Assembly: GCA_002686365.1 (NCBI GenBank) | Contig: NZBZ01000018.1 | Coordinates: forward strand, 32,286-96,285 | Reading direction: 5' to 3' | Length of the DNA: 64,000 nucleotides | DNA from: a bacterium | GTDB taxonomy: Bacteria > Patescibacteriota > Minisyncoccia > UBA6257 > GWB1-50-10 | Shown here: piece after piece, positions 1-64,000 of the stretch | Layout of the letters: every line of letters begins with the position of its first letter | Numbering within the stretch: the stretch's first letter is position 1 | The notes under the pieces: model-generated | Databases searched by the model: none | Told to the model about the DNA's origin: nothing | What the model saw: only the letters and a program-made list of their open reading frames with translations | Made by a program: the position numbers and the translations under genes

Positions 1-65
1 TTATACATTTTTATATTTATTTTTCGGCACTTATCCATAGATTTTTTTAGAATACTCCTGCCGTA

Positions 66-100
66 TAACCAACAAAGCACCGTATTGGTGCTTTGCTAGT
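66..100. terminator. 9-bp perfect hairpin (caaagcacc-gtatt-ggtgctttg) downstream of minus-strand gene 125..346; possible weak terminator
   Basis: Inverted repeat read directly; the flanks are only moderately T-rich. Confidence 0.3.
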
Positions 101-124
101 TTCGCCTTTTGACAAATCGTCGCC

Positions 125-346
125 CTATCTTTTTTTTCTTCGTCGTGTTGTCTTTCTCTTTGCCGGCTTTCTACGAGCTGTCTTTTTTCTCGTTGTTTTT
201 CTTTTTGCCGGTTTTCTCCTTGCTGTTTTTCTTTTGGCTGGCCTCCTTTTTGCTGGCTTCCTCTTCGCTGGCTTTCTTTTTGCTGTTTTTCTTTTTCTTG
301 GCATATATTTTGAAAATTTCTCTCTGTCAATTCCGACCTTTGACAC
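125..346 (-). CDS. Small highly basic repetitive protein, (K/R)RKPAKRK(T)A tandem repeats; histone H1-like / nucleoid-associated-like
   Basis: The ORF translation is dominated by KRKPAKRKTARRKPAKRK repeats. This resembles bacterial H1-like tails (Hc1/AlgP-type), an assignment made by composition only. Confidence 0.45.
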   Translation of the reverse strand: MSKVGIDREKFSKYMPRKRKTAKRKPAKRKPAKRRPAKRKTARRKPAKRKTTRKKTARRKPAKRKTTRRRKKR

Positions 347-480
347 GTGTCAAATGTATGTATTTAGATTATATCAGATTTATTTATGAAAAAAATATTT
401 TTTCATAAAACTGTTGATAACTTTTGAATTACTCTTGGCACAAGCTGTCATTACCAGATACAAATTCGTTTCTAAAATAC

Positions 481-518
481 AAAGCGCTGCGTTATAACGC
501 GGCGCTTTGTTATTTTTT
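481..518. terminator. Bidirectional intrinsic terminator (aaagcgctgcg-ttataa-cgcggcgcttt + T-run) between pepA and the basic-protein gene
   Basis: A GC-rich 10-11 bp stem is followed by gttatttttt on the + strand and by a T-rich tract on the - strand. Confidence 0.6.
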
Positions 519-544
519 ATGCCCACACCTAATAGGGGCGGGAG

Positions 545-1930
545 TTATTTTCTATTTTGCAGGAAGCGCATGAGAAGTCCGATTGGAGCGCCTGCAGCGC
601 CTTTTGCAAGATACTCTCCATGTATAGAAGTCATACGCGGCGCCATATCAATATGCGCCCATGGGCAGTCTAATTCTTTTGCAAACTGATATAAAAACAT
701 TGCAGCAGTAATTGCCCCCCCATACCTTGTCTTCCCAGAGTTTGTTACATCCCCGAATGTCCCTTTTATGTCTTCCTCATACTCATCCCAAAGCGGAAGA
801 GGCCACGCATAATCTCCAACGCTCTCTCCTGCTTCTATAAGCTGGCTCACCATTTTTTCATCTTTCCCTAGTATTGCGGATGCCCTTTTTCCAAGAGCTG
901 CCATTGCAGAACCAGTAAGCGTTGCAACATCTATTACGAGCTTTGGCTTAAACTCCTTTGCATAAGTTATAGCATCTGCCAAAATAACTCTTCCTTCTGC
1001 ATCAGTATGCCCTACCTCAATTGTCTTTCCAGACATTGTACGAAGAATATCTCCCGGACGGTAGCTTGAGCCGGAAGGCATATTCTCTACTGCTGGAATA
1101 AGCACTACAATGTGTTTCTTTAATTTAAGTTTTGCCGCAAGAATTATTGTGTGTAAAGCTGCTGCTCCTCCTGACATATCCATATGCATCTCATTCATAC
1201 TTAGGTCCGGCTTAATATTCAGCCCTCCAGTGTCAAAAGTTACTCCCTTTCCCACCAAAACCATTGGCTGACCCGCACTTCCTTTGTATCTCATGACAAT
1301 AAGCTTGGGCTCTTCTTTAGACCCCTCAGCAACACCAAGAATACCTCCCATTTTTAGTTTTCGTATATCTGACTTTCCTAATACTTCTACTTTTACTTTT
1401 GTCCCTTCTGCCCTTTTCTCTGCTGTGCTTGCGAGAAGCTTAGGAGTCATCTCTCCTCCTGGAGTATTTACAAGTTCTCTGCACGCATTTATTTCATCTC
1501 CTATAATCTGTCCCTTTTCTGCCCCTCTTTTTGTCGAGGCCCCCATCTTTCCATATAGCGTTACTTCTTCTATAAACCTCCATCCTTCTTGGGGCTTTGT
1601 TTTATACTTCACAAATTCAAAGTTTCCCATCTCTAGATTTGTAATAAGTATTTCAGCAAGTTCTCCTTCTTTTTCTTTTAATAGCTTCTTTAATTCGTCA
1701 AAATTAATGGCGATCTTCTTTATTCTTCTTGCTTTTGCAAGAGAAATAATCCTTCGCGGAAGAATAATAAGCTTTCTTCTAGAAAATTCCTTTTTTTTCC
1801 CTATTCCAACAACAATCTTTTTCTGTGCTTCTGGAGTAATATAGGCATCTTTTCTGCCTCCTTCTTTTATCTCAATAAGAGCAATATCCTTGTTTTTTGG
1901 GGCTTCTTTTGCAAAATTCAGCTTTATCAT
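545..1930 (-). CDS. pepA: Leucyl aminopeptidase, M17 family
   Basis: The NTDAEGRL-type motif (HTDAEGRVILADAITYA) and the length match the M17 family. Confidence 0.85.
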   Translation of the reverse strand: MIKLNFAKEAPKNKDIALIEIKEGGRKDAYITPEAQKKIVVGIGKKKEFSRRKLIILPRRIISLAKARRIKKIAINFDELKKLLKEKEGELAEILITNLEMGNFEFVKYKTKPQEGWRFIEEVTLYGKMGASTKRGAEKGQIIGDEINACRELVNTPGGEMTPKLLASTAEKRAEGTKVKVEVLGKSDIRKLKMGGILGVAEGSKEEPKLIVMRYKGSAGQPMVLVGKGVTFDTGGLNIKPDLSMNEMHMDMSGGAAALHTIILAAKLKLKKHIVVLIPAVENMPSGSSYRPGDILRTMSGKTIEVGHTDAEGRVILADAITYAKEFKPKLVIDVATLTGSAMAALGKRASAILGKDEKMVSQLIEAGESVGDYAWPLPLWDEYEEDIKGTFGDVTNSGKTRYGGAITAAMFLYQFAKELDCPWAHIDMAPRMTSIHGEYLAKGAAGAPIGLLMRFLQNRK

Positions 1931-2003
1931 GGTTTGAGTATACTATCATTTATCTAGAATTTTTTTCAACCCCAACGCTAAAATAAGTATTTTCTGCCTA
2001 CTT

Positions 2004-2534
2004 CTACTTATCGTGCAAAAATAACTTGAGTTTTTCCAAGGCACTGCGTCTCATAGAGATTTTATTCTTTTCTTCAGCGTCCATTTCAGCAAATGTCTTT
2101 TCGTGCCCCTCTGGAACAAAGATTGTGTCCCATCCAAAACCAGTCTCCCCCCTTGGCTTGGTCGGAATACTTCCTTCTATCTTTCCACGAAAACTTCTAA
2201 ACTCTTTACCATCATAATATCCAACTGCTGTCTCTGCTCTTGCTCTTCTGTCTCCTTTTAGCAGGTGCGGAATATTTTTAAATCCAATGGTTTTGTCTAC
2301 CCACTTTGCAAGCGCGCCGGGGAATCCCTTCCAACTTTCTATATACAGCCCAGTATCTTCTACAATTACTGGTTTTTGTATTTTTGCATATGCCTCACTT
2401 GCTTTGTGTTCAATAACTTTCTTCACATCAATCTCCTGAATTTCATCTAAATCAAGCTCAATCTGCTCAAGCTTTATTTCGAGTATTTCCTCGAACTCGC
2501 GCAGTTTATTTTTATTGCTTGTTACGAAATACAT
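2004..2534 (-). CDS. rdgB: Non-canonical purine NTP pyrophosphatase (Ham1/RdgB family)
   Basis: The N-terminus MYFVTSNKNKLREF.. and the ~180 aa length are typical of ITPases. Confidence 0.8.
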   Translation of the reverse strand: MYFVTSNKNKLREFEEILEIKLEQIELDLDEIQEIDVKKVIEHKASEAYAKIQKPVIVEDTGLYIESWKGFPGALAKWVDKTIGFKNIPHLLKGDRRARAETAVGYYDGKEFRSFRGKIEGSIPTKPRGETGFGWDTIFVPEGHEKTFAEMDAEEKNKISMRRSALEKLKLFLHDK

Positions 2535-2866
2535 AATTCATCTCCAATTTTTATCATTTCCTCCTGCAAAAGTATTGTTGGTATTTCTATAACCTTATTA
2601 AATCTTAAATTCCAAAAAAGGATCCGGCTTGGCTTTAAATTTCTTTTATACTTTACTACCTTCATCTTTTTATCAAGAATTGCTATATCTATTGAAAATG
2701 CCATGCCAAAGGTATGGATTCCCCAGCGAGTTTTGAAAAATAGCGCTGTTTTGCCATCAGACTTAATAAGACCATGCGATTTTTCTTTGTGCGTTTTTGC
2801 TTCCTCTATGTTTTCACAAATCACTACTTCTCTTGTGCGATTTATAAGAGACTTGGAGATACTCAT
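2522..2866 (-). CDS. DUF192-like protein
   Basis: The pattern GLIKSDGKTALFFKTRWGIHTFGMAFSIDIAILD resembles DUF192 (COG1430). Confidence 0.4.
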   Translation of the reverse strand: MSISKSLINRTREVVICENIEEAKTHKEKSHGLIKSDGKTALFFKTRWGIHTFGMAFSIDIAILDKKMKVVKYKRNLKPSRILFWNLRFNKVIEIPTILLQEEMIKIGDELCIS

Positions 2867-2924
2867 TGTGTTGGCACTTTATCACAAAACATGAAAAATA
2901 AAAATTGACTCTCTAAAATGCGGA

Positions 2925-2955
2925 AGAGGGCGCGACTCAAAAGTCGTTCGCCCTC
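2925..2955 (-). terminator. Intrinsic terminator after the primase-like gene (agagggcg...cgccctct stem, T-rich tail on the minus strand)
   Basis: An 8-bp GC-rich inverted repeat lies immediately 3' of the stop at 2957 and is followed on the minus strand by TTCCGCATTTTAG..TTTTTATTTTT. Confidence 0.55.
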
Positions 2956-2956
2956 T

Positions 2957-5671
2957 TTACGTACGCTGCTTCCAGCCTACCTCGGTCCACCACGTGTTGT
3001 AGTCGTCGTGGTCTCTGGCGTCCGGAAACGTGTCCAGGAATGCTGGCGTGAAGTCCTCGGCTTCACACTCTGCTTCCTTCAGGGTTTTGATGATTTTCTT
3101 CGTTGCTTTCCTGCCGGGCTCGTCGAAGTCAAGCGCGACGAAGATCTTCTTTCCGGCTCTCCCAGCTATCCCAATTGCATCAATCACAATGTTATTGTTG
3201 GTGCCGATAATTGCAATTGCGATTTTCCCGGGAAGAGCCTCCATGATGGTCAGCGCATCCATCACTCCCTCGCAGACGATAACTTCTTTGACCTTATCGT
3301 CGTTGAGCCGCCCTTCTCCAAACGCACCATTGGGGAAGCCGGTCCGAAGCTTCATATGCGCAAACCGTGTCTTCTTCTGACCTATCTCCCTTCCGTAGAA
3401 TCCAGTACGGAGTCCGCCCAATGTGAGCGGAAATGTTATGTATCCGTTGCGGCTCCATAGTGGGTTCCGAGGCAGAAGGAGACGCGTATTTCCTTCCTTG
3501 TCTTCTCCTTCCTTTCCAAGCTCCTTCAAAGTGAGCCCAAGTTCCTTCTGCAGCCTTCGGATAAATGGATTATCCGGCTGGACTGTCATGGATCGGGTTA
3601 TAACCCCGAATTGCTCGAGCTCTTCGAATTCGTGCCCCCTCTTCAGTAGGCCAAAGATGACTTCATCAGTCCAGAGTCCTGCTCCAAGATTCCATGCGAG
3701 TTCCGGATCCAGCCTGCGTACTTCTCGCAGGTAGTCTCCTCCTCGGCTTTTCCGGAATCCTCTTCGAAGGATTGTCTGGGCATCCCCCATAAGAACGCCC
3801 AGTTCTTCTGGAATGGCAACATCCTTAATGGACTTGGACGAAGCTTTAGTCCCTCTTTCTGCCCAGTTGCTTCGCACAACATCACGGATGTCGGAAAGCT
3901 CGGGCGGAATGCTCTCCTCTGCGATTACTCCATGCATCTCCCCGCATCCGTAGCAGTGAAAGTGTCCATCCTTGAGGTAGATGTGAAGCGAGGGAGTTCG
4001 TTCTCCGCCTCCTTCGTGACCCGTGTGGTTCGGGTTCATGCACTGGATCGATCCTCCAGTCCGCCAGTTGAACCCCTTGTTAATGGCTATGCGACTGTTC
4101 AGCATTGCCTCTCGAAGCGCTCCGATTTGCATTCGAAGCACTCTTTTACCTCGAACCATTGGTCCGAGTTCCACAATTCTTGTTTTCGGATCGATGAATT
4201 CACGAAAGTGCTCCGTAAGAAGAGCCACGGGCAAGGCAGAGCTCTTTCTCCATCCTTCTGCATGAGGAATATCAATCCTCATCTGCTCTGGCCTGCTTTC
4301 CTCCCAAGCCCTCTGTATTCCTCCATTTCTAACAAGACGATCGAGCGTGTGCTGTACTCTTCGCATTCTCGCCCACTGCCTTGCTCTGGACACACGTGGA
4401 GCAAACACCTCTCTCATATATACCTCTGCTTCTTCCATGGTGATGTGATGTATCATCTCACCATCCTGCAGAAGATATATAATTTCTCCACCTATCATAG
4501 GAGACGAGGAGAATGCCTTTTCAGGGCTTGCTATTCCGCGTGCTCTCCAATGACAAGCCAGTGTTGAGACCGCAAGATACCGCTTCATTTGACGCGCGTG
4601 GATTGCAAGCGGCTCCTTAATCACGTCGGACCGCTTTATTACCTTCCCCTTCGATCCTTCTGAAGGAAGGTTGTCTCCCACCGCGACCTTGAGGTCTAGG
4701 ATCCGCCCACTCACCTGTCTTCCGAGGCTCTTGCGCAGTCGATGCAGAATTGCATCTATGCTGTATTCCTTTAGCCCCCTAAGAGCTTTTAAGCACTCCT
4801 CTCTATTTTTGCCTCTTACCGGCTCTCTTTCCAGGAGTACCTGAAAGATGTCGGCTGGATGACGCCCTGCTCCAAACTCAAAGCCTGCAACAGGAATTTC
4901 AGTGAATACGAGAGATCCTTTCAACCCTTGTAGCGTCGCAGATGTTGGAAACCCTGCGCACGTACTGTATATTACCGCGCGTAGATATCTTCCAATTAGG
5001 TCCTCACCAAGAGACAGCCCTGAAATCCACTCTCCGACCTCTTGCGAAAGGAGGTCCCCTAGCTCAAACATGAGCCCTATGGATTTTGGGTATTTTTCTA
5101 CCCAGGCATTGTGATCTCTCAGCGGGGCATCTAATTCTCCGCGTATCTCTTCCACTCGCTCAAGAATGTTCTCAGGCACTCTCCGAACTACCGAGAAAAG
5201 TCTAGTATCTTCCTCGGCCTCAGCGTCTACATCTTCTTCTTCCACTCTCTCTGGCCACAGTATGAGCTCGCCCTGCCTACTTTCCTCTTCTAGGTCAAGG
5301 ACTCCCAGTACTGCTTCATGAACTCTCGTTCCGATGAGCCTCCATCTGTGTTCGTCCGGATCTCCATTGCTTCCGTTTACCGCGCTTCTTCTTTTCCTTG
5401 TGCCCACCTTTAAGTCTCCGGATGTCAGACTCGTCTCTGTGTCGGACCTCCTTACAATTGCATCTAGTTTCTGCAGTGCAAATCCAATGTCGGATCTTCC
5501 ATCCATTACGATCTGCAGATACTGGAGAAGGACCCCTTCCATATGGGCTTGTCCTGCCCAATCTCGGAATGTATGGGACAGTCCGCGTGTTTCCCGTATG
5601 GCTCGTTCAATCTGGGCTCCGGGCACAAACTCTATTCGACCCTGTTCACTCGCCATTTTGCGTATCACCAC
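2957..5671 (-). CDS. Large DnaG-like primase: N-terminal ~500 aa of unknown function + CHC2 zinc finger (HFHCYGCGEMHG) + primase core + TOPRIM (VIVCEGVMDAL...ALDFDEPG)
   Basis: The zinc-finger and TOPRIM motifs can be read in the translation. The gene is visibly GC-richer than its flanks and sits between its own terminator and an AT-rich intergenic region. Confidence 0.6.
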   Translation of the reverse strand: MVIRKMASEQGRIEFVPGAQIERAIRETRGLSHTFRDWAGQAHMEGVLLQYLQIVMDGRSDIGFALQKLDAIVRRSDTETSLTSGDLKVGTRKRRSAVNGSNGDPDEHRWRLIGTRVHEAVLGVLDLEEESRQGELILWPERVEEEDVDAEAEEDTRLFSVVRRVPENILERVEEIRGELDAPLRDHNAWVEKYPKSIGLMFELGDLLSQEVGEWISGLSLGEDLIGRYLRAVIYSTCAGFPTSATLQGLKGSLVFTEIPVAGFEFGAGRHPADIFQVLLEREPVRGKNREECLKALRGLKEYSIDAILHRLRKSLGRQVSGRILDLKVAVGDNLPSEGSKGKVIKRSDVIKEPLAIHARQMKRYLAVSTLACHWRARGIASPEKAFSSSPMIGGEIIYLLQDGEMIHHITMEEAEVYMREVFAPRVSRARQWARMRRVQHTLDRLVRNGGIQRAWEESRPEQMRIDIPHAEGWRKSSALPVALLTEHFREFIDPKTRIVELGPMVRGKRVLRMQIGALREAMLNSRIAINKGFNWRTGGSIQCMNPNHTGHEGGGERTPSLHIYLKDGHFHCYGCGEMHGVIAEESIPPELSDIRDVVRSNWAERGTKASSKSIKDVAIPEELGVLMGDAQTILRRGFRKSRGGDYLREVRRLDPELAWNLGAGLWTDEVIFGLLKRGHEFEELEQFGVITRSMTVQPDNPFIRRLQKELGLTLKELGKEGEDKEGNTRLLLPRNPLWSRNGYITFPLTLGGLRTGFYGREIGQKKTRFAHMKLRTGFPNGAFGEGRLNDDKVKEVIVCEGVMDALTIMEALPGKIAIAIIGTNNNIVIDAIGIAGRAGKKIFVALDFDEPGRKATKKIIKTLKEAECEAEDFTPAFLDTFPDARDHDDYNTWWTEVGWKQRT

Positions 5672-5779
5672 CCTTCTTTGGCTTTTTCTGTGATTTTCGG
5701 TTTTGGTTTTCCTCTGGTCCTATGCTACTTGAAGGAGCCCTTTTGGGTAAAGGGAAAAACTGTGGACAGCAAAAAAGGG

Positions 5780-7141
5780 CTATTTGACCTTCTTTTTTAA
5801 TAAGGACTCAAAAATACGAGCTCTCACCTCCCCTACGAGATAAAAGGAGCCGGTTACGATTATTATGTCATCTCCTTTGAATTCTTTTATTGCTAGATCA
5901 AGCGCTTCTTCCGGACTTCTTACTATTCTCCGTTCTACTTTTGAAACCTTCTTCATTTTTAGTGAGAGGCTTCTTGCAGACTTACTTTTTTTCTTGCCAA
6001 AGTCAGTTGTGGAAAGGAATTGCGAGAAGTATATCTTTCTTGTAATTGGAGCAATCTTTCGCATTGTTCCGGTCTGATTCTTTCCCTTCTTGATTGCAAA
6101 TATAAAGGTGAACTTCTTTTTTGGAAACAGCTTCTTAATTGTTTGCACAAATGACTCCATCTTCTTAGGATTGTGCGCGCCATCTAAAATAATTGTCTTA
6201 TTTCCATGCAAAGTTTTAATATTGAACGCTTCAATCCTTCCGGGAATTCGAACTTCCCTTAATGCTTTCCTAATAGTTTCTTTTGATACTTTTAGTTTTG
6301 ATTTTTCAAGCGCAGTAATTGCTGTTGCAATATTTACTGCCTGATACTCTCCTAAGAGCGGAGTTTTTAGATTTAGATACGTTTCTTTTTTTGTCTTTAC
6401 GTTTAAGAGAAGTCCTTCTGGACCTAACTTTTTCAGCTTTGTCTGCACATCTCTTCCCATGATTGTAAGAGGCGCCTTTTCCTTTTTTGCTTTCTTTTTT
6501 ATTACTTCCAGCGCGTCTTTTTGTGTTGCTCCTGTTACTACTGGAACTCCCTCTTTAATAATTCCTGCCTTGTTTCGAGCAATCGCCCCCACTGTCCAGC
6601 CAAGAATATTCCGATGGTCAAAATGGATATTTGTAATGACTGAGACAAGGGGGGTTATCACGTTTGTCGCGTCAAGCTTTCCGCCAAGGCCCACTTCTAT
6701 TGCTGCAACATCAACCTTCTTTCTTCGAAAGTGTTCGAATGCTATGGCAACAACTGCCTCAAAGTATGTTGGCAATCCATCAGTTTCTCTTCCTGTTTTT
6801 TCTATTTTTGGCTTTGCCCATTCAACAAGCTCTGTAAGGTCTTTATCGCTTATCTCTTTTCCATTCACCTGTATTCGTTCGTTTACTCTGTTTATGTGAG
6901 GAGAGATATGCAGTCCTGCTTTATATCCCGCCTTTTTCAGGATTCCAGCTGTGATGTAAGTAATTGACCCCTTACCTGCTGTTCCTCCAATATGGATAGA
7001 CTTGAATGACTCATGGGGATTTCCCATGAGTTCTAAAAGATGCGCTACTCGCTCGAGCTTATACAATCTCTTCCCTGTATTTTTATTTGGGATGAGAGAT
7101 TCCAAATATTCAACTGCCCTCTTGTAGGAGGTTATACGCAT
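5780..7141 (-). CDS. folC: Folylpolyglutamate synthase / dihydrofolate synthase (Mur ligase family) with K-rich C-terminal tail
   Basis: The P-loop IHIGGTAGKGS and the Mur-ligase domain order are present. Confidence 0.8.
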   Translation of the reverse strand: MRITSYKRAVEYLESLIPNKNTGKRLYKLERVAHLLELMGNPHESFKSIHIGGTAGKGSITYITAGILKKAGYKAGLHISPHINRVNERIQVNGKEISDKDLTELVEWAKPKIEKTGRETDGLPTYFEAVVAIAFEHFRRKKVDVAAIEVGLGGKLDATNVITPLVSVITNIHFDHRNILGWTVGAIARNKAGIIKEGVPVVTGATQKDALEVIKKKAKKEKAPLTIMGRDVQTKLKKLGPEGLLLNVKTKKETYLNLKTPLLGEYQAVNIATAITALEKSKLKVSKETIRKALREVRIPGRIEAFNIKTLHGNKTIILDGAHNPKKMESFVQTIKKLFPKKKFTFIFAIKKGKNQTGTMRKIAPITRKIYFSQFLSTTDFGKKKSKSARSLSLKMKKVSKVERRIVRSPEEALDLAIKEFKGDDIIIVTGSFYLVGEVRARIFESLLKKKVK

Positions 7142-7283
7142 AACGAGAACAAGGATATAGAATTAATGATGAAGAATCAAGAGTGTGGTGCATAAAAAAC
7201 TGCCCGATGAGACATCGGACAGTTTAAAATTCCGTTTGCATACGTACTGTAAATTTTTGAATTGGAATGCGCTTCGCTTCGCT

Positions 7284-8330
7284 TTACTGTTCTATTGCGC
7301 TTGCCCTTATATCTGCCGGCACAGGCACTCCTTCTTGGAGTCCGATTAATTTTAGGTATGGTAATGGAATTTCTATTGGGGCTGAGCTTTCCTCATCTTC
7401 ACTTAATTCCGCAAAAAGATTTATTGCAAATGAGATGCCGAGATCAAAACCTATGCCTGAAGGTATAAGTGAATTGTCTTTATATGCGTACAAAACTTCA
7501 GTTAAGATAGTGTTTCCCTGTTCGCCTTCCGCTGGTAGCAGTTCTTGTTTGACGTGATGAAGTCGTACTGGATTTTGACCTATCACCACTTTCGTCATCA
7601 TCTTTATTCCGCTTTCACCAAAATCTGTTGTGCTGTCAATACTCTGTATCGTGGTCTCTCCACTTTGTTCGGTGGTTAGACTTCCAATATCCTCCATTAG
7701 CACCTCCCCCCTTATCGTTCTTTGTATAGTGACCACTGTTGCCTTCTCTCCGTTTATTATCCCCTCAGATGCTTCTGTAAATTGGGTTATATTTTGAACA
7801 TTACTCGGAGGATAAAATAATGATTCTATATTCTGTAGTGCAATGTAAGGAGCGGGCATGAGTAGAAATGATTTTGATTTCGCTGCTTTCACTGCTTGTC
7901 CTCCTTCCTGTATTACAAATAGTTCCTGTTCCGTAACATATATTTCTCCTGTTACTTGCGGTTCTCCCTGTAGTGCTAGCTCTGGATTAAACACATTTAT
8001 ATTGTCTCTGTCTTCTATCGTATGCATCTCCATATCAGCATGGAATACATCTGGCCACGCTTCCTTGTGGCGTTTTGCTACCTCCTGAATCAATTCTAGG
8101 GGGTCTTTGGGCAACCCTACTGTTTTTGGCTCTTCTTTTGATTCTCCACTTCCTACCTGTATGCTTTTTTCTGTTTGCGCATTTTCTTGTGCACTCGTAC
8201 TGCTGTCGTTTCTTGAAATAAGCTGCTGTTCAATGAACCCAGCTCCTACTCCCACAGCTAGTCCTATAATTACTGATATAAGTACTGCCACTACTACTCC
8301 GCCTTCATTTTTTTCTTCTGAATATATCAT
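7284..8330 (-). CDS. Hypothetical membrane-anchored/secreted protein
   Basis: An N-terminal TM/signal segment is present; no other family was recognised. Confidence 0.4.
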   Translation of the reverse strand: MIYSEEKNEGGVVVAVLISVIIGLAVGVGAGFIEQQLISRNDSSTSAQENAQTEKSIQVGSGESKEEPKTVGLPKDPLELIQEVAKRHKEAWPDVFHADMEMHTIEDRDNINVFNPELALQGEPQVTGEIYVTEQELFVIQEGGQAVKAAKSKSFLLMPAPYIALQNIESLFYPPSNVQNITQFTEASEGIINGEKATVVTIQRTIRGEVLMEDIGSLTTEQSGETTIQSIDSTTDFGESGIKMMTKVVIGQNPVRLHHVKQELLPAEGEQGNTILTEVLYAYKDNSLIPSGIGFDLGISFAINLFAELSEDEESSAPIEIPLPYLKLIGLQEGVPVPADIRASAIEQ

Positions 8331-8381
8331 ATTGCCATTATAACATTTTAAAGAATCTCCCCCACAGGTTTCTGTTAGGGG

Positions 8382-10103
8382 TCATGAGTTCTCCAATTTT
8401 CGAAGCTTTTTCTGGATGCGCTCCTCCTGCCCACGGCGGGCAAAGTCATAGTTGCCGAGGTTTACCATGATGCGCTCCGCTATCATGGGATAGGCCTTTT
8501 CTACGAGGCGAAACTTCTGCTGTTCTATAGAACGGTAGTCTGGATGCCCTTCTGGGATGGTACGAAGCTCCATTTTCCAAAATATCTGCCTTAGGTTCTC
8601 CCACTGCATAAAGCGAAGGCGGTGCGCAAGGGTTACTGCGTACTGGGCAAGATCAGGATCATGGCGCGCAATTTTTTCGTACACCTCTTGGGCCGGCTCT
8701 ATGGCACCCTTATACTCTTCTTCCAATCCAGCCTCCTTTATTTCTTCTGGAATATCATATCCATGATGCGTAGAGAAGTTTTGTCTTTGCTGAGTAAGCA
8801 TTCTATGCCTATGGAGATCACGCCAAGCGCCGATATTTACGATTGTCTCAAATCTCATATATGTATTTTCAAGCGCTCTCCCCACCTTCTGCCATCTAAC
8901 AGTGCGTCCCTCAAGGTATTTGTCGAGAATGTTTTTCTTTTCCTCTTCTGTCATCTTTCTAATACGTCGGAGAAGTTCTTTCCATCCTCTGTGATTGTTT
9001 GGCGCACTATAAAGAATTCCTGCGATAATCTTATTCTCTCCCTCAAGATCGTGCTCAAGAAGCCGCACCTTAGTTTGGCGATCGCTTGAGACTGTTCCCT
9101 TTTCTTTGAAAACCTCTTCAACTGCTGGCGCAAGACGCCTGCCCTTGCCTGCAAGATATTCCTGATATGAATCTACTGCTTCTTTCTTGTCCTCGTCTTT
9201 TAATCTTCGCAAAAAGGATGGAGTAACTTTGTAAAGCTCCTCTAAAGCCTCATTCGCTGCCCATCGGATTTCTCCAAGTGAGTGCTTTCCCGACCTGCTT
9301 ATCATGTACTCAAATGCCTGCCCATTTCCAAAAAAGGCAACTTGCGAGAGGGTTGAGGCTGGAAGGAGTCCGCGTACTGTATCAAATGCCTTCTTCTCAA
9401 TTACCGACTTCTCTTCTTTTGGAAACTTCTTTGTAAGATATTCGCTTAGCTTTGGAATAAAGTCTGTGTAGGCGTCAAAGAGTCCGTCCATTGCATTCTC
9501 ATATTCAGTTTTCAGTCTTAGCTTTTTTAGCGTTGGATCTGTGTAGTACAAGTACTTCCCTCCTACTTTTTTGGAGTAGTTTACATAGCGTGTGGATTTC
9601 TCAATTGGAGCAAGTCCAATACGCTGGTCTTCAAAGTGTTTTATTGCAACTTGTGAAATGCCCTGAAAGATAAGATGAGATCCTGCCATCTGCGCGATAG
9701 AATCATCTCCATATTCTGCAAGCCACTTTACATAGAAGGAGCGGGCCCTTGGGTTTGCAAAAAGTTCTGATACTGGATGTTTATGCAGAAAGTCGATGAA
9801 CTCTCTTAATCCTTCTCCGTATTTCTGCTTCTCTTTCCAAACTTCTTCCGTATCTTTTGGTTCTCGCTCTGCTTCTATAAAGGGGGCTATATACTCCTTC
9901 AAAAATATGGGACGTAGATCACCCTTTACCCGGCTTGTTCTTGAGCATAGCGCGCCAATAAGCTCCGGAGGGAGCAGTATTGGGGCGTACACCGACTTAT
10001 CACAGTTTGTAAAAAAGGGCTCTAGATACTTCTTCTCTTCTGCCTGATACTTGTTTTTTAGAAAAATTGGAGCGAATTCTTCAAGATTTTCCTTTGATTC
10101 CAT
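8382..10103 (-). CDS. Long ThyX-like protein (FAD-dependent thymidylate synthase-like C-terminal domain; N-terminal ~350 aa unknown)
   Basis: The C-terminal region carries an RHR motif followed by QQRQNF, then ..LAQYAVTLAHRLRF..W..LRQIFWKMELRT. This resembles the ThyX RHR...SQRY...ARFVLP...LRHFFxLR...AQWEIR order. Long (~530 aa) ThyX forms are known in other bacteria. Confidence 0.4.
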   Translation of the reverse strand: MESKENLEEFAPIFLKNKYQAEEKKYLEPFFTNCDKSVYAPILLPPELIGALCSRTSRVKGDLRPIFLKEYIAPFIEAEREPKDTEEVWKEKQKYGEGLREFIDFLHKHPVSELFANPRARSFYVKWLAEYGDDSIAQMAGSHLIFQGISQVAIKHFEDQRIGLAPIEKSTRYVNYSKKVGGKYLYYTDPTLKKLRLKTEYENAMDGLFDAYTDFIPKLSEYLTKKFPKEEKSVIEKKAFDTVRGLLPASTLSQVAFFGNGQAFEYMISRSGKHSLGEIRWAANEALEELYKVTPSFLRRLKDEDKKEAVDSYQEYLAGKGRRLAPAVEEVFKEKGTVSSDRQTKVRLLEHDLEGENKIIAGILYSAPNNHRGWKELLRRIRKMTEEEKKNILDKYLEGRTVRWQKVGRALENTYMRFETIVNIGAWRDLHRHRMLTQQRQNFSTHHGYDIPEEIKEAGLEEEYKGAIEPAQEVYEKIARHDPDLAQYAVTLAHRLRFMQWENLRQIFWKMELRTIPEGHPDYRSIEQQKFRLVEKAYPMIAERIMVNLGNYDFARRGQEERIQKKLRKLENS

Positions 10104-10177
10104 TGTGGCTATCCTACACCTCCTTCCACGCGTCCTGCAAGCTTTTTTTAGGATTAGCGCTTTCTAAAAATATCTTC

Positions 10178-10588
10178 TCAATTGCTTTGAACATATGAAT
10201 CTTCTCTGGCATGACCTTGTTTGAATACAAGAATCGCTACTGTGATTGAGCCCAGTATGTCCATTACAAAATCAAGAAGCGTATCATCTCTGGTTCCCAT
10301 AAATCCCTCCCAAACAGCATAATCAATAGTCCACTCAAAGAACTCCCATGTTATTCCGATAAAGGCTGTTCCTCCTACGATAATTATTAATGTTCCAAGC
10401 CATGATGTTCTCTCTATATCTTTCTTAAGAAGTATTCTTATAAACCAAGCTGCAAAAAATCCTCCAATAAAGTGCATGGGGATATCCAGTATTGGGAAAC
10501 CTGAAAGCGTATTAAATACTGCAAATATCCAAAACAAGGCAAAAAGAATGATTCCTCCTATAATTGGATATCGTATTGATGTATTCAT
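10178..10588 (-). CDS. Integral membrane protein (4 TM), likely start at MNTSIRYPI
   Basis: The hydrophobic profile supports a membrane protein. The upstream part of the ORF overlaps the next gene, so the internal Met was chosen as start. Confidence 0.4.
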   Translation of the reverse strand: MNTSIRYPIIGGIILFALFWIFAVFNTLSGFPILDIPMHFIGGFFAAWFIRILLKKDIERTSWLGTLIIIVGGTAFIGITWEFFEWTIDYAVWEGFMGTRDDTLLDFVMDILGSITVAILVFKQGHAREDSYVQSN

Positions 10589-10598
10589 GTGATAAGAT

Positions 10599-10811
10599 CT
10601 AAGATTTAAGAACTTTTTTCTTCCTATTTTTTTTCTCGCTGAAATAAAAGATATACGCAGCCTCAAGAAGAGCAACAGTATTTACCACCAGAATAATAAT
10701 AAACCACCACCTATGTCCTTTTTTTGATGCCTTCCAAAGAGCATATCCCTTCCACGGAAGGGTCCAAATTAGCAAAAGAAGAAATAGCGGTTCTTGATAG
10801 ATATCGAGCAT
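10599..10811 (-). CDS. Small membrane protein, PLDc_N-like (cardiolipin synthase N-terminal domain family)
   Basis: Two TM helices and LLLLIWTLPWKGYALWK are typical of PLDc_N. Confidence 0.35.
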   Translation of the reverse strand: MLDIYQEPLFLLLLIWTLPWKGYALWKASKKGHRWWFIIILVVNTVALLEAAYIFYFSEKKNRKKKVLKS

Positions 10812-10828
10812 GAGTTAAGTCTTGTGAT

Positions 10829-11053
10829 TTAAGAAGTTTCTATTTTAATTATTTTATTTTTTGAGGTTTGTCCGCTTACTATCATTATGTTTATTTGCGG
10901 AACCTGAAAGTGTTTTGCAAGTTTTCTAATTACTGCCAGATTTGCCTTTCCTTTCTCTGGTTGCTCATGTACTGCTATCTCAAATTCTGATTCACTTATT
11001 TGCTTTAAGTACTCTTTTTTTGCTTTTGGCTTTACTTTAACTGATATGTTCAT
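10829..11053 (-). CDS. DUF167 (YggU-like) protein
   Basis: The motifs ISVKVKPKAKK...IAVHEQPEKGKANLAVIRKLAKHF match the DUF167 signature (GKAN). Confidence 0.55.
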   Translation of the reverse strand: MNISVKVKPKAKKEYLKQISESEFEIAVHEQPEKGKANLAVIRKLAKHFQVPQINIMIVSGQTSKNKIIKIETS

Positions 11054-12723
11054 TTCTTCTTTGTGCCTGTGCCTTCTCTGCGTTTTATTCCCGCTTTTAC
11101 AAGCTCTCTAAATAATGGATGCGGATTTAGGGGGCGAGATTTGAATTCCGGGTGAAACTGACTCCCCACAAAAAAGGGGTGCTTCTCACGAGGAAGCTCT
11201 GCGATTTCCATTAATCTTCTGTCTGGTGACGCGCCGGAAAAGATAAGTCCGGCACGTTCAATCCTTTTTATATATTTTGGATTTACTTCGTATCGGTGAC
11301 GGTGCCGTTCAGAGATGCGCGGTTTCCCATATGCATCTCCTGCAATTGTTCCCTTTTGAAGACGCGCTGGATAGGCGCCAAGACGCATAGTCCCTCCATA
11401 GTTTTTCTTTGAAAGAAGCTCTTTCTGCTCCGGCAGAACATCGATAACCGGATTTGGAGTTTTTGCGTTTATCTCTGTGGTGTGAGCTTCTTTTATCTTT
11501 GCAACGTTTCTTGCGAATTCCACTACCATCATCTGCATTCCATAACAAAGCCCCAGATATGGAATGTTATGTTCTCTGCAGTACTTTACTGCCTGAATCT
11601 TTCCCTCTATTCCCCTTGAACCAAACCCTCCGGGTACGATAATGCCGTCAAGCTTTTCCAATTTTTTCAAACTTGTTCGGTATCCTTTATTTTTTTTATC
11701 AAATTCTTCTGCATCGAGCCATTCAATTATTGGCTTTCTCTTCTCCTTGTAGGCAGCGTGCTTAATTGATTCGATGACAGATATATAAGAATCAGTAAGA
11801 ACAAAGTCTCCTGTTGCAAAATATTTTCCTACAATGCCAATCCGCACCTCCTTTGTTGATCGTCGTATATTTCGTACAAATGCGCGCCACTCACCATCCT
11901 TTTTTTTCTTTCTTGTTCGGATGTTCAGTTTTTCCATTAATACGTCTCCGAGGCGTTCTTTCTCAAAATTTATTGGTACTTCGTAAATACTTTCAACGTT
12001 TGGTGCTGAAATGACGCTTTTTCCATCAATACTGCAGTGGAATGCAATTTTCTCTTTCCTCTTTTTATCAAGCGCAACATCTGCTCGTGCAATGATGACG
12101 TCTGGATGAATTCCTGCAGAGTGAAGGCTGCGTACTGCGTGTTGTGTTGGTTTTGTTTTTAATTCTCCCTCGCTTCCCTGGGTTGGAAGATAACTTACCA
12201 AAACGAGTAACACATTTTCCGGATGCTTAAACTTAAGCATTCGTACAGCCTCCAAAAAAAGGATGTTCTCATACTCTCCTACTGTTCCTCCAATTTCTGT
12301 TATAACCACATCTGCGTGATCTTTTTTTGATGCGCGTTCAATTCTACCGATCACCTCAAGCGGAATGTATGGTACAACACTTACGAATTTTCCTTTATAC
12401 TCGAGATTTCGTTCCTTTTGGATTACATCTAGATAGATGCTCCCAGTTGTCATATAGTTCCTTGCATCAAAATCTCGATCGAGAAAGCGTTCGTAATTTC
12501 CCATGTCCTGATCGCATTCGGTTCCGTCATCCATCACAAACACCTCGCCATGCTCCGTGGGATTCATGGTGCCTGCATCAACGTTTACATATGGATCTAT
12601 TTTTATCGCAGAGACTCCGAGTCCATTCATTTGGAGAATCTTTCCTATTGAGGAGCTTGCTACTCCTTTTCCGACTCCTGACATAACTCCTCCTACGACA
12701 AATATGTATTTTGTATCTGCCAT
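11050..12723 (-). CDS. pyrG: CTP synthase
   Basis: The N-terminal VVGGVMSGVGKG, the GATase domain (GLCYGMQ) and the length all match. Confidence 0.95.
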   Translation of the reverse strand: MADTKYIFVVGGVMSGVGKGVASSSIGKILQMNGLGVSAIKIDPYVNVDAGTMNPTEHGEVFVMDDGTECDQDMGNYERFLDRDFDARNYMTTGSIYLDVIQKERNLEYKGKFVSVVPYIPLEVIGRIERASKKDHADVVITEIGGTVGEYENILFLEAVRMLKFKHPENVLLVLVSYLPTQGSEGELKTKPTQHAVRSLHSAGIHPDVIIARADVALDKKRKEKIAFHCSIDGKSVISAPNVESIYEVPINFEKERLGDVLMEKLNIRTRKKKKDGEWRAFVRNIRRSTKEVRIGIVGKYFATGDFVLTDSYISVIESIKHAAYKEKRKPIIEWLDAEEFDKKNKGYRTSLKKLEKLDGIIVPGGFGSRGIEGKIQAVKYCREHNIPYLGLCYGMQMMVVEFARNVAKIKEAHTTEINAKTPNPVIDVLPEQKELLSKKNYGGTMRLGAYPARLQKGTIAGDAYGKPRISERHRHRYEVNPKYIKRIERAGLIFSGASPDRRLMEIAELPREKHPFFVGSQFHPEFKSRPLNPHPLFRELVKAGIKRREGTGTKKK

Positions 12724-12780
12724 ATCGTTTTCTATTGTAACACCGAGACCATTGATTTCCTAGTGATGCCGTAGTAACTT

Positions 12781-14355
12781 ATGTATATACCTATGTCTAC
12801 ACTTTCTCAACCAGTAGAAGGACTTTTGGAATCTTATCGGCTCTATCTTGAGAAAAAACGGCCTCGAGAAGAAGAGCCAAAGATTGAGGTTGATGAGATT
12901 GCCTCGAAAATTGCGGCCTTCTATGAAAAGTTCCGAAATCTTATTGATTATCAGGAAAGTCACCTTTTGCGGAAAAATGTCATTGGAAGGGCACTTCGAA
13001 GGCGGATTTTTTTGAAAGACATCAGCGGTGAGGATATTGCAGAACCTCTTATTAAAGAAATTATCCGCTCAGGATATCTTGGTAACAACACTATTCCGGA
13101 AAGTAAAATTTCCGAAGTTCAGAGGATTATTGATAATCTTCTCTTTTTTCTTGAGTATGGACGGTCGCTTTCAACATCTGAAGGGCGGGAGTTTTCCGAA
13201 TGGATTGTTGGCGTAACAGTTTGCGCGATTGAAGAAACTCTTGCCACACCAGAGAAAGACCGTTTGCTTGCGACCCTTATGTTCCAGACCCTGCGCCGGG
13301 ATCTTACAATTGCGGGCGCGAATGTTACAGATGACGTTAAAGATGTGCTTCTCTTTATTGCAATACAGAAGTCACTTTTTCGAGTCGATAATGATCAGCT
13401 TCACCATCGACTCTTACGCCTTATGTTTCCGGAGTGGGAAAATTCGAATACAGAAAACTCATCTTCTGTAGCAGGAAGTCTTTTTGTTACGCATAAAAAT
13501 GTTTCTGACTATCTTCGTCACCCCCTACTTCCTTCATTTCTAAAGCTCTGCAATCATTACAATACGGTATTTCAAACTCTTGGCGATCTTGTGTTTTCAA
13601 GTAAAGGATTTGATGATCTTGAGAAGGACGTTGAGGAGGTATACCAAGAACGATACAGGAAACAGCGCGGACGCCTTTTCCGAATGGCCTTTCTCAGCAT
13701 AATATCATTCTTCCTTTCGAAAATTCTTGTTGCTGTTGCGATCGAGGTTCCGATTGACTTGTATATCGCTAATCACTTTTCTTTGTTTCATACACTCTTA
13801 AACATTGCCCTTCCTCCTTTTCTCATGCTTCTTATTGTTGCCTCCATCCGGCTTCCCTCTAGGAAGAACCTCCATCTTGTACAAAGAGCGGTTCGATCTA
13901 TTGTGTTTGAGGGAGAACGAGAGGCTTACACTGTTCAGACCCCCAAGAAGAAGAGCTGGTTTATCTGGTTTCTTGTTCACTTTATCTACCTTGTTGTGTT
14001 TGTTGTTACTATCCGAATTATCGCAGCGTTTCTTCTCTCGCTCGGATTTAGCATTGCAAATGTTGTAGTCTTTCTCCTATTTACATCTCTTGTTACTGCT
14101 GTTGGCGTGAAGATTTATAATAGATCAAAAGACATCAGCCTAGAGAAAGAGCGGCCTAGGTTTTTCAACTTCCTTCTTGATCTTTTTACCATGCCGCTTG
14201 TAACAATTGGAAAGTGGCTCATTGCCGGATTTCGAAGGTTCAACATATTTGTTATTTTTACAAATGTGTTTATCGAGTTCCCCTTCCAGCTCATTGTTGA
14301 GTTTTTCGAAAATCTTCATGAGTTTGTTCGGAACAAGAAAGAAGAGATACAGTAA
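12781..14355 (+). CDS. Hypothetical protein with C-terminal multi-TM region
   Basis: This is the only long + strand ORF in this part of the window and is followed by a strong terminator; no family was recognised. Confidence 0.5.
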   Translation: MYIPMSTLSQPVEGLLESYRLYLEKKRPREEEPKIEVDEIASKIAAFYEKFRNLIDYQESHLLRKNVIGRALRRRIFLKDISGEDIAEPLIKEIIRSGYLGNNTIPESKISEVQRIIDNLLFFLEYGRSLSTSEGREFSEWIVGVTVCAIEETLATPEKDRLLATLMFQTLRRDLTIAGANVTDDVKDVLLFIAIQKSLFRVDNDQLHHRLLRLMFPEWENSNTENSSSVAGSLFVTHKNVSDYLRHPLLPSFLKLCNHYNTVFQTLGDLVFSSKGFDDLEKDVEEVYQERYRKQRGRLFRMAFLSIISFFLSKILVAVAIEVPIDLYIANHFSLFHTLLNIALPPFLMLLIVASIRLPSRKNLHLVQRAVRSIVFEGEREAYTVQTPKKKSWFIWFLVHFIYLVVFVVTIRIIAAFLLSLGFSIANVVVFLLFTSLVTAVGVKIYNRSKDISLEKERPRFFNFLLDLFTMPLVTIGKWLIAGFRRFNIFVIFTNVFIEFPFQLIVEFFENLHEFVRNKKEEIQ

Positions 14356-14387
14356 CAGCACAAAACGCCTTCAGGCCATAAAACACA

Positions 14388-14418
14388 AAACCCCAGCTCA
14401 AGCTGGGGTTTTGTTTAA
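14388..14418. terminator. Bidirectional intrinsic terminator (ccccagct-caa-gctgggg flanked by T-runs both ways)
   Basis: Hairpin with T-runs on both strands, between convergent genes 12781..14355(+) and 14426..15454(-). Confidence 0.75.
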
Positions 14419-14425
14419 GTTTCTG

Positions 14426-15454
14426 TTATCTCCTCTTCAAAATCACTGCGGGGTATATATCAATAAGAGCCAAGATAAAGCTTAGGATGAGTGGACCTAT
14501 TAAGAATCCCACTGGACCAAATATGGTAATGCCGCCGAGGACGCTTAGGAGTATCATAAACTGATGCATCTTTGTTCCCCGACCCATAAGGCGCGGGCCC
14601 AAAAAGTTATCAATTAGGCCCACAGCTACAAATCCCCAAATAAGAAGAAGGAATGCGCTTACAAGACTTCCGGAGAATGCGAGAAAAAGAACTCCAGGGA
14701 TGATAATGAGAGCAGTCCCTGCTCCGGGAACGAGAGCCGCAATAACTGCCAGACTTCCCCAAAGCGCTGGATTAGGGATTCCAAAGAGCGAGAATCCAAT
14801 TCCCGTAAGAATTCCCTGAATAATTCCAATAACGAGCGATCCCCGCACTACTGATGTGATTGCGGTTTTTATCTTTTCTATGATTTCTCTATTTTCTTTT
14901 TCTTTTAAGGGGGAGAGCTTGATTAGCTCCTCTTTTAATTTATCTCCATCTTTTAAGAAATAATAAAACGCCATAAGGCTTAGCACGATGTGAAGGGCAA
15001 TCTGCGCTATGCCTGAAAATACTGGGCCGATGTTTTCAATTACCTTCCCAAGCACCTGACGCGCATACTCCCCGATTTGCGCGTTTGAGATGTCGAATGA
15101 TGCCCCTGGAATATATTTTGTAATCAGATTTTTTGTGCTCTCAAACAGGCCCCCCAGTGTGCCGTTTGATGTCAGGCTGGAGTATACATCTTTTGATTCC
15201 TGAAATACCTGACTTCCCAGAAAGAAGAGCGGAATGAGAATAACTATAAATACCAGAATAAGAGTTACTGCCGCAGTAAGACTTTCTTTGCGGACGAAGC
15301 GGCGTAAGTAGTCGTATAAAGGCGAAAAGATAGCCGCAAGAATTCCTCCCACAATTATTGTGGTAATGTAGGGACGAATGATAATAAATCCAAGGACGAG
15401 CGCTGCCCCCAATAGTATAAGAAAAAAGTTTACGTGTGTTTTTGCTTTTGCCAC
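14426..15454 (-). CDS. AI-2E family transporter (PerM/YhhT-like permease)
   Basis: The 8-TM profile, the N-terminus and the length (~340 aa) are typical. Confidence 0.6.
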   Translation of the reverse strand: MAKAKTHVNFFLILLGAALVLGFIIIRPYITTIIVGGILAAIFSPLYDYLRRFVRKESLTAAVTLILVFIVILIPLFFLGSQVFQESKDVYSSLTSNGTLGGLFESTKNLITKYIPGASFDISNAQIGEYARQVLGKVIENIGPVFSGIAQIALHIVLSLMAFYYFLKDGDKLKEELIKLSPLKEKENREIIEKIKTAITSVVRGSLVIGIIQGILTGIGFSLFGIPNPALWGSLAVIAALVPGAGTALIIIPGVLFLAFSGSLVSAFLLLIWGFVAVGLIDNFLGPRLMGRGTKMHQFMILLSVLGGITIFGPVGFLIGPLILSFILALIDIYPAVILKRR

Positions 15455-15493
15455 TGTGTTACTTATTATACACTTTTTTCTTTTGCAGGCGTT

Positions 15494-16456
15494 TTAGTAA
15501 TGGATTGTTTTTGTAAGATGGTGGGGGTTTGGAAGTTTTCCTTCCTTACTCTTGTTCCATAATATCCAATCGATTTCAAACGCGTTTTTTTCTACTCCAT
15601 ACTTTTCTAATGCGTCCCTCAAATACTCTACTGCCCATATGGTTGCGCTCCGAATTTCTATCTCCTCTCTTGATCCCTGCGGAATAAAATCTTGCTGCTC
15701 TATTTTTTCTTCTAGTGTTTTTTCGTACTCGAATACATTCCAGTGACGAAGAATCTGCGGAATCTTGTAGTCTGCGAATGCTGTCAGCCACCCCATATGC
15801 TGCAGTGCTCCTACGCCCTCTCCGCCCAATGCGCCCCATATGTCTCCAACCAAAATTTGTGCCCGCTTCCAAAAGTAAATTTTCTCTCCTTTGTATATTA
15901 CCTCATCATTAAATGAGGGAAGTTCTTGTACAATTTTTTGTACAAGCTTGGAGCACTCTCCTTTTGCGTCTTCTATAAATTTTTTAGGATCTCCAGCGTA
16001 CTCTTCCACCATTTTTCTACTTACCCCCTGCACCATTTTCTGTCGTTCTTTTAAGAAGTATAAATTTTCTCCTCCTTGAAATATGTCTTCAAACTCCTTA
16101 GTGTCGACATGCTGAAGATATTCAAATGTTGCCTTGTCTGGGTGTTCTTTAAAAAATTTTTTAAAAGAAAGTGCCGCCCCGTTGTATCCCTTCTCTTTTT
16201 TGCCTTGATGTTCAATATACCACCTCTCTTCCTCCTTGTTCCAAAAGCAGAAGTTTAATGTATCGAGAAGAAATTGATATGTGAGAAGCGCTTTTTCATT
16301 CTTGCTATCGAGATGGATGTTTACGTTCCATGACTCTTCTGGCATGCCCTCCTCTGCCCACCTTACTGCTATCTTCTCAATCTGTTTTTGATTGATTGAT
16401 ACGTACGCTGCGCTTTGTATGATTGGATGTGTTGATGTTCGAACTGGATTTTCCAT
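15494..16456 (-). CDS. DUF2419 / queuosine-salvage (Qng1-like) family protein
   Basis: LDTLNFCFWN and the overall length/composition are consistent with the C9orf64/Qng1 family. Confidence 0.4.
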   Translation of the reverse strand: MENPVRTSTHPIIQSAAYVSINQKQIEKIAVRWAEEGMPEESWNVNIHLDSKNEKALLTYQFLLDTLNFCFWNKEEERWYIEHQGKKEKGYNGAALSFKKFFKEHPDKATFEYLQHVDTKEFEDIFQGGENLYFLKERQKMVQGVSRKMVEEYAGDPKKFIEDAKGECSKLVQKIVQELPSFNDEVIYKGEKIYFWKRAQILVGDIWGALGGEGVGALQHMGWLTAFADYKIPQILRHWNVFEYEKTLEEKIEQQDFIPQGSREEIEIRSATIWAVEYLRDALEKYGVEKNAFEIDWILWNKSKEGKLPNPHHLTKTIHY

Positions 16457-16457
16457 C

Positions 16458-16586
16458 CCAGTAGAAGTACTGCGATTGCATCACCTCCGATGATGCGTAT
16501 CACAGAACATTATATAGATTTTCTTTGTTTGACCATTTTTGCACTTTTCGATCCTTCTGCCCTGCTCTATCGCAGTACTCTACTGG
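16458..16586. repeat. ~130 bp element bounded by 18-19 bp inverted repeats (ccagtagaagtactgcgat / atcgcagtactctactgg); encloses a GGAGGTGA motif and abuts the ATG at 16456
   Basis: Arms read directly; they differ by one indel. An inner hairpin gcatca-cctccg-atgatgc is also present. Confidence 0.5.
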
Positions 16587-16611
16587 GTGCCAGCTTATTA
16601 TCAACGGGGGC

Positions 16612-16815
16612 TTATCCTTTGTATCCAATCTCTAAAATAAAGCCCGCTACAATAAGTACCATTCCTAATATTCCAAGCCTCTGCTCTCTTTTCATTGCTC
16701 TGAAAACACGCTTGCCAATCTTATGCTCGTTTAGCACCCTGTGATGAACACGCAAGGCTGCGAATCCTATTAGTAAAGTTCCTACTACTTCAAGTACATC
16801 TATTAAAACATTCAT
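16612..16815 (-). CDS. Small membrane protein (2 TM)
   Basis: ORF with two hydrophobic helices that fills the gap between flanking genes. Confidence 0.35.
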   Translation of the reverse strand: MNVLIDVLEVVGTLLIGFAALRVHHRVLNEHKIGKRVFRAMKREQRLGILGMVLIVAGFILEIGYKG

Positions 16816-16825
16816 ACTCTTATTC

Positions 16826-16856
16826 TATCAAAAATCCTCCGCATAAGCAGAGGATT
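16826..16856 (-). terminator. Intrinsic terminator after the glutaredoxin-like gene (aatcctc-cgcataagcag-aggatt + TTTTTGAT on minus)
   Basis: Hairpin followed by a U-run in minus-strand orientation, directly 3' of the stop at 16863. Confidence 0.6.
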
Positions 16857-16862
16857 TTTAAT

Positions 16863-17099
16863 TTATGAGATACTTAGCAGTTCTGAAAGTCTTTCCTTAT
16901 CAAATCCTATAACTGATTCATCATCTACCATGATTACTGGAACTCCCATCTGCCCTGTCTTTTCTACCATTTCTTCTTTTGCTGAATCATCTTCTGCTAT
17001 ATCTTTTTCTGAATACTCTATCTTATTTTCCTTAAAAAACTCTTTTGCCATTTTGCAATAAACACAAGATGGTGTCGTATATATTGTTACGTTAGCCAT
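16863..17099 (-). CDS. Glutaredoxin/NrdH-like redoxin (CVYC active site)
   Basis: YTTPSCVYCKMAKEFF..GVPVIMVDDESVIGFD is a classic glutaredoxin-fold signature at ~78 aa. Confidence 0.75.
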   Translation of the reverse strand: MANVTIYTTPSCVYCKMAKEFFKENKIEYSEKDIAEDDSAKEEMVEKTGQMGVPVIMVDDESVIGFDKERLSELLSIS

Positions 17100-17102
17100 A
17101 AA

Positions 17103-17215
17103 ACCTCACTAATATCGAATAGGGCACGAATATACGAATTCTTTACTCGTACATTTCGTATATTAGATATTCGTGCTTGATTTGTATATTCGTGTAGTAT
17201 TTACGACCTTTTCTT
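17103..17215. promoter_or_regulatory. Upstream region with an iterated ACGAATAT / ATATTCGT motif array including the palindrome TACGAATTCTTTA(C/T)TCGTA; ~85% identical to 38404..38515
   Basis: Two ~110 bp intergenic regions align nearly base-for-base, and both lie immediately 5' of minus-strand gene starts. Confidence 0.5.
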
Positions 17216-17229
17216 CCAATATTATTTTT

Positions 17230-17264
17230 CATCCCTCACATAACTTGTTATGTGCGGGATTCAT
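17230..17264. repeat. Mini-copy of the TIR element family: both arms (atccctcacataac / ttatgtgcggga) separated by 3 nt and flanked by ATGA on each side; the arm supplies the stop codon of the Cas4-like gene
   Basis: Sequence comparison with the full copies at 26193, 27809, 31823 and 46376. Confidence 0.5.
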
Positions 17265-18009
17265 GGAGTGCGGCGGCTTTTCTGTACGCGCAATATTCAC
17301 AGCTTGGATCAGACTCTGGAATTTTATCAGCTGAAAGGCAGGCGTGTGCTTCCTTAATTTTTCCTTCTACCCAGTCATCACTTCCTGTGTGCGGAAGGAG
17401 ATGTACGTCAAACTCGAGCTTTTTGTCGAATGCTTTTTTATCCTTATCTGCATTTACATAGACGAAGTATCCTGTATCTGATACTGCGTATCCGTTTTTT
17501 CTTAAAAGCCACTGGTATATTTCCATCTGACGCTTGTATCCGTCTTTATATCCTCCACCCGCGAGAGTAATTTCTCCTCGCGTGCTTGTTGCTTTGTAAT
17601 CTACGACAATTAGTTCTTTCTTTGGATTTACCCAAACGTCATCTACTGCTCCGGTTATAACAAGATTTGTAGGTCTATGCAGAAACTGCACTCCTACAAA
17701 GTTTTCTCTCCACTTATTTAGATCTTCATGCTGAAATGGAACAGCGTCTATTCCATACTCCTCCATAATAGGATGTTTTGATCCCTGCGCGCGGTGAATA
17801 TCGAACTCCTTCTTTAAAAGCTCATCTACTGCAACATTTAAAGTAAATGGAAAGCCGGGCGGACGGTCTGTGCCTAGCCGCCTATCTATATAAAAGCAGC
17901 GCGGACATCCGGTAAAAAGCTCAAGCCTTGATCGGCTTAGTCTGAAGGGCTCACTTGAATTTGGGTTAAAGAGATTTCTTTGTCGTTGTGGGTTATAGCT
18001 CCAGTCCAT
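17248..18009 (-). CDS. Cas4-like PD-(D/E)XK nuclease with Fe-S cysteine cluster (standalone, no CRISPR array nearby)
   Basis: It carries an N-terminal Cys pair (TGCPRCFY), a VVDYKAT (D..K) nuclease motif and a C-terminal CEYC. Confidence 0.45.
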   Translation of the reverse strand: MDWSYNPQRQRNLFNPNSSEPFRLSRSRLELFTGCPRCFYIDRRLGTDRPPGFPFTLNVAVDELLKKEFDIHRAQGSKHPIMEEYGIDAVPFQHEDLNKWRENFVGVQFLHRPTNLVITGAVDDVWVNPKKELIVVDYKATSTRGEITLAGGGYKDGYKRQMEIYQWLLRKNGYAVSDTGYFVYVNADKDKKAFDKKLEFDVHLLPHTGSDDWVEGKIKEAHACLSADKIPESDPSCEYCAYRKAAALHESRT

Positions 18010-18017
18010 GGGTTCGC

Positions 18018-19016
18018 CTATATTTTTTCTTTTACTATCGTCCTCTCAAAGCAAGCCTCGCCCTCTTCATGGGTCCAGCTGTTTGATTCTATATAATACT
18101 GCTCTCTTTCCCCTGCATCTTCCAAAGTTCTTACAGGAATTGGTTTTCTTTCCAGATATACGTATGGTTCTATAAACTCCTTGCCTCTAGTTTCTTTTTC
18201 GAATGCTGCGCATAACTCAAAACTCATCTCTCCTGTAATCCTATATCCATATGTTTCTTCTGTTACTGGATCTCTTAACGGGTCATATCCATTCTCTCTT
18301 GCTTCAATTCCTAATTCATCAAGCGAGCTAGGAAGAGTTGACGTTGGTGCTCCCTGCCTCCAATTCTCTACAATTCTACTCTGGATAATCTGAAGATCCT
18401 GCATTCTTCTATCGTCGTTTTTGTAAGCGCGCTCATCCGCAGGAGAATCAATTAGTACAAATCCAACAATTATTACAGCGAGTACGAAGACAATTGTTTT
18501 CCATACAAATATCTTTTTTGCTGGCAGACCTAATATCTTGTATGACCATGGTGTTTTTTTCACACTCTGTAAGTAGTACCAGAATATTGCTGCAGCTATT
18601 ACAAGAACAGACAAGAATTTCAAGATAAAGCGCGGGGTGAGTTCGCCTCCCAAAAATTCAAAGATAAGGCGCACCAGATCAATAATGATAATTATCGCTG
18701 TTGCAAAGAGTGTAAAATACACCAGCCACTTCCTGATTTTGAGCTCTTTTTTTTCAGGCTCTCTATTATATGCCCTCTCCAGAAATCTTCCTGTTCCCAA
18801 CAGCACTGGAAACATCACGATGAGTACTGCAATACTCCACCTAACTGCGCTGTTTATTCCGTAAAACCTATATCCTCCCTCTGCCGCATCAGGAAAGCCG
18901 ATGTTTATCACTTGCCAGAGAATCGAAATTAGTGCGATTGCTGACCCATATAGCGTGATAATGTGAAGGAGATGTAAAAAGAAATCTCTCGGAGTTGTGT
19001 GTGTTTTATTCTTCAT
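18018..19016 (-). CDS. Polytopic membrane protein, hypothetical
   Basis: It has 6+ hydrophobic segments in its N-terminal half and a soluble C-terminal domain. Confidence 0.4.
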   Translation of the reverse strand: MKNKTHTTPRDFFLHLLHIITLYGSAIALISILWQVINIGFPDAAEGGYRFYGINSAVRWSIAVLIVMFPVLLGTGRFLERAYNREPEKKELKIRKWLVYFTLFATAIIIIIDLVRLIFEFLGGELTPRFILKFLSVLVIAAAIFWYYLQSVKKTPWSYKILGLPAKKIFVWKTIVFVLAVIIVGFVLIDSPADERAYKNDDRRMQDLQIIQSRIVENWRQGAPTSTLPSSLDELGIEARENGYDPLRDPVTEETYGYRITGEMSFELCAAFEKETRGKEFIEPYVYLERKPIPVRTLEDAGEREQYYIESNSWTHEEGEACFERTIVKEKI

Positions 19017-19024
19017 ACTAAATA

Positions 19025-20110
19025 TTATATCCCCTCAATACGCTCTCTGGCAATCTTCTCTGCTGTTTTTCTCGGACTCTCCCCTGTTTCTTTTGCCCTA
19101 TCAAGTATTTCTTTTGTATTTTTTGTAATCTTTTCTTCTACAAGCCTGAACATCTCCTCCTCTCCCTTTTCAACGTGTTCAGCGTAAGATGAGATAACTC
19201 CTCCGGCATTTGCAACAAAATCCGGCACTATTAAGATTCCCTTTTCATGAAGCTCTTCTTCAAGCTCCTCCTTCATTGGGATGTTTGCCCCCTCTACAAT
19301 AATTTTTGCCCTTATATTATTTATATTCTTTTCGTGTATCACGTCTGGAAGCGCTGCAGGGATTAAAACATCCACATCAAGTTCGAAAATTTTTGTTCCC
19401 TCGATCTTTTCTGCATCTTCATATTCTATTACTGACCCCTTATCTTTTTTAATTTCAAGAACTTTTTTCCAGTCTAATCCATCAGGATTATGAATTGCGC
19501 CTTTTGAATCTGACACTGCAACAATTTTTGCTCCCATCTCAGTTAAGAACTGCGCAGCAAAGACTCCTACATTTCCATACCCTTCAATGGCGACTGTTGC
19601 TCCTTTTACTTCTATGCCTTTATGCTCTAGTGCGGTTTTTGCTGCATGCGCTACACCAAACCCTGTTGAACCCAGCTCATGCGGGAGTCCTCCCATGTCA
19701 GCCGGCTTTCCTGTTGCAGCTTTTGAATCTCCATGGCCCTCTATGAGCCACTGCATCTCAATTTCTGCCATATTCATGTCCGGAGCTGCAATATAGTATT
19801 TTGGCGCGTACATTTTGAGAGATTCTCCAAACCACTTCACAATTTCTTTTTTTGTCTTCTCATCTGCGCCTTTTGGGTCAAATGCAATGCCGGACTTGCC
19901 TCCTCCAAACGGAAGGTCTGCTACTGCGTTTTTTAAAGTCATAGCGCGGGCAAGACGGCCTACTTCTTCTTCATTTACAGTTCCGGTCATCCGTATACCT
20001 CCCTTGCTTGGGCCGCGCTTTATATTATCGATAACTGTAAATGCCCAAACATCATGCTTGGGATTGTACATTTTTATAACGTATGCTGGTCCGATTTTGT
20101 CTCCTTCCAT
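19025..20110 (-). CDS. Glu/Leu/Phe/Val dehydrogenase family (size fits leucine/valine dehydrogenase)
   Basis: The GGGK(S)G catalytic lysine motif and a Rossmann-type GYGNVG are present; total length is 361 aa. Confidence 0.7.
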   Translation of the reverse strand: MEGDKIGPAYVIKMYNPKHDVWAFTVIDNIKRGPSKGGIRMTGTVNEEEVGRLARAMTLKNAVADLPFGGGKSGIAFDPKGADEKTKKEIVKWFGESLKMYAPKYYIAAPDMNMAEIEMQWLIEGHGDSKAATGKPADMGGLPHELGSTGFGVAHAAKTALEHKGIEVKGATVAIEGYGNVGVFAAQFLTEMGAKIVAVSDSKGAIHNPDGLDWKKVLEIKKDKGSVIEYEDAEKIEGTKIFELDVDVLIPAALPDVIHEKNINNIRAKIIVEGANIPMKEELEEELHEKGILIVPDFVANAGGVISSYAEHVEKGEEEMFRLVEEKITKNTKEILDRAKETGESPRKTAEKIARERIEGI

Positions 20111-20114
20111 AGAT

Positions 20115-20561
20115 TTAGAATTTTAATAGATTAAGACCAACGGATTCATCATGCTCACGCCCGATTTCTCCTTCTTTTATCTCTATAACTGCTTCGAATG
20201 CGCCGCTTACTATAGCAGATTTGCAGTGCCCTGCATATGTTTTAAAATCTCTGTCTCCAAGGACAATGTGGCAGTGCAAATATGGTTTACCCCGAGCATT
20301 GTCGAGGGGCTTTTCATTCTTTCTTGTGATATTTCCAATAAAACTTGTGACTTCATAATTCTCCCCTTCCAGTGTTTTTTCAGAATACTCCTTCTTATCA
20401 GGGTCGTACCAAAGAAGTTCTGCGCGATTTGTTGCGCCAATTGCAGTGATAGAACCTACTTTTATGTTTTCTTTCTCACAAAGCTCTGTTAGTTTTTCTA
20501 TCGCCTCCTCCCCCTTCTCAACACGAACAATATATGTATTTTCCAGTTTTTTATACTGCAT
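20115..20561 (-). CDS. PPC/DUF296 domain protein
   Basis: GEIVS..GNI...G.P..HCHIVLGD..GHC resembles the PPC (DUF296) fold signature. Confidence 0.45.
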   Translation of the reverse strand: MQYKKLENTYIVRVEKGEEAIEKLTELCEKENIKVGSITAIGATNRAELLWYDPDKKEYSEKTLEGENYEVTSFIGNITRKNEKPLDNARGKPYLHCHIVLGDRDFKTYAGHCKSAIVSGAFEAVIEIKEGEIGREHDESVGLNLLKF

Positions 20562-20563
20562 AC

Positions 20564-21259
20564 TTACTTAATGCTTTTTCCAAATACATACTCATAAATT
20601 GGCGTCCACATAAGCCCGAGAGACAGCGCGAATAAGAGTTCTTCTATTGGATATGAAAAGACCATAACTCCACTCAAGCTCTCAAGCGTCCATGGCACTG
20701 GACCAAATATCTTTTCATATAGAAAAAGCGCAATGATGTATATGGTGAAAAATACTCCTGCACCTGATATTGATGCTAATATAAGGTCCTTTCGCTGGAC
20801 TGCGATTACGCCCCATCCAATTAGACTCGCAAGAATCAGATTGTAGATAATGTTCCATGAAAATATATATGCCCCTGCTATGCTGACTACTGGAAATATA
20901 ATAAGCGAGATAATATGATGATGTTTTTTTGTATTTTTTATTCGGTGCGGAGAGACAACTTCGTAAATCACTGCGGCAAGACCTCCTATTCCCAGAGTAA
21001 ACAATACATCTTCGATAGAAACAATGCCTGTAACTCTTCCCAGATTAAACAATGTGTCCGGATTCCAATAATCCGGAATGACTTGCCAGGTAATGTCTGA
21101 TATCTTTCCAAGAAGTATCAGAATAAACGCGAGCGGGATAATAAGAGCTGTATATATTACTCCGCCCCAAATCACTGGCCTCCTAAGATCCTTCCTTAGC
21201 CAAAAGATTATCCCATCCAGCGCTACAACTGAAAGTGTTGCTAAAAGATACCCGTACAT
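20564..21259 (-). CDS. Lycopene cyclase domain-containing membrane protein (CrtYcd-like)
   Basis: A 7-TM protein with two PxE(E/D)-type motifs (SIEDVLF, YPIEELLF) as in heterodimeric/fused lycopene cyclase domains. The IDI gene at 28417 lies nearby. Confidence 0.45.
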   Translation of the reverse strand: MYGYLLATLSVVALDGIIFWLRKDLRRPVIWGGVIYTALIIPLAFILILLGKISDITWQVIPDYWNPDTLFNLGRVTGIVSIEDVLFTLGIGGLAAVIYEVVSPHRIKNTKKHHHIISLIIFPVVSIAGAYIFSWNIIYNLILASLIGWGVIAVQRKDLILASISGAGVFFTIYIIALFLYEKIFGPVPWTLESLSGVMVFSYPIEELLFALSLGLMWTPIYEYVFGKSIK

Positions 21260-21266
21260 AGAATTA

Positions 21267-21566
21267 CTATATTTTCTCTATTTGCTCTTTAATGTACCCT
21301 ACTTCTTCTTCTACTATCTCACTATCATAATCTCCGCTGTGGGCTGTTTCATTTCCGTATGATGGACGCTTTTGATCTAAATGGATATTGAATATAAATG
21401 TATCGCTCTCTTCTTTAATATAGGCGTGGAAACGGGGATAGTCGCGGCCTATTGGACGGACGCAGTTTAACTCTCCGCGATCAGAGTGTCCTATTGGCGT
21501 ATACCCAAGCCTCCGCACAATGGTCTGCAGATTTTCGTTCTTTGGTTTTTTGATCTTGAGCGTCAC
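21267..21566 (-). CDS. Hypothetical protein (GTG start likely)
   Basis: ORF only. Confidence 0.3.
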   Translation of the reverse strand: MTLKIKKPKNENLQTIVRRLGYTPIGHSDRGELNCVRPIGRDYPRFHAYIKEESDTFIFNIHLDQKRPSYGNETAHSGDYDSEIVEEEVGYIKEQIEKI

Positions 21567-21586
21567 GGTTATTCTTTATTTTATCA

Positions 21587-21616
21587 TATACCCCCATTCG
21601 CGCGAATGGGGGTATA
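21587..21616. promoter_or_regulatory. 30-bp perfect palindrome TATACCCCCATTCGCGCGAATGGGGGTATA immediately upstream of the minus-strand gene 21267..21566, at the left edge of a GC-rich island
   Basis: Read directly; a perfect 15+15 inverted repeat. Confidence 0.5.
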
Positions 21617-21729
21617 TAAGATAGCAATATTGTACTTTGTTTATTGGGGATGATACTATTTTTATAGAGTTTGGGGGCGTCTTCCCGAATCTCTTCTTTC
21701 TTTGAGTCGAATGTGCAAGGGGCAAGGAC

Positions 21730-21996
21730 ATGCTCTTTGAGGAACTTGCTCGACATATCGGAGATGATTCGGAACTCCTTCAAAGGATGCATGAGCTCGT
21801 CCACATGGACGATGCCCAGCTTATGACTCCTGAAGGACGAAAGTCGTGGCAGCGCTTTGGAGAGGCTCTTGATCTTGATAAGCGGATGTGGGATTCGCTT
21901 CGTCGATGGAAAGACCAAGACCAAGACACAAGGCGTAATTGGTGGGGTAGGAGTTCTTTTCAGGAGCAATACATCAGAGTAATGTTCCTGGCGTGA
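21730..21996 (+). CDS. Hypothetical small protein in GC-rich island (W/R/D/Q-rich)
   Basis: + strand ORF with an AGGGG..AAGGA upstream and a terminator hairpin at 22059..22090. Confidence 0.35.
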   Translation: MLFEELARHIGDDSELLQRMHELVHMDDAQLMTPEGRKSWQRFGEALDLDKRMWDSLRRWKDQDQDTRRNWWGRSSFQEQYIRVMFLA

Positions 21997-22058
21997 TCCC
22001 TTCAAACCACTTCTTCTGCCTGTGCTGCCTAGCTATGCCCTGCACGACAACGTGCTCG

Positions 22059-22090
22059 CAAGGCACCCGATGAGCGTAGGGTGTCTTTTT
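22059..22090 (+). terminator. Intrinsic terminator (gcaccc-gatgagcgta-gggtgtc + T8)
   Basis: Hairpin followed by tcttttttt on the + strand. Confidence 0.55.
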
Positions 22091-22113
22091 TTATATAAGC
22101 TATTTCTCCAATG

Positions 22114-22140
22114 GCTACGCAGCATGTGTAGCCGTTAAAA
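22114..22140. repeat. Hairpin motif GGCTACGCAGcatgtGTAGCCGTTAAA; a second copy is at 51068..51097
   Basis: About 26 nt are shared between the two loci with 3 mismatches, and both lie inside GC-rich islands. Confidence 0.45.
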
Positions 22141-22159
22141 TTGAGTTTTTTAAGATTTT

Positions 22160-22687
22160 GTGATATCCTTTTGCCCAGATGAGTGCCCTTATGGAGTGGT
22201 TATCCATTGGGCATTCTCCCGGAAATCAGGATCTCGCAACGTGCGGATTTACCGCACATTCAGAGAGGTAGCCTGCATGCCTACTGCGTACACGAATCTG
22301 GCACGCGAACTTCGGAAGTGCCGAGATGGCTCCGTGAGTCAGGACAATGATCCAGATGCCCGCGAGCTGCTTAGGATTACCGCAGCGCTGATCCAGGGTC
22401 TTCTGGGCCTGACCGATGTCCAGCTGAGGTCCTCGCTTTCGAGGGGACTCTTCGGACTTCCCCTTGACCGTTTCGGTAGGTGCGGTAAGCGGACCATGGA
22501 TGCCGTCAACGCGTTTGCGGACGGATGTCTCTCAGACAGTGCGCGAGACGAGTTCCTTCAGCTCATAGGTTCGTCGAGTACTGAGAGAACTCAAGGGCTC
22601 AACCAGATCTGGAAGATCATTGCTTGCTTAGATCGCGTTGCCGAGCCGACCAGGTCATCCGGCGATCTCGCCGCTGCTTCGGCCTGA
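22160..22687 (+). CDS. Hypothetical protein in GC-rich island (true start possibly the Met at 22277, MPTAYTNLAREL..)
   Basis: ORF only. Confidence 0.3.
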   Translation: MISFCPDECPYGVVIHWAFSRKSGSRNVRIYRTFREVACMPTAYTNLARELRKCRDGSVSQDNDPDARELLRITAALIQGLLGLTDVQLRSSLSRGLFGLPLDRFGRCGKRTMDAVNAFADGCLSDSARDEFLQLIGSSSTERTQGLNQIWKIIACLDRVAEPTRSSGDLAAASA

Positions 22688-22747
22688 CTCTGCCCCGCAG
22701 TCATACTATACGCACAGGGCGTCCCTAACCGGACGCCCATTTCTTTT

Positions 22748-23800
22748 TTAAGACTCTATCTTTTCCCACGGGAGATCTGGTTTGCCAAAGTGGCCATATG
22801 CAGCTGTCTGCCTATAAATTGGAGCTTGGAGATTCAGGCGTTCAATAATTGCCTTGGGACGAAAGTCGTACTTGTCCCTTATCTCATTTGCAATACTTTC
22901 CCCATTTTCATTTAAGGCCTCAATCATGACCGGCTCTGCCCGGCCTATAGCGTAGGCTACTGACATAAGACACTTCTTTGCAGCTCCGCGCGCTACAAGA
23001 TTTTTCGCAGCAAAGCGGCACATGTAGGCTGCGGAACGGTCTACTTTTGTAGGATCCTTCCCAGAAAAGCATCCTCCGCCATGCGGTATAAGTCCGCCAT
23101 AGGTATCTACCATAATCTTTCTTCCTGTCAGACCTGCGTCTGCCTCAAATCCGCCTTGGACAAACTTGCCTGTTGGATTTATTAGAACTTCGATTTTTGA
23201 CACGTCTTCTACAAGCGGAGCAATAAGTTTTTCAATAAGAGTTTTTCGAATTTCCTCCTGAGAAACTTCTTCATCATGCTGACAACTTACTAAAATGGTT
23301 TTGATTTCGCCGTCTTCTATAGTGACCTGCGCCTTACCATCCGGACCAAGCCATGGAATCTCTCCCTTCTTTCTTAAGTTCTCAAGTCCATATGTCAGCT
23401 TGTGAACAAGCACAATGCCTTTTGGCAAAAACTCTTCTGTTTCATCTGTTGCATACCCATACATAATACCCTGATCCCCTGCTCCGCCTGTATCCACGCC
23501 TTGAGCAATATCCGGAGATTGCTGAACTATTTGCGTAATAATTTTTAGGTCTTCTTTATATCCGATGTCTGTGTATATATCTCGCGCTAGTTTCTCAAAA
23601 TCTATTTTCGCGCTTGTTGTAATCTCTCCCCCTAGAACAAGAAGTCCGTGGGACCCAAGCACTTCTGCTCCGGCTCGTGTTTTAGGATCGACTTTTAAAC
23701 ACTCATCTAAGATGGCGTCTGAAATCTGGTCACAGACCTTATCTGGATGGCCAGAAGTAACTGATTCGACTGTGTAGACTTTTGGATTGGATAAAATCAT
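22748..23800 (-). CDS. metK: S-adenosylmethionine synthetase
   Basis: GHPDKVCDQISDA, GAGDQG and GGGCFSGKD motifs are all present. Confidence 0.95.
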   Translation of the reverse strand: MILSNPKVYTVESVTSGHPDKVCDQISDAILDECLKVDPKTRAGAEVLGSHGLLVLGGEITTSAKIDFEKLARDIYTDIGYKEDLKIITQIVQQSPDIAQGVDTGGAGDQGIMYGYATDETEEFLPKGIVLVHKLTYGLENLRKKGEIPWLGPDGKAQVTIEDGEIKTILVSCQHDEEVSQEEIRKTLIEKLIAPLVEDVSKIEVLINPTGKFVQGGFEADAGLTGRKIMVDTYGGLIPHGGGCFSGKDPTKVDRSAAYMCRFAAKNLVARGAAKKCLMSVAYAIGRAEPVMIEALNENGESIANEIRDKYDFRPKAIIERLNLQAPIYRQTAAYGHFGKPDLPWEKIES

Positions 23801-23904
23801 GCTCGCGAATTTGCACGAATGTGGACACGAATGTCACGAATATTGGTGAAATTTGTGCTTATATTTGTGCTTATTAGTGATTAAACAAATAATCTCCCAA
23901 GAAG

Positions 23905-24025
23905 GAAGATTCGACTTAGTTATCTTTCCCATTTGGGACTGGATTTGGCACCTTTCTTACAGTGTCACCTGTAAGCGGTTGCCGGCGGATCATTGGGCCA
24001 GTTCCCTTACCGCACTCTTAATAAT
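23905..24025 (-). promoter_or_regulatory. SAM-I (S-box) riboswitch in the metK leader
   Basis: The minus-strand RNA reads UAUUAAGAGUGCGGUAAGGGAACUGGCCCAAUGAUCCGCCGGCAACC GCUUACAGGUGACACUGUAAG AAAGGUGCCAAAUCCAGUCCCAAAUGGGAAAGAUAACUAAG. This matches the SAM-I consensus (AAGAG.GG.AGGGA.CUGGCCC.AUGA..C.GGCAACC ... AAGGUGC.AAAUCC.G ... GAAAGAU.A) and keeps the P1/P3/P4 pairings. Confidence 0.85.
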
Positions 24026-24176
24026 TATTTAATTGTATTTTTATTTTATTATTTATTTTTATAGAAGTCAATATACTTTTGTGGATATTCTTATGTTGAC
24101 AGCAGTTAAGTTAGAGGAGTAGTGTGATTATAGGATTTCGACATGTGCGTTGGGGAGATCCTTGGAGGACACTCCT

Positions 24177-24314
24177 ATGGAGTGGATACTCTTGCTAAGC
24201 GGCATAGCTCTAGTCGTGCTTCTCGTTGTGCTACTGTTTCGCGGCAGCAGAAGACGAGCCAAAGAACGCTGGAAGCGTTCGGCTCGCGCTGACGCAAACA
24301 CGTCTACGGCATAG
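24177..24314 (+). CDS. 45-aa hydrophobic peptide MEWILLLSGIALVVLLVVLLFRGSRRRAKERWKRSARADANTSTA (single TM + basic tail); below the ORF-track size cutoff
   Basis: A GGAGG sits 8 nt upstream of the ATG, a strong terminator follows 40 nt downstream, and the segment is GC-richer than its flanks. Confidence 0.45.
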   Translation: MEWILLLSGIALVVLLVVLLFRGSRRRAKERWKRSARADANTSTA

Positions 24315-24352
24315 ACTCGACGAGTCACTGTAGTCGACGAATCCAACACCGC

Positions 24353-24395
24353 GTTGCATTGGTTCTTCCGTGCAACGCGATTTTATTTTAATTTC
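24353..24395 (+). terminator. Intrinsic terminator (cgcgttgca-ttggttcttccg-tgcaacgcg + attttatttt)
   Basis: A 9-bp GC stem is followed by a T-run. Confidence 0.65.
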
Positions 24396-24403
24396 TGTTC
24401 CTA

Positions 24404-25378
24404 TTACTTAATAAGCCCCTTAAACTCCTCTACCATTGGAACCTGTTCTGGTTCAAGTCCATAGAAATCTGCTGTGTAATATGCAGCCCAATCTGCAAGA
24501 ATAAGAGAAGAAAAAATCTTTTCAAATTCTGTCTCTCCCTCTAGCGCCACTTCTTTTACTGGAAGCTTTCTGTCTTTGTAGAGTTCCTTCAGCACCTTCA
24601 TCCTTTTTTGTGTGCCATCTTGATCACTTGCGTCTTTTAAAAATATGAAAGAGAAATTTTTTGACAGCTCTTTTGTTGGGCTCTGAACATCAAATCCTGT
24701 CATCTCATTATGATTTAATTCCGGCAGGATATTGCAGAATGCAGGAACTTTTCCTGTCTCATTAAACTTAATCTTCCAGTTATATGCTATTGGTCCGTTT
24801 CTGGTTCCAGAGTAAATTACTGGCACCTTTCCTTTTAACTCTTTTGCAAGATCGTGCCCTTTCTGCTCTAGGGCTCCGGGATCCAGTGTTTCTGTAAGCT
24901 CTTTTATTTCCTCAAGCGTGTCCTCTTCTCCTATAAGCTTTAAAAGCCCTTTGAAGCTTAGTCCGAGAGCAGAGCGTGGCTGGATACCAGTATTCGGCAT
25001 CTTAATATATGGAGTCTCTGTTTTTTTCGCGAGTTTGATAAGCTCTCCTCCGGTTGAAATTACTGCTATTTGCAGATTTTTTTCTTTTGCCTTTTCAAAC
25101 GCATCAACTGTTTCTTCTGTATTTCCTGAGTATGAGCTTACGATAATTAAACGATTTTCCAAATCCTCTAAAGAAAGAGGAGGGAGTCCATAATCTTTGT
25201 GAATTATGAGATCAAGATATGGATTCCAGACTTTTAAGAGGTCTGCCGCAAGATGAGACCCGCCCATGCCGATTACTACGAACTTTCCTTTTGATTCAAG
25301 GTTGTCTTTGTTTTCTATCTTTGGCTCATAGGAAAACTGTTTTGGAAAGTTCTCTATGGCAGTTTTCATCCCTCCCAT
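24404..25378 (-). CDS. Bifunctional phosphoglucose/phosphomannose isomerase (SIS-domain, archaeal-type PGI/PMI)
   Basis: N-terminal SIS domain with GMGGSHLAADLL; ~320 aa in length. Confidence 0.65.
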   Translation of the reverse strand: MGGMKTAIENFPKQFSYEPKIENKDNLESKGKFVVIGMGGSHLAADLLKVWNPYLDLIIHKDYGLPPLSLEDLENRLIIVSSYSGNTEETVDAFEKAKEKNLQIAVISTGGELIKLAKKTETPYIKMPNTGIQPRSALGLSFKGLLKLIGEEDTLEEIKELTETLDPGALEQKGHDLAKELKGKVPVIYSGTRNGPIAYNWKIKFNETGKVPAFCNILPELNHNEMTGFDVQSPTKELSKNFSFIFLKDASDQDGTQKRMKVLKELYKDRKLPVKEVALEGETEFEKIFSSLILADWAAYYTADFYGLEPEQVPMVEEFKGLIK

Positions 25379-25477
25379 AACTTTAATATTGTATATTAGA
25401 TTTTTTCGACTTATACATCTTTTTTAAATATTTGCCCTGTTCTTTACGCATAACCCTTAGTTATGTGAGGGATTCAT
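25368..25477. repeat. TIR element copy E (left arm catccctcCcataac, conserved core ttttcgacttatacat, right arm gttatgtgagggattcat), ending at the PGI/PMI start
   Basis: Alignment with copies A-D. Confidence 0.6.
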
Positions 25478-25484
25478 GCTCATA

Positions 25485-26195
25485 TTATTTCACTAGCTTA
25501 TCTATTAGCTTTAATGCCTCATCAGCACTATTGACCAGATGATAAAGCTTCATATCCTCTTTATCTATTGCCTTATTCTTTTTGTATACGGTTTCTTCAA
25601 TGAAGTCCAGTAAGGGTGTCCAGTATTCTTTGCCAACAAGAATTATTGGAATGGATTTTATTTTATCTGTTTGTACAAGTGTTGTTATCTCAAAAAACTC
25701 ATCAAGCGTTCCAAGCCCTCCGGGAAAGAAGATATAGACTTCAGATGCAAACGCGAGCATTACTTTACGCGTAAAAAAGTAGTGAAATGCCTCACCGTCT
25801 TTTACATACTTGTTTCTTCTCTGCTCCTGCGGAAGCTGAATGTTTAATCCTACAGACGCCCCCTTTGCCTCATATGCCCCCTTATTTGCTGCCTCCATTA
25901 TTCCCGGTCCCCCTCCGGTAATAATCGCAAAATCCTTTTTTGCCAGTTTATATGCCAGTTTTGTTGCCTCCCTATACATTTCCTGCTTGATTCCGCACCT
26001 GGATGTTCCGAAGAAGGTTGCTGCCATTTCATATCTCTGAAGAATCTCAAATCCTTTCACAAACTCGCTTAATACCTTGAAAATTCTCCAAGATTCATCT
26101 TCCTGCAGATGAGAGCTTAAGACGTTTTGTATTCGCTTTGGAACTGCCCAGTCTTTCTTATGAAGCGCCTCGTGCTGTTTTTGTTTCTTTTTCAT
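25485..26195 (-). CDS. LOG family protein (cytokinin riboside 5'-monophosphate phosphoribohydrolase-like)
   Basis: The GGGPGIMEA and PGGLGTLDE motifs are present. Confidence 0.8.
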   Translation of the reverse strand: MKKKQKQHEALHKKDWAVPKRIQNVLSSHLQEDESWRIFKVLSEFVKGFEILQRYEMAATFFGTSRCGIKQEMYREATKLAYKLAKKDFAIITGGGPGIMEAANKGAYEAKGASVGLNIQLPQEQRRNKYVKDGEAFHYFFTRKVMLAFASEVYIFFPGGLGTLDEFFEITTLVQTDKIKSIPIILVGKEYWTPLLDFIEETVYKKNKAIDKEDMKLYHLVNSADEALKLIDKLVK

Positions 26196-26297
26196 CCCTC
26201 ACATAAAACACACTTTGAGATATTCATGTGTGCTATTTTTATGTTTTCGACTGTAAACATACTTTGTTTTCTCCCGCACGTTATGTGAGGGATTCAT
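26193..26297. repeat. TIR element copy A (catccctcacataa ... gttatgtgagggattcat) filling the junction between genes 26281..26601 and 25485..26195
   Basis: See the finding on the TIR element family. Confidence 0.65.
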
Positions 26298-26601
26298 ACT
26301 TTTTATTATACAGGATTTTGTGTTTCGACATTTTTTTCAAGTGCTCTTCTAATTTCTTTGGATCAGAGCTTACAAAGAAAACTTCCTGAACACCTTGTGA
26401 ATGGGCAATACACTTTAGACCGCTTTTTGTGCAGTACTGTATACGAATTGCAAATGGACTTCCCTTTCTTTTAGGCTTTATGCGGCCGGGATTTATAGCA
26501 TCTATCTCAGGCCACAGCTCTATCTTTTGTAGAAAACTTTCAAGACCTGCTATAAGTCCGTGTTGAAGTTTAATTTTGGATCTCTTCCTGTGGCGCATCA
26601 T
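26281..26601 (-). CDS. Hypothetical basic protein; its last codons (YESLT*) are supplied by TIR element copy A
   Basis: ORF only. Confidence 0.3.
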   Translation of the reverse strand: MMRHRKRSKIKLQHGLIAGLESFLQKIELWPEIDAINPGRIKPKRKGSPFAIRIQYCTKSGLKCIAHSQGVQEVFFVSSDPKKLEEHLKKMSKHKILYNKKYESLT

Positions 26602-27811
26602 TTTTTAAAGCTTCCCATGTATATGTGTTACTTGGGTCCCAAAGCAAGTAGCCGGCATAGTCATCCCCCATTGCGTCTTTGGTTGCTCTAATCTGGTCAC
26701 GTACCATCTCTTCAGTGTATGGAACTTCAAGGTCAAAGTCCTGCAGCCATGGGCGTATTGCAGATCTTGCCTGTGTTGTTGTTGACATTGCTTTGAGCCG
26801 TCTTTTTGCATGCTCCATAGAGTAATGAACTACCTCGTACGGATGCTCTGCAGAATTTTCAAATCCGAGGAAGGACTTTACATAGTGGGATGGGTAGATC
26901 ATGGGCGCAACTGCATCAAAGTACTCATAAGCATCTTCTATGACCTGCCCTATTCCCATGTCATTTCCATAGGTTACTGTTGTCTGTCCGAATATATCCG
27001 CGGAGATTTTTGTTCCTGCAAGCTCCTGCCTTATATATTCAAAAAAGTTTTTGATTGCTGTTTCTCTACGCGTGTTCTCATCCCATGAGAAAAAGTATGT
27101 GTTTTCTATTCCCGCGTCTGATGGAAAGCGGATGTAATCAAAGTTTATCTCATCAAAGCCGCGGCTTGCAGCGTCTTTTGCAATGTTTGCAGTGTACTCC
27201 CACGCCTCGCGCGATGCAGGATCTATCCAGCCAACGTCATGATTGTCCAGCCAGAGTGTTTCTACAGAGATTGGAGTAGATGAGCTTATTTTCGTAATGT
27301 CATGGATAGCAAGGTCTGGCCGGGCCGTAGAAAGCACTGGGTCCTGAAATACTGTCATGCGGGCAATAACATAAATTCCCGCATCATGAAGTTTTTTTAT
27401 CACACCGTTTACATCTTTAATTCTGTTCTCCTGCGCATTGTACTTTTTCAGCTCTGGAATATCTGTTTCATATGAGAGAACTCCTGTGAAATCTTTAATA
27501 TCCATAATTACTGCGTTTATTTCTGAATCTTGGGCAAGTCGGATAACATTGCTGATTGTTCCTGAATTTGCCGCTGACCATGCAGTAAGATAGATTCCAT
27601 TTATAACTTTTGGAGGATTTGGAAGGGGTTTCTGGGCTGGAGTTTCTTTTCTTATAATTGGAGCAAGTATTTTTTCTACAAGAGTTGCTTTTTCTTCCTG
27701 TTCGGAATCTTCTATCTCTACATCAAAACTGTTTCCAACTAAAAATCCAAATCCAAATGGAATTGCTATAATAACGATAATTATGAGCGCTGGGTAGATT
27801 ATTTTCCTCAT
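26570..27811 (-). CDS. Secreted GHL10/DUF4015-like putative glycoside-hydrolase TIM-barrel protein (YngK-like)
   Basis: N-terminal TM/signal segment plus GIYLTAWSA..INAVIMDIKD..IYVIARMTVFQD..WLDNHDVGWIDP, which is typical of GH-like family 10. Confidence 0.45.
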   Translation of the reverse strand: MRKIIYPALIIIVIIAIPFGFGFLVGNSFDVEIEDSEQEEKATLVEKILAPIIRKETPAQKPLPNPPKVINGIYLTAWSAANSGTISNVIRLAQDSEINAVIMDIKDFTGVLSYETDIPELKKYNAQENRIKDVNGVIKKLHDAGIYVIARMTVFQDPVLSTARPDLAIHDITKISSSTPISVETLWLDNHDVGWIDPASREAWEYTANIAKDAASRGFDEINFDYIRFPSDAGIENTYFFSWDENTRRETAIKNFFEYIRQELAGTKISADIFGQTTVTYGNDMGIGQVIEDAYEYFDAVAPMIYPSHYVKSFLGFENSAEHPYEVVHYSMEHAKRRLKAMSTTTQARSAIRPWLQDFDLEVPYTEEMVRDQIRATKDAMGDDYAGYLLWDPSNTYTWEALKNDAPQEEIQN

Positions 27812-27917
27812 CCCTCACATAACACGCACTTCAAGGCACCTTTTCGTGTGCGTGCTATTTTAATGCTTTCGACTGTATACATAATATTTCTCTTTACGTG
27901 TTATGTGAGGGACTCAT
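27809..27917. repeat. TIR element copy B
   Basis: catccctcacataac...ctttcgactgtatacat...gttatgtgagggactcat; flanked by ATGA on the minus strand, giving the stop of the DHFR-like gene and the start of the GH-like gene. Confidence 0.65.
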
Positions 27918-28420
27918 TTTTTCTTGTAATGGAGCAGAATTGAGCCCTGTTTATTTAATTTCTTTGTGCTTACTAGCGTAAATTTCTTATCGTGTTTTTC
28001 ACTAAATAGGCCTATCCCCTGTCCGAATACAATAGGTTCTATTGTAAGATAGAGTTCATCAAATAGTCCATTCTTGAGGCAGAAGCTGTATGTCTCTGCT
28101 CCTCCCAAGATATTTATGCGCTTGTATCTAAGGTCTTTAATCAGCTTTTTTAAGTCTAGATTCTTGGGATTGCAATAGAGGAGGTTCTTTACTTTTTTTA
28201 CTGTTCTTGTTTTGCGCGTGAAAACTATGCAGTTTCGTTTTGAAAGATATGTTCGTGCTGTTTTGTAGGTATTGTTGCCTACTATTATCGCATCTCCCTT
28301 TTCAAGTTCTTTTCGGAAAAATATCTTGTCCTCTTTGCTTGTCCAATCTGTGAAGTGTCGAGAGTTTTTAGCAATCTTGCCGTCTAATGTTATTGCAGCA
28401 AGAGCTATATACTTTGTCAT
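27914..28420 (-). CDS. Dihydrofolate reductase family protein
   Basis: ~168 aa; LAAITLDGKIA...IVGNNTY...ILGGAETY matches the DHFR/RibD-C fold pattern. Confidence 0.5.
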   Translation of the reverse strand: MTKYIALAAITLDGKIAKNSRHFTDWTSKEDKIFFRKELEKGDAIIVGNNTYKTARTYLSKRNCIVFTRKTRTVKKVKNLLYCNPKNLDLKKLIKDLRYKRINILGGAETYSFCLKNGLFDELYLTIEPIVFGQGIGLFSEKHDKKFTLVSTKKLNKQGSILLHYKKK

Positions 28421-28986
28421 TCTTCAAGAAGTTTTTTTAGTTTTTCGTTTTCTTTTAAGATTGCCACCTCCTCAATGCACCATTCAGAGTATCTTTCTGG
28501 ATGCTCTTCTGTTTCTTTTACAAACTCCTCCCATGGCACCCATCTTACTGCCTCAACTTCCTTTGGGTTTAGATTTGGGTCCTTATCTGTTTTTCCAATA
28601 AGAATGGGACAGATTTCATTTTCCATTACTCCATCCCTTGTGAACTTGTATCTATATAGAGAGGCCTCTTCTATGTGCTCTACGTGAAGTCCTAATTCAT
28701 CTTTTAGGCGTCGTTTTACTGCATCTGCATTTGATTCATTAAGCGCTGGATGGCCGCATAAAGAATTAGACCACACAAGAGGCCATGTTTTCTTCTCGTG
28801 ACTTCTCTGCTGCAAAAGAAGGTCTTTGCCCTTAAAAATAAAGGCAGAAAAGCCGCGATGCAAAGGAGTCTCTTTAGTATGCACCTCAGACTTTGGCATT
28901 GTTCCGAGGACATTATTATCTTGGTCTACAAGGACCACATGTTCAGTCATGAGTGTTAGTGTATCTAAATATGTATAGTTCTGCAA
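28417..28986 (-). CDS. idi: Isopentenyl-diphosphate delta-isomerase type 1 (Nudix)
   Basis: WSNSLCGHP (the IDI-1 WTNTCCSHP-like motif) and a Nudix box RRLKDELG are present. Confidence 0.65.
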   Translation of the reverse strand: MQNYTYLDTLTLMTEHVVLVDQDNNVLGTMPKSEVHTKETPLHRGFSAFIFKGKDLLLQQRSHEKKTWPLVWSNSLCGHPALNESNADAVKRRLKDELGLHVEHIEEASLYRYKFTRDGVMENEICPILIGKTDKDPNLNPKEVEAVRWVPWEEFVKETEEHPERYSEWCIEEVAILKENEKLKKLLEE

Positions 28987-29007
28987 TTTTCTAAGGCAGT
29001 CTTTTTT

Positions 29008-29880
29008 TTATTCAAGATGACTTAAAGGGCAGATTTCTTGGAACATTCCATCTTCAAGTGTGTAGTAAGTAGTTGTAACTGGAGAAGGTAATTCTTCTGG
29101 AATATATGGGTTTGCAATAAGAAGATAGCTTTCTGGATAATGCTCTACTCCGTACTGTGAGCCCAGTCCATAAAAGACGATTTCTCCGCTTCTTACATCT
29201 ACAATTGCGTGAGACTGGCATCCTGCTCCACATCCCCATTCAGAAACTGCGTAATATCCTGCAAAATTTACTCCCTCTTTTGTCCCCTCTATAATTTTTG
29301 TCTGGAAAACAAGCGCGTCTTCATTGGATGAAAAGTCTACCTCGCTTATTTGACCAGTGTAGACCTCATCTGCAGGCATGCCTTCAAATGTAAAACCTTT
29401 GCAGTCTATTTCTGACATTGGCAGAGCTGCTGCTCCCATCATCTCTGGCATGGCTGATTCTCTCCCTCCTCCGCCTATTCCAAGAATCTGCTTTGGAGCT
29501 TCTGCAGGTACTGCCTTTGGAGCTGAATCGCCAAAAGAGAATGATTCTACTGTGATATCATCTTCAAGGGAGACAATTTTATTGAGGAGCTCCTCATCAC
29601 TTTTTGGCTTTTCTATCCTTGTCTGATAATACACAACTCCTGCAACTACAATAAACGCAAATACTGCACCTCCTACTCCAAGGGCGAATCTGTTTATTGA
29701 TGTGAGGATTCCCAATGGACGATCTTCTTTCATCACTCTTTGTGCCTTCATCTGTCCGGCCTTTTCTTCAAGAAGATTTCTTAATTCATTCTTAAAGTTT
29801 TCGTCACACTGAACTTCTGGACGGACCCGACGCAAATCACGAATCATCTCTTTTTCTATTTTTCCTTTGTCTTCCCTCAT
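29008..29880 (-). CDS. Putative anti-sigma factor (single TM, extracytoplasmic domain)
   Basis: It lies immediately downstream of and overlapping the ECF sigma gene. A short cytoplasmic N-terminus is followed by one TM segment and a periplasmic domain. Confidence 0.45.
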   Translation of the reverse strand: MREDKGKIEKEMIRDLRRVRPEVQCDENFKNELRNLLEEKAGQMKAQRVMKEDRPLGILTSINRFALGVGGAVFAFIVVAGVVYYQTRIEKPKSDEELLNKIVSLEDDITVESFSFGDSAPKAVPAEAPKQILGIGGGGRESAMPEMMGAAALPMSEIDCKGFTFEGMPADEVYTGQISEVDFSSNEDALVFQTKIIEGTKEGVNFAGYYAVSEWGCGAGCQSHAIVDVRSGEIVFYGLGSQYGVEHYPESYLLIANPYIPEELPSPVTTTYYTLEDGMFQEICPLSHLE

Positions 29881-30395
29881 ATTTCTTTTCTTAACTTATT
29901 TATAACTCTTGAAAACATAACCTTACATGCTCCCTCACTCTTTCCTGTAATGTCTGCGATTTCTTTATATGACAACTCATCCCATACTCGCATAAGGACT
30001 ACATCTCTCTGATCTTTTGGAAGCTTTTTTAAATATTTCTGCGCCTTCCCTATATCCTCCTTCAGATCAAGACCCTCCTCTACCTTATCGCTCTCTCCTA
30101 TCTCCCACACTTCTTCAATATCTACTGTTTCTTTAGATACTCTCCAGTGGTCAAATAGAGTGTTGCGCGCAATGCGGTATATCCATGCAGAAAATGTTCC
30201 CTTGCCTTCCTCAAATGTCCCTATCTTCTCAAGGGCCTTGATAAATGTCTTGCTTGTAATATCTTCTGCAGTCTCCTTGTGGAATGTACGATAGTAGAGG
30301 AAGTTGTAGATTTTCTGGAAGTACTCCTCGTAGAGCACGCTAAAGTGCTCTAGTTCACCCTTCTGACATTTTTCAATTGCATCATGCTCATCCAT
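29877..30395 (-). CDS. RNA polymerase ECF-type sigma factor (sigma-70 regions 2 and 4)
   Basis: Region 2 (FSAWIYRIARNTLFDHWR) and a region-4 HTH (LSYKEIADITGKSEGACKV) are present. Confidence 0.85.
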   Translation of the reverse strand: MDEHDAIEKCQKGELEHFSVLYEEYFQKIYNFLYYRTFHKETAEDITSKTFIKALEKIGTFEEGKGTFSAWIYRIARNTLFDHWRVSKETVDIEEVWEIGESDKVEEGLDLKEDIGKAQKYLKKLPKDQRDVVLMRVWDELSYKEIADITGKSEGACKVMFSRVINKLRKEI

Positions 30396-30607
30396 GTGCT
30401 CTTCATTCTACACTCCCATTCTCCCAAGACCAAATTTTCTGCGCCAGGAGGGAGAGCACAAGAGGCGAGCAAAACTTGTGCTCATATATCCTCTGGCAAT
30501 CGAGCTTTAAGAGGATTAATCTCAAAGCTTCATATATATCTACGATTGAAGAGAATTGTTGTAACTATAAAAAATAGCCCCATGATAGAGGCTTATTTTT
30601 ATTCCCT

Positions 30608-31825
30608 TTATTCGTACAATCTTAGGAGTTCGTTGTACTTGTCAATACGTTCTCTGTATGGAGCTCCGATTTTTACGCCATCTGCTGAAGATGCGCGCGC
30701 AAGCTGAATGATAAACACACCCTCTGTCTCCCCTGCTCTGTGAGATATAACGAATTTTAAGTTATTGTTTTTTGCAGCCTGAATTGCCTCACAGGTTTCT
30801 GTAACTGTGCCAATCTGATTTGGTTTTATAATAACGCCTGTAATGAGCTTTTCTTTCGCAGCTCTTTCAATGGTTTCCGGATCAGTGGTTGTAATGTCGT
30901 CTCCAATAATGAGCAAATCTTCACACTCTGCCTGTAGCTCCCTGAATCCATCCTCGTCTTTTTCTCCAAATGGGTCTTCTATTGAATACAAAAGGCCTGT
31001 TTCGTCTTTGTAGGTCTTATAAATCTCCTGCAGCTCCTTTCTCTCAAGCTTTTTGCCTTTTAGTGTGTACTCCTTCCCTTTTTGGAAGTGATTTGCCGCA
31101 GCATCAAGACCAATCTTGAATTCGCGCTCCAGCTTCTCTGATTTTATGAGCTTTGTAAGGATTTGAATTGGTTTAAAATTATCTCTGAAATTTTCGTCAA
31201 TTCCTCCCTCGTCTCCGATTGGAATCGTATGTAGCCTATGGCTTTTTTCAATTTGTAAGTGGAGCTTTCTGTAAAGTGTAATAAGTTTTTTTATTGTATC
31301 TCTTATTGACTTCCCAGACTCTGCAACTACAAGGTATTCCTGAATATCAAGATTGTTTTTCGCGTGTGCTCCTCCCTCAATAAAATTCGCGAATATTGCC
31401 GGCTGCTTTCTGGTATTCGTGCCATTTGTGCCTGATTCGTGCGATTTGCGAGCTCCAAAAAACTCTTTCTGAATTACTTCCCACGGTTCTTTTTCTCCTG
31501 CAAGAAGCTTGGTAAATGCGACAGAGAGCCCTAGCGCAACATTTCCGCCTATCTTTTCTTTTCTTCTTGTGTTGTCGAGCTCCTTTAATGCCTCATCAAA
31601 ACTTTTAATTGAGCTAAATGATTTTCCAATAAGCTTCTTCCTTGCCTTATCAATGGAGCTCTTTGCCCTTCCATAATCTACTGTTATAACCTCATTGCCT
31701 CCCCTGCTTCTGCCCGCAGGGATGCCAGCGCAAGCCCTTGCCTTGTCTCCTGCAACCTCAAACTCGAGCGTTATATCCGCCCTAGAGTCAAAAATCTCTC
31801 TTACTTGTATATCCCGTATTATCAT
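30608..31825 (-). CDS. eno: Enolase
   Basis: N-terminal IREIFDSRADITLE, then GAGLD..NHF and the SHRSGETED motif. Confidence 0.9.
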   Translation of the reverse strand: MIIRDIQVREIFDSRADITLEFEVAGDKARACAGIPAGRSRGGNEVITVDYGRAKSSIDKARKKLIGKSFSSIKSFDEALKELDNTRRKEKIGGNVALGLSVAFTKLLAGEKEPWEVIQKEFFGARKSHESGTNGTNTRKQPAIFANFIEGGAHAKNNLDIQEYLVVAESGKSIRDTIKKLITLYRKLHLQIEKSHRLHTIPIGDEGGIDENFRDNFKPIQILTKLIKSEKLEREFKIGLDAAANHFQKGKEYTLKGKKLERKELQEIYKTYKDETGLLYSIEDPFGEKDEDGFRELQAECEDLLIIGDDITTTDPETIERAAKEKLITGVIIKPNQIGTVTETCEAIQAAKNNNLKFVISHRAGETEGVFIIQLARASSADGVKIGAPYRERIDKYNELLRLYE

Positions 31826-31932
31826 CCCTCACATAACACGAACTCCAAGGCGTCTTTTTGTACGTGTATTACTTTAATGGTTTCGACTGCAAGCATGTGT
31901 TTTTTTTCCTGCACGTTATGTGAGGGAATCAT
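31823..31932. repeat. TIR element copy C
   Basis: catccctcacataac...tttcgactgcaagcat...gttatgtgagggaatcat; the ATGA at each end gives the stop of the 2-hydroxyacid dehydrogenase gene and the start of eno. Confidence 0.65.
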
Positions 31933-32927
31933 TCTTCCGGCACTACGTTTTCAGGCTTGCCCTTTATAAATCCTTTGATGTTTCCAATTGTAATGTCTAG
32001 AATCCTTTCATGCGCCTCTACGGAGTTGAATGCATCATGCGGAGTGATTAAGACATTATCCATGTGTATCAAAATGTGATCCTGAAGCATGGTTTCCGCG
32101 TCCTCCCCCTTTGCCGGCTTGTAATGCTTTTCTTTTAGCGCAACCTCTTCTTCGAGCACGTCGAGTCCTGCTCCTGCAATTTTCTTTTTCTTTAACGCCT
32201 CTACCAAAGCCTCAGTTTCTACAAGCCCGCCTCTGGCTGCATTTATTAGATATGCGGTGGGCTTCATGAGTTTTATGTTCTTTTTATTTATTAAGTGATT
32301 CGTATGTTTATTTAGCGGGCAGTGAAGTGTTACAAAGTCAGACTTTTTAAGAAGCGCCTCAAGCGATACATACTTATATCCCATCTTTTTTGCATATGCC
32401 GCATCTTTTACAACATCAAAGGCAATAATATTCATGTCGAATCCTCTTGCAATGCGAACTACCTCTTTTCCGATTCGTCCTGTTCCTACAACTCCGATAG
32501 TCTTTCCCTTAAGATCAATTCCTCGAAGTCCCATAAATTCAAATCTGCTTGTTTCTTTTAGCCTATCAATTCCCCAGTATATTTTTCTAGAAAGATTTAA
32601 AATCAGCCCGAATGTAAATTCTGCCACTGTATTGTCTCCATATCCCGGAACATAAGAAGCTGTAATCCCTCTTTTTTTGCACTCCTTAAGATCAATATGA
32701 TCAAAGCCAGTTGAGCGTGTCGTGACGAATTTCAGATTTGGCAGCTTATCAAGCATTGCCTTGTCCATTTTTGAATCCACAAATACAGAAATTACTTCTG
32801 CGTCTTTTGCATCTTTGGCGTTTTTTAGTGTAAGCGGACTCTTAACAAACTTCAGTTCATGAGAAGAGAAGTTCTTTTTTAAATGGGCTTCTTCCCAGCC
32901 CTCAAAGCTAAAGAATGAGATGTTCAT
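31929..32927 (-). CDS. D-isomer-specific 2-hydroxyacid dehydrogenase family (D-lactate/phosphoglycerate dehydrogenase-like)
   Basis: NAD-binding GVVGTGRIGKEV and the catalytic domain order are present. Confidence 0.8.
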   Translation of the reverse strand: MNISFFSFEGWEEAHLKKNFSSHELKFVKSPLTLKNAKDAKDAEVISVFVDSKMDKAMLDKLPNLKFVTTRSTGFDHIDLKECKKRGITASYVPGYGDNTVAEFTFGLILNLSRKIYWGIDRLKETSRFEFMGLRGIDLKGKTIGVVGTGRIGKEVVRIARGFDMNIIAFDVVKDAAYAKKMGYKYVSLEALLKKSDFVTLHCPLNKHTNHLINKKNIKLMKPTAYLINAARGGLVETEALVEALKKKKIAGAGLDVLEEEVALKEKHYKPAKGEDAETMLQDHILIHMDNVLITPHDAFNSVEAHERILDITIGNIKGFIKGKPENVVPEE

Positions 32928-32965
32928 ATATTTAAGACCTAAGACTTAAGACATAGGATTTAGTA

Positions 32966-35380
32966 CTATTTTTTACGACGTTTTTCTTCTTTTGCGATTC
33001 TTAATATTGCCGGAATAACTGTATCTGGATTTAGAGAGATGCTCTCGATTCCTTCTCGCACCAGAAGCTCTGCAAATCCCTGATGGTCAGATGGAGCCTG
33101 CCCGCAGATTCCCACATACTTATTCCTCTTTCTGCATATTTCTATTGTTCTTGTTATAAGCTCTATAACAGACGCGTCCTTCTCATTCCCAATATGCGCG
33201 ATTATTTCCGAATCTCTATCGAGCCCCAGAGTGAGCTGCGTGAGATCGTTTGAACCAATAGACATTCCATCAAACAAATTGAGAAACTCATCAGCTCTTA
33301 ATATATTTGACGGAATCTCGCACATTACATACACCTTAAGACTTTTGTCTTTCTTGCGGTCGAGTCCGTTCTCTTTCATTACCTCCAGCACCTGCCTTCC
33401 CTCTTCCGGAGTTCTGCAGAATGGAATCATAGGAGTAATGTTTGTAAGCCCCATCTTCTCTCTGGCTTTTTTCAGGGCCCTACACTCGAGTCCAAATGCT
33501 TTTTTAAACTTTTTATCATAATATCGGGACGCTCCTCTCCATCCAAGCATTGGGTTCTCCTCCTCTGGTTCATAGAGCTCTCCCCCTAAGAGGGTCCTGT
33601 ATTCGTTTGTCTTAAAGTCAGAGAAACGAATGATGACCTCATGCGGATAGAATGCTGCGCCTATCTTTCCTATTCCTTCTGCAATTTCATCTACATAGTA
33701 GTTTGCCTTATTTGCATATCCTAGTGTTTTCTTCTCAATCTGTCTCGCGATTTTCCTTTTTCCCTTATCCTCTGACCTGCTTAATCTGCTATATTCCAAA
33801 AGAGCATTTGGATGCATGCCTATGTGCGATGCAATAATAAACTCTAATCTTCCAAGTCCCACACCTTGGGCAGGAAGATGATGATTCTTCATTGCATCAT
33901 CCGGAGAACCAATATTTACCATTACTTTTGTTCTTGTCTCTGGAATCTTTTGAAGCCTGTGCTCTATGATGCTAAATGGAAGACTTCCTTTGTAGACTAT
34001 TCCAGTTTCTCCGGATGAACAGTCTGCTGTTACCTCTTTTCCGGTTTTTAGTTTTTTCGTTGCGCTTTCTGTTCCTACAATGCAGGGAATGCCGAGTTCG
34101 CGTGAGACAATTGCTGCGTGGCTCGTGCGCCCGCCCTCGTCAGTAATAATTGCGGATGCAATCTTCATAATCGGCTCCCAGTCCGGATCAGTAATTTCCG
34201 TAACAAGAATTTCTCCTTTCTGAAACCTCTTTATGCCTCTTACATCTTTTATAACCCGCACCTTGCCTGTTGCAATCTTTGTTCCCACTGCAACTCCTTC
34301 GATTATTGGCTTACCCTCTCCTTTTAGACGAAACTCCTGTATAACATTTTTATCTTTGGAGGAGTGGACAGTCTCTGGACGAGCTTGGACAATAAAAAGT
34401 TTTTCAGTCTTCCCATCCTTTGCCCACTCAATATCCATTGGCTGGTGTGTCTTTCGTTTCTTTGAAAAGTACTTTTCAATCTCTACACACCATTTCGCAA
34501 GCTTAACAATCTCTTTTTCTGTAATACAAAACTTTTCTCTATCTTTTTTTGAAACCTTCACTACTTTTGTGCCATTTGGCGCGTAGATCATTTTTATATC
34601 TTTGCGCCCAATGTTTGTTTCAATGATTGCCTTGTAGCCCTTATCAAGAGTTGGCTTGAACATAGTAAACTCATCTGGAGTTACCTTGCCCTGAACTACC
34701 ATCTCACCTAGTCCGTATGAGCCGTTCATTGTTACCACATCCTCAAAGCCGGTTTCAGTGTCTAAGGTGAATGCAACACCTGATGAGGCAAGGTCAGAGC
34801 GCACCATGAGCTGCACCCCCACAGAGAGTGCTGCATCAAAGTGTGAAAACTTCTTGTCTACCCGATAAGAAATAGCGCGGTTGGTAAAAAGCGAGGCAAT
34901 ACACTTCTTTGTTGCCTCAAGCACTCCACTTACTCCCCTGACATTTAGGAATGTTTCCTGCTGGCCTGCGAAAGAAGCGTCCGGCAGATCTTCTGCTGTG
35001 GCAGATGAACGTACTGCAACATCCGGATTATCTCCAAGCTCTTTGTATGCCTTCTCTATCTCCTTTTCAATATGCTTGGGGAGTTTTGATTTTAGAATCA
35101 CCTCGCGCACCTCTCTACCCCTTTTCTGAAGGTTGTGAATATCGTGAGTATCGAGTCCGCGCAGAATTCTTCTTATTTCTTTTTCAAGCCCTGCCTCTTT
35201 AAGAAATAATCTGTATGCATGAGCTGTGAGCGCAAAGCCGTTTGGAACATTTATTCCAAGCTTTGTAAGCCCTTGATACATCTCACCAAGTGCTGCATTT
35301 TTTCCGCCTGCAAGAGGAACATCTTTAATACTAAGGTCTTTAAACCACAGAATGAGAGCATTTTTTCTAGATTTTTCCAT
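32966..35380 (-). CDS. ppsA: Phosphoenolpyruvate synthase (PEP-utilising enzyme, pyruvate water dikinase)
   Basis: N-terminal ATP-grasp-like domain, a mobile His domain (GGRTSHAAIVSRELGIPCIVG) and a C-terminal PEP-utilising TIM barrel; ~800 aa. Confidence 0.8.
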   Translation of the reverse strand: MEKSRKNALILWFKDLSIKDVPLAGGKNAALGEMYQGLTKLGINVPNGFALTAHAYRLFLKEAGLEKEIRRILRGLDTHDIHNLQKRGREVREVILKSKLPKHIEKEIEKAYKELGDNPDVAVRSSATAEDLPDASFAGQQETFLNVRGVSGVLEATKKCIASLFTNRAISYRVDKKFSHFDAALSVGVQLMVRSDLASSGVAFTLDTETGFEDVVTMNGSYGLGEMVVQGKVTPDEFTMFKPTLDKGYKAIIETNIGRKDIKMIYAPNGTKVVKVSKKDREKFCITEKEIVKLAKWCVEIEKYFSKKRKTHQPMDIEWAKDGKTEKLFIVQARPETVHSSKDKNVIQEFRLKGEGKPIIEGVAVGTKIATGKVRVIKDVRGIKRFQKGEILVTEITDPDWEPIMKIASAIITDEGGRTSHAAIVSRELGIPCIVGTESATKKLKTGKEVTADCSSGETGIVYKGSLPFSIIEHRLQKIPETRTKVMVNIGSPDDAMKNHHLPAQGVGLGRLEFIIASHIGMHPNALLEYSRLSRSEDKGKRKIARQIEKKTLGYANKANYYVDEIAEGIGKIGAAFYPHEVIIRFSDFKTNEYRTLLGGELYEPEEENPMLGWRGASRYYDKKFKKAFGLECRALKKAREKMGLTNITPMIPFCRTPEEGRQVLEVMKENGLDRKKDKSLKVYVMCEIPSNILRADEFLNLFDGMSIGSNDLTQLTLGLDRDSEIIAHIGNEKDASVIELITRTIEICRKRNKYVGICGQAPSDHQGFAELLVREGIESISLNPDTVIPAILRIAKEEKRRKK

Positions 35381-35433
35381 ATTTTCTTGCTTTCTATTAT
35401 ACCCTTTTTCTTAAAGGCGGTATAATAGCTGTA

Positions 35434-35640
35434 ATGGAATCTATCTTCTCTACTATTACCCTGTTTGCCTTTCCCATTATTATTGTGGTGTTTATTATCA
35501 TCACCATTGTGCTTGAACACCACTGGAAGAAGTATAGCGTTGGAATAGACATCCTGAAAAGAATACGAAAAATATACTATCGCGTATCAGCAGTACTCTT
35601 TATTTTTGTGGCAATTTCATTTGCTCTTTCTTTTTTATGA
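35434..35640 (+). CDS. Small membrane protein (2 TM)
   Basis: ORF with two hydrophobic helices, directly preceding the bPH_2 gene. Confidence 0.35.
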   Translation: MESIFSTITLFAFPIIIVVFIIITIVLEHHWKKYSVGIDILKRIRKIYYRVSAVLFIFVAISFALSFL

Positions 35641-36152
35641 TTAAACTGTACGAAAATGAAAAAGTTTTAGCAGAGATACGCAAACACTGGTTTGTGATTG
35701 CTGGTGAGGCCATAGCTCTTGGCGCGCTTGCTGTTGCGCCTCTTATTGTCCTCCCTATTCTCCAGAGCACGCTTCGTAGTATTTCTTCGTTTGAGGGTAA
35801 TATCCCATTTTTTACCTTTTTGTTTTTCTATTCTGTGTGGCTTGTTTTTATCTGGATTCTTTTCTTTGTTGCGTGGACAAACTACTACTTGGATGTGCTT
35901 ATTGTTACGAATAAGCGAATTGTTGATATTGAACAGGTTGCCTTATTCTCACGAGACCATGTTTCAGTGCCCCTGCGAAATGTTGAAGATGTGAAAGTAG
36001 AGATTGCTGGTCTCCTTCCCTCTCTTTTTAAGTATGGTGATCTGCATGTGCAGACTGCAGGAGAATCAAAGGAGGTTATTATACCCCGAATCAATCGACC
36101 TCATGATGCGCGGCGCCGCATTATGGAGGAGTACCACAAGTTGCACGAGTAG
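35637..36152 (+). CDS. bPH_2/YdbT-like (DUF304) membrane-associated PH-domain protein
   Basis: N-terminal 2-TM hairpin followed by a PH-like domain (VLIVTNKRIVDIEQ..). Confidence 0.45.
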   Translation: MIKLYENEKVLAEIRKHWFVIAGEAIALGALAVAPLIVLPILQSTLRSISSFEGNIPFFTFLFFYSVWLVFIWILFFVAWTNYYLDVLIVTNKRIVDIEQVALFSRDHVSVPLRNVEDVKVEIAGLLPSLFKYGDLHVQTAGESKEVIIPRINRPHDARRRIMEEYHKLHE

Positions 36153-36235
36153 TGTTAAAAAAATTCCCAATTTTCAATTTCTAATTTCCAATACATTTTG
36201 TTGCCCTAGTAACCTACTTTAGGTATTATGCGACT

Positions 36236-37996
36236 ATGAATGATATACGATCCTGTCAAAACTGTAAGCAGGATTTTTCTTTATCTCAGGACGAGAAGAC
36301 GTTTTATATTAAGATAAAAGTTCCAGAGCCCACCTTCTGTCCTGCATGCAGATTCCAGCGGCGTGTTGCTGTTCGTAACGAACGCACTCTTTATAAGCGA
36401 AAGTGCGGGCTTTGCGGAAACTTAATGCTTGCAATGTACGGGCCAGAGAAGCCATTCCCTGTGTACTGCAAAGACTGCTGGTGGTCTGATAAGTGGGATC
36501 CAACTGCCTATGAGCTTGCATATGACTGGGAAAAGCCCTTTTTCGTACAGTTCCGTTCTCTTTTAGAAAAAGTGCCTCGCCCTAATCTCATTACGCAGAA
36601 TGCCCCAAACAGCGACTACTCAAACTACGTTGTTGATGTAAAAAACTGCTATCTCTGCTTTGGCACCATTGAATCTGAAGACTGCATGTATGGAGCTCCG
36701 TACGAATCAAAGCACTGCGTAGATACCTATCTTGCCAGAGAGTGCGAGTACTGCTACGAATGCCTTGATTGCGAGAAGCTTTCAAGCTCTCTTTTTGCGC
36801 AGGATTCCTCTGCATCACTTAATCTCCTGCACTGCTTTGACTGTAAGAACTGCCATGACTGCATTGGATGCGTGGGATTGAGAAATAAAAAATATCATAT
36901 ATACAATAAGGAGTATCAAAAAGAAGAGTTTGAGAAGATGCAAAATGAGATTTTCTCACGCGGAAGAGAGGGGTTTGAGGAGGTGCGCGTGGAATTTGAA
37001 AAGCTCAAGCTTGCTATTCCCCATCGATTTGCCACAACACTAAAATGCGAGCGCGTGAGCGGCGACCATATTGTCCAGTCAAAAAATGCGGAGCACTCGT
37101 TTGATATAAAAAAGCTGGAAGATGCAACGCACTGTATTCGCATGATTGACGGGCGGGACGTACATGATACGAACTACTGTGAGTTTATGGAACTTACCTA
37201 CGACTACCTTGGATTTTTGCGGGACAGCAATATTCGATTTTCAAATACGTGCGGAGAGTGTGAAGATGTTCAGTATTCTGATTTCTGTCAGGGCTCTTCT
37301 CATCTTTTTGGGTGTATTGGGCTTCGTAAGAAGGAGCACTGCATTTTTAATAAAGAATACGAAAAGCAGGAGTATGAAGAAATGGTTTTGAAAATAGAGG
37401 AGCAGATGAACAGTATTCCGTACAAGGATGCGAAGGGGCGGGAGTATAGATATGGGGAGTTTTTCCCAATTGAGCTGTCTCCTTTGGCTTACAATGAATC
37501 TGTGGCTCAGGAGTTCTTTCCTCTTTCAAAAGAAGAGGCAGTAAGTCAAGGATATTCATGGCGGGACCCGGATGATCAGGGGTATGATGTTGCTATGCAG
37601 ACTTCTCAAATTCCTAATACTATCGAGGAAACAGGCAGTGATATTTTGAATCAGGTAATTGGCTGTGAGCACGCGGGCACATGTAATGAAAAGTGCACGA
37701 CTGCATTTAAAATTACCTCTATGGAACTTCAGTTTTATCAAAGGATGAGGATCCCTATTCCTACCCTCTGCCCGAACTGCAGGCACTATGCTCGGCTTGG
37801 GAGACGTACTCCGTTTCAGGTGTGGAGACGAAAGTGCATGTGCGGAGGAAAAGCATCAGATGGAGGCATGTATTCAAACACGAGCGCTCACTCACACAAT
37901 GAAGAACACTGTGCAAATGAATTCGATACTTCATATGCTCCAGAACGTGACGAGGTTGTCTACTGTGAAGAATGCTACAATGCAGAAATTGTCTGA
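36236..37996 (+). CDS. 586-aa cysteine-rich protein with many CxxC pairs (multiple zinc-ribbon-like modules); unknown function
   Basis: Regularly spaced CxxC..CxxC pairs run throughout, and the C-terminus reads ..VVYCEECYNAEIV. Confidence 0.55.
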   Translation: MNDIRSCQNCKQDFSLSQDEKTFYIKIKVPEPTFCPACRFQRRVAVRNERTLYKRKCGLCGNLMLAMYGPEKPFPVYCKDCWWSDKWDPTAYELAYDWEKPFFVQFRSLLEKVPRPNLITQNAPNSDYSNYVVDVKNCYLCFGTIESEDCMYGAPYESKHCVDTYLARECEYCYECLDCEKLSSSLFAQDSSASLNLLHCFDCKNCHDCIGCVGLRNKKYHIYNKEYQKEEFEKMQNEIFSRGREGFEEVRVEFEKLKLAIPHRFATTLKCERVSGDHIVQSKNAEHSFDIKKLEDATHCIRMIDGRDVHDTNYCEFMELTYDYLGFLRDSNIRFSNTCGECEDVQYSDFCQGSSHLFGCIGLRKKEHCIFNKEYEKQEYEEMVLKIEEQMNSIPYKDAKGREYRYGEFFPIELSPLAYNESVAQEFFPLSKEEAVSQGYSWRDPDDQGYDVAMQTSQIPNTIEETGSDILNQVIGCEHAGTCNEKCTTAFKITSMELQFYQRMRIPIPTLCPNCRHYARLGRRTPFQVWRRKCMCGGKASDGGMYSNTSAHSHNEEHCANEFDTSYAPERDEVVYCEECYNAEIV

Positions 37997-38075
37997 GGAG
38001 ATTGCCTGCCCCGTGGGAGCGGAGCGACTCTACGGGGTGTACTGCGAGGAGTGCTACAATAGCGAGATTGTATAA
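37997..38075 (+). pseudogene. GC-rich duplicated copy of the 3' end of gene 36236..37996 (..EEIACPVGAERLYGVYCEECYNSEIV*), in the +1 frame; remnant of a homologous gene tail
   Basis: The peptide ..YCEECYN(A/S)EIV* is encoded twice in tandem. The second copy differs mostly at synonymous third positions and is visibly GC-richer. Confidence 0.5.
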
Positions 38076-38145
38076 AGATAAACCAAAACCCGCCCTGAGC
38101 AATGTCGAAGGGCGGGCTTTTGGTTTGAGCTCAAATCAAAATTTA

Positions 38146-38403
38146 CTATGCTGGATTTACTGGTTCTGCTGGCGCTTCTCCTCCTTTCTTTTCTCCGCCG
38201 CAGCAGTTCCTACTACATACGCCCTTGTGCGTTACAGCTTCAAAGACTGCTGCAAGACCAATTACGATGTAGATAATTCTGGAGATAATGTTGGCCTGCC
38301 CGCCAAATAATTCCCCAATGTCCCACCCAATAACTCCAATAAGCAGCAAGTTTATACCTCCAATAATGAGTAGGATAAACGTGACAATGTGTAATGCCTT
38401 CAT
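38146..38403 (-). CDS. DUF378 family small membrane protein
   Basis: MKALHIVTFILLIIGGINLLLIGV...ISRIIYIVIGLAAV matches the DUF378 pattern. Confidence 0.6.
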   Translation of the reverse strand: MKALHIVTFILLIIGGINLLLIGVIGWDIGELFGGQANIISRIIYIVIGLAAVFEAVTHKGVCSRNCCGGEKKGGEAPAEPVNPA

Positions 38404-38515
38404 GGGAACTTCACGAATATCGAATTGGGTACGAATATACGAATTCTTTATTCGTATAGTTCGTATATTAGATATTCGTGCTTGATTCGCATATTCGTGT
38501 ATTTTCGACCTTTCT
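38404..38515. promoter_or_regulatory. Second copy of the ACGAATAT/ATATTCGT motif-array upstream region (paralogous to 17103..17215)
   Basis: Near-identical alignment to the region upstream of the glutaredoxin-like gene. Confidence 0.5.
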
Positions 38516-38605
38516 CGCTCTTAAATATATACAAACCGCTTCCTCACAAAGCGGTATGTCAATATCCTCATTATACCAAAATCTCCTCTTTTTTTCGGTA
38601 TTTTG

Positions 38606-38641
38606 TGGATGAATAAAAAAGGACCAAAGGAAACGGTTTCC
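38606..38641 (-). terminator. Intrinsic terminator after the HD-domain gene (AAGGAAACcGUUUCCUU + U-run on minus)
   Basis: Perfect 8-bp palindrome with an A-run on the + strand, giving a U-run on the minus strand. Confidence 0.55.
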
Positions 38642-38652
38642 TTCGGCCATTG

Positions 38653-40263
38653 TTACGAGTCTCTTTGGCGCGACTCCTCTCTCCATGTCATGTATTCCGA
38701 GCTTTGCATGAGCTCAGGAAGATACTTCGTCCTGCACCAGTGGAGTAGCCACCCTCCTTGTCCTGTTTCCAGAGAGATCTCTTCGTGAGCCTCAGGCTGC
38801 ACCTCCTGAAACTCTCTTATCTCTCCTTCCCAGAGCACGAGGGCGTTCGTTCCAGGATTGTAGGAGGATATTTCCTCGATATGCGTAAGGAGGACTCCTT
38901 CTTTTTGAAGCTCTGCCTCGCGCCCTCTCGCTTCCCCCTCACTTTCGAACCACTCGACCTCAGACTTTGGACATTCCGCCAGTATTCCTGCGTCTATCCA
39001 GTGCCCGTTTAGCGCCTCGTTTATCTTATCTGTGACGAAGCTGTCGCTGTTGGCCAAGAGGCTTTCTTTTGTGAAGACCTTGCGATCCCATAGCCACTTG
39101 ATGACTAGAGTTGCGAGAAAGTGCTCGAGTGTTCGAGTTGTTGGGTTCGCATAGACGCTCTTGATGAGGCGTGCCCGCAAACGCAGGAAGTGCTCAAATC
39201 GCGAAACGTCTGTAACTACGGCCTTGTCCTCTATCACTTGCACAGAATCCCAGCATCCGCACACGCAAGGCGTGGTGCTTATCATGTGCTCAATGCTGTG
39301 GTCGTAGCCTACACTTACGTTCTGACAGCTGCAGTACGCGACTGCGTCTCCGCCCACATAGGCGAATCGATCAGCAAGATTAAGTATCTCGCCGAGTATC
39401 CCTTGCCCCTGGATCGTGTCAATCACACGTTCGGCAGAGATATTGAGCAACTGCAGTCTTGCAGCATGCTGCCAAATGAGAGGGACACAGGTTTCTTCCT
39501 CATCCAGCTCCTCTCCGACTGCCATCTTGGTCGTGTCTCCGCCAGCTGGAGTTGTAATGTCGTGGAGCACAGCCGCTGCCTCAAGGACCCTCATGTCCTC
39601 CTCAGAGAGGCCGCTGTTCGCTCCGATGAGCACTGCAATTCCAACCACAGAAAGCGTGTGTACCAGCCGTGTGTGAGAGAAGAGCATTCTACTCTCTGTC
39701 TCTTCCCTCTCCATCCTCACCATAACGCCGGCAAGAAATCCTAGTTGCCGGATTTCTCTTAAGCGCCATCCATCAAAGAGGGTTAGTAGCTGCTCTGTAA
39801 GTCCCCCTCGGTGGAAGATGCATCCGGTTCCTGTAAGAGGGAAGGTTGGAACGATCTGACTTGGATCTTCCGTTTCTATGAGCGCATGCGACTGACGCAG
39901 ATGCCTTCTCAGTACTCCCGGAAGCTCTTCTGTCCAAGGCGGCTCATCGCCTTTATTCTCTTCTCTGTTCCTGAGGTAGGCGTTTTCGACAATGATGATT
40001 TGCAGTATACTACTTGTTTTTTCTGCTTTCTCATCATTAACGATTTTCCGCCACACTTCACAAGAAATCGCGTCTATCCAGTCTTTCATAGAACGCGCTT
40101 CTTGTGCTGTAATCTGCGGTATAAAGGTTATATCTTCGATTCGTACGCATTTCTCAAAGCCTTGTGCCATATACATGCCATATTCTCCTTGAAAAGTGCT
40201 AAAAACGAGCCTTTCTATAGGCATTTTAGGTATACCAGTCCTCCTTTCTTTCGTCAAAGTCAC
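38653..40263 (-). CDS. HD-domain phosphohydrolase-superfamily protein (536 aa) with a large uncharacterised C-terminal region; GC-rich
   Basis: H..H...LHD..D pattern (FSHTRLVHTLSV ... AAAVLHDITTPAGGD); no specific subfamily recognised. Confidence 0.5.
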   Translation of the reverse strand: MTLTKERRTGIPKMPIERLVFSTFQGEYGMYMAQGFEKCVRIEDITFIPQITAQEARSMKDWIDAISCEVWRKIVNDEKAEKTSSILQIIIVENAYLRNREENKGDEPPWTEELPGVLRRHLRQSHALIETEDPSQIVPTFPLTGTGCIFHRGGLTEQLLTLFDGWRLREIRQLGFLAGVMVRMEREETESRMLFSHTRLVHTLSVVGIAVLIGANSGLSEEDMRVLEAAAVLHDITTPAGGDTTKMAVGEELDEEETCVPLIWQHAARLQLLNISAERVIDTIQGQGILGEILNLADRFAYVGGDAVAYCSCQNVSVGYDHSIEHMISTTPCVCGCWDSVQVIEDKAVVTDVSRFEHFLRLRARLIKSVYANPTTRTLEHFLATLVIKWLWDRKVFTKESLLANSDSFVTDKINEALNGHWIDAGILAECPKSEVEWFESEGEARGREAELQKEGVLLTHIEEISSYNPGTNALVLWEGEIREFQEVQPEAHEEISLETGQGGWLLHWCRTKYLPELMQSSEYMTWREESRQRDS

Positions 40264-40333
40264 TGCCTTTTTTCTTTTGCTATTCTAATATTCTTGAGAA
40301 TTTGAGAATAGCTGGGATTAGAATTTCTTTGCA

Positions 40334-40363
40334 ACAAAAAAGGAGCGCGTGGATGTGCGCCCC
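40334..40363 (-). terminator. Intrinsic terminator T1 (GGGGCGCACAUCCACGCGCUCC + U6 on minus) after paralog P1
   Basis: This is one of three near-identical copies at 40334, 40767 and 41108. Confidence 0.7.
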
Positions 40364-40402
40364 AATGGATTCGATGGTTGAAAAGGTGATGGTCGTCTGT
40401 AG

Positions 40403-40663
40403 TCATCTGGAAGTCGTGCGTTGGGCTCGGTATCCCCTCGGAATGGTGGCGAAAATACCGAAAACTCCCACCACAAACAACCCACCAGAAATGCTCAGCT
40501 TCCACTTATGCGATGCTATTACCTCACTCAACTCTTGCCCGCCATGAGTCATCAGATACAGCAGGAAGAATAGTGAAAATAAGGCGAGGATCAAAGAAGC
40601 CACGTTCGCTAATCTCAGCGTTCTCCCTGATACTCCAGCCCGCAGGAGTGCATTATGCAGCAC
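40403..40663 (-). CDS. Small membrane protein paralog P1 (MLHNALLRAGVSGRTLR..., 2 TM)
   Basis: It is paralogous to the ORFs at 40821 and 41179; these share an N-terminal (M/V)L(H/L)N.L.R.GVS...TLR motif followed by TM helices. Confidence 0.5.
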   Translation of the reverse strand: MLHNALLRAGVSGRTLRLANVASLILALFSLFFLLYLMTHGGQELSEVIASHKWKLSISGGLFVVGVFGIFATIPRGYRAQRTTSR

Positions 40664-40708
40664 GCGATCGCCCCCCTCAGCTTGATTCCTGTATCGAACT
40701 CACGCTGT

Positions 40709-40746
40709 CTATTTTATACCCCTATTTTGCGAAAAAACCAAGTTTC
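40709..40746 (-). promoter_or_regulatory. Conserved promoter (minus strand: TTGGTT-N17-TATAAAAT preceded by GGGG) for P1
   Basis: The same ~38-nt block occurs at 41920..41962 and a variant at 51010..51042. Confidence 0.5.
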
Positions 40747-40766
40747 TTTATTTTTAACTTTTTTCA

Positions 40767-40796
40767 ACAAAAAAGGGGCGCATGGATGTGCGCCCC
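40767..40796 (-). terminator. Intrinsic terminator T2 after paralog P2
   Basis: Near-identical to T1 and T3. Confidence 0.7.
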
Positions 40797-40820
40797 AATG
40801 GATTGACGAGTATCTGCTTC

Positions 40821-41050
40821 TCACTTTCTGGGCTTGAGGGTGCGTTTTGCGCCTAAAAGTCCCACCACAATCACTGTTCCCGAGACAATCAGTGTCCAAG
40901 GGAACAATATCTCATCTGGCCCTGGGCCGAATGCTGCTCTAGGCAGCGCAAAGGCTAGTGCCGCAAAGGCACAAATGAGACAGATCGTATTTGCTCGCGT
41001 CAGTACTTTCTCTGAGGCTCTCCTTCGCCAGAATATGTTGAGCAACACGC
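40821..41050 (-). CDS. Small membrane protein paralog P2 (likely GTG start: VLLNIFWRRRASEKVLTRAN...)
   Basis: Paralogy with P1 and P3. The ORF-track start at 41111 lies inside terminator T3, so an internal start is preferred. Confidence 0.4.
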
Positions 41051-41107
41051 GACGTCTCCTGTCATCCTGTTGGAGGTCTCTGCTGACCTCGCTCTGTCTT
41101 ATATTAT

Positions 41108-41137
41108 ACAAAAAAGGAGCGCGTGGATGTGCGCCCC
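41108..41137 (-). terminator. Intrinsic terminator T3 after paralog P3
   Basis: Near-identical to T1 and T2. Confidence 0.7.
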
Positions 41138-41178
41138 AATGAATTTGACGATCAGGAAGGCTGCTGTCATCGAGGAGG

Positions 41179-41604
41179 TCATGCGAGATTCACGCTTGTC
41201 TTCCAAGTCGTGGGCACGAGACCAATAACTCCCGCGCACATCAACCTCCAAACAATGAAGAACGCCTTGTCGAATTCCCCTTTCGTTTGTGGGTCTATTA
41301 ATGACGTCAATATCACGCAGAGCATCGCAATAGAGGCGCCAAAGGACAGGATGAAGAAAATCGTGCCCAGCGCTATCATGAGTTTCGAGGTCGTAAGGAT
41401 GGCGCCAATAGTCCCTACCACAATCAATGCCCCGAAGAAACTCTGTAAGCAGTGGAGCAGTATGGCGTATTGCCCCTGTTGGTCACCACTCACCAACATC
41501 AGAAATGGGACTATTGATACCCCAGTAGCGATTATGAAGGTCAAGGTCATTGACCTTAGCGTCCCTCTAGACACTCCTCGCCGCAGGAGAATTTTGTGCA
41601 GCAT
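41179..41604 (-). CDS. Membrane protein paralog P3 (MLHKILLRRGVSRGTLR..., 4 TM); the ORF-track N-terminal extension is probably not translated
   Basis: Paralogy with P1 and P2. Confidence 0.45.
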   Translation of the reverse strand: MLHKILLRRGVSRGTLRSMTLTFIIATGVSIVPFLMLVSGDQQGQYAILLHCLQSFFGALIVVGTIGAILTTSKLMIALGTIFFILSFGASIAMLCVILTSLIDPQTKGEFDKAFFIVWRLMCAGVIGLVPTTWKTSVNLA

Positions 41605-41654
41605 GCGATCACCCCCTCTCTTCTCTTGTGGGCTTGAAGATTGAGACGGATCAC

Positions 41655-41873
41655 CTAAGTTAATGAGCCACCTAATCTTGGTTTGTGAGACACGTAGATC
41701 ATTATAGATCCAAGTGCCCCCACCAAGAACAATCCTACCATGGCATACGCCAATACAGGTGGCATCACTGGTAGTTCTGCTGCCTCTTGGCCAGAAGAGC
41801 ATATGATACTCGATATATATCCTGCCGGCACCGCGCCCATGGTGAAGAAGGTCCTAAAAAGTATTCTTCGCAT
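41655..41873 (-). CDS. Small membrane protein (2 TM) downstream of a copy of the conserved promoter
   Basis: ORF plus promoter motif copy at 41920..41962. Confidence 0.35.
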   Translation of the reverse strand: MRRILFRTFFTMGAVPAGYISSIICSSGQEAAELPVMPPVLAYAMVGLFLVGALGSIMIYVSHKPRLGGSLT

Positions 41874-42218
41874 TCTTCTGATGCCTTCCTCTTTTTTGTT
41901 TTGCCCTGCCCCCCACTACTTATTTTATACCTCTATTTTGTTGAAAAACCAAGCTCTTCTCCCAAACTTCAATGTATCAGTGTACTAGTACACTGATACA
42001 TGGGCAAAGAGATGGTTGGGGTTATTGCAAAACTTTTCTGCAGGTGCAGAATTTGCCGAGTTGGCAAATGTTTAAATTGGAGACAGTATCGGGATTCAGA
42101 AGAATAAGAGTGCGTTCTAGTATTTTCACGATGCCCTCCTCTCTACCGTGCTGCCGTGTTAATCTACGCTTCTAAGCTGCCCCTAAAATACAATATTAAG
42201 GTGCTGATGTCAAGTATC

Positions 42219-42743
42219 TTAGTACTCTACCCCCTTTCTTGCCCTTGTGCCTTTTTGATAGGGGTGTTTTATTTCTTTGCACTCTGTTGCAAGGTCAGCT
42301 TGGTTTATAAATTCTTTTGGAGCATACCTGCCAGTTAAGATTACATCCATGTCTTCAGGAATGCTTTTTATAAGTTTTTGCACCTGTGCTTTTGTTAAAA
42401 GCTTCAGATACAAAGCTACCCAGAGCTCATCAAGAATTACGAGGTCATACTTCCCTCCCTGCATTGCTCTCCTTCCCTTTTCAAATGTGTCTTGGGCAGC
42501 TTTTTTGTGGACGCTTTTTGGAAGCTTGTCTCCTAAAATTCCCACAAATCCTTTACCACCCTTCACATAAAGAAATTTCTTTCCAAACTTTTTCTTTAAT
42601 ATCTCATCCTCGCCGCTTGGATAGGTCTTTGATTTAATAAACTGAAACATTGCAACGCGCTTGCCCTGCCCTAAGGCGCGTATGCCCTGTCCAATTGAAG
42701 AGGTTGTCTTGCCCTTACCATTTCCTGTGATAATTATGAGCAT
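42219..42743 (-). CDS. cobO: Cob(I)alamin adenosyltransferase (CobO/BtuR-type)
   Basis: The N-terminal GNGKGKTT P-loop and the ~175 aa length match. Confidence 0.8.
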   Translation of the reverse strand: MLIIITGNGKGKTTSSIGQGIRALGQGKRVAMFQFIKSKTYPSGEDEILKKKFGKKFLYVKGGKGFVGILGDKLPKSVHKKAAQDTFEKGRRAMQGGKYDLVILDELWVALYLKLLTKAQVQKLIKSIPEDMDVILTGRYAPKEFINQADLATECKEIKHPYQKGTRARKGVEY

Positions 42744-42805
42744 AATTTAGATGACAACTACAACGGATTATTGCCGCTTTAGTGTTATTTCTATTATTTC
42801 TGATC

Positions 42806-45379
42806 CTAGACGCAAAGCCCCCATCCGCAGGATGGGCATTTCAAACATCCTTCTGCTCTTACGAGCTTTGTACTGCATTTTGGACAGCTGGTAGGCGTTC
42901 CTCCATTTCCATTGCCGCCTCCTGAAGGCTTTATCTGGCCTTCTTCCGGCACACTCTCTTCTTTCTTTGCCGGAGTTGAAAGTACCTGATCCTTGATTGA
43001 TGAGTCACGAAATACAGTTACATCCTTACATCCAAGTTTGTATGCGAGAAGGTATGCTTTTTTCATATCCTCTACTGTTGCGTCTTTCGGGAAGTTAGTT
43101 GTTTTTGAAATTGATGAGTCTGTCCATTTTTGGAATATTCCAAGGGTCTCAATGTGGCTCTCTGGAGTGAGGTCGTACGCAACTCGGAAGACTTTCTTTA
43201 TGACTGACGGAAGGTATGGAATTTTTTGAAGGCTTCCTCTGTGCTCTGAAATATCCTTCATGAGCGCTTCGTCATAGACACCAAACTCTTTCATTGCTAT
43301 TTCAAACTCCTCATCAATGTAGTAGAAACTTCCTACCGCAACATTTTTCTCAAATACCAGACTGAATACCGGCTCGATGCCTGATGAGGTGCCGGCAATC
43401 ATGGAGATTGAACCGGTTGGCGCGATTACCGTGGTATATCCATTTCGTATTCCGTGCTTTTTCACCTCTCTTGAAATCTCCCTCCAATCAAAGTCCCATG
43501 ATTTTTTATCGTGGAATCCTGCGATTGGGAGCTTGCCCTCTGTGTAGAAACTCTTTCTATAATATGGGAGTGGGCCTCGTTTCTTTGCAAGCTCTATTGA
43601 TGCAACCTTTGACCAGTAGTTTACAAACTGCATCAGCTTTTCCATAAACTTCAGTCCCTCTTTTGAGTCGTACGGAATGCGAAGAGCAAAGAGTGTGTCT
43701 GCAACACCCATGACACCGAGCCCAATCTTTCTTGTTGCCCGCGTCATGTCTTCTATTTCTTTTAGCGGGAAGTTATTTACGTCAATTACATTGTCTAACA
43801 ACTCGCATCCTGTCATAACTGCCTCTTTCAATCCATCCCAGTCAAATTTTGTTGTCCTATCTCCATTTCTATATACAAATGCGTGAACATTCACGCTTCC
43901 TAAGTTGCATGACTCGTTTGGATAAAGAAGTACCTCGCCGCATGGATTTGTAGTTACAATCGGACCAAGGTGCTTTAAGAATGGATTGTACTCATTTACC
44001 TTGTCTGAAAAGATAATCCCCGGCTCTGCTGATTCCCATGCCTGATAGACAATTAAATCGAATAGGGTGCGGGCGCTTATATGACGCGCTACCTCTCCTG
44101 TTCTTGGATTTATCAAAGGATAGTCCTTGTCTTTTTCGTAATACTTCCAGAAGTCATCTGTGAGAAGTACTGATATATTGAAGTTTTTGAGAGCCTTATT
44201 CCCTCCCTTTGCCTTTACGAACTTCTCTATGTCCGGATGATTAGAGTTCAAAATCCCCATATTTGCTCCTCTCCTAATGCCGCCCTGCTTTATCACCTCT
44301 GTCATTCTGTCGAACATGCTCATAAAGGTAATCGGCCCTGAGGCAGTCCCTGAAGTGCTTTTCACCCTATCTCCTTCAGGGCGCAGGTTTGAGAAGTTAT
44401 ATCCAACTCCTCCTCCTGCCTTAAAGATGTAGGCAGCATTTGTTAACGTATTCATAATGCTCTCCATTGAGTCTTCAAGACCCAATACAAAGCAGGCGCT
44501 TCCCATCCCAAGAGATCTTCCAAAGTTAGCAATGGCAGGCGTGTTTGGCAGAAACTTCCTATCTTTCATTACGTTGAAAAAGGACTCTATTCCTTTTTCA
44601 TGTACTGGAGAAGTTTTTCTTGCCTGAAGCATTCTCAGCGTTCTGCTCCAGGAATATTTCATATTGCGATCGTTATTCAGACGATCGTACGCAAGCTTTA
44701 GTCCTTCGAGATGAAATTCATTTAATACATACTCTCCAATTTGTATTTTTCCAACATATGACTTTGGCTTGAACGGCTCTTCTTCAAATGGCTCCTTTTG
44801 TCTTCTCTTTTGAAAAAACTTTTGGTCGTATAAAAGTGTTGGAAGGTAGCTGTGGATTGCTACGCGAGTGAAAAGTTCTTTTGGAGTTTCGATTACTTTT
44901 CCATCTTCATTTTTATCGAGGTATCTGGACTTTAGGACTCGGAGAGAGTTTACATCAAATGCTTTATCAACTTCATCAATCGTATCCTTCTCCAGAATCT
45001 GCTTTTTTTCGTTTCTGAGCTCTGTGCGTACCTGACGATACATGATATAACAGCGAGCAAGACGTACTTCTCCTGCTTCTATTAAAACTTTTTCTACTAC
45101 ATCCTGTACACCCTCTACCGTGGGTATTCTTTTAGACGAATAAACCTTCTCAAGCTCTTTGGCTACCTTGTTTGCGTAAGAGTCAGCCTTCTTTTCGTCC
45201 TCCACCCCCAGACTTGCCATTGCTTTAAAGATTGCAGCGGCAACTTTTTCTTTATGGAATGGAACCACAGTGCCATCACGCTTTTTAATCTTCGTGATGG
45301 AGATATTTTTCTTTACTCTCTTTCGACTTTGCGTTCTCTTTCTCTTTTTTTGCGCCTGAGCTTTCCTTTTTTGTGCCAT
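42806..45379 (-). CDS. nrdJ: Adenosylcobalamin-dependent (class II) ribonucleotide reductase with K/R-rich N-terminal extension and ATP-cone
   Basis: Active-site NPCGE, a C-terminal zinc ribbon CPKCS..CLKCPSCGWGLC typical of NrdJ, and ~857 aa in length. Confidence 0.85.
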   Translation of the reverse strand: MAQKRKAQAQKKRKRTQSRKRVKKNISITKIKKRDGTVVPFHKEKVAAAIFKAMASLGVEDEKKADSYANKVAKELEKVYSSKRIPTVEGVQDVVEKVLIEAGEVRLARCYIMYRQVRTELRNEKKQILEKDTIDEVDKAFDVNSLRVLKSRYLDKNEDGKVIETPKELFTRVAIHSYLPTLLYDQKFFQKRRQKEPFEEEPFKPKSYVGKIQIGEYVLNEFHLEGLKLAYDRLNNDRNMKYSWSRTLRMLQARKTSPVHEKGIESFFNVMKDRKFLPNTPAIANFGRSLGMGSACFVLGLEDSMESIMNTLTNAAYIFKAGGGVGYNFSNLRPEGDRVKSTSGTASGPITFMSMFDRMTEVIKQGGIRRGANMGILNSNHPDIEKFVKAKGGNKALKNFNISVLLTDDFWKYYEKDKDYPLINPRTGEVARHISARTLFDLIVYQAWESAEPGIIFSDKVNEYNPFLKHLGPIVTTNPCGEVLLYPNESCNLGSVNVHAFVYRNGDRTTKFDWDGLKEAVMTGCELLDNVIDVNNFPLKEIEDMTRATRKIGLGVMGVADTLFALRIPYDSKEGLKFMEKLMQFVNYWSKVASIELAKKRGPLPYYRKSFYTEGKLPIAGFHDKKSWDFDWREISREVKKHGIRNGYTTVIAPTGSISMIAGTSSGIEPVFSLVFEKNVAVGSFYYIDEEFEIAMKEFGVYDEALMKDISEHRGSLQKIPYLPSVIKKVFRVAYDLTPESHIETLGIFQKWTDSSISKTTNFPKDATVEDMKKAYLLAYKLGCKDVTVFRDSSIKDQVLSTPAKKEESVPEEGQIKPSGGGNGNGGTPTSCPKCSTKLVRAEGCLKCPSCGWGLCV

Positions 45380-45392
45380 GCGAATGTATATT

Positions 45393-45971
45393 TTATTTAA
45401 ACGTATTCTTTTTGCGACTGGTTATAATTTCTTGAGGAACGGGTCGCGCGAATTTCATATAGACCCGCTTATACAATTTCTTTTCTACTATAGCATATAA
45501 TCCGAAGAAGCTTGCTGTGTATAACAGGTTGCCTGCCAAGGTGTTTCTGAAGAATGGAAGGGCCAAAGCATACGAACTCATGAGTCCTTCTATGGTTTTA
45601 GAATACCAAGGAGAAAATGCCCATACTGCTGCGTTTGTTGAGAGGAAAAAGATGACAGATCCTGCAAATGATGCTCCCACTATGCGTTCCCAAGAGGTAT
45701 TTCTTCGTATCCAGCGCCCCAAAAGGCCCATCACGAGGAAAGTTCCATATACTGCTATCATGACTCCCGGCTCGTAGAAGCCTAAGAAGAAATCTGTCAC
45801 TCCCATTACGATTAGAGGAATGATAAGGCTCCATTTATTTTTTCCATGCGCTCCTGCAAAAAGGGCAAGGGCTCCAATGGCTGCCATGTTTGGCGGGTGC
45901 GGCAGTAGGCGAAGTGCTGCGCCTATGCCTGCGTATAGCGCTAAAAATTTTGTTGTTTTGTGTATCTCCAT
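45393..45971 (-). CDS. 6-TM membrane protein, candidate ECF-type vitamin (cobalamin?) transporter S-component
   Basis: The size (~190 aa), the TM profile and the position between the DUF4430 gene and nrdJ suggest this; no diagnostic motif was found. Confidence 0.35.
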   Translation of the reverse strand: MEIHKTTKFLALYAGIGAALRLLPHPPNMAAIGALALFAGAHGKNKWSLIIPLIVMGVTDFFLGFYEPGVMIAVYGTFLVMGLLGRWIRRNTSWERIVGASFAGSVIFFLSTNAAVWAFSPWYSKTIEGLMSSYALALPFFRNTLAGNLLYTASFFGLYAIVEKKLYKRVYMKFARPVPQEIITSRKKNTFK

Positions 45972-46378
45972 ATTATCTCGTCCCCCTCTTGAGGAATATA
46001 TGAACTTGCGCCGACTTTTGCATACTCATCCCCTACCCAGTACTGCCAGTACGCGCCGTTATCTCCATTTTCTTTATCTCCAATTTTTGTGATAAGCTCT
46101 CCGAGCCCTGGGAAACTTTTGTATGACAATTGTACCTTATTTTCCTCTCCTAGTCTTTGCATAAGTTCGAAGAGAGATTCGTTTGGCTCTGACATAGGCG
46201 TAAACGATTCTACTTCTCCATCTTCGTAATCTATGACTAGACTTACCTCAACTGCCTCTTCTCTTAGCGCGGCTTCTTGTATAGTTGCTTCCTGATTTGG
46301 AGTCTCTAATGAGAGTCCTATTAGAAGTGTTGCTGCTAGTAAAACAATCAGTATTCCAAGATATGTGTTTCTTTTCAT
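45941..46378 (-). CDS. Secreted DUF4430 protein (transcobalamin/intrinsic-factor beta-domain-like)
   Basis: Signal peptide plus GAYWQYWVGDEY...GDEIIWRY, matching the DUF4430 pattern (W.Y.VNG....GD.I.W.Y). Confidence 0.55.
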   Translation of the reverse strand: MKRNTYLGILIVLLAATLLIGLSLETPNQEATIQEAALREEAVEVSLVIDYEDGEVESFTPMSEPNESLFELMQRLGEENKVQLSYKSFPGLGELITKIGDKENGDNGAYWQYWVGDEYAKVGASSYIPQEGDEIIWRYTKQQNF

Positions 46379-46480
46379 CCCTCACATAACGCACTCCAAG
46401 ATTTCTCTTGTGCGCGTATTATGTTTTCTGTCGACCTTAGGCATATTGTTTTTATTACATGGGTTATGTGAGGGATTCAT
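46376..46480. repeat. TIR element copy D
   Basis: catccctcacataac...ctgtcgacc...gttatgtgagggattcat, with ATGA at both ends. Confidence 0.65.
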
Positions 46481-47046
46481 GTTTTTTGTCTTAGTGTTTT
46501 AATGCTATAGCCCATAAGCATGATTCCGAATATAAGAAGCGCTGTTACGACCAAAGTCATCATTCCTCTGCTCTCTTTTGCATTTCCTAAGAAAGCGGCT
46601 AAGAGCGGAGATGACTCTTCTGACTTTATTATGATAGGAACTTTAACTCCTGCTCCTGCCTCAAATTCACTTTTGGATAGAGGCCTTGAGACAACAGAGA
46701 GAGTGGTTGCGTACTGTCCTTCTTTTTCCGGTGTTACGCGTATTACTACCTCCCTTTTTTCATTGCTCTCAAGAACTAGGCTCGAGGGAATGGGCTGAAT
46801 CATTTTTTCGAATTCGTCTGGATATATTTCAAACAGAGCTACTGCGGAAGACGGATTCTCGAGCATCAGTTTTTCTACTCCTCCTTTGCCTGCCTCTGTT
46901 TCTATCTCAAGACTGGAGGGAGTCACAGAAATTCCTACTGCTTCTGTTCTTAATACTCCCTGTGCGCCTACTATAGGCAGAATTAGAAGTATGATGAGTA
47001 TGTATTTCTTTGATTTTCTCATAATTACTGCGTTTGTATTGCCCAA
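46477..47046 (-). CDS. Secreted protein with C-terminal TM anchor, unknown function
   Basis: Signal peptide and a C-terminal hydrophobic helix followed by basic residues. Confidence 0.45.
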   Translation of the reverse strand: MGNTNAVIMRKSKKYILIILLILPIVGAQGVLRTEAVGISVTPSSLEIETEAGKGGVEKLMLENPSSAVALFEIYPDEFEKMIQPIPSSLVLESNEKREVVIRVTPEKEGQYATTLSVVSRPLSKSEFEAGAGVKVPIIIKSEESSPLLAAFLGNAKESRGMMTLVVTALLIFGIMLMGYSIKTLRQKT

Positions 47047-48872
47047 AATACCAAATTTCCTGTCTTTGCTCCTGCGCTCGTGCTTTGCGGGATTGTAAGG
47101 CCTACTTCAGCGTCTTTTGTGCCTCCTGCAAGAAGAGCTGTAGAGAATCTCCTCCAGCTTCCCTCATCAATTGTAAGATTTTCCCTGAAAAGCTCGTCTC
47201 CTGTTACAATGCTTTCCAAGTACAGCTTTGAGGTTCCATTGTTCTGCAAAGAAACTGATTCCTGCAAAGCCTCACCTGTATTTACAGATGGAAAGACAAA
47301 TTCCGGCTCTCCATCTGCAGAATTTGTAACTGAAAATGCAACGCTTGGACTTGATGCGCTTCCATTAGTGCCCCCTCCCCCTCCTCCAGCATCTTCTTCA
47401 ATTGTTACTTCCAATGGAATATTTAGTTCGTGCGTTTCTCCAACAATGAGTTCTTGTGTTTCGCTCCTTACATATCCTTCTTTTTCAGCGAAGACTTCGA
47501 AATACCCGCTTGTAGGTGTGAAGCTTACAACTCCGTCTTCTCCGGTTGTGTATGTATCGTCTCCAACATTTACTTCTGCGCCTTCAAGCAGTGTCCACGC
47601 CTCCTCTTCAAAATATTCAACTGTTGCTGTTACTGATTCCCCTATATCAACTTCTTCATCACTTATTGAAACGCGCATGTAAGGCTCTTCTGACTCTCCG
47701 TAATGCCAGAGTATGCTATCGTTCTCTTCCAATGCGTAGTCTGCAGCTCCTACTGACGGCAACTCTAGATTTACTGCATAGAGCCATCCAATAAACCCTT
47801 CAGCCTCATCATCTCCAATACGCTTCAGATATGGGCCAAATGAAAACTCTTCAATTTCGTATGTGAATCCGCACTCTTCTGCAACTTCTTCTATAAGCAC
47901 TAATGGATTTTCTACGCGCATCTCCCCAGAGCAGAAGGTCTCCACGCTTCCTTCGATTCTATATGTTACAAGCGGCTCCTCTGCTTCAAATACTGCGACT
48001 GGATATGATTTATTGAGAAGCGCTACTAGGGCGTAGGCGGTTTCTGTTGGAGTAAAGCTTGTTTCTCCAGCTCCTGTTTGATTTTCAAAATATCCTTCAG
48101 TTGTTTGGAGAGATTCAAGATGGTCTATTGGAGTAATCCCGTCTTTTGCCCAAGAACTTATATCTTCTTCTGCAGAATACAACGCTGATATGACCCATGC
48201 GTCAGATGAGGCATCTGAGTTTGTCCCCCATGTGCTTTGTGGGTCGTATGGAAAGCCAGCATCCTCATTTTGGGCTTCCCTAAGATAGTCTAGAGCGTTT
48301 TGGATTTCTGTGGAGCCTTTTGATGTTCCTACTGCGATAAGCGCCATTATTCCCGCAGATGTAGTATTTGTATCTCCGCTTTCAGAATCTACTCCATAGG
48401 ACCAGCTTCCGTCTTCTTTCTGGTTATTTAATATGAATGTTTTTGCATCCTCTATTATTTCGTCAGACACGTCCTCTCCTGCTGCAGTAAGAGCCAGAAC
48501 GCCGAATATGTCGTCATTTACAAGAGAGGCGTCTCCTATCTGACTATCTATGTGATATGACTTTAATTCTTCTACTAGATTAATATTGGGAAAGGTTCGT
48601 GGATCCTCTCCTTTTGCGGAGATTGCGAGTATTGGCGCCTCAAAATCGAGCGCCTTATCTCCTGTAGTTCCTTTTAGATACTCGACTGATGCCTCCTCTC
48701 CTGCTGTAATGAGCGCCATTGTGACCCAAGGATTCGGGTCTTTGCTCTGCAGATATGTGACTGCTGCCTGTGTTTCTCCGTATGTTCCAATGGGCACGAA
48801 AAGCCCTATTAGCGCGACGATGAGTTGGAGCGCGAGTGCTCCGCGAATTCCCTCTTTTGTATGTGCTCGCAT
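47025..48872 (-). CDS. Cell-surface transcobalamin-like protein: alpha/alpha-toroid (prenyltransferase/SQCY-like repeats) + DUF4430 beta-like domain + Ig-like/G-rich C-terminal region
   Basis: KEDGSWSYG-type toroid repeats, then GFIGWLYAVN...GAADYALEENDSILWHY (DUF4430-like). The start was reassigned to the ATG at 48872 (MRAHTKEG.. signal-like), 8 nt after AGGGG. Confidence 0.55.
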   Translation of the reverse strand: MRAHTKEGIRGALALQLIVALIGLFVPIGTYGETQAAVTYLQSKDPNPWVTMALITAGEEASVEYLKGTTGDKALDFEAPILAISAKGEDPRTFPNINLVEELKSYHIDSQIGDASLVNDDIFGVLALTAAGEDVSDEIIEDAKTFILNNQKEDGSWSYGVDSESGDTNTTSAGIMALIAVGTSKGSTEIQNALDYLREAQNEDAGFPYDPQSTWGTNSDASSDAWVISALYSAEEDISSWAKDGITPIDHLESLQTTEGYFENQTGAGETSFTPTETAYALVALLNKSYPVAVFEAEEPLVTYRIEGSVETFCSGEMRVENPLVLIEEVAEECGFTYEIEEFSFGPYLKRIGDDEAEGFIGWLYAVNLELPSVGAADYALEENDSILWHYGESEEPYMRVSISDEEVDIGESVTATVEYFEEEAWTLLEGAEVNVGDDTYTTGEDGVVSFTPTSGYFEVFAEKEGYVRSETQELIVGETHELNIPLEVTIEEDAGGGGGGTNGSASSPSVAFSVTNSADGEPEFVFPSVNTGEALQESVSLQNNGTSKLYLESIVTGDELFRENLTIDEGSWRRFSTALLAGGTKDAEVGLTIPQSTSAGAKTGNLVFWAIQTQ

Positions 48873-48949
48873 ATGAATCTGCCCCTGCAATTCAAGCAGG
48901 GGCAGATAGGAAGCTAATATACTTTACTCCTCTATCCACTCTCCCCTTG

Positions 48950-49112
48950 CTCGAGGTTGTAGTGGGTAATAATTACGCGCACAGTAAGTTCCGGACTTAT
49001 CATCTCTCTTGTGATGTATGCGTACAAGATGGTGTACATCATACATCGCGGGAGAGACGACACACCGTAGCGGCACTGTGGAGGACTTTCACCTCCTTCC
49101 TTACGACGCGCG
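48950..49112 (-). promoter_or_regulatory. Cobalamin riboswitch leading the B12 uptake operon
   Basis: The minus-strand RNA contains GGAAGGAGGUGAAAGUCCUCCACAGUGCCGCUACGGUGU. This matches the consensus GGGAA..GGUGAAA.UCC..C.G..CCGC.AC.GU. The B12-box region is less clear. A downstream 11-bp hairpin (CUGCCCCUGC..GCAGGGGCAG) sequesters the AGGGG just 5' of the ATG. Confidence 0.65.
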
Positions 49113-49147
49113 TTTAACGACTATTTAATTTTCAATTTTATTTATTG

Positions 49148-49714
49148 CTATTCTCCTCTCTGAATTAATTTGCCAATTCCGTACCCAAATCCTTTGTGGA
49201 ATTTTATGAGTACAAGGAATGCGATTGAATAGATAATGTGTTCGTCAACAATATAACCATGTCCCACATGAGGAAACTCAAGTATTGGAAAGTAGTAAAG
49301 CAGCATAATCAGGATTCCTGCAATGGATGCCCATCGTATAAAAAGTCCTGTCAGAAGCGCGATACCGATTATAGTTAATCCCCATTCGTTTAGTAAATCT
49401 ACTATCGGAAGAATCGATGGGCTTGCGAAAAAGTCATAGAGCCCGGAGAATGTCTTTGCATTTTCAATATATCCTTTCGAGGTCCAGCTTGGGTCGAGAA
49501 TCTTTGTGATGCCTGAGTAGAATAAGAGCCAACCCAATCCAATTTGAAGAAGTACTACGGAAATTTTTTTACCACTCATGAAGGTACGTTTAATTATCTT
49601 CTCTTCATTCTTTATGTCAAATGTCCGCTTCTGTGGATAAGTGCCCATTTCCTTCGAACGAAGTGGGATTAGGAAATGGAGCATCCTGAGGAACGAAGTG
49701 ACGTAGGATCTCAT
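49148..49714 (-). CDS. DoxX family membrane protein (probable start at the MSGKK internal Met)
   Basis: VLLQIGLGWLLFYSGITKILDP matches the DoxX motif. Confidence 0.55.
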   Translation of the reverse strand: MRSYVTSFLRMLHFLIPLRSKEMGTYPQKRTFDIKNEEKIIKRTFMSGKKISVVLLQIGLGWLLFYSGITKILDPSWTSKGYIENAKTFSGLYDFFASPSILPIVDLLNEWGLTIIGIALLTGLFIRWASIAGILIMLLYYFPILEFPHVGHGYIVDEHIIYSIAFLVLIKFHKGFGYGIGKLIQRGE

Positions 49715-49811
49715 CTCACGTCTTCTTTTGACTATGTTTCTAGAAATAAAAAAGCACCCGCGGTTTGTTCCTTGGGTGCTGTGCGTACGGCGGATTGGTA
49801 CGTTCTTTGTC

Positions 49812-50264
49812 TTATGTTTCGCCTTGGTCGGCCAGATTTCGGAGTCTTTCCCTCTCTTCTTGTGCCAACCATCTTACGACGCGGCACGCGAGAAGAAGTG
49901 CGATCGCAGCAACTGCTCCTGCCACCATTCCGTAGATTCTGTAGGGTCCGAAGATTCCACCTGCCATGATGGCGCCTATTGTGCCGTAAAGCAGAGCGAA
50001 GACAATGATTCCGTTCCGCTTGCGCTTGCGCTTCCTTTCTGCATCGAGAAAAGCGAGCCCTCTAGAAGCGTTTGCGTATTGCTCTCTCTCGAGCAAGAAC
50101 CAGAGAAGTGCTCCGATGAATGCCGAGACAATCACCGTGATAGATAGGTTCATCGCCCATGCTGTAAATAGAGAGCTTCCGTTAAGTGTGGCTACGAACA
50201 TCATGCCACCGCCTATGAATCCCCCTAGCGCTCCTGTTGCGGCTCCCTTTAGCGCTGCACCCAT
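49812..50264 (-). CDS. GC-rich hypothetical membrane protein (G/A-rich TM helices)
   Basis: ORF with TM helices, inside a GC-rich island. Confidence 0.4.
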   Translation of the reverse strand: MGAALKGAATGALGGFIGGGMMFVATLNGSSLFTAWAMNLSITVIVSAFIGALLWFLLEREQYANASRGLAFLDAERKRKRKRNGIIVFALLYGTIGAIMAGGIFGPYRIYGMVAGAVAAIALLLACRVVRWLAQEERERLRNLADQGET

Positions 50265-50300
50265 GATGACGCCAAACGTCCTTGTTGCGTCTTTGCCCCC

Positions 50301-50684
50301 CTATTCTATGTAGACTTCGTACCGCGTGAGGATGCATGAGGCAAGAGTGCAGACCGCAGCAAGTCCAGCTGCTGCCTTTCCGTGCACTCCTCCTACCATG
50401 TAGGCGCCCACTATGCTGTTGGATGCGGTAAAGAGAATGACGATAATCCACCCATACCCTGTTGCAATTGGGCGTAGCGGCGCCTTCCTGCCAAATGGGT
50501 TTGGACTTCCAAGCCGAGTCCCGAAAAACAATGCAACACTTGCCACGAGGGCGAAGTTCACGATTATGGCTGAATCTGAATCCCACTCGAAGATGAGTTC
50601 GCTTGCAAGAGCGCCAAACGCTCCTACTACGACTCCTGCTGCTGTTGCAATGAAGACGCCGACCACAACATCTATGGCCTTCAT
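50301..50684 (-). CDS. GC-rich hypothetical membrane protein, distantly similar to 49812..50264
   Basis: ORF with TM helices, inside a GC-rich island. Confidence 0.4.
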   Translation of the reverse strand: MKAIDVVVGVFIATAAGVVVGAFGALASELIFEWDSDSAIIVNFALVASVALFFGTRLGSPNPFGRKAPLRPIATGYGWIIVILFTASNSIVGAYMVGGVHGKAAAGLAAVCTLASCILTRYEVYIE

Positions 50685-50729
50685 GAGCTTCCCTTTCCGA
50701 AGTCGGTGATGCTGATGACGTCCTCTTGT

Positions 50730-50957
50730 CTACAGAGGCCAGATCTCACTGGGCATAGCCACGCCGTGAGTAACCTGCCGCGTTCCTGTTCCATCACAGG
50801 CTTCACATTTCTTTGTCTTGTCTGGGCCTGCGGGCAGCTCACAAAGCAGTGCCCACCTTAACCGTTCTCCTCGACTTAGTTTCCCCTCGGGCACTCTTTC
50901 TCTTCCCTTACACTCATCGCACCCTGCTGTCTCAAGATACTCCATGCCTTCTATCAT
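50730..50957 (-). CDS. Small DnaJ-type zinc-finger protein (CDECKGRE...CEACDGTG)
   Basis: Two CxxCxGxG repeats; GGAGGAAG lies 6 nt before the ATG; the conserved island promoter lies upstream. Confidence 0.45.
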   Translation of the reverse strand: MIEGMEYLETAGCDECKGRERVPEGKLSRGERLRWALLCELPAGPDKTKKCEACDGTGTRQVTHGVAMPSEIWPL

Positions 50958-51009
50958 GTTTCTTCCTCCATATCCTACAGATCAGTACGGACCGCGACAC
51001 GCTTGCTAC

Positions 51010-51042
51010 TATTTTTTATACCCCCCTCCTTTAAAAAGTCAA
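51010..51042 (-). promoter_or_regulatory. Conserved island promoter (minus strand: TTGACT-N17-TATAAAAAAT preceded by G-run)
   Basis: Read directly; a variant of the 40709 and 41920 promoter blocks. Confidence 0.5.
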
Positions 51043-51097
51043 TTCGCCCCCACACCCATGCATGGGCGTGGGGGTTTAACGGCTACGCAGGACGCGT
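51037..51097. repeat. Two adjacent hairpins: cccccacaccc-atgcat-gggcgtggggg and aacGGCTACGCaggacGCGTAGCCgtt; the second is a copy of the 22114 motif
   Basis: Read directly; located at the right edge of a GC-rich island. Confidence 0.45.
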
Positions 51098-51112
51098 AGC
51101 CGTTAAAGTACT

Positions 51113-51415
51113 CTATTTTAGGCGGTAGTGGACGTATCTACCTTTTTCTCCAACTTGAACTATCTTTCTCTCCTTCTCCAGCTCCTGAAGATACTTTGTT
51201 GCTGTAGAATCTGCCACTCCCAAAAGCCACTCAACATCATTGTTGGTTATCTCCTTCTTAGTTTTAAACATGCCGAGGATCTGCTCTTTTCGTTTATCTT
51301 TTTCCCGTCTTTGTAAAAGTATGTTCTTTGGCAGATGCTCGCGCTTCCAAAGCTTGTATGCTCCTACTGTAATTACTATTCCAATAACGATTCCTAGTAA
51401 CAGTGTTGGGGTCAT
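51113..51415 (-). CDS. Small protein with N-terminal TM and C-terminal winged-helix-like region
   Basis: TM segment plus ..VEWLLGVADSTATKYLQELEKERKIVQVGEKGRYVHYRL (HTH-like). Confidence 0.35.
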   Translation of the reverse strand: MTPTLLLGIVIGIVITVGAYKLWKREHLPKNILLQRREKDKRKEQILGMFKTKKEITNNDVEWLLGVADSTATKYLQELEKERKIVQVGEKGRYVHYRLK

Positions 51416-51419
51416 GATT

Positions 51420-52451
51420 CTATGTTCCGAAAAAGTGATTTATAGCAAGTCCTATTAGGAAGCTCAAAAATGCAACTCCCAAGCTTATTGCTGCCATCTC
51501 AAGGAATCGCTTTTTAAAGGAAAGATTTCGCGCAACTGATGTGTAAAAGGTGAATACAAGAATAATGAGAATTGCTATTGCAAGTGTTACTGCTAGCGCG
51601 ATAAATGGGTTTTTGAAGATGAAGTACGGGATGATTAAGAGGAGAACGGTAATGATGTAGGAAATGCCAGTTACAACTCCTGCTCGTAGAGCTTTTTTTC
51701 TATTCCCCTCTTCCTTTGTGGATAAATATTCAGAAGCAGCCATTGAAAGAGAGGCAGCAATGCCTGTGATAAATCCTACGATTGCGATAAGGCGAGTGTC
51801 TTGAAGGGCAAGCGTGAGACCTGCTATGGCGCCAGTAAGCTCAACAAGTGCGTCATTTAAACCCAAGACCACAGAGCCTATGAGCTGAAGCTTATGGTCG
51901 CTTATCATATTCAGAATCTTTTCCTCATGCTTCTGTTCGTCCCTAATAATCTTTGCTACTTCAGGATGTGTTTTTTTGAGTCTTTTATATGCCTCCACTG
52001 CCAATCTCTCTCCCTGCTCCATGAGGCGGAGGCCAAAATTGATTCCAAGAATTCTGCTTATCCAGTAGTGTGCCTCCCCTTTTATCTTTGAGGGCCTTAT
52101 GCTTTTGCCTGTTACCTTTTTCCAGATTTCATAATGATTCTTTTCCTGATCGGCGATTTTCTCCAGAACCTCCTGGTCTGCCTTATGCGGAACTACACGA
52201 GCAAGCCTGCGATACACCTTGTACTCGGTTATTTCATTGCGCTGGATTTTTATAATGCGGGCAAGCTCTGCCCTGTCTATTTTTTCAGGCATATTAAAAT
52301 TATGCCCTATTGTACGCATGGAGGCAAAAACATTGACTTCTTTTAGATATTCTTGTAGATTCTGGACAGTTGATCCGACAACCCGACCGGGCGGAACCCG
52401 GAATGATCGCATACCTCCGAAGGAGGAGCTACGATGTCGGCTCATGTTCAC
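51420..52451 (-). CDS. MbfA-like iron exporter: N-terminal erythrin/ferritin-like domain fused to a VIT1/CCC1 membrane domain (true start possibly at 52319 or 52292)
   Basis: Ferritin-like E..H pairs (EKNHYEIW, RDEQKHEE), followed by LGLNDALVELTGAIAG, which is typical of the VIT1 family. Confidence 0.6.
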   Translation of the reverse strand: MNMSRHRSSSFGGMRSFRVPPGRVVGSTVQNLQEYLKEVNVFASMRTIGHNFNMPEKIDRAELARIIKIQRNEITEYKVYRRLARVVPHKADQEVLEKIADQEKNHYEIWKKVTGKSIRPSKIKGEAHYWISRILGINFGLRLMEQGERLAVEAYKRLKKTHPEVAKIIRDEQKHEEKILNMISDHKLQLIGSVVLGLNDALVELTGAIAGLTLALQDTRLIAIVGFITGIAASLSMAASEYLSTKEEGNRKKALRAGVVTGISYIITVLLLIIPYFIFKNPFIALAVTLAIAILIILVFTFYTSVARNLSFKKRFLEMAAISLGVAFLSFLIGLAINHFFGT

Positions 52452-53069
52452 GCACTTCAGCTTGTGAGGCTTTACGCGCCTCAGATCTGGTGGCTATACA
52501 ATGACCCTGGAAGCGGCGAGCTTCCGTTCGGCACGCACAGCGCATTCCTTACATCGCCGGGCATGCACTGGTCTAAGGGAGCCATCTGTGGTGGTTCTCT
52601 GACGCTCGCTTTTCCTCACGGCGATCGAGCCGTCTCGCGTCCGGTTCATGTCGTGTGTTCCGGGTGTGAGTTCTGCTTCACCATTTCTACTCGTGGCGTC
52701 ACAGACGCCCTGGAAGAGTGGATGAGGATCGTTGTTGGTGCTGCAATCCAGCAACTTCGCGATAAGCCTCGATTCTCCGAGTCGACCTCGGTCTTCGATG
52801 CCGAACTTCACATCTGTCGTCCAGCATCCATTCTCGTGGATCTCGAGGACGATTCGTCTCCTCGTTCCTGTCCAACGTGGAGAGACTTCGGCTTCGCAAT
52901 CTCGGAGATCGTTTCTCCTCCCAATGGGGAAGCCCTCGAGGATCTCCTCATCTCTGCTGTGTATCTCATGGGACACCTTGAGCGCACCTTTCAGGGTGCT
53001 GCGAAAAGGGCTTCCGGGCACATCTGCTCTGCCTCCGAAGCGTTCCACCCAGAGTCACGCCGCGAGTAG
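52434..53069 (+). CDS. GC-rich hypothetical Cys-containing protein; a competing minus-strand ORF 52494..53048 exists
   Basis: GGAGGAG lies 6 nt upstream of the ATG on the + strand, which favours this strand; no family recognised. Confidence 0.3.
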   Translation: MSAHVHALQLVRLYAPQIWWLYNDPGSGELPFGTHSAFLTSPGMHWSKGAICGGSLTLAFPHGDRAVSRPVHVVCSGCEFCFTISTRGVTDALEEWMRIVVGAAIQQLRDKPRFSESTSVFDAELHICRPASILVDLEDDSSPRSCPTWRDFGFAISEIVSPPNGEALEDLLISAVYLMGHLERTFQGAAKRASGHICSASEAFHPESRRE

Positions 53070-53179
53070 GTCTGATTTCAGCCCACTCGTCGCGCACAAC
53101 GCCCTCGATATTTGTTCGAGGGCCTTTCTTTTGTCGAATTACCCTATCTCACATAAGAAGACAAAAAAAGGACGCTGTA

Positions 53180-53521
53180 TTAGAGCATCCATTTGGCAGC
53201 ATCTTCTTTGACTTCTTCTGGTGGGTCAACGTGGGCAGATCCGTAAAGTTCCACCTTGCAGCGCGGACAGTCAAGCTCCAAGTCCCACTCCCATGGCCAG
53301 GCTGGTCTTCCTTCTCCCTTTGCTCGTGCTCCTTCTCGTTCGTAGGTGGGTCTAGGGAGAAGTTTCCAGATCTTCCTTCCTCCTGGAGATCTCACATCAA
53401 ATCCGCGATAGCAGACGCGGCATGTGACGCCTACTGGAGATGTGTTTTCCGAATCCTGCCCGCCCTTGACTGTTGCGTCTACGACTATTCTTTTTTCAAT
53501 CTTTACGCACATGAACCTCAC
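53180..53521 (-). CDS. GC-rich hypothetical protein with CxxC...CxxC zinc-ribbon-like pairs
   Basis: CRVCYRG...CPRCKVE pairs. Confidence 0.35.
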   Translation of the reverse strand: MRFMCVKIEKRIVVDATVKGGQDSENTSPVGVTCRVCYRGFDVRSPGGRKIWKLLPRPTYEREGARAKGEGRPAWPWEWDLELDCPRCKVELYGSAHVDPPEEVKEDAAKWML

Positions 53522-53593
53522 GCTTTCTTTCCTGTTCCTGTGATCGTACTAGTCAAGAATTATGCCTTATTATTTGCTAGAAGGCAAAATCAA

Positions 53594-53615
53594 ACAGCCC
53601 CGCTAAAGCGGGGTT
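53594..53615. terminator. Hairpin ccccgctaaagcgggg with T-rich flanks (bidirectional terminator); the same hairpin type occurs at 60104..60127
   Basis: Read directly. Confidence 0.55.
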
Positions 53616-53627
53616 CTTTGATATATT

Positions 53628-54029
53628 TTATTTTTTCAGGAGCTCACACTCACTTGCATCAGCTAGGCGCTCGAGACCCTGCTTCCCCACTAATTTTGTT
53701 CCATCAGCAAGTACCCAAGTGGGCGTACTTTCTATATTTGCCTCTGCGCACCTCTCTGGCTCTTTATCGCACTCGATATAGTTTATGTACTGAAAAGCGC
53801 TTTTGAATTCTGCTTTTTCAGCCCTGCAGTAAGAACAGCTGTCTGTGCCGTACATTACAATTCCTTTATCAGTAATACACTGTGCAAATTCATCAAGATT
53901 TTCATATGGAGATGATCTCCACTGATTGTAGGAAAGTGCAGCAATTATCATTACAACCACTACTGCTCCTCCGCCGTAGAGAATAAGTTTATTTTTCATT
54001 TGTTTTAAGTATTTTACTCGTCGCAGCAA
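53628..54029 (-). CDS. Secreted thioredoxin-fold protein (CSYC), paralog of 60697..61101
   Basis: Signal/TM segment, the YGTDSCSYC active site and ..TPTWVL.. are present. Confidence 0.6.
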   Translation of the reverse strand: MLRRVKYLKQMKNKLILYGGGAVVVVMIIAALSYNQWRSSPYENLDEFAQCITDKGIVMYGTDSCSYCRAEKAEFKSAFQYINYIECDKEPERCAEANIESTPTWVLADGTKLVGKQGLERLADASECELLKK

Positions 54030-54526
54030 TCAACGAGTTTATCGACGATTTCCTGAAGTGACCACGCCTTATCTTTTTCGCCTTCTTCTTTGGCCATCTT
54101 TTTTACCTCTGGCATTTTTAAGAGTTTTAGGCGCAGACCCCAGAAGATTGAGTAAATCTTGAAGGCGTAGTCAAATGTTTCTTTTGCTTTTTCCTTGTCT
54201 CCATCTGATTGAAGTTTTGTTCCAACTTCGATCAGACGCATGGTGGTTGCCAACAGATGCTTTGAGATACACCAAGTTTCTCCCTCATGCTTATCAATCA
54301 TTCGAGCAAGAAGCTGCTTCCTTGCCTCACGTATTTCTAAGAGGGTGTCAAAGTATTCACTATTTCCAGTTCTCTCCCCTGTGAAGAAGAAGTGTTCTTC
54401 TAAAGAGATGAGGTTCATAATGGCAATCGAAAGGTCTTCCTCTGTTGAGAGGTCGACGTGTTCTGCCTTTTTCATCTCATCAATTCTTTTTATGAGCTTT
54501 TTGAACTCTTTTTCGTGGATTTCCAT
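54014..54526 (-). CDS. Hypothetical helical protein (E/K-rich)
   Basis: ORF only. Confidence 0.35.
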   Translation of the reverse strand: MEIHEKEFKKLIKRIDEMKKAEHVDLSTEEDLSIAIMNLISLEEHFFFTGERTGNSEYFDTLLEIREARKQLLARMIDKHEGETWCISKHLLATTMRLIEVGTKLQSDGDKEKAKETFDYAFKIYSIFWGLRLKLLKMPEVKKMAKEEGEKDKAWSLQEIVDKLVDCCDE

Positions 54527-54527
54527 A

Positions 54528-55313
54528 TTAGTAAAGCAAGAACATGATAGCTGCTAGGGCGAGCATTGCAATGCCTCCCCATACTCTCATGGCTCCTGTA
54601 TTTGTTTTTTTCCATTCATCGACTTTTGCGAGCACTCCCTTATCTCCTGCAATAAGCAGAATAAGTATTAGAGGAAGTACGAATACAAAGTTATAGATTG
54701 CCAGATATCCAAGTCCTGTAAGATATGTCTGCGAGTCATGAAGAAGTCCTAAAATCAACAGATATGGGCCTCCTGTGCATGGAAACTCAAAGAGTCCAAC
54801 AATTACACCCAAAGCAAATGCTGCTGGCAGAGAGGCGCGTTCCATAAGTGATGCCATTGATCCGTGTGCTGCTTTTGGAATTTTCAGTTTTATTGGGAAG
54901 CTTGGGATGTAGTGATTTACCAGACTTAGTATTCCAACAAACGCGAGTATTCCCGCTCCAATCATTGCCATGCCGTGCGGCGCTCCGAAGATTGAGAGTG
55001 CCCGCAGAATTCCAAGGCCTATCAGAACATAGACTGTGTAAAGCCCTACAATATAGACTGCGCCGATTTTTAGGATTTCTCTATGCGATTTCCCAAGAGA
55101 AAAGAAGAATGCAATTGTAAGAAGAAGTACGGAGAAGGCGCATGGATTTATGCTATCGATTATGGCTGCGATGAGTACTATTGGCAGAAGTAGCCCACTC
55201 TGCTCTTTTGCTGTTTGCAGAAGTGTCTCGCCAATACTGCTTGTTTTCAGGAATACTGTAAGTGCTACAAACAGCACAAGTATTCCTCCAAGGATTATGA
55301 GTCGTTTTTTCAT
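54528..55313 (-). CDS. ccdA: CcdA/DsbD-family thiol:disulfide transporter membrane protein
   Basis: IDSINPCAFSVLLL (conserved Cys in TM1), a second Cys in EFPCTGGPYL, and 6-8 TM segments. Confidence 0.7.
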   Translation of the reverse strand: MKKRLIILGGILVLFVALTVFLKTSSIGETLLQTAKEQSGLLLPIVLIAAIIDSINPCAFSVLLLTIAFFFSLGKSHREILKIGAVYIVGLYTVYVLIGLGILRALSIFGAPHGMAMIGAGILAFVGILSLVNHYIPSFPIKLKIPKAAHGSMASLMERASLPAAFALGVIVGLFEFPCTGGPYLLILGLLHDSQTYLTGLGYLAIYNFVFVLPLILILLIAGDKGVLAKVDEWKKTNTGAMRVWGGIAMLALAAIMFLLY

Positions 55314-55404
55314 GTACTAGATACAAAAATCCTCTCGTTTTTTTCGAGAGGTCTTAGGCACGAAGAGTATGCGGTGCGACTTCACCGGTTCTTTTCGCGC
55401 CTTT

Positions 55405-55791
55405 TCAGATGTGCGAAGGGCTTAGTTCATGAAGCGCTCTCCAAAACACAATTGATTTTAAGATTGATAGATTCTTAATGATGGAGTGTTCTTGTATAAA
55501 TCTTGGAAGCGCATATTTAGACGATATATTTGTTTTTGTAATTATAACAATGCCAAAAAGCAGAAGTAGAGCAAAAGTAAATGGCGCAAGGAGAAGAAGC
55601 GTAGTTGGAGCTTTTGCTGCATTTAAATGGAATAGCGCCTGCTCTGCAGCGCTTTCGCCTGAACAGTTAAATCCGTTTATTAATGTTGCAAGGCATACCT
55701 TATGAGTTGTCATCTGCCCGATCACAAGTCCGCCTAGCACGGCAATTGAAATGAATCCTATGAGAATTGCGCAGGCGAGAGTTATCTTCAT
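55405..55791 (-). CDS. Hypothetical membrane protein
   Basis: ORF with TM segments. Confidence 0.3.
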   Translation of the reverse strand: MKITLACAILIGFISIAVLGGLVIGQMTTHKVCLATLINGFNCSGESAAEQALFHLNAAKAPTTLLLLAPFTFALLLLFGIVIITKTNISSKYALPRFIQEHSIIKNLSILKSIVFWRALHELSPSHI

Positions 55792-55805
55792 TTCTCTATT
55801 ATATC

Positions 55806-57185
55806 CTACTTTTTCCTTTTTTTCTTTTTTACTGGCTTGGGCTTTGAGTTCTTCGAATTCAACTTCTTCGTTTTTGATTTTTTTATCTTTGTACCGTTTG
55901 TTGGCTTCTCTGTCTCAATTTTTATAGTCTGTTCAAGACGTCGAATGTCAGCCTGTAATTCTGATCTTGATTTGTTAAACAAAGTTACCTCTACCACTCC
56001 CCTGCCTCCATGCTTTGCAAATACGCATCGATCTCCAACTTTTTTATTTATCTTGCTTTCCATATAGGACTTCAGCTTTTCCATTTTCTGAATACCCTTC
56101 AGACTTGTTAGTGTTCCCTCCTCCTTTGCAAAGAATCGCACCATTGCTGCGTATCCTTTTGCTTTTTTCGAGAGTATTGGCTTTTTAGGACTGCGAATAA
56201 GAATATCGTTTAGTGTGTGGTCAAATCCAAATGCCAGTTCATAGAGACGGTGTCTGAATCCTCCTGCTCGCGGACCCAGTTCTATTACCTTCCATCCATC
56301 TTCTGTGCGCATTAGTTCAATGTGTACTGTGGTACTTCTAAGGCCTAGGGCGTGAACTGATTTTTCTGCTGCTTCTTCTGCTGCTTCTTGTGATGACTTC
56401 TTTAGCGTTGTTGGAGTTATTGTTTTGTATGCAAAGAAATCGTCAAATCCTACTGTTCGTCCAGTCTGCACGTATACTAACGGGCATAAATAGACTCTTC
56501 CTTTTGAAGAAACATAAGCATCAATTGAGTACATGTCTCCTTCCATGAACTGCTCAACCAGAACTTTTGGCTCTGCCTTTCTTTTATTATCTTTATATAT
56601 CTTCTGGATTTTTTTGAAAGATAATCGAAGGGTCTTTTCGAGTTCTTCTTTATGGAAACAAATAGTTACAAGAAGACTTGCTGCAAGATTTGCCGGCTTT
56701 AATACCAGAGGAAATCCTATTTTTTCCCTAATATCTTTTAGAGTCTCCGGCTTTGTATCTGTAACAACCTTAAATGTGGGTATGATTGACTTGTCATACG
56801 CCCTCATCTGCCGTCTCATCATCACCTTATCAGTTGCCCACTCAAGAGATTTTGCTGTTGGGGTTCGGAGATATGGAACGTGCGGAATAATTTTTATAAA
56901 CTCCTGAATCCCAATTTCTCCTCTGCATGTGATTGCGAGGAGTTCATCCTGGTACGGGCGGAGAGCTTCACTTATTTTTTCGTCTTGATCTAAATCGCAG
57001 ATGATTTCAATGTCTGGCTTCTTCTTGCTCTTCTCTGGTTTCTTTTCCTGCTTTCGCGCTCTGGAGCTCTTTATTACTGCAACATCGCACTTCTTTCCTG
57101 TTTCTTTCGCGTATTTACCAAGAGAACGATAGACATCCGGCAGTACCTGATTGATAAAAAGGATAATGTGTTTCTTTTTTCCCAT
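55806..57185 (-). CDS. ATP-grasp domain protein with K-rich C-terminal tail
   Basis: GFPLVLKPANLAAS.. and the downstream E..N motifs are typical of the ATP-grasp fold; specificity unknown. Confidence 0.5.
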   Translation of the reverse strand: MGKKKHIILFINQVLPDVYRSLGKYAKETGKKCDVAVIKSSRARKQEKKPEKSKKKPDIEIICDLDQDEKISEALRPYQDELLAITCRGEIGIQEFIKIIPHVPYLRTPTAKSLEWATDKVMMRRQMRAYDKSIIPTFKVVTDTKPETLKDIREKIGFPLVLKPANLAASLLVTICFHKEELEKTLRLSFKKIQKIYKDNKRKAEPKVLVEQFMEGDMYSIDAYVSSKGRVYLCPLVYVQTGRTVGFDDFFAYKTITPTTLKKSSQEAAEEAAEKSVHALGLRSTTVHIELMRTEDGWKVIELGPRAGGFRHRLYELAFGFDHTLNDILIRSPKKPILSKKAKGYAAMVRFFAKEEGTLTSLKGIQKMEKLKSYMESKINKKVGDRCVFAKHGGRGVVEVTLFNKSRSELQADIRRLEQTIKIETEKPTNGTKIKKSKTKKLNSKNSKPKPVKKKKRKK

Positions 57186-57315
57186 AATACTCCCTTTTCT
57201 TTTTTAACGTGTGAAGTATAGATGCGGGGTGTGAAAAGTCAATAGAAAAGTCAATGCACCCCTTCTATTTGCTTTGGGCGCTTTTATCTTTCAGTAATTT
57301 TCTATTATATCATTA

Positions 57316-58053
57316 TTATTCTGTAAATAGAGTTCCCACAATAAATACTATTGCAATGCCTGCGATAATAGTAAGGATATGCTCAAATCCGTTTCCTTTT
57401 TCTTTATGCCGTACTTCTGGGATAAGGTCAGAAGCAGAGATATATATGAAGGCGCCGGCAGTAAATGCCAAGATAAGGCCTATCCATGGCTCAATATAAG
57501 AAAGAAGAAAGTATCCGGCAAGAGCTCCTACAGGTGTTGTAAGCGCTGTTAATAGGTTATATAAGAATACTTTTCCTTTTGCGTATCCGCTGTGCAGGAG
57601 AACTCCGAAATCCCCTATCTCCTGCGGGACCTCGTGAAAGAAGACAGCAATGGTTGTTGCAATACCCACTGGTACGCTTACTGAAAATGCTACTGCTATT
57701 ACAATGCCGTCTAGAAGATTATGAATTCCGTCTCCAATAAGGACAGTGCCTGATAATATGTGCGCCTCACACTCTTCCTGGTCATGACAGTGATGCCATC
57801 TTAAAAACTTCTCAACAAGGAAGAGAACAAGTATTCCTACTACTGCTGCTATGAATGCCTGGTTCTGCGGCGCTTTTTCTATTGCCCCTGGAAGAAGGTC
57901 AAAAAAGGCAGCACCCAGTAGTGCGCCTGCGGCAAAGCTCACTAGGAAAAGAGATATCTTCCTAATCCAAGTTTCTTTGTAGAGCAAAATTACACCTCCA
58001 ATAAGGGCCGCGACACTTCCAATAAGACTTGCGATTATTATCTGCAGAAGCAT
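57316..58053 (-). CDS. ZIP family metal transporter (ZupT-like)
   Basis: HEVPQEIGDFGVLL and HH..H motifs; 8 TM segments. Confidence 0.8.
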   Translation of the reverse strand: MLLQIIIASLIGSVAALIGGVILLYKETWIRKISLFLVSFAAGALLGAAFFDLLPGAIEKAPQNQAFIAAVVGILVLFLVEKFLRWHHCHDQEECEAHILSGTVLIGDGIHNLLDGIVIAVAFSVSVPVGIATTIAVFFHEVPQEIGDFGVLLHSGYAKGKVFLYNLLTALTTPVGALAGYFLLSYIEPWIGLILAFTAGAFIYISASDLIPEVRHKEKGNGFEHILTIIAGIAIVFIVGTLFTE

Positions 58054-58153
58054 GGCTTTATCTTATCACTGTTTCTTTTTTAGGCAACTTTTTAGCAATA
58101 AAAAAGACGGTTGAACGACTCTTCCGTCTTTTGCGCATTGGCGAGGTTCGGCG

Positions 58154-59182
58154 TTAGACAATCTCTACGCCGCGTTCCCCCTGGACGATCTCTCCTATAA
58201 CTATGGGTGTTTCATTATGTATTTGGAGCAGTTCGAGGGCTTGGTCCTGGTCTTCTCTTTCTATGGCCAGCACCATGCCGATTCCCATGTTGAAGACGCG
58301 GAACATTTCCCTATCCTCAACGCCTCCCGCCTTCTGGATGTGCGCGAAGATAGGAAGTGCGTCCCAGGTTTCTCTGCGGATCACGGCACGGCATGCCTCA
58401 GGCAGGATGCGTCGGATGTTGTCCGGAAGTCCTCCGCCTGTGATGTGGGCGATTCCCCGTATCACGACCTTCCCCTGAAGCATCTGAATGGCTTTCAAGT
58501 AAGATCTGTGAGGCTTGGAGAGTTCTTCGCCCACTGAAATTCCTAGACCAGGAATTTCACTTCCCACAGACAGGCCCTCTATCTCGAAGATTACCTTCCG
58601 TGCTAGGGAGTAGCCGTTCGTGTGGATACCGACTGATGGGAAGCCAATGACGACGTTGCCTGGTTGTATGCCTTCCCCTGTGATGAGGCAAGAGCGTCCC
58701 ACCATACCTATCATGCAGCCAACGAGGTCGTATGCGTCCCCTTGGTATGTATCGGGCATCTGGGCAGTTTCGCCGCCTATGATTGGAATCGTTAAGCATC
58801 CAATCTCTCTACACGTATCCGCCATTCCTCTTGTCAGGCCCTCGGCCATCTCGACGGATAGCGTTCCTGACCCCACGTAGTCTAAGAAGAAGAGCGGGCT
58901 TGCCCCTTGGCAGATGGTGTCGTTTCCACAGTGCCTAACGATGTCTCCTCCGACAGTGTGATGTGGGGCTACTTTCGCTTTCGTTCCTACCCCATCAATG
59001 GTCGCGGTAAGTACCTGATCTGGAAATTGCTCAGGAACGAAGAGCGCTGCGAATGTTCCGGTCTTACTCACTACCCCGGGTCCGTAGGTTGACTCTAGGA
59101 GAGGTCTCATTCTTTCAAGCGCCACATCTGCTTCCCCTATGTCAACTCCGGCGTCAGCGTACGTCAGCGGATCCCTTCTCAT
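58154..59182 (-). CDS. purM: Phosphoribosylformylglycinamidine cyclo-ligase (AIR synthetase); GC-rich
   Basis: LTYADAGVDI..., the GG.TAQMP motif and ~340 aa in length. The start was set to MRRDPLTY, which has GGAAGGA upstream. Confidence 0.8.
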   Translation of the reverse strand: MRRDPLTYADAGVDIGEADVALERMRPLLESTYGPGVVSKTGTFAALFVPEQFPDQVLTATIDGVGTKAKVAPHHTVGGDIVRHCGNDTICQGASPLFFLDYVGSGTLSVEMAEGLTRGMADTCREIGCLTIPIIGGETAQMPDTYQGDAYDLVGCMIGMVGRSCLITGEGIQPGNVVIGFPSVGIHTNGYSLARKVIFEIEGLSVGSEIPGLGISVGEELSKPHRSYLKAIQMLQGKVVIRGIAHITGGGLPDNIRRILPEACRAVIRRETWDALPIFAHIQKAGGVEDREMFRVFNMGIGMVLAIEREDQDQALELLQIHNETPIVIGEIVQGERGVEIV

Positions 59183-59299
59183 TTCTCGTCCTTCCGAGTT
59201 CACTTCCCCAGATTGGCCTGGAGATCTATCGCAACTATACTTGTCCTTTTTCCTTTTTTCAACTTTTTGTATTTTGTGTGGATAACTTTTGAGTTATGG

Positions 59300-59625
59300 A
59301 AAGATTTTCGTGGTATTCTGAATATAGATATGTTCTTTATCCGCTAGCCCCGACGACACACGGCGGAGGCGTGTATGATTGGACCTGCTTGCGCTGCTCG
59401 GCAACCTCGTTCCTCGACTCGACAGGACCCAGGAAGGAGGGCGTCTTCCAACTCGTCTTGCTGCTCTTCTCTTCCCAATAACCGTCGCCTCTGCAATGAC
59501 TTGCGGCGCAGAGCGCCCAAGTTCCCTCCTTCTCGATAGTCCCATACAGAAGGGAGGTGGTCCAATCTTTTCGGGCGGCGTGTACGAAAGGGGCAGGCTC
59601 ACGTCTGCCTCGCTTTTTCCTTCAC
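59300..59625 (+). ncRNA. GC-rich ~320 nt non-coding segment ending in a strong + strand terminator (ggcaggc-tcacgt-ctgcc + tcgcttttt); candidate structured RNA or decayed gene
   Basis: It has no convincing ORF, only overlapping short frames on both strands. It contains a GACAGGACCCAGGAAGGAGGGCG tract and ends in a terminator. Confidence 0.25.
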
Positions 59626-59751
59626 TTGATTTTATTTTTAATAGAGCTATACTTTTCTAACGTAAAAGTAGATTCGTAATCAAAATTGGTTTTTAGGCCG
59701 TTTTGCTTCGGGTCGAATAAAAGGTCAATTTAGTTTAGTTCACAAAGCAAA

Positions 59752-60084
59752 ATGGCAGATGAAGATACAGGCGGCGGATTCCAAAGGCAGATGTACCAAG
59801 GTAACTGGACCTGCTCTGGATGTGGAAACGCCATCACTGAACTTCCTTTTGAGCCGGATCCATCTCGTGCTGACAGCTTGCTCTGTCGAGAATGTCACCA
59901 ACAAAAGCGTGATTCTCGAGGAGGGGGCGGCGGAGGCGGAGGATTTGGACGAAAGATGTTTCAGGGAAATTGGAAGTGCTCAGGTTGTGGAGGCGATATT
60001 ACAGAGCTTCCATTTGAACCTGATCCATCCCGGCTTGAGAACTTGAAGTGTAGAGATTGCTTCAAGAAAGAGAAGGGATACTAG
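59752..60084 (+). CDS. Tandem-duplicated CxxC-x17-CxxC zinc-ribbon protein with a poly-Gly linker
   Basis: Two ~40-aa repeats MYQGNWTCSGCGNAITELPFEPDPSR..LCRECHQ / MFQGNWKCSGCGGDITELPFEPDPSR..LKCRDCF. Confidence 0.6.
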   Translation: MADEDTGGGFQRQMYQGNWTCSGCGNAITELPFEPDPSRADSLLCRECHQQKRDSRGGGGGGGGFGRKMFQGNWKCSGCGGDITELPFEPDPSRLENLKCRDCFKKEKGY

Positions 60085-60103
60085 ATTCACAATCTATGAA
60101 AAC

Positions 60104-60133
60104 ACCCCCGCTAAGGCGGGGGCGTTTTTTAAT
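60104..60133 (+). terminator. Intrinsic terminator (cccccgc-taag-gcggggg + T6)
   Basis: Read directly. Confidence 0.75.
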
Positions 60134-60145
60134 ATAAATTACTTA

Positions 60146-60700
60146 TCATTCACTAGGCATACTTTCTTGTTTTGATAGCCCAGCAAAAGACGAGAGCGCG
60201 ATAAAGAGTAGGATAGAGAAGGACATCATGGGAATTGTAATATAACCATACTGCAGAGTGAACTGCTTTGTGCATGATGCGGCAGATCCTTCTGCCGAGC
60301 ATGGAAGAAGACTAGTGTGGGAGATTTGTCCGTAGTATTGGAAAAGAGCAATTGCGCCTCCAATTATAGAAAGTGTAATCACATATGGAATTATGCCTCT
60401 ATCTCGTTTTATGAGAGCCACTAGGAAGAGGATAACTTGCGGATATATAAGAATCCTTTGATACCAGCAGAGGACGCATGGTTCGTACCCGGCAAATTCT
60501 GAATAGAAAAGACTTCCCAGAGTTGCTCCCAGAGAAACGAGAAATCCGATCCAAAGCGCGTTTTTCCCTATCGTATCTTTATATGCGCCTAACATTCTCC
60601 CCTTTGAAATGAGCGAGACAATTAGTCCCAGCGACGCGAGTTGGACAAGGATGGTAAGCGCTCCTAGTAAAGAGTCTGCACTTGAGACAAGTGAATTCAT
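60146..60700 (-). CDS. Vitamin K epoxide reductase (VKOR) family protein
   Basis: CVLCWYQR CxxC in a TM helix plus loop cysteines (PCSAEGSAASC). Confidence 0.75.
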   Translation of the reverse strand: MNSLVSSADSLLGALTILVQLASLGLIVSLISKGRMLGAYKDTIGKNALWIGFLVSLGATLGSLFYSEFAGYEPCVLCWYQRILIYPQVILFLVALIKRDRGIIPYVITLSIIGGAIALFQYYGQISHTSLLPCSAEGSAASCTKQFTLQYGYITIPMMSFSILLFIALSSFAGLSKQESMPSE

Positions 60701-61101
60701 AGGTTTTCTGATTGCGTGTACTTCTCCGGCAGTTCACAGCCGGTTTTTTCTGCGAGAAATCGAACATCCTGAACTCCTGTTACACGCTCTCCATCTGAAA
60801 ACTCCCATGTTGGATAGGCCTCTATGTCCGCCTCATTACACTCGGCAGCCTGCTGATTCTGAGCTCCACGAACACCGCATTCCACATATTCCAGATGTTT
60901 TTTTGAATTGCCGAACATCTGATTTTGATTTTGACAGTTAGGGCACCAGTATGCTCCGTAATAAGTTACATCCTCATCTTTCAAACACTGTGCAAACGCG
61001 TCAAGTTTTCCTGGAAGAAATCGCTGGCCGACAAGGAGCCCTACGATAACAAGAAAAGCAATAATAAGAAGTCCTGGGGTACTAAAGATTTTTCTTTTCA
61101 T
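60697..61101 (-). CDS. Secreted thioredoxin-fold protein (CPNC), probable VKOR partner
   Basis: YGAYWCPNCQ and ..YPTWEF..; translationally coupled to VKOR through a 4-nt overlap. Confidence 0.65.
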   Translation of the reverse strand: MKRKIFSTPGLLIIAFLVIVGLLVGQRFLPGKLDAFAQCLKDEDVTYYGAYWCPNCQNQNQMFGNSKKHLEYVECGVRGAQNQQAAECNEADIEAYPTWEFSDGERVTGVQDVRFLAEKTGCELPEKYTQSENL

Positions 61102-61102
61102 A

Positions 61103-61894
61103 TTAGATGAACGCGGCCCCTATCATGATGAGACCGAATATTAATATAAAATATCCTAAATTTACTTTTCGCGCGAGTGTTAAAAGTATATGTATTGTAA
61201 CTATTCCAAAAAGAAATGAAAAGAGGAGTCCAACGAAAAGCTCCAGTGACCATACAAAACTTTTTATATTCAAAATAATGTTTCCCGCAAGAACAATCGG
61301 CAGAGACATGAGAAAGCTTAAGCGGAGAGCGTCTGTGTCGTTTATTTTTCTAAGAAGGAGAGCTCCAATGGTAAGTCCTGATCTGGAGAGTCCGGGGAGC
61401 ACTGCAATGCCTTGGGCAATACCTAGCGCTATACTGTCTTTCCAGTTTATTTCTTCTACCTTCCTGTGAGCCTCCTCTTTTCTTTTTATCTGCAAAGCTG
61501 CTGTTCCAATAAGGAGGAGTCCTATTGCTCCGGTTATGACTTTTCCAGAAAGCTCTATCTGTTCTCCCAGCTGTATTAAAAGTTTCAAGAGCCCAAATCC
61601 AAGAATTCCGCTTATGATGGTGGATATGACGAGGAATTTTAATGTTACTCTATCTTTTTCCTCTGCGCTCTTATATGAGAAGAACGTTTTTATAAGAGTA
61701 ATAACATCTTTTCTTAGATAGATGAGTGCTGCGAGAAAGGTTCCAAGATGCAGAAAGAGCGCGAGTTCTATGATGTCTTCTATTCCGGTCTTCTTAAATA
61801 TATTTATCTCTGCAAGCGCAATAAGCCCCTCCGAACTTACGGGGAGCCACTCTGCAATACCTTGGATTGCTCCGAGTACTACTTCTTCAATCAT
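61103..61894 (-). CDS. uppP: Undecaprenyl-diphosphate phosphatase
   Basis: AIQGIAEWLPVSSEG and the GLSRSG motif are present. Confidence 0.85.
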   Translation of the reverse strand: MIEEVVLGAIQGIAEWLPVSSEGLIALAEINIFKKTGIEDIIELALFLHLGTFLAALIYLRKDVITLIKTFFSYKSAEEKDRVTLKFLVISTIISGILGFGLLKLLIQLGEQIELSGKVITGAIGLLLIGTAALQIKRKEEAHRKVEEINWKDSIALGIAQGIAVLPGLSRSGLTIGALLLRKINDTDALRLSFLMSLPIVLAGNIILNIKSFVWSLELFVGLLFSFLFGIVTIHILLTLARKVNLGYFILIFGLIMIGAAFI

Positions 61895-63213
61895 AGAAGC
61901 GCATTTTGCGGAGTTAGCTCTTCCCGTTCTTTTTCATTAAAGATTTTGATTGTGCCGAATTCTCCATCATAGCCTGCGGCAATATGAATCTTCCCTTTTC
62001 GCATTCTATCTACTGCTTCTTTCACCATTGGTCCAACTGATTTTTCTATTTCTTCTAAAGGAACGTCAAGAAGAATTGAAAATTCATCTCCAAGATCTTC
62101 TAGCATTTTCATATAGATTCCCTCCACCTTCTTACTTCCTGCTCCTACATTTTCTACCTCTGAAATAACTTCTGGTAAGGGGACGATGCTTTTGAAGGGA
62201 CGTACTTCTTCAGGCTTCTGTCCTTCTTCTCGATTTGCTATGTCCTCTACCCTATGCATGACACCTACAGTTACTCGGCGGCTGCACTTTGTACATAGAA
62301 AGTCATTCTTCTTTGTATCTTTTGGCTCCATGCGGGTTTCACAATTTCTGTGTCCGTCTAAATGATACTTTCCTTCCTCTGGGTAGAATTCAATGGTCGA
62401 CTCAAATGCCTTAGTGTCGTTTTCTTTGAGCGCGCGGGTTATTGCCGCATATGAAAGATCCGTATTAAAAACATTTGCCTCTCTTCCCAGCTTGCCTGGT
62501 GAGTGTGCGTCTGAATTTGAAATTATGGCGCGGCCATCGAGCTCTTTAATTCTCCAGTTCATTGAAGGATCACTTGATAGTCCTGTTTCTACCGCATATA
62601 TCTGCGGAGTAAGTTCTTCAAAGCATTCTTCAAGCGTGTCAAAGCCGGATTGGGAGCCAAACACGGAAAAGTGCGGAGTCCAAATATGCGCGGGTATGAA
62701 CATGCACTCTTCGGACACGCCTAATACTATCTTCATGAGCTCTTTTGTATCCAGTCCTAAAATTGGCCGACCATCAGACTTAATATTCCCGATAATTCCA
62801 AGCTCTGCATTTATTTTCTCTACAACTTCTAAAGACGGAGCAAGAACCAGGCTGTGAACCTTACGAGTCTTGTCGTTTTTCTTGTAGATTGTGCTTATTT
62901 CAGAAGTTAAGATAAAGCGAATTGGAGCTTTACACTTTTCTGGTACATCCTTCTGAATATCTTTTTCGAGTTCTGGCTTTAGTTTATACAAACCCGGCTC
63001 TGCAGGCTCAAGCCTTTCCTGAAGTTCCTTAAACCACTCTGGGTGCGTAAAATCCCCTGTTCCTACTACTTGTATGCCTTTTAACTGAGACCACTTAGTT
63101 AAGGAGATGATGTTCATCTCTTTTGACGTGGCCCTTGAGTACTTAGAATGTATATGGAAATCTGCGATGTATTTCATAAAGGTATGATAGCATGATTCGA
63201 CTTTACTAAACAA
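61891..63213 (-). CDS. PHP-domain protein with C-terminal zinc-binding region, EndoQ-like (TIGR00375 family)
   Basis: N-terminal ADFHIHSKYSRATS (PHP His cluster) and a C-terminal NCETR...CTKCSRR; ~440 aa. Confidence 0.45.
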   Translation of the reverse strand: MFSKVESCYHTFMKYIADFHIHSKYSRATSKEMNIISLTKWSQLKGIQVVGTGDFTHPEWFKELQERLEPAEPGLYKLKPELEKDIQKDVPEKCKAPIRFILTSEISTIYKKNDKTRKVHSLVLAPSLEVVEKINAELGIIGNIKSDGRPILGLDTKELMKIVLGVSEECMFIPAHIWTPHFSVFGSQSGFDTLEECFEELTPQIYAVETGLSSDPSMNWRIKELDGRAIISNSDAHSPGKLGREANVFNTDLSYAAITRALKENDTKAFESTIEFYPEEGKYHLDGHRNCETRMEPKDTKKNDFLCTKCSRRVTVGVMHRVEDIANREEGQKPEEVRPFKSIVPLPEVISEVENVGAGSKKVEGIYMKMLEDLGDEFSILLDVPLEEIEKSVGPMVKEAVDRMRKGKIHIAAGYDGEFGTIKIFNEKEREELTPQNALL

Positions 63214-63253
63214 AAAGACCCGCGGACTTGTCCGAAGGCCTTTTTAATAACTA

Positions 63254-63590
63254 ATATATTTTCTATTGGAATAACTTTTTAATTCCTCCTGCTATTGCAG
63301 AGAATAGGTCGGTAAAGTTGGCAAAAAGTTTTCCTACTCCTTGCGGCTCTCCAAAAGCCAAAGATGGGTTGCTATATCTTTGCAAAACCTCAGAAGAATC
63401 CATAGAGCGATTGTAGATCTTAAGATTATCTATGTCAGTGTCAATTGCTGAATCTCCAATTATTATATCAACTGTTGGTATTTTTGCTGATCCAGCATAA
63501 TCAGTGCGTACAGTTGTATCAAGCGCATGGAAAAGAGTTCCATCAAGATAGTATGAGGCTCCTGTTGCATATTTGCTCTCCAGGAGAACC
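63254..63590 (-). pseudogene. 5'-truncated gene fragment encoding the C-terminal part of a LamG/concanavalin-A-like domain (..IDNLKIYNRSMDSSEV..); the open frame begins right at the AT/GC composition break ~63590 and has no start codon
   Basis: A frame of ~110 codons is open from the TAG at ~63590 to the stop at 63254. It contains the LamG-type IxxxRIYNRALS motif, and the sequence upstream of 63590 is GC-rich and unrelated. Confidence 0.45.
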
Positions 63591-63616
63591 TAGGGAGGGA
63601 CGAGAATGGTCGAGCG

Positions 63617-64000
63617 TGTGCTCCTTCTTATTGGATGGTTCGTAGTGATCAGTACGGTCGGTTACATGCTGATCGCGCTTGACAAACTTCGGGTCCAATA
63701 CAACAACGGGGGGCAGAGAATTCCTCATGCTCGTTTTAACCGGCTAGCTCTTTTGGGGGCTTGGCCGGGTATCCTTGTGGCGATGCACATATATCACCAC
63801 AAGACTAGAAGAAGTGGATTCCAGGCGGGGCTCGCGACATCTGTCATCGCGAATCTCTGTTTCGTTCTCGCGCTCCTTGTTAGTCCCCTTTTCGACTTCA
63901 GGATGCCCAGCGCACTGATGTTCGAGATAGACCTTGGCGGGACTTTCCCCGGAGCCGCATGGAGGTTGACTCCTTTAGGTGTTCTGGTGATTTTAGGGAT
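63617..64000 (+). CDS. DUF1294 family membrane protein, 3'-partial (runs off the window); GC-rich
   Basis: GGAGGG lies 6 nt upstream of the ATG. The motif NRLALLGAWPGILVAMHIYHHKTRRSGF matches the DUF1294 pattern (L..LA..GGWPGA..A...FRHKT.K..F). Confidence 0.55.

Follow-up and report, generated by a model that had tools for sequence, protein, structure and literature searches.

GC-rich, gene-sized islands in the AT-rich chromosome of a marine Patescibacteria lineage are most likely horizontally acquired or replaced genes

The window analysed here, a stretch of 64,000 nucleotides, is a Tara Oceans scaffold carrying chromosomal DNA of a marine lineage of the Patescibacteria (CPR; Paceibacteria/Wolfebacteria-like). 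Core cellular genes, namely FtsZ/FtsA, enolase, PGI, RNR, CTP synthase and histidyl-tRNA synthetase, are located in the DNA surrounding the islands. The window has an overall GC content of 43.2%; the nine GC-rich segments described in the original prediction have 51.0% when pooled and the remainder has 41.2%, so that the background is ~41% GC instead of the 35-40% assumed there. A two-state HMM that was given none of these coordinates found the islands again, at 2920-5673, 21673-23161, 38634-39951, 40342-41854, 49754-51102, 52375-53485, 58106-59613 and from 63575 to the end. Two short segments, 24130-24400 (51.3% GC) and 37997-38110 (54.4% GC), are below the size the HMM can segment and are GC-rich when computed directly. 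The nine segments are GC-rich as predicted, but three sets of boundaries had to be redrawn. The segment 38600-42200 comprises two islands with the AT-rich 5' quarter of an HD-domain gene between them, 58100-60135 should end at ~59613 because the gene 59752-60084 is native, and the HMM segment beginning at 21673 should end at ~22745 instead of 23161, since the rise in GC at the 3' end of metK (GC3 0.40-0.48) comes mainly from amino-acid content. Altogether ~17-20% of the 64 kb is affected, in eight or more patches of 0.3-2.7 kb each. The islands deviate from the background in base, codon, amino-acid and tetranucleotide usage: GC3 is 0.55 versus 0.38, Lys 3.2% versus 8.5% and Arg 8.1% versus 4.7%, and the GC-normalised tetranucleotide correlation of islands and background is 0.76, whereas size-matched background subsets reach 0.955 +/- 0.01 (lowest 0.914). 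The GC heterogeneity of the window, measured per 1 kb (sd 0.040, with the maximum 0.11 above the median), is at about the 90th percentile among 66 control loci, which is high, yet not unique, and protein-coding GC-rich patches of a similar kind are seen in other CPR loci, e.g., L104, L098, and L118.

Island 1 (2920-5673, minus strand), a HMM segment of 51.6% GC, harbors an 899-aa Zn-ribbon/Toprim primase-like gene (2957-5656), with which its edges coincide, and a GC-rich terminator hairpin at ~2920-2955. The gene has Toprim/DnaG-like matches in Pfam, NCBIfam, and PHROG. There are ~240 homologs of ~900 aa each, and among ten that were looked up the three with names are from Patescibacteria; the gene belongs to a Patescibacteria-specific family. 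Its best match among 1.8 billion representative proteins, with 38% identity, is from the syntenic relative L050, where the order Mur ligase-primase-DUF192-Ham1-M17 is the same. The primase had been counted among the inserted cargo, which does not hold, as the gene occupies its ancestral syntenic locus like that of L050. The Lys content of the protein is 5.2% here and 4.7% in L050, and the neighboring genes, unlike the primase-like gene itself, are Lys-richer here than their L050 orthologs.

Most other islands carry small ORFs. Island 2 (21673-22745, plus strand) contains two ORFans, 21730-21996 (88 aa) and 22277-22687 (136 aa), neither with a family match in Pfam, NCBIfam, or PHROG, as well as a palindrome (22110-22139) and a bidirectional terminator at ~22717-22750. 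The mini-island 24130-24400 (plus strand), with a small single-pass membrane ORF (24150-24314) and a terminator hairpin, has the metK SAM riboswitch on one side and the PGI gene on the other. Island 4 (40342-41854, minus strand) consists of tandem small membrane-protein cassettes with the ORFs 41656-41871, 41179-41604, 40821-41111, and 40403-40663, near-identical terminators at 41116-41137, 40775-40796, and 40342-40363, and duplicated promoters at ~41916-41951 and ~40710-40745. Its ORFs have diverged to ~50-60% nucleotide identity (by eye), and a terminator block of ~35 nt is almost invariant in three units. Island 5 (49754-51102, minus strand) is a single cassette of a Zn-ribbon ORF (50730-50957) and the membrane ORFs 50301-50684 and 49812-50264, with the promoter TTGACT-N16-TATAAAAAAT at ~51010-51040, a terminator at ~49755-49790 and a palindrome (51075-51104) on its upstream edge. 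In Island 6 (52375-53485) a 211-aa ORFan on the plus strand (52434-53069) and a 110-aa Zn-ribbon ORF on the minus strand (53180-53512) converge, and the island is flanked by two copies of a promoter-like segment of ~36 nt (52299-52335 and 53559-53595) with duplicated TTGCCT-17-CATAAT sites. Island 7 (58106-59613, minus strand) encodes PurM (58154-59182; TIGR00878 purM, 330 bits) and, upstream, a 102-aa ORFan (59294-59602). The nearest homologs of PurM are 50-56% identical and the named ones are from non-CPR bacteria. On the one contig examined for this purpose (L054) the homolog lies in a complete pur operon, whereas PurM stands alone here. Conserved syntenic blocks border Islands 5 (75/127/150-aa ORFs), 6 (211-aa ORFan/Zn-ribbon ORF), and 7 (PurM) on both sides, and unrelated genes take their place in L051 and L053; other genes fill the slot of Island 5 before DoxX in L053, and a MacAB-type transporter is found in the slot of Island 7 in relatives.

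Scars are visible at several edges. Island 3 (38634-39951, minus strand) covers ~430 codons of the HD-domain gene 38653-40224, all in its GC-rich 3' portion. At the 5' end of this gene ~91 codons (39952-40224) are at background composition, with the HMM boundary at 39951/39952. GC3 rises from 0.32-0.48 in these codons to 0.55-0.68 in the rest of the gene, which is therefore compositionally chimeric. Island 8 (63575-64000, continuing to 64545 beyond the window; plus strand) carries a DUF1294 gene that has its own ribosome-binding site and starts at 63607. On the minus strand, a LamG-like pseudogene fragment (~63250-63585) that is truncated at its 5' end, with ~105 codons and no start codon, abuts the island; the LamG gene indeed loses its 5' part at the edge of the DUF1294 island near 63585. 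A third scar is the GC-rich relic 37998-38110 (plus strand), in which a second copy of a Cys-rich gene is reduced to its last 25 codons (EIACPVGAERLYGVYCEECYNSEIV, with the stop codon), together with a GC-rich terminator. Its coding tail (37998-38075) is still readable and undecayed, and the intact AT-rich Cys-rich gene (36236-37996) lies directly before it. The second tail is thus present and GC-rich as described, but the conclusion that a donor carried a homolog of the gene is not required: since the family forms tandem arrays of 2-9 paralogs in other CPR genomes, a lost neighboring paralog fits equally well. Disruption of native genes by islands is accordingly borne out by one pseudogene fragment (LamG) and one chimeric gene (HD), but not as a general rule.

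The islands had also been proposed to share their own promoter and terminator vocabulary. The motifs do recur and the promoters described are visible in the sequence: the GGGGCGCACATCCACGCGCTCC terminator occurs three times (40342, 40775, 41116; 0 expected by chance), the hairpin GGCTACGCAG..GTAGCCGTTAAA twice (22110, 51078), and CCCCGCTAARGCGGGG twice (53598, 60106; 0 expected), and the palindrome GGCTACGC..GCGTAGCCGTTAAA is common to two islands. However, tandem duplication within one island accounts for the three terminators and for two of the promoters, and three of the hairpin copies terminate native genes. These are the CCCCGC hairpins at 53598 and 60106 and the hairpin 51075-51104, which directly follows the native gene 51113-51415. 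The proposed vocabulary therefore holds only in part.

Given a metagenomic scaffold and the existence of GC-rich relatives, reads of a GC-richer related population could have been stitched into an AT-rich scaffold during assembly or binning. We consider such a chimera extremely improbable. L047, which was assembled independently from another run with a different assembler (MEGAHIT), matches the window at 100% identity over 57993-64000, a stretch that spans two islands and four junctions. Moreover, contigs of 105 kb from three samples (recorded lengths 105,426 and 105,676 bp) carry proteins from across the window. The junctions lie in intergenic DNA or leave readable scars, and two populations with a GC difference of 10 points would have almost no long exact k-mers in common. 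Since the junctions that were checked recur in independent assemblies, the window is no assembly chimera.

The five syntenic relatives examined are all GC-richer, with 55.6% (L050), 51.2% (L051), 49.8% (L053), 48.8% (L056), and 48.3% (L057), and therefore the AT-rich background is probably the derived state. GC3 of the relatives is 0.45-0.66, compared to 0.38 in the background of the window, and orthologs of background genes have a GC3 of 0.54-0.70 in relatives versus 0.30-0.47 here, with the one exception of a 134-aa protein (GC3 of the L053 ortholog 0.41). The composition of the islands resembles that of the relatives, and their GC3 (0.55) matches that of L051, L053, and L056 (0.57-0.59). 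Codon dialect and oligonucleotide signature tell a different story. AGA+AGG account for 0.49 of the Arg codons in islands and 0.51 in the background versus 0.12-0.23 in L050, L051, and L053, and even PurM is host-like (0.55). The Arg, Gly, and Ala codon preferences of the islands follow the recipient, unlike the sampled GC-rich relatives. The GC-normalised tetranucleotide signature of the islands correlates with the host background at 0.73 in this comparison and with L050, L051, and L053 at 0.45-0.52, and only L057 comes near (0.70).

Because Arg codon choice and oligonucleotide signature are host-like, an alternative stays alive in which the islands consist of native genes that were spared by a lineage-wide AT drift or locally brought back from it. 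The ancestral ~50% GC would then be held by patchy mutation or repair, or by GC-biased gene conversion where flexible loci are prone to recombination. The primase-like gene at its ancestral position with its best match in syntenic L050, the fit of island GC3 to three relatives, and the fact that neither a donor nor a mobility gene was found are in line with it. Furthermore, homologous recombination would have difficulty replacing the primase-like gene given the ~70-74% nucleotide identity between nearest relatives, which counts against transfer. Nevertheless, we regard escape as quite unlikely. The same slots in relatives lack most island genes, the relatives of PurM are non-CPR, and two neutral relics occur side by side with opposite composition, the gene tail being GC-rich and the LamG fragment AT-rich. 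The bias moved GC3 by ~0.2 everywhere else, intergenic DNA included, and we know of no bacterial mechanism that spares sharp-edged, gene-sized patches of 1-3 kb from such a mutational bias; reported effects of gene conversion on bacterial GC3 amount to only a few percent. Selection tied to expression level or protein type, for instance if nitrogen-saving selection for low GC did not reach weakly expressed genes or membrane genes, is very unlikely. It would suit the mostly accessory, plausibly weakly expressed island genes, several of which encode membrane proteins, but the composition shifts within a single gene (HD), the native membrane proteins BacA, DsbB, VIT1, and Zip are AT-rich, intergenic DNA is AT-rich as well, and a GC3 difference of +0.17 together with a Lys-to-Arg swap far exceeds typical expression effects.

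Alternatively, a resident mobile element, such as a CPR phage or plasmid with 'moron'-like cassettes, could be represented by the islands as its remnants or cargo. It would carry a primase, an HD nuclease/hydrolase, and many small membrane and Zn-ribbon ORFans, and co-evolution with the host would explain the codon dialect. The promoter-gene-terminator cassettes, some oriented against their neighbors, the ORFan-rich cargo, the composition and codon dialect similar among islands, and the palindrome found in two of them agree with such an element. It is an unlikely source, however, as structural, integrase, and terminase genes are lacking and core genes lie between the dispersed islands. Scans of IMG/VR for close relatives of five island proteins gave a distant PurM homolog with 34% identity as sole match, PHROGs returned generic primase families only, and in relatives the genes of the primase-like family reside in the chromosome at syntenic positions. 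Mobile elements are, besides, usually AT-richer than their hosts, not GC-richer. Neither an integrase or transposase among the called genes nor a tRNA gene was found in the window, and repeats flanking the islands are no longer than chance. Phage 'morons' share with the islands the cassette anatomy, the deviant GC content, and the orientation of some units against neighbors, but the surroundings here are a cellular chromosome instead of a prophage, and no close viral homologs were found. Integron gene cassettes are alike in being small, promoter-poor or self-contained, and bounded by imperfect palindromes; the window, in contrast, has no intI, attI/attC series, or array, its islands are dispersed, and its palindromes are intrinsic terminators of native genes or present only twice.

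The best explanation, to which we assign a probability of roughly 0.6, is that an AT-shifted host repeatedly gained or replaced genes by horizontal transfer from a pool that is GC-richer and mostly related, with at least PurM ultimately of non-CPR origin. The genome of the host lineage would have shifted strongly to A+T relative to all known relatives, and the GC-rich patches would lie outside this shift because their DNA arrived later. Single genes or small cassettes may have been taken up mostly from other Patescibacteria and, at least in the case of PurM, ultimately from a non-CPR source, with putative integration via illegitimate or short-homology recombination. Most patches would have entered variable intergenic slots as self-contained promoter-gene-terminator units, one may have displaced the resident primase-like gene in place, one joined the resident HD gene and one severed the 5' half of the LamG gene, and a GC-rich paralog beside the Cys-rich gene was probably lost later save for its tail. 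With regard to the GC-richer donor originally predicted, related lineages of 48-56% GC exist and three slots are variable, but no evidence was found for the mobile element or high-GC host also proposed, nor for a phage, and no donor was found in the protein and IMG/VR searches described above. For the primase-like gene, xenologous (in situ) displacement is a close parallel, with an orthologous gene at a conserved locus and foreign-like composition. The HD chimera and the duplicated or truncated gene ends at junctions resemble mosaics from homology-facilitated illegitimate recombination in naturally transformable bacteria, although no donor sequence is at hand here to place the crossover points, and ~70-74% nucleotide identity of likely donors to the host is low for the required homologous anchor.

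In Patescibacteria, islands and gene transfers make up to 13% of genome length, and 83% of the detected transfers are between Patescibacteria; donors are often unsampled, the cargo leans to membrane, hypothetical, and metabolic genes, and competence-based uptake has been proposed (PMC12455944). Like the islands catalogued there, those described here are gene-sized or small multi-gene patches of atypical composition in a streamlined CPR genome. They differ in that ~17-20% of a single 64-kb window lies in eight or more very small patches, that the patches are GC-richer than a host whose background itself is probably derived and AT-shifted, and that one of them is the conserved primase-like gene of the lineage at its ancestral locus. 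Most likely, the islands are genes gained or replaced through ordinary horizontal transfer, as has been described before in Patescibacteria.

The GC-rich islands that had been seen by eye were confirmed both by computed GC content and by a two-state HMM in which the reader's coordinates were not used. The segments of the original prediction, pooled, have a GC content of 51.0%, versus 41.2% in the remainder and 43.2% in the entire window, and the HMM assigns to the GC-rich state the segments 2920-5673, 21673-23161, 38634-39951, 40342-41854, 49754-51102, 52375-53485, 58106-59613 and 63575 to the end, the last of which extends on the contig to 64545. The segment 38600-42200 consists of two islands, the island at 58100 already stops at about 59613, and the island at 21673 is taken to end at about 22745 because the GC rise in the 3' end of metK is mainly driven by amino acids; a mosaic structure of the metK 3' end was rejected, as GC3 is hardly higher there. 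Base composition and codon usage of the islands deviate from those of the host, as is expected of a horizontally acquired genomic island: GC3 is 0.55 versus 0.38 elsewhere, lysine accounts for 3.2% versus 8.5% and arginine for 8.1% versus 4.7% of the residues, and the RSCU values of islands and background correlate with only 0.45. GC-normalised tetranucleotide usage of islands and background correlates with r 0.76, whereas size-matched background subsets give 0.955 +/- 0.01, all being at least 0.914. Hypermutation from A to G and T to C as the cause of the GC shift was rejected, since C- and G-ending codons are both increased in four-fold families. The GC heterogeneity of the window lies at about the 90th percentile of the control set, and as control loci of Patescibacteria (CPR) carry similar protein-coding GC-rich patches, it is high, not unique. 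Such patches, about 10-19 GC points over background and without any Rfam match, are found among the loci retrieved with the Cys-rich protein of CPR, in L104 (1341-4246, 7282-8175, 12187-14689), L098 (16329-17621) and L118 (4055-5175), and gene-sized GC-rich patches may be common in AT-rich Patescibacteria. Inside the islands the public gene calls of the scaffold pick plus-strand ORFs (53231-53806 and 41123-41644), which are probably mis-annotations arising from long spurious ORFs in GC-rich DNA; the minus-strand Zn-ribbon ORF at 53180-53512 and the minus-strand membrane-protein ORFs suit the promoters and terminators better.

By exact protein look-ups, the window is located on the Tara Oceans scaffold TARA_SAMEA2619974_METAG-scaffold_103 (105,426 bp), where a window coordinate subtracted from 73299 gives the coordinate of the record. 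It encodes a sigma-70 factor, enolase, PGI, a PPDK-type enzyme, a class II RNR, ThyX, CTP synthase and glutamate dehydrogenase, a SAM riboswitch (23917-24027) lies upstream of metK, a DUF5671 protein is present, and FtsZ, FtsA and histidyl-tRNA synthetase are encoded just past the window end. The homologues of the background genes are 60-81% identical and labelled Wolfebacteria, Paceibacterota or Patescibacteria. Gene content and homologue labels indicate a Patescibacteria chromosome, and the cluster entry TARA_037_MES_0.1-0.22 for one of the proteins suggests the 0.1-0.22 µm size fraction. A chimera of the metagenome assembly was rejected: an independent assembly (L047; run ERR594345, MEGAHIT k127) matches the window with 100% identity from 57993 to 64000, a stretch of 6 kb that spans the PurM island, the DUF1294 island and the scar in a LamG-type gene, and thus reproduces the junctions at two islands, and 105-kb contigs bearing proteins of the window are on record in three samples. 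One contig of 105,676 bp (versus 105,426 bp) with the same PurM and ATP-grasp proteins suggests a separate assembly. In the loci retrieved with the class II RNR (42219-45379; L004-L025), proteins of DPANN archaea (Woesearchaeota, Nanoarchaeota) share 58-65% identity with it, as do those of Paceibacterota, and the same CobA/BtuR-type adenosyltransferase usually comes next; in some of the DPANN loci the RNR gene adjoins a PurM gene (42% identical). This suggests that the RNR module may have been exchanged between CPR and DPANN. The RNR scan of genome contigs gave relatives of at most 65% identity (DPANN archaea, Paceibacterota) and no useful synteny.

The syntenic relatives of the window lineage are richer in GC. 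The contig L050 has 55.6% GC throughout, and four further relatives retrieved via the background ATP-grasp gene have 48.8% (L056, ATP-grasp protein 81% identical), 48.3% (L057, 71%), 49.8% (L053, 68%) and 51.2% GC (L051, 66%). Overall GC3 is 0.45-0.66 in these five relatives versus 0.38 in the window lineage. The orthologues of background genes in L050, L051 and L053 have a GC3 of 0.54-0.70 versus 0.30-0.47 in the window, with the exception of a 134-aa protein (0.41 in the L053 copy). Therefore, the background of 41% GC is a derived state, and the island GC3 of 0.55 is close to the composition of the relatives. L056, the nearest relative, has a GC3 of 0.59 despite an ATP-grasp protein that is 81% identical, which implies that the composition of this marine lineage changed greatly once it had separated from L056.

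Island 1 contains the primase-like gene (2957-5656), which the original prediction had listed as inserted cargo. This does not hold, since the gene occupies the same locus in L050: the order Mur ligase, primase, (Pterin-4a), DUF192, Ham1, (343-aa gene), M17 peptidase on that contig matches window positions 545-7141, the flanking proteins being 43-64% identical, and the shared order places the gene at its ancestral locus. Absence from the syntenic position in relatives, as expected of an insertion, is thus not found for this gene. A word-indexed homologue search with the protein returned only the protein itself, and a full HMMER scan placed it (899 aa) in a family of about 240 proteins of about 900 aa each, of which 101, mostly 870-960 aa long, match at E<1e-30 with an alignment nearly end to end. 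The window gene is therefore a full-length member of a DnaG-like Toprim family, in which an N-terminal region of about 500 aa without a Pfam match precedes the CHC2 Zn-ribbon and the Toprim domain. In the C-terminal part C539, C568, C571, E796, D843 and D845 are invariant in the family alignment; the conserved N-terminal region (proteins P0122-P0270) likewise has the invariant residues D81, H113, E253, D269, K323 and H353. The called gene is five codons shorter than the longest ORF with a GTG start. Three of the ten proteins looked up among the top hits are named, all three as Patescibacteria, Parcubacteria or Paceibacterota; the family appears to be specific to Patescibacteria and may be the CPR form of DnaG. 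The nearest member, 38% identical, is the one on L050. The neighbours of the primase-like gene are richer in lysine here than their L050 orthologues, which does not apply to the primase-like protein itself (5.2% lysine here versus 4.7% in L050).

A different situation is found around the PurM island (58106-59613) and the islands at 49754-51102 (ORFs of 75, 127 and 150 aa) and 52375-53485 (211-aa protein and Zn-ribbon). Here, the gene order is conserved with L051 and L053 as MJ0043_C, BacA, 134-aa gene, DsbB, Zn-finger gene, a first variable slot, ATP-grasp, 128-aa gene, 261-aa and 170-aa genes, a second variable slot, DoxX, a squalene-hopene-cyclase-like gene, DUF4430 and DUF6580. The first slot, before ATP-grasp, holds the PurM island and the second, before DoxX, the other two; all three blocks are absent from the syntenic position in L051 and L053, and the relatives have genes for a MacAB-type transporter, DUF1573, a thioredoxin-like and a HigB-like protein in the variable slots. 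The Zn-finger gene (59752-60084) is native, as its counterparts in the relatives are 64-68% identical and agree in position and orientation, and so is Zip, which is 74% identical to its L056 counterpart that also adjoins the ATP-grasp gene. PurM shares only 50-56% identity with its nearest homologues, and those that carry a name belong to non-CPR groups such as Poribacteria, Armatimonadetes and Kiritimatiellae. The homologue whose contig was examined (L054, 60% GC) is part of a full pur operon, whereas PurM is alone in the window; the 102-aa ORF upstream of PurM was considered as a homologue of the 99-aa ORF upstream of purM on L054, and the two are not homologous. Best hits in another clade are thus seen for PurM, as far as the hits are named, but not for the primase-like gene with its nearest relative in CPR, and the ORFans have no hits.

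Scars are present at the island edges. A LamG-type C-terminal frame of about 105 codons at about 63250-63585 on the minus strand lacks a start codon and breaks off precisely where the GC-rich DNA of the DUF1294 island begins, which confirms the truncated gene described there before. Directly 3' of the stop codon of the gene for a 586-aa Cys-rich protein (36236-37996; the gene call of the scaffold has no Pfam family on record), the C-terminal tail of this family is found once more at 37998-38110, as a GC-rich copy with a terminator. The copy is as predicted, but a donor with a homologous gene is not needed to account for it, because tandem paralogues are known in the family: among the 80 loci of a metagenome scan (L058-L137), many have 2-9 paralogues arrayed in tandem, so that the relic is most simply the remainder of a deleted GC-rich neighbouring paralogue. 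The copies end with YAPDRPEIVYCExCYxxEV followed by the stop codon, almost every one in the longer form FETSYAPDRPEIVYCExCYxxEV, and the family has members on many metagenome contigs of apparent CPR origin; the 80 loci contain no homologues of HD or of the islands and show little synteny with the window. The HD gene, which probably starts with the ATG at 40224, has background-like first codons (about 91, GC3 0.40), and the rest, in the island at 38634-39951, is island-like (GC3 0.58). Moreover, a promoter-like segment of about 36 nt, TTGCCT-17-CATAAT, brackets the island at 52375-53485 (52299-52335 and 53559-53595), a duplication that is only suggestive. Apart from this duplicate, no target-site duplications or att-like repeats beyond chance were found at the island edges.

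All promoter and terminator motifs listed in the original prediction are present where described, but they do not constitute a vocabulary private to the islands, being mostly tandem duplicates within one island or terminators of native genes. The three identical terminators and two promoters belong to tandem-duplicated small membrane-protein cassettes within a single island. In this array (40328-41145), the three units have an almost invariant terminator block of about 35 nt, whereas their ORFs have strongly diverged (about 50-60% nucleotide identity). This suggests that the terminators are constrained or kept alike by gene conversion, or that the ORFs are under diversifying selection; one terminator copy has, through two changes, a longer stem of eight perfect pairs. 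The CCCCGC-TAAR-GCGGGG hairpins act as terminators of native genes, one for the thioredoxin-like gene (53628-54029) and one for the Zn-finger/DsbB pair, and the palindrome at 51075-51104 directly follows the native gene 51113-51415, with its partner (22110-22139) within island 2. The native DNA has an intergenic module of its own, about 100 nt long, at 25369-25472, 26195-26292, 27811-27912, 31825-31927 and 46378-46475, with a compact copy at 17232-17259 (minus strand). It opens with GAATCCCTCACATAAC shortly after the stop codon of the upstream gene, continues with a spacer of about 75 nt, in which a small hairpin and a conserved block resembling a promoter (..TACAGTCGAAAnCATnAAAATA..) are found, and closes with GTTATGTGAGGGATG, from which the following gene takes its ribosome-binding site and start codon. 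Pairing of the 12-nt inverted arms would be possible only in read-through RNA and would mask the ribosome-binding site. The module has no Rfam match and no copy in the GC-rich islands, so that the islands are without the native vocabulary, yet also without a coherent one of their own. A direct repeat of 95 nt (17102-17196 and 38407-38501; 91% identical), rich in CGAATAT/ATATTCG palindromes, is intergenic in both copies and lies beside gene starts.

A mobile element as donor, as proposed originally, is without support. No integrase or transposase was found with Pfam in the window or among the called genes and no tRNA gene in the window, so the mobility hallmarks of genomic islands are missing. 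When IMG/VR was scanned for close relatives of the primase-like, HD, PurM, 211-aa and DUF1294 proteins, the single match was a distant one to PurM (34% identity); PHROG gave only generic primase families, and a megablast of 15 kb against phage records nothing. A phage or plasmid origin, including a prophage remnant or phage moron, is therefore not supported, as neither viral context nor a relevant viral homologue was found in these searches. Likewise, an integron cassette array is not supported, since no integrase was found and the repeated hairpins are intrinsic terminators, in three tandem copies or after native genes. A defence island is without support from PADLOC, which detected only DnaG-like and dGTPase-like similarity.

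We favour the view that genes were acquired or replaced once most of the AT shift had taken place, and that the islands come from a gene pool which is richer in GC and largely related. In this process the conserved primase-like gene would have been replaced in place and the HD gene left chimeric. This reading is based on the sharp, gene-sized edges, the variability of the slots, the foreign affinities of PurM and the side-by-side neutral relics of opposite composition, and Patescibacteria are known to swap genes mainly among themselves (PMC12455944), which is in agreement with it. The repeated recombination with a GC-richer donor that had been predicted is thus partly supported; it fits composition, slots and scars, but no donor was found for the primase-like gene or the ORFans in the homologue searches, and the codon choice is host-like. 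AGA and AGG make up about 0.5 of the arginine codons in the islands, PurM included, as in the host, versus 0.12-0.23 in L050, L051 and L053 and 0.08 in L054; glycine and alanine codon preferences are partly host-like. In GC-normalised tetranucleotide signature the host is closest to the islands among all those compared (0.73 versus 0.41-0.70; L050, L051 and L053 0.45-0.52). The missing donor, the arginine codons and the host-leaning signature lower our confidence in acquisition. Codons and signature fit very close sister donors (AGA and AGG share 0.39 in L056) or partial amelioration, and equally native genes outside the AT drift. It is conceivable, though we regard it as improbable, that the patches are of native origin, among them the primase-like gene at its ancestral locus, and were shielded from or repeatedly reset against a recent genome-wide AT drift. 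GC-biased gene conversion might bring this about, or patchy repair at loci prone to recombination; if true, it would explain the host dialect of arginine, glycine and alanine codons, the oligonucleotide signature and the missing donor, and bacteria would have an equivalent of the GC islands that are driven by recombination.

Mosaicism by horizontal transfer is of a kind already well documented in CPR bacteria. Acquisition or replacement is instructive here for the derived AT-rich host, the proposed in-place swap of a conserved primase-like gene and the chimeric HD gene, and the window is an assembly-verified case of dense foreign-composition patching in a streamlined CPR genome, where patches of 0.3-2.7 kb cover about one fifth of 64 kb. 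Moreover, the islands provide a built-in clock for the AT shift, from which the age of the drift and the rates of amelioration in Patescibacteria could be derived in combination with sister genomes or population data.

What the first reader, a model, noticed from the sequence alone, without database searches (positions are those of the whole stretch)
2957..5671. 904-aa DnaG-like primase with a ~500-aa uncharacterised N-terminal domain, alone in a GC-rich island
The C-terminal ~370 aa carry a CHC2 primase zinc finger (HFHCYGCGEMHG) and a TOPRIM fold (VIVCEGVMD..., ALDFDEPG) in the DnaG order. The first ~500 residues match nothing I recognise.

The gene has its own terminator (2925..2955) and is compositionally foreign, so it is more likely a mobile-element or phage replication-initiation protein than the housekeeping primase. 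Fusions of primase to novel N-terminal domains often mark new replicons or defence islands.
Basis: partly seen in the sequence, partly recalled or inferred. Interest (0 to 1): 0.65.

Follow-up and report, generated by a model that had tools for sequence, protein, structure and literature searches.

The report
Nuclease–primase fusion gene of CPR bacteria
This gene encodes a previously undescribed fusion of a DNA-cutting enzyme (RecB/Cas4-like nuclease) to a bacterial DnaG-type primase; the fusion occurs only in a few ultra-small CPR bacteria, sits alongside the normal primase in the one genome where that could be checked, and was recently imported into this genome.

Summary
ORF 2957..5671 (-) is real, though its start is probably the ATG at 5656 (899 aa). 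Its C-terminal third is a DnaG-type primase with a CHC2 zinc finger and an RNA-polymerase/TOPRIM domain, but no helicase-binding domain. It is the only gene in a GC-rich island (GC3 0.52 against 0.36±0.04 for its neighbours).

The N-terminal ~500 aa hit nothing in Pfam, NCBIfam, PHROGs, PADLOC or PDB sequences, but they are not an orphan. An exhaustive HMMER search found about 47 clusters of mostly collinear ~900-aa proteins. All 14 genome loci recovered from named organisms come from CPR/Patescibacteria MAGs.

The family alignment, AlphaFold models and Foldseek hits point to a helical domain followed by a RecB/Cas4-like PD-(D/E)xK nuclease (E258, D274, D326-x-K328, Q361-x3-Y365). In most members the disordered linkers carry QxxLF motifs that match the β-clamp-binding consensus; these are degenerate in the window copy.

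One MAG carries a family member 3.7 kb from a canonical dnaG-rpoD operon, so the family is a paralogue, not the housekeeping primase. No integrase, att site, tRNA, viral-contig hit or conserved partner gene supports a phage or mobile-element replicon.

Best reading: an accessory nuclease–primase for repair or re-priming that does not depend on the replicative helicase, recently acquired here by horizontal transfer. The function is inferred, not shown.

The parts
2960..5656 (-). Coding sequence of the nuclease-primase fusion. It is 899 aa from ATG 5656, or 904 aa if the GTG at 5671 is used. The stop codon TAA is at 2957-2959.
   Evidence: ORF list; upstream sequence with GGTGGTGA before the ATG; 899-aa public gene call on the source contig.
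4925..5623 (-). N-terminal alpha-helical domain (residues 17-249). It contains invariant G114 and H118 and is interrupted by disordered linker 1.
   Evidence: AF2 models show helices 18-125 and 167-249 with pLDDT mostly 75-94; invariant columns in A1 and A3.
5174..5296 (-). Disordered acidic linker 1 (residues 126-166). In 17 of 34 relatives it carries Q-x-x-[LIM]-F motifs that match the clamp-binding consensus. Here only degenerate versions are present (QGELILW, DTRLF).
   Evidence: pLDDT below 50 for 127-163; motif census and shuffle control.
4328..4924 (-). Predicted RecB/Cas4-like PD-(D/E)xK nuclease core (residues 250-448). Key residues are E258, D274, D326-L-K328, G332-D333, H358, Q361, Y365 and Y399.
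   Evidence: Conserved columns (E258 and Q361 invariant in A3, ≥90% in A1). AF2 secondary structure b255-260, b272-280, b320-329, a356-378, b392-401, b404-410. The weak Foldseek hits are dominated by MGME1, AdnAB, Cas4 and PD-(D/E)XK or Cas4-family exonucleases.
4232..4327 (-). Disordered linker 2 (residues 449-480). In 7 of 34 relatives it holds a QxxLF-type motif; none is recognisable here.
   Evidence: pLDDT below 50 for 459-478.
4082..4231 (-). Small conserved beta-hairpin plus helix module (residues 481-530) ahead of the zinc finger, with D494 and E501 conserved.
   Evidence: AF2 secondary structure E500-506, E509-514, H516-524; conservation.
3902..4081 (-). CHC2 zinc-binding domain of DnaG type (residues 531-590: C544, H549, C573, C576).
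   Evidence: Pfam Zn_ribbon_DnaG; invariant Cys columns; profile matches to 2au3 and 1d0q.
2960..3829 (-). DnaG-type RNA-polymerase domain (residues 615-904). TOPRIM spans about 791-904 with E801, D848/D850 and D887-D890. The protein ends here, with no helicase-binding domain.
   Evidence: Toprim Pfam hits; TIGR01391 partial match; PDB profile hits to DnaG RNA-polymerase domains; Foldseek to 4e2k, 5guj and 5w34 with TMt 0.52-0.56; conserved acidic residues.
2924..2957 (-). GC-rich hairpin overlapping the stop codon. It looks like a terminator but has no adjoining U-tract.
   Evidence: RNA fold -22.2 kcal/mol, z=-3.55; not called by the consensus scan.
5657..5779 (-). Upstream intergenic region between folC and the gene. 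It holds the Shine-Dalgarno-like GGTGGTGA, and the GC step lies at about 5750.
   Evidence: Sequence; composition profile.

Best explanation
The gene encodes a single polypeptide that joins two DNA enzymes. Residues ~17-450 form a helical domain wrapped around a highly divergent RecB/Cas4-type PD-(D/E)xK nuclease. Residues ~530-904 form a DnaG-type primase (CHC2 zinc finger plus RNA-polymerase/TOPRIM domain) that lacks the C-terminal DnaB-binding domain.

It belongs to a sparse family of collinear ~900-aa proteins found so far only in CPR/Patescibacteria. There it is a stand-alone chromosomal gene that exists in addition to the normal dnaG.

Inferred mechanism: the protein acts on DNA independently of the replicative helicase. 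In most family members it is tethered to the β sliding clamp through QxxLF motifs in its disordered linkers. The nuclease trims a 5' end, flap or broken end, and the primase lays an RNA primer on the exposed single strand. This would serve repair, gap filling or replication restart.

The copy in this window was acquired recently by horizontal transfer from a GC-richer, probably CPR, donor.

Shown: the architecture, conservation of the catalytic residues, the taxonomic range, the coexistence with dnaG and the compositional foreignness. Inferred: both enzyme activities, clamp binding and the biological role.
For: Architecture and family:
- Exhaustive HMMER with residues 1-520 found 48 representatives including the query's own cluster. 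Most are 850-950 aa and collinear.
- The 34-sequence alignment has invariant D274, K328, G332, D333, H358 and Y365. E258, D326 and Q361 are conserved in at least 90% (E258 and Q361 are invariant in A3).

Nuclease:
- These residues fall on strands b255-260, b272-280 and b320-329 and on helix 356-378 of confident AF2 models (pLDDT 80.6 and 77.6). This is the order E / D / DxK / QxxxY of RecB-family nucleases (family knowledge).
- No single Foldseek hit is significant, but the top hits are almost all RecB-type nucleases. Against PDB they are MGME1, AdnAB and Cas4. Against BFVD they are Cas4-family exonucleases (probability 0.94), PD-(D/E)XK, alk-exo and YqaJ proteins.

Primase. E801, D850 and D890 are conserved in at least 90% of members, and C544, C573 and C576 are invariant.

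Not the housekeeping primase:
- L009/L024 holds a family member plus a canonical DnaG (Zn_ribbon 1e-31, DNAG_N 1e-32, Toprim, and a DnaB_bind match just below its cut-off) followed by RpoD.
- The two are only 26% identical, over the primase part alone.
- The window protein aligns to the L009 member at 2e-44 over 720 aa.

Taxon: all 14 genome loci are CPR MAGs.

Clamp motif: there are 29 Q..[LIM]F motifs in 2,773 linker residues against 4 in 28,025 residues elsewhere. Shuffled linkers give 1.3±1.1, and 0 of 1000 shuffles reach 29. The clamp-binding consensus QL[S/D]LF / QxxLF is taken from PMC12309361.

Horizontal transfer: GC3 z=+3.6 here, against -1.1 to +1.7 in the 16 other loci.
Against: - No sequence-profile method recognises the nuclease, and hhalign against the E. 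coli RecB nuclease domain found nothing.
- The model coordinates could not be inspected, so the clustering of the conserved residues into one active site is not verified.
- The window protein and its closest relative lack a strict QxxLF motif, so clamp binding is least certain for this very copy.
- Coexistence with canonical dnaG was seen in only one genome (two loci from the same population). The rest of this genome could not be searched.
- No conserved neighbour gives a functional clue.
- The TOPRIM domain could act as a nuclease or a nucleic-acid binder rather than a primase.
Confidence: 0.55

Rival explanations
1. It is the replication-initiation or primase protein of an integrated phage, plasmid or other mobile element. 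The GC-rich island would be the remnant of that element.
For: - The composition is strongly foreign (GC3 z=+3.6).
- The best profile hit of the primase part is a phage family, phrog_47 (3.5e-19).
- The gene has its own Shine-Dalgarno sequence and a hairpin.
- The family is sparse, with milder GC excess in a few other loci (L004 z=1.7, L027 z=1.4).
Against: - The island contains only this gene.
- There is no tRNA, and flanking repeats are no better than chance.
- No integrase or transposase appears among 68 neighbours drawn from 16 non-redundant loci.
- No relative was found in IMG/VR viral contigs.
- In 16 of 17 loci the gene has host-like GC3 and sits among housekeeping genes.
- The family profile and the model match cellular DnaG better than T4 or T7 primases.
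Confidence: 0.12
2. It is the genome's only replicative primase: a native dnaG with a lineage-specific N-terminal extension.
For: - It has a complete zinc-binding domain and RNA-polymerase domain with intact catalytic residues.
- Relatives are single-copy, sit in housekeeping neighbourhoods and are compositionally native in most hosts.
- No canonical dnaG was found in the 64-kb window or in 4 kb beyond it.
Against: - A canonical dnaG-rpoD operon lies 3.7 kb from a family member in L009/L024.
- The protein has no helicase-binding domain and is not in a dnaG-rpoD context.
- TIGR01391 scores 46 bits against a cut-off of 283.6.
- The family is rare: 48 clusters among 1.8 billion representatives.
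- This copy is compositionally foreign, which is unexpected for an essential native gene.
Confidence: 0.08
3. It is a stand-alone anti-phage defence effector. The nuclease destroys invading DNA, and the primase-like domain acts as sensor or co-effector, by analogy with the DnaG-type primases attached to defence reverse transcriptases (UG6, UG24, UG29).
For: - PADLOC 'RTasDnaG-like' matches at 2.2e-17 and RT_UG29 at 4.9e-7, both on the primase part.
- DnaG-type primases are documented in UG/Abi defence systems (PMC9226505).
- The distribution is sporadic, with a horizontal-transfer signature, and a nuclease domain is present.
Against: - No reverse transcriptase or other defence gene is adjacent in the window or in the relatives' loci.
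- There is no PADLOC hit outside the generic primase region.
- Motifs matching the clamp-binding consensus suggest association with the host replisome or repair machinery rather than with an invader.
Confidence: 0.15

Closest known systems
Bacterial DnaG primase (TIGR01391; structures 2au3, 4e2k, 5guj, 5w34)
   Same: It has a CHC2 zinc-binding domain followed by the two-subdomain RNA-polymerase/TOPRIM domain in the same order. The TOPRIM Glu, the DxD motif and the C-terminal acidic cluster are conserved. The profile E-value against 2au3 is 5.8e-21, and Foldseek target-normalised TM is 0.43-0.56.
   Different: A ~530-aa N-terminal extension precedes the zinc finger. There is no C-terminal DnaB-binding domain. 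The score is far below the equivalog cut-off. The gene is not in a dnaG-rpoD operon, and in at least one genome it coexists with a true DnaG.
RecB-family PD-(D/E)xK nucleases (RecB/AddAB/AdnAB nuclease domains, Cas4, MGME1, phage Cas4-like or DUF2800-type exonucleases)
   Same: The catalytic motifs come in the same order (E ... GxxD ... DxK ... QxxxY) on an α/β core. These proteins dominate the weak Foldseek hit lists. Phage Cas4-like exonucleases work in replication modules next to primases, which gives a functional precedent (my knowledge).
   Different: There is no detectable sequence similarity. There are no conserved cysteines for the Cas4/AddB Fe-S cluster. A two-helix insertion lies between strands 2 and 3, and a ~230-aa helical domain lies in front. 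The domain is fused to a primase, not to a helicase or to Cas1.
Primase fusions of mobile elements and organelles (T7 gp4/Twinkle primase-helicase, P4 alpha, conjugative-plasmid TOPRIM primases)
   Same: These are also DnaG-type primase modules that work apart from the cell's own DnaG-DnaB pair by being fused to another replication activity. T7, T4 and Twinkle appear among the structural hits.
   Different: Here the partner domain is a nuclease, not a helicase. The gene is chromosomal and solitary, and no viral relative was found.
DnaG-type primases associated with UG/Abi defence reverse transcriptases (PADLOC RTasDnaG-like, UG29)
   Same: This is the best-scoring PADLOC model on the primase part (61 bits). 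It shows that DnaG-type primases are used outside chromosome replication (PMC9226505).
   Different: No reverse transcriptase or hydrolase partner is present, and the N-terminal nuclease is absent from those systems as described.
β-clamp clients with QL[S/D]LF motifs (polymerases, Hda, MutS/L, transposases, RecBCD)
   Same: Family members carry one to three QxxLF pentapeptides in disordered linkers, for example QLSLF, QLALF and QLPLF. The consensus is cited from PMC12309361. Paper titles and abstracts listed report clamp binding by RecBCD and by transposases; those papers were not read.
   Different: Binding is untested. The motif is degenerate in the window protein. No primase is known to me to use the clamp.

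Membership tests
DnaG replicative primase (TIGR01391 equivalog) | CHC2 zinc-binding domain | tested here: met
   C544, H549, C573 and C576 are conserved. Pfam Zn_ribbon_DnaG is found in 32 of 34 members, but at 19.9 bits against a cut-off of 24.9 for the window protein. The family profile matches 2au3 and 1d0q.
DnaG replicative primase (TIGR01391 equivalog) | RNA-polymerase domain with TOPRIM fold and conserved acidic residues | tested here: met
   Toprim_2, _3, _4 and Toprim all score above their cut-offs. E801, D850 and D890 are conserved in at least 90% of members. Foldseek to DnaG RNA-polymerase domains gives E about 1e-6 and TMt 0.52-0.56.
DnaG replicative primase (TIGR01391 equivalog) | C-terminal helicase (DnaB)-binding domain | tested here: not met
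   The protein ends about 14 residues after the last TOPRIM acidic cluster. No member hits DnaB_bind or DnaG_DnaB_bind, whereas the canonical DnaG of L009 gives a DnaB_bind match, though just below its cut-off (20.1 against 20.6 bits).
DnaG replicative primase (TIGR01391 equivalog) | Score at or above the curated equivalog cut-off | tested here: not met
   46.1 bits against a cut-off of 283.6.
DnaG replicative primase (TIGR01391 equivalog) | Sole primase of the genome, typically in a dnaG-rpoD operon | tested here: not met
   The neighbours here are folC and DUF192. In L009/L024 a separate dnaG-rpoD operon coexists with a family member. The rest of this genome could not be searched.
RecB/Cas4-type PD-(D/E)xK nuclease | α/β core with catalytic D and (D/E)xK on consecutive strands | tested here: met
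   D274 lies at the start of b272-280 and D326-x-K328 at the end of b320-329. D274 and K328 are invariant.
RecB/Cas4-type PD-(D/E)xK nuclease | QxxxY motif in the helix after the DxK strand | tested here: met
   Q361 and Y365 lie in helix 356-378. Y365 is invariant in both alignments, and Q361 is invariant in A3 and conserved in at least 90% of A1.
RecB/Cas4-type PD-(D/E)xK nuclease | Statistically significant sequence or structure match to a family member | tested here: inconclusive
Cas4 / AddB subgroup | Four conserved cysteines binding an Fe-S cluster | tested here: not met
   No cysteine column in residues 1-530 is conserved.
β-clamp-binding proteins | QL[S/D]LF / QxxLF pentapeptide in an exposed or disordered segment | tested here: inconclusive
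   The feature is met for the family: 17 of 34 members in linker 1 and 7 of 34 in linker 2, roughly 70-fold enrichment per residue, and 0 of 1000 shuffles reach the observed count. It is not strictly met in the window protein, which has only QGELILW and DTRLF. Binding itself cannot be tested with these tools.
Phage or mobile-element replication protein | Location within an element (integrase, att sites, tRNA target, other element genes) or presence on viral or plasmid contigs | tested here: not met
DRT / UG-Abi reverse-transcriptase-associated DnaG-like primase | Adjacent or fused reverse transcriptase and hydrolase | tested here: not met
   The neighbours are FolC, DUF192, Ham1 and the M17 peptidase. 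No reverse-transcriptase family appears among the listed top families of the relatives' neighbours.

The most novel reading that the evidence does not exclude
The family is a new class of bacterial DNA-maintenance enzyme: a clamp-tethered nuclease-primase that works without the replicative helicase. It would process a stalled or broken DNA end and re-prime synthesis in one polypeptide, functionally like a bacterial counterpart of eukaryotic Dna2/MGME1-type processing combined with PrimPol-type re-priming. It would have evolved in the minimal genomes of CPR bacteria and spread among them by horizontal transfer.
Probability: 0.3. Interest if true: 0.78.

Novelty: new variant of a known kind. Interest (0 to 1): 0.6.

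Why it matters
Bacteria are generally taken to use one DnaG primase, which is coupled to the DnaB helicase. Here a second DnaG-type primase has lost the helicase-binding domain, is fused to a nuclease that no profile library recognises, and in most members carries motifs matching the sliding-clamp-binding consensus.

If that reading is right, it points to a priming pathway independent of the replicative helicase. It occurs in organisms with ~1-Mb genomes, where a 2.7-kb accessory gene is costly to keep.

The work also adds a new, very divergent branch to the RecB/Cas4 nuclease superfamily and a defined, testable protein for CPR DNA metabolism, which is almost unstudied experimentally.

The window copy is one of several GC-rich single-gene insertions with clean boundaries, which makes this genome a useful case for studying how CPR bacteria acquire genes.

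Tried and rejected
- Three word-indexed protein searches (full length, family alignment A1, N-domain alignment A3) returned only the query's own fragment plus generic DnaG or CHC2-zinc-finger primases, or the fragment alone. They gave no source names and no ids usable for context look-ups.
- Pfam, NCBIfam, PHROGs and PADLOC gave nothing on the N-domain of the window protein or of 24-34 relatives.
- PDB sequence search with the N-domain profile gave only a chance hit to a flagellar protein.
- hhalign of the N-domain profile against the E. coli RecB nuclease domain gave no significant match.
- I tried to build a RecB or Cas4 target profile from phage records. tblastn found only true RecB genes, so I dropped this.
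- The search for att-like flanking repeats found only a 34-nt AT-rich pair at 71% identity, one copy of which lies inside the DUF192 gene. I judged it chance.
- No tRNA is present in the window.
- The viral-contig scan found no relative.
- An exact-sequence look-up of the neighbouring FolC, meant to find strain variants without the insertion, returned only the same Tara scaffold.
- I looked for a conserved partner gene across 31 loci. Only lineage-level synteny appeared (a GIY-YIG protein downstream in six related loci, a 116-140-aa ORF upstream in four), and nothing was family-wide.
- I considered and rejected an assembly chimera as the cause of the GC step. The boundaries coincide with intergenic regions, and three assemblies carry the same contig.
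Full report
**Observation**

The window holds a 904-aa ORF at 2957..5671 on the minus strand. The first codon is GTG. An ATG five codons downstream (5656) is preceded by GGTGGTGA, and the public gene call on the source contig is 899 aa. I therefore take 5656 as the start.

The contig is ENA ERZ2773065, TARA_SAMEA2619974 scaffold_103, 105 kb. The only database twin is a Tara 0.1-0.22 µm fragment.

The gene has GC 0.515 and GC3 0.517. Eleven flanking ORFs average GC3 0.362±0.043, so z=+3.6. Lys/Arg usage is inverted: K 5.1%, R 9.6%, against K 10-14%, R ~5% in the adjoining genes.

The GC step coincides with the intergenic regions on both sides, so the island is exactly one gene. A hairpin at 2924-2957 overlaps the stop codon (-22.2 kcal/mol, z=-3.55). 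It has no adjoining U-tract and was not called by the consensus terminator scan.

**The primase part**

- Pfam finds four Toprim families at 796-892 and, below threshold, the DnaG CHC2 zinc ribbon at 556-582.
- TIGR01391 matches only partially, at 46 bits against a cut-off of 283.6.
- phrog_47 'DNA primase' covers 529-868 at 3.5e-19.
- A profile of the family matches Aquifex DnaG (2au3, zinc-binding plus RNA-polymerase domains) at 5.8e-21, as well as the S. aureus, E. coli and M. tuberculosis RNA-polymerase domains.
- The AlphaFold model of the full protein (pLDDT 80.6, pTM 0.67) matches DnaG structures by Foldseek at E 1e-7 to 1e-6. Target-normalised TM is 0.52-0.56 over ~300 residues for the four RNA-polymerase-domain structures and 0.43 for 2au3. 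These are better than the T4, T7 and Twinkle primase matches.
- The zinc ligands (C544, H549, C573, C576), the TOPRIM Glu (E801), the DxD motif (D848/D850) and the last acidic cluster (D887-D890) are conserved across the family.
- The protein stops about 14 residues after that cluster, so there is no helicase-binding domain.

**The N-terminal 500 residues**

No library recognises them. This holds for the window protein and for 24-34 relatives scanned one by one against Pfam, NCBIfam and PHROGs. It also holds for the window protein against PADLOC and for PDB sequence searches.

They are nevertheless conserved. An exhaustive HMMER scan of 1.84 billion cluster representatives with residues 1-520 found 48 proteins at E≤1e-3. 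Most are 850-950 aa with the match at the same position.

In the 34-sequence alignment the invariant or near-invariant positions form a recognisable pattern:

- LFxE (E258)
- GxGRxD-ALEV (D274)
- D-W-K-FAVGD (D326, K328, G332, D333)
- PLxxHxxQxxRY (H358, Q361, Y365)

In two independent AlphaFold runs (pLDDT 85-95 in this region) these residues sit on strand 255-260, at the start of strand 272-280, at the end of strand 320-329 and in helix 356-378. Two more strands follow.

This is the order and placement of motifs in RecB-family PD-(D/E)xK nucleases: an acidic residue, GxxD, (D/E)xK and QxxxY. That statement rests on my knowledge of the family.

Foldseek gives no individually significant hit, but the lists are telling:

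- Against PDB, ranks 1-3, 5-13, 15 and 17 are MGME1, AdnAB and Cas4 chains.
- Against viral models, most named hits are 'Cas4 family exonuclease' (probability 0.94), 'PD-(D/E)XK endonuclease-like', alk-exo, YqaJ or exodeoxyribonuclease 8.

Residues 17-249 are a helical domain with invariant G114 and H118. Residues 481-530 are a small β-hairpin/helix module.

**Linker motifs**

The two segments that AlphaFold leaves disordered (126-166 and 449-480) are highly enriched across the family in Q-x-x-[LIM]-F.

- There are 29 occurrences in 2,773 linker residues, against 4 in 28,025 residues elsewhere.
- Shuffled linkers give 1.3±1.1, and none of 1000 shuffles reaches 29.
- Examples are QLSLF, QLALF, QLPLF, QLNLF and QVSLF.
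- These match the bacterial sliding-clamp-binding consensus QL[S/D]LF / QxxLF (PMC12309361).

This suggests that family members are tethered to DnaN. The window protein and its nearest relative (P0002, 33-36% identity) have only degenerate versions (QGELILW, DTRLF). For this copy the inference is therefore weakest.

**Who has it, and is it the native primase?**

A scan of one genome per GTDB species with the DWKFAVGD pattern returned 14 loci. All are from CPR/Patescibacteria MAGs: Paceibacterota, Nomurabacteria, Yanofskybacteria, Minisyncoccia and MAGs labelled Saccharibacteria. A metagenome scan added 16 more loci. A viral-contig scan found none.

One Minisyncoccia contig (L009, also recovered as L024) carries a family member at 1864-4629. 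At 8302-10011, 3.7 kb away, it carries a canonical DnaG (Zn_ribbon 1e-31, DNAG_N 1e-32, Toprim, and a DnaB_bind match just below its cut-off) followed by RpoD.

The two proteins share 26% identity over the primase part only. The window protein aligns with the L009 family member over 720 residues at 2e-44.

The family is therefore a paralogue of dnaG, at least in that genome. The rest of the window's genome could not be searched.

**Context and mobility**

Neighbourhoods are conserved only among close relatives. Sixty-eight neighbours from 16 non-redundant loci are assorted housekeeping genes: YceG, TsaD, MnmA, FtsH, a PBP, SmpB, FtsZ, Obg and others. No family recurs, and no integrase or transposase appears.

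In the window the neighbours are FolC upstream and DUF192, Ham1 and an M17 peptidase downstream. There is no tRNA and no credible flanking repeat.

Across 17 loci spanning hosts of about 39-59% flanking-gene GC, the family gene's GC3 lies within -1.1 to +1.7 SD of its neighbours. The exception is this window, at +3.6 SD.

The family is thus a long-resident chromosomal gene in most hosts, and the window copy is a recent import. No sampled relative is closer than ~35% identity, so the donor is unknown.

**Mechanism**

Shown:

- A single polypeptide with an intact-looking PD-(D/E)xK site and an intact-looking DnaG primase site.
- No helicase-binding domain.
- Motifs matching the clamp-binding consensus in the family.
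- Coexistence with dnaG in one genome.

Inferred: the protein is brought to DNA by the clamp or by its own domains rather than by DnaB. The nuclease trims a 5' end, flap or break, and the primase starts synthesis on the exposed strand, for repair, gap filling or restart. I put about 0.55 on the overall statement, with high confidence in the architecture and modest confidence in the role.

Rivals:

- A defence effector (0.15). The precedent is DnaG-type primases in UG/Abi reverse-transcriptase systems.
- A mobile-element replication protein (0.12).
- The sole native primase (0.08).

**Comparison and novelty**

The catalytic modules are known kinds. The combination of a nuclease N-terminal to a DnaG primase, the extreme divergence of the nuclease, the loss of the helicase-binding domain and the clamp-type motifs were not found in the literature I could search. 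A Cas4 phylogenomics survey that lists Cas4 fusions does not mention primase anywhere in its main text.

I rate it a new variant of a known kind, with interest 0.6.

Noticed in passing
window 22160-22687(+), 38653-40263(-), 41179-41802(-), 49812-50264(-), 50301-50684(-), 52494-53048(-), 58154-59203(-): At least seven other ORFs share the primase gene's GC3-rich signature (GC3 0.52-0.60 against about 0.31-0.46 for the other 33 ORFs tabulated). They lie singly or in small clusters across the window. They include an HD-domain protein and a PurM/AIR-synthase-family protein. This genome appears peppered with foreign insertions of one or a few genes that carry no visible mobile-element genes.
   Followed up: partly
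L013 220-1746 (Paceibacterota MAG LejiaF_44_27): This is a complete 508-aa ORF consisting only of the N-terminal helical and nuclease module (matching residues 4-467). It is followed directly by the same neighbour gene that follows the full-length gene in L010. The primase half has therefore been lost, or the nuclease module can stand alone. Several ~500-aa database members (P0010, P0035, P0036, P0039) may be the same kind, or may be fragments.
   Followed up: partly
L005 6557-7471, L008 8807-9655, L011/L019 9797-10642, L016 2740-3624, L028 2520-3377: A ~285-300-aa ORF lies immediately downstream of the family gene in six related loci; the one scanned (L005) has a GIY-YIG nuclease domain. It could be a partner, a homing-type endonuclease or plain synteny.
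   Followed up: partly
L009 8302-11226 (= L024 16406-19330): A canonical dnaG-rpoD operon lies 3.7 kb downstream of the nuclease-primase gene in a Minisyncoccia MAG from the SPRUCE peat site.
   Followed up: yes
window 23917-24027(-): A SAM riboswitch (RF00162, 65.7 bits) sits directly upstream of the S-adenosylmethionine synthetase-like ORF at 22748-23800(-).
   Followed up: no
window 125-346(-): A 73-aa ORF is made almost entirely of basic repeats (KRKPAKRK and variants). It is called as a gene on the public contig. It may be a histone-like or nucleic-acid-binding protein.
   Followed up: no
window 59752-60084(+): A 110-aa protein has two near-identical CxxC...CxxC zinc-ribbon repeats (GNW[TK]CSGCG...ELPFEPDPSR...C[RK][ED]C) joined by a poly-Gly linker, in a GC-rich stretch.
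   Followed up: no
neighbours of family loci (alignment A4): One of the 68 neighbouring proteins is a Mu Gam-like (Ku-like DNA-end-binding) protein (Pfam 1.7e-26). It is a single occurrence, and I did not identify which locus it comes from.
   Followed up: no
L004 12832-18315 and L015 17151-18872 (just beyond window position 1): A small ORF (86-95 aa) is followed by a large protein with no Pfam hit (1733 aa in L004). This pair occurs downstream of the family gene both in a MAG labelled Saccharibacteria and on the window's own contig.
   Followed up: no

Follow-up and report, generated by a model that had tools for sequence, protein, structure and literature searches.

Palindromic heptad arrays in three gene leaders of a candidate phyla radiation genome as possible copies of a small mobile element

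The DNA analysed here, a 64-kb stretch to which we refer as the window, belongs to a marine genome of the candidate phyla radiation (CPR), near Wolfebacteria. On its minus strand, three arrays of short repeats are located in leader regions (Table 1). The two long copies, arrays A and B, lie just upstream of genes for a glutaredoxin/NrdH-like protein and a DUF378 membrane protein, respectively, and the degenerate array C sits just before metK, which is preceded by a SAM-I riboswitch.

Table 1. Repeat arrays, downstream genes and riboswitch elements in the window.
Feature	Position	Strand	Remark
Glutaredoxin/NrdH-like gene, 78 aa	16863..17099	-	Pfam Glutaredoxin E=8e-20; downstream of array A
Array A	17102..17196	-	long copy upstream of glutaredoxin/NrdH-like gene
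5' flank motif GAAAAGGTCGTAAATAC	17197..17213	-	common to both long copies; counterpart 38499-38515
metK, 350 aa	22748..23800	-	downstream of array C
Array C	23801..23882	-	82-nt insertion between SAM-riboswitch terminator U-tract and metK ATG
Terminator hairpin and U-tract	23891-23911	-	with aptamer spans 23891..24027
SAM-I riboswitch aptamer	23917-24027	-	65.7 bits; precedes metK
DUF378 membrane protein gene, 85 aa	38146..38403	-	Pfam DUF378 E=2e-14; downstream of array B
Array B	38407..38501	-	long copy before the DUF378 gene; 91% identity with array A
5' flank motif AGAAAGGTCGAAAATAC of array B	38499..38515	-	counterpart of array A flank

A repeat search of the window returned arrays A and B as a 95-nt direct repeat with 91% identity. 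When indels are allowed, the similarity runs about 17 nt further, over the flank motif GAAA(A)GGTCG(T/A)AAATAC, in agreement with a preliminary description of this DNA that had reported two near-identical regions of about 110 bp. At the other end the similarity halts at both start codons; therefore, no coding sequence was duplicated, and the regions are not parts of a larger duplication. The two long copies are recent duplicates of one another, spacers and flanks included. Each of the three arrays comprises about four forward and three to four reverse heptads of the (C/T)ACGAAT type, spaced roughly 7–19 nt apart, and so represents a long imperfect palindrome. In mRNA sense, array A reads CACGAAT, CACGAAT, TACGAAA, TACGAGT, a 5-nt loop, ATTCGTA, ATTCGTG, ATTCGAT and ATTAGTG; after the last box follow GAGG and the ATG at 17099. 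In array B the palindrome TACGAATAAAGAATTCGTA is exact, and 3 nt separate the array from the DUF378 ATG (38403); a second sample (L001) has array B in identical form. Array C reads CACTAAT, CACAAAT, CACAAAT, a loop, three times ATTCGTG and ATTCGCG, the latter four corresponding on the plus strand to CACGAAT at 23814, 23826 and 23835 and GCGAAT at 23805. These three ATTCGTG repeats had been recorded correctly, but the opposing boxes (CACAAAT at 23851 and 23863, CACTAAT at 23873) had been overlooked; on their account the metK leader has the same palindromic architecture as arrays A and B. The earlier count of three direct and three inverted copies fails for exact ACGAATAT, which occurs three times in the first region and four times in the second. 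It can be upheld only for a degenerate heptad ((C/T)ACGAAT, CACTAAT, ATCGAAT), and each array then holds four plus-strand and three to four minus-strand boxes. Likewise, the proposed palindrome TACGAATTCTTTATTCGTA is exact in the DUF378 copy and has one mismatch in the other.

The repeat clusters are real, non-random and confined to non-coding DNA. Exact ACGAATAT occurs 8 times in the window versus 1.7 times expected, and all eight matches fall inside the three intergenic leader sites. At up to one mismatch, 14 of 78 matches lie within the 313 nt (0.49% of the window) covered by these sites, so that the motif is not equally frequent in coding regions. A composite pattern matched exactly the three array sites, and none of 100 shuffled versions was matched.

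A comparison with relatives revealed that the metK copy is an insertion. In the metK leaders of L246, L247 and L251 (84% MetK identity) array C is absent and the terminator U-tract runs directly into the ATG. The junctions (marked by slashes) are TTTGTTT/AATCAC...GCGAGC/ATGATT in the window versus TTTGTTT/ATGATT in the relatives, and no target-site duplication was found at them. Two other relatives (L248 and L249; 85% MetK identity) have an unrelated 47-nt insert of GCCTAAN repeats at this position. The SAM-I aptamer–terminator unit is complete without array C, and both aptamer and terminator are conserved in the relatives. A role of array C as part of the SAM-I expression platform was rejected, as it represents an extra 82 nt present only in this genome among the relatives compared. 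The glutaredoxin gene is syntenic in L246, where the PDDEXK-to-glutaredoxin spacer holds a different, unrelated palindromic heptad array (CTCTAAAT/CCTAAG); L246 carries two further arrays, of a third type. The DUF378 ortholog L002 (76% amino-acid identity) is without an array, and its 5' flank motif is kept; relative to L002 the DUF378 leader shows a replacement and not a clean insertion. The motif GAAAGGTCG(A/T) is also found 5' of related arrays on CPR-like contigs, upstream of a type IV secretion pilin (L133/L147) and ribosomal protein L10 (L142/L148). It is missing from the metK copy and from a copy upstream of an RseP-like protease (L233). All copies of this CPR-like subfamily (L133/L147, L142/L148, L233) have the same orientation.

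Pattern scans located the same architecture in Chloroflexota, Bacteroidota, Acidobacteriota, CPR-like contigs and phage contigs, with at least 120 genome loci, at least 118 metagenome loci and 2 phage contigs among the matches listed. The scan patterns themselves imposed the architecture and these totals are lower bounds (>230); nearly all loci listed hold more boxes than the pattern demanded. Arrays often occur several times per genome, some loci containing 4–5 arrays in 8 kb, and in one Chloroflexota genome the copies are nearly identical and have extended inverted repeats at their termini. Among the matches listed, the contexts were tandem, convergent and divergent in 56–68, 18 and 10–12 cases in the genome set and in 43, 4 and 3 cases in the metagenome set. 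Members of the wider family lie after stop codons, between convergent genes and, in many cases, between the cistrons of ribosomal-protein operons, with a T-run before the palindrome and an A-run after it on both strands. The array architecture is widespread, multi-copy and present in every kind of intergenic context; on CPR-like contigs arrays show an enrichment close to highly expressed genes. The fetched loci also contain other heptads, CACAGAT and CACGGAT among them; in the fetched 1.6 Mb these are vastly outnumbered by ACGAAT-type arrays, although the choice of loci by that heptad biases the comparison. We found no literature description of this common intergenic palindrome type in Bacteroidota, Chloroflexota or Acidobacteriota.

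The predicted RNA folding energies in sense and antisense orientation are -25.2 and -28.2 kcal/mol for array A, -28.9 and -38.8 kcal/mol for array B (z-scores -4.7 and -6.3) and -14.7 and -32.9 kcal/mol for array C. In a search of the window against Rfam 15 only the SAM riboswitch was matched, the arrays yielding sub-threshold eukaryotic miRNA-hairpin noise, and in 18 array loci nothing matched at the arrays. We rejected the arrays as intrinsic terminators, as no terminator-like site spans any of the three. The terminator scan within them gave only a short hairpin (23802-23819) at the 3' end of array C, followed by CATGATTTTA, which we regard as spurious. No sigma-70-like promoter was predicted in or beside arrays A and B; an extended -10-like TGGTATAAT of DUF378 is located farther upstream.

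The only recurrent neighbour of the arrays is a gene of the GxxExxY family (PD-(D/E)XK, PF13366; PDDEXK_3), the top family with 6 of 102 small neighbours (TIGR04256 match, E=2e-42). No Y1 transposase family is among the 25 most frequent Pfam families of these 102 neighbours. In the fetched loci, where ORFs were called crudely by a longest-ORF heuristic, an array lies at most 130 nt away for 12 of 12 GxxExxY genes versus 24.5% of 1402 other ORFs (Fisher p=5e-8). Some of the genes lie inside arrays, and in L256 and L258 the gene is placed in the loop of a heptad-array stem. For plasmid GxxExxY genes, picked independently, the flanking heptad arms are CACAGAG/CTCTGTG, CACGGAT, GCGGAT or CGCGAAG. 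A 2012 survey of PD-(D/E)XK proteins listed the function of GxxExxY (PF13366) as 'unknown' (PMC3424549). The source scaffold of about 81 kb, i.e. the window plus flanks of 9.5 and 7.9 kb, harbours three arrays and neither a GxxExxY gene nor a transposase or other obvious mobilising gene; its Pfam gene tables contain no transposase family.

Taken together, we consider it somewhat probable that a small non-coding, REP/MITE-like palindromic heptad-array element was inserted or copied into the leaders of unrelated genes and gave rise to the three sites. In such an element, 7-mers of the CAC/TAC-GAAT type would be repeated in forward orientation and then, beyond a short loop, in reverse. The long copies agree in spacers and flanks and not just in boxes, which points to copy-and-paste and not to convergent operators. 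The heptads are very probably recognition sites for a protein, because they are conserved at helical-turn-like spacing across hundreds of loci, and this protein may mobilise or maintain the element. By analogy with other phyla, where its genes are flanked by, or inside, such arrays, a small PD-(D/E)XK protein of the GxxExxY family would be a candidate, a link that is correlative. On this view, arrays that stand alone would be MITE-like derivatives without the gene. Self-folding of the insert might allow copies to persist beside start codons, and the surviving orientation would provide the gene with a Shine-Dalgarno (SD)-like end (GTGAGG or GTGAAG). Effects on the expression of nrdH, DUF378 and metK, through a 5'-UTR hairpin or a changed SD-to-AUG spacing, would be a by-product and not a shared regulatory programme. 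Several observations speak against the mobile-element reading: the missing target-site duplication at metK and the replacement at DUF378, the mere three arrays without a mobilising gene on the source scaffold, and the fact that window-type copies all have the same orientation and abut the start codon, for which random mobility needs a selection filter. Moreover, the enrichment near highly expressed genes on CPR-like contigs could mean function.

The preliminary description had instead suggested a regulon in which one DNA-binding regulator controls nrdH, DUF378 and metK jointly and recognises the heptads as its operators or iterons. The confinement of the motif to three upstream regions, where it is strongly enriched, would fit, as would a box spacing of about 9–12 and 19–22 nt, which suits cooperative binding on one helix face, and the close apposition of every copy to ribosome-binding site and ATG. 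However, in the closest relatives fetched (L002, L246, L247, L251, L248/L249) the orthologous leaders either lack the arrays or hold other sequence in their place, and both long copies have non-box sequence in common. In addition, family members inside operons and between convergent genes are not restricted to promoter regions, arrays A and B lack a predicted promoter, array C is downstream of the riboswitch terminator, and no candidate regulator is adjacent. A regulon is quite improbable in our view, and the redox/SAM connection drawn from it rests on three genes and is without comparative support. Selection could also act at the RNA level, on a 5'-UTR or intercistronic hairpin that is possibly bound by a protein or cut by RNase III and adjusts how stable the mRNA of the downstream gene is or how it is translated. 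The window copies are all part of transcribed leaders (certain for metK) and form long sense-strand hairpins (z-scores -2.5 to -4.7), the 3' arm stops a few nucleotides before SD or ATG in 5 independent contexts, and highly expressed operons are enriched in arrays. On the other hand, the antisense strand folds better in 3/3 window arrays, and the metK sense hairpin contains A-C mismatches. Elsewhere the sense strand folds better in a weak, non-significant excess (38 vs 30 and 26 vs 18), the strand asymmetry over 112 arrays not being significant (p=0.17 and 0.15). As Chloroflexota arrays have recurrent non-complementary spacers (tgc opposite gaa), no Rfam family was matched and orthologous leaders do without arrays, we regard this explanation as unlikely.

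There is little chance that the arrays belong to a portable promoter-plus-leader cassette (GAAAGGTCG ... array ... SD), spread by recombination since it drives small, highly expressed genes. Every copy has the same orientation and an SD-like 3' end, the 5' motif recurs in three genomes, and the DUF378 leader appears replaced, not interrupted, in comparison to L002. Yet no promoter-like hexamers were predicted within the element, the metK and L233 copies are devoid of the 5' motif, the extended -10-like sequence of DUF378 is outside the array, and a promoter behind the riboswitch terminator of metK would bypass the riboswitch. If short AT-rich repeats in permissive spacers had grown into arrays on the spot, through slippage and amplification of palindromes, neither a dedicated protein nor mobility would be required. 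This origin would account for different heptads in the same spacer of related genomes (metK leader of L248; glutaredoxin spacer of L246) and for CACAGAT, CACGGAT and other heptads in the same loci. We deem it hardly credible in view of identical heptads and spacers that recur at distant loci and across genomes, the tight association with GxxExxY and the preponderance of ACGAAT-type arrays in the fetched DNA, albeit in loci selected for that heptad.

Going beyond the mobile-element reading of the three sites, one may tentatively propose, by analogy with the gene-bearing loci of other phyla, that heptad-array palindromes (CACnnAT; here CACGAAT/TACGAAT) are the cis-acting ends of unrecognised tiny selfish elements run by GxxExxY proteins, from which solo forms are derived; we see this as a possibility rather than a probability. 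The gene-bearing form (arm, 125-aa ORF, arm) would be mobilised or maintained by GxxExxY-family PD-(D/E)XK proteins, and the far more numerous solo palindromes would be its gene-less derivatives. In many phyla, CPR among them, these may have spread into intergenic spacers, operon junctions, mRNA leaders and phage genomes, and the heptad specificity would co-evolve with the GxxExxY protein.

Among known systems, the REP/BIME sequences of Enterobacteria and Pseudomonas with their RAYT proteins resemble the arrays: both are short, imperfectly palindromic, located outside genes or between cistrons, present in multiple copies, transcribed within mRNAs and variable among lineages, and both are associated with a dedicated gene for a small nuclease that the repeats flank. 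However, REP/BIME sequences have a single stem, whereas the arms of the arrays are built from tandem 7-mers with a period of about 8–12 nt (some pairs up to about 19 nt). Instead of a conserved GTAG or CGTC head the arrays have ends of the type GCCACGAAT/ATTCGTGGC or (C/T)ACGAAT, and the partner of REP is an HUH Y1 transposase, while the gene associated with arrays elsewhere encodes a 125-aa PD-(D/E)XK protein (GxxExxY) and is missing from the window. MITEs such as Correia of Neisseria and the cyanobacterial Nezha share with the arrays a non-coding nature, a length of about 60–160 nt, terminal inverted repeats, presence/absence polymorphism at orthologous sites, near-identical copies in one genome and the ability to supply or alter expression signals of neighbouring genes. 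Unlike MITEs, the arrays showed no target-site duplication and have no known IS-type transposase partner, and their inverted repeats are themselves built from repeats. The intervening sequences of 23S rRNA carry a small selfish ORF within a long stem; they are tolerated as the stem folds and are excised by RNase III. NCBIfam notes link such ORFs with the four-helix-bundle and GxxExxY families. L256 and L258 are similar in that the stem encloses a small ORF (GxxExxY), whereas the window arrays have no ORF and are located in mRNA leaders. Multi-site operators and iterons (plasmid Rep iterons, NarL heptamers, P1 parS heptamer boxes) likewise have direct and inverted 7-mers at helical-turn spacing, which implies cooperative protein binding, but they are tied to and conserved with a specific replicon or regulon, whereas the arrays are interspersed, polymorphic for insertion and independent of context. 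Integron attC sites also resemble the arrays: each arm of the imperfect palindrome has two boxes, the centre varies, and the site directly follows a small cassette-like gene. Their terminal core sites are RYYYAAC and GTTRRRY; we rejected this identity as the terminal boxes of the arrays are CACGAAT/ATTCGTG and neither an integrase nor a cassette array is present here.

If the mobile-element reading is correct, a false but tempting prediction of a redox/SAM operator regulon would be removed from a CPR genome. Reduced CPR genomes would hold active small repeats that land precisely in translation-initiation regions, even in the gap between a riboswitch terminator and its start codon, which would change how leaders, ribosome-binding sites and riboswitch platforms are read in these genomes. 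The large orphan family GxxExxY would gain a testable proposed function in the recognition of CACnnAT heptad arrays, and a very common intergenic palindrome type of Bacteroidota, Chloroflexota and Acidobacteriota would be explained.

In favour of the mobile-element reading, the window also holds a second family of small palindromic elements, which are wedged between stop and start codons.

Three arrays built from heptads of the type (C/T)ACGAAT lie in the window, each directly before a start codon. A repeat search of the window returned the arrays upstream of the glutaredoxin/NrdH-like gene (array A) and the DUF378 gene (array B) as a 95-nt direct repeat with 91% identity, in agreement with the near-identity of two regions upstream of unrelated genes pointed out in the preliminary description. 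When indels are allowed, the similarity extends across GAAA(A)GGTCG(T/A)AAATAC and is limited by both start codons. The two long copies show copy-and-paste identity, with coding sequence excluded, and are not parts of a larger duplicated segment. In the direction of its gene, each site has the order forward boxes (CACGAAT, TACGAAT, CACTAAT, CACAAAT), short loop, reverse boxes (ATTCGTG, ATTCGTA, ATTCGAT, ATTAGTG) and, a few nucleotides on, the ATG; there are four boxes per site on the plus strand and three to four on the minus strand, mostly spaced 7-12 nt apart, some pairs about 19 nt. The motif is not a compositional effect: all eight exact matches of ACGAATAT in the window (1.7 expected) fall inside the three leaders, and with up to one mismatch 14 of 78 matches lie within 0.49% of the window. 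A pattern describing the architecture matched exactly the three sites in the window and none of 100 shuffles. In the metK leader (array C) the three ATTCGTG repeats described before are present, yet they are not its only repeats, as the opposite arm carries CACTAAT, CACAAAT and CACAAAT. Since array C has boxes on both arms, it represents a degenerate version of the A/B palindrome. By its Pfam content (DUF5671, Q_salvage, bact-PGI and a short 350-aa MetK) and its protein neighbours, the window (43% GC) belongs to the candidate phyla radiation (CPR/Patescibacteria), near Wolfebacteria; it comes from a TARA Oceans scaffold of 105 kb (scaffold_103, ERZ2773065), whose added flanks of 9.5 kb and 7.9 kb contained no further arrays.

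Positions of the arrays, adjoining features and other repeats (window coordinates unless a fetched locus, L, is named)
Feature	Position	Strand	Remarks
Array A	17102-17196	minus	followed by gene for 78-aa glutaredoxin/NrdH-like protein (minus)
Array B	38407-38501	minus	followed by gene for 85-aa DUF378 protein (minus)
Array C	23801-23882	minus	before metK
SAM-I riboswitch	23917-24027
Riboswitch terminator	23891-23911		upstream of array C
GAAA(A)GGTCG(A/T)	17197-17213, 38499-38515
GAAA(A)GGTCG(A/T)	L133 1312, 1934; L148 169-175; L002 20-32
GAAA(A)GGTCG(A/T)	L142 ~243-249	minus	matched by L148 169-175
GCCTAAN insert	L248 3095-3142		metK leader
Palindromic tandem-repeat arrays	L246 16672-16831, 681-746, 15831-15907		types CTCTAAAT/CCTAAG, GTAAATA/TAGAAAA
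Phage arrays (IMG/VR)	L003 3780-3905, 116-226; L004 60-135
Second family, ~100 nt	25370-25471, 26196-26291, 27812-27911, 31826-31926, 46379-46474
Second family, compact hairpin	17233-17258		adjoins array A
Spacer, HD-domain gene to array B	38517-38650	minus	strong terminator 38622-38648; second hairpin 38535-38555
44-nt repeat	40328-40371, 40761-40804, 41102-41145	minus
Perfect 16-17-nt palindrome	21586-21617		ATATACCCCCATTCGC/GCGAATGGGGGTATAT
Perfect 16-17-nt palindrome	L246 12076-12111		ACCCTACCCCTAATTCG/CGAATTAGGGGTAGGGT
tRNA-like ends	L260 6796-7265		source scaffold, outside window

Orthologous sites show insertion polymorphism. Three relatives with 84% identity in MetK (L246, GCA_030689865.1; L247; L251, GCA_030650935.1) have conserved riboswitch leaders in which ...GGGAGATTGTTTGTTT directly abuts ATGATT; compared with these, array C amounts to 82 extra nucleotides exactly between the U-tract and the ATG. 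At the same position, between the riboswitch-terminator U-tract and the ATG, the metK leaders of L248 and L249 (85% identity in MetK) carry a 47-nt insert of GCCTAAN tandem heptads that has no inverted arm. The locus L246 is syntenic with the window in DUF5671, PDDEXK_1 and glutaredoxin. Its PDDEXK-glutaredoxin spacer holds a 160-nt palindrome with arms of CTCTAAAT/CCTAAG repeats, unrelated in sequence to array A, and two more palindromic arrays of a third repeat type occupy spacers that measure only 8-38 nt in the window. In L002, which encodes a DUF378 ortholog (76% identity), the upstream GAGAAAAGGTCGA is retained and followed by 28 unrelated nucleotides up to the ATG, without an array. The metK, glutaredoxin and DUF378 comparisons indicate that the arrays were inserted, or replaced other sequence, in particular lineages and do not form conserved control regions. 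As a side observation, the terminator-to-ATG site of metK looks like an insertion hot spot of short repeats; also, the PDDEXK_1 gene of L246, the closest long relative, has arrays on both sides, one of them in the spacer orthologous to that of array A.

Arrays of the window subtype were found upstream of a type IV secretion pilin paralog (L133/L147, with TAAAGAATTCGTATATTCGTA in common with the window), of ribosomal protein L10 (L142/L148, from the 0.1-um fraction of Hainich groundwater) and of an RseP-like protease (L233, with ATTCGTATATTCGTGCTATATTCGATATTCGTGAAGTCTCATG in common). All of them share long 3'-arm stretches with the window, and the 5' motif GAAAGGTCG recurs in L133/L147 and L142/L148. 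Orientation is constant over the five independent contexts, and in each the element stops a few nucleotides short of the ATG, with a Shine-Dalgarno-like GTGAGG, GTGAAG or AGGAG at its 3' end. The element therefore moves as a single unit from gene to gene and from genome to genome. In three genomes, the sequence GAAA(A)GGTCG(A/T) flanks window-type arrays on the side away from the gene, and it is kept in the array-less L002; its possible roles are those of a target site, element end or expression signal.

The same architecture is found far beyond these relatives. A composite pattern of one forward and two reverse boxes detected two clear arrays in phage contigs: one between two structural-type genes (L003, 6 forward and 4 reverse boxes), the other close to a contig end (L004, 2 + 2 boxes), where 6 nt separate it from the GTG start codon of a gene for a terminase large subunit resembling lambda gpA. 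At least 120 loci in GTDB species genomes match this pattern, which, like the other scan patterns, imposes part of the architecture; the matches listed, unrepresentative in their taxonomic spread, belong mainly to Chloroflexota, Bacteroidota and Acidobacteriota, and almost all have more boxes than required. The wider consensus reads (T-run) GCCACGAAT, 0-2 nt, GCACGAAT TT, AT-rich loop of 10-30 nt, ATTCGTG, 1-3 nt, ATTCGTGGC (A-run). Several loci have 2-5 arrays per 8 kb, and one Chloroflexota MAG holds near-identical copies with longer terminal inverted repeats. In metagenomes, the ACGAATAT-type pattern gave at least 118 loci, many in CPR-like contexts. With ORFs called by a longest-ORF heuristic, flanking genes among the matches listed were tandem in 56-68, convergent in 18 and divergent in 10-12 cases of the genome set, and in 43, 4 and 3 cases of the metagenome set, respectively. 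Among the CPR-type arrays, many separate the cistrons of conserved operons (S12/S7, L23/L2, tuf/S10, nusG/L11, secY/adk, ftsA/ftsZ). The distribution is wide, context-independent and multi-copy, as in REP-like or MITE-like repeats and unlike that of operators. Judging by N-termini inspected by eye and a partial Pfam scan, ACGAATAT-type arrays on CPR-like contigs (L136, L146/L223, L153, L177, L189, L212, L225, L227, L243) appear unusually often in ribosomal-protein and translation-factor operons, and also upstream of tuf, rpsF and infA.

Clustering of the ORFs adjoining 163 arrays yielded no dominant family except a 125-aa group that matches TIGR04256 ('GxxExxY protein', E=2e-42), equivalent to Pfam PDDEXK_3. 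This was the commonest Pfam family among small immediate neighbours (6 of 102), every other family reaching at most three. Arrays and GxxExxY genes are statistically associated: within array-selected loci, an array or half-array lies no more than 130 nt from 12 of 12 GxxExxY genes (in L018, L062, L125, L083, L047, L109, L024, L084, L208, L160, L155), compared with 24.5% of 1402 other ORFs (Fisher p=5e-8). The array usually starts about 10 nt or less from the stop codon, and several genes are arrayed on both sides. We also inspected GxxExxY genes in seven plasmid records chosen irrespective of arrays (L253-L259). In L258 and L256 the gene sits in the loop of a palindrome, between two to three CACAGAG and three CTCTGTG boxes; in L253 it lies between CACACGGATTCG and CGAATCCGTGT; in L257 it is followed by a GCGGAT palindromic array; in L259 three CGCGAAG boxes stand in front; and in L255 ATCAGTG/ATCCGTG boxes occur at the flanks. 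The boxes of these loci have the common form CACnnAT. GxxExxY genes occupy short spacers amid housekeeping genes, e.g. between fabD and fabG or between radA and a gene for an FAD-dependent protein. A survey of PD-(D/E)XK proteins lists the family with function 'unknown' and 'multiple transfers' (PMC3424549). No GxxExxY gene was found in the window or among the Pfam assignments for the additional 17 kb of scaffold, no homologs in viral contigs and no solved structure; the PDDEXK_1 gene beside array A was rejected as a relative (hhalign probability 0.2%).

At gathering and E-value thresholds, Rfam returned no match at the arrays in the window and 18 array loci, the SAM-I riboswitch being its sole match in the window; at E<=1 the arrays gave only sub-threshold hairpin noise. 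The Gram-positive LexA box is CGAAC-N4-GTTCG, and because CGAAT-N5-ATTCG resembles it, a LexA/SOS box was considered; it is ruled out by the variable loops and interspersed distribution of the arrays and by the LexA motifs of Bacteroidetes, GGA-N5-TCC and CTAA-N5-TTAG (PMC8565304). A small ORF is open in arrays A and B (with an in-frame 3-nt indel), but the leader-peptide reading was dropped because the frame is not kept in L133 or L002. A resemblance to ECF or sigma-54 promoters was rejected, as neither spacing nor bases match. BLAST of the window element and a consensus array against phages and plasmids matched no annotated feature, and a sequence-based literature search returned primer noise only. 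In the literature searched on REP-like elements in these phyla and on GxxExxY/PDDEXK_3/PF13366 such arrays are not described, and within our incomplete coverage we found no published description of CACGAAT-type heptad palindromes or of their association with GxxExxY.

With moderate confidence, we interpret the three sites as copies of a small selfish palindromic heptad element that was inserted or copied. The best argument for any functional alternative is the constant orientation, which we read as a survivorship filter, because orientations that do not supply a ribosome-binding site would not be tolerated. A selected RNA-level leader element is unlikely. All three window arrays are predicted to form long hairpins, and in each the strand antisense to the gene folds better (metK, -32.9 vs -14.7 kcal/mol; DUF378, -38.8 vs -28.9; nrdH, -28.2 vs -25.2). 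In tandem contexts elsewhere the excess of sense-strand folding is non-significant (38:30 in 68 arrays, p=0.17; 26:18 in 44 arrays, p=0.15), and Chloroflexota arrays have a recurrent non-complementary spacer pair, tgc opposite gaa. Together, these observations speak against a constraint of RNA structure alone and would fit recognition of individual boxes on DNA, or on either strand. Strand-biased mutation was considered for the greater plus-strand hairpin stability, the minus strand being G-rich (GC skew), and proved not decisive. Somewhat less probable still is a true operator, the regulon-level control proposed at the outset, since the arrays are not kept at the orthologous leaders and their distribution is REP/MITE-like. 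We see little chance for a portable promoter-leader cassette, which would draw on the same constancy of orientation; at the arrays, scans predicted neither a sigma-70-like promoter nor a terminator spanning a whole array, and the one terminator-like site inside them, a short hairpin at the array C 3' end, is probably spurious. In-situ slippage, by which each array would have grown in place, is very improbable.

As a selfish element, the arrays would be its cis sites and solo arrays its gene-less derivatives, the heptads being bound by a mobilising protein, presumably of the GxxExxY type in other phyla. The persistence of copies beside start codons may be due to self-folding of the insert and to the SD-like end that it carries. 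The metK SD (GGGAG) of the relatives is contained in the terminator at 11 nt from the ATG, a distance that would grow to 93 nt in the window unless the hairpin forms. We rate the window element as a small interspersed palindromic repeat. Its closest analogues are REP/BIME with RAYT transposases, and MITEs, but neither the GTAG head of the former nor the target-site duplication of the latter was found, nor any Y1 transposase on the scaffold stretch analysed or in the commonest families beside arrays, and it does not classify as an attC site, an intrinsic terminator or a riboswitch platform.

A second small repeat family fills five spacers exactly from stop codon to next start, in the form ATGA-nTCCCTCACATAAC...~70 nt...GTTATGTGAGGG-ATGA. 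The inverted repeats at its termini are TCCCTCACATAAC / GTTATGTGAGGGA, the conserved core is TTTCGACTGTA..CAT, and GTTATGTGAGGG has 12 matches (0.16 expected). In L246 the corresponding genes either overlap at these junctions or are separated by about 20 nt. The ATGA at both ends points to overlapping stop/start ATGA sequences as insertion sites, the element itself contributing a Shine-Dalgarno-like GAGGG. By its location at stop/start junctions, the second family is independent evidence that this reduced genome accommodates small palindromes inserted where translation starts.

Other features of the region were also recorded. Between the HD-domain gene and array B, the strong terminator is followed by an extended -10-like TGGTATAAT; the second hairpin has a U-rich tail and is a possible attenuator, or small-RNA end, preceding the DUF378 leader. 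A 44-nt repeat (three copies, 89-93% identity) immediately follows each of three tandem paralogous genes for small membrane proteins; its copies, GC-rich hairpins with a T-run, are ordinary duplicated terminators, and the perfect palindromes in the window and L246 are probably bidirectional terminators. On the source-scaffold flank (L260), a tRNA-like start, GGCGTAGCTCAGTGGTAGAGCA..., is followed several hundred nucleotides on by a tRNA-like 3' end; the two are perhaps the ends of an intron-containing tRNA, a type reportedly known from CPR.
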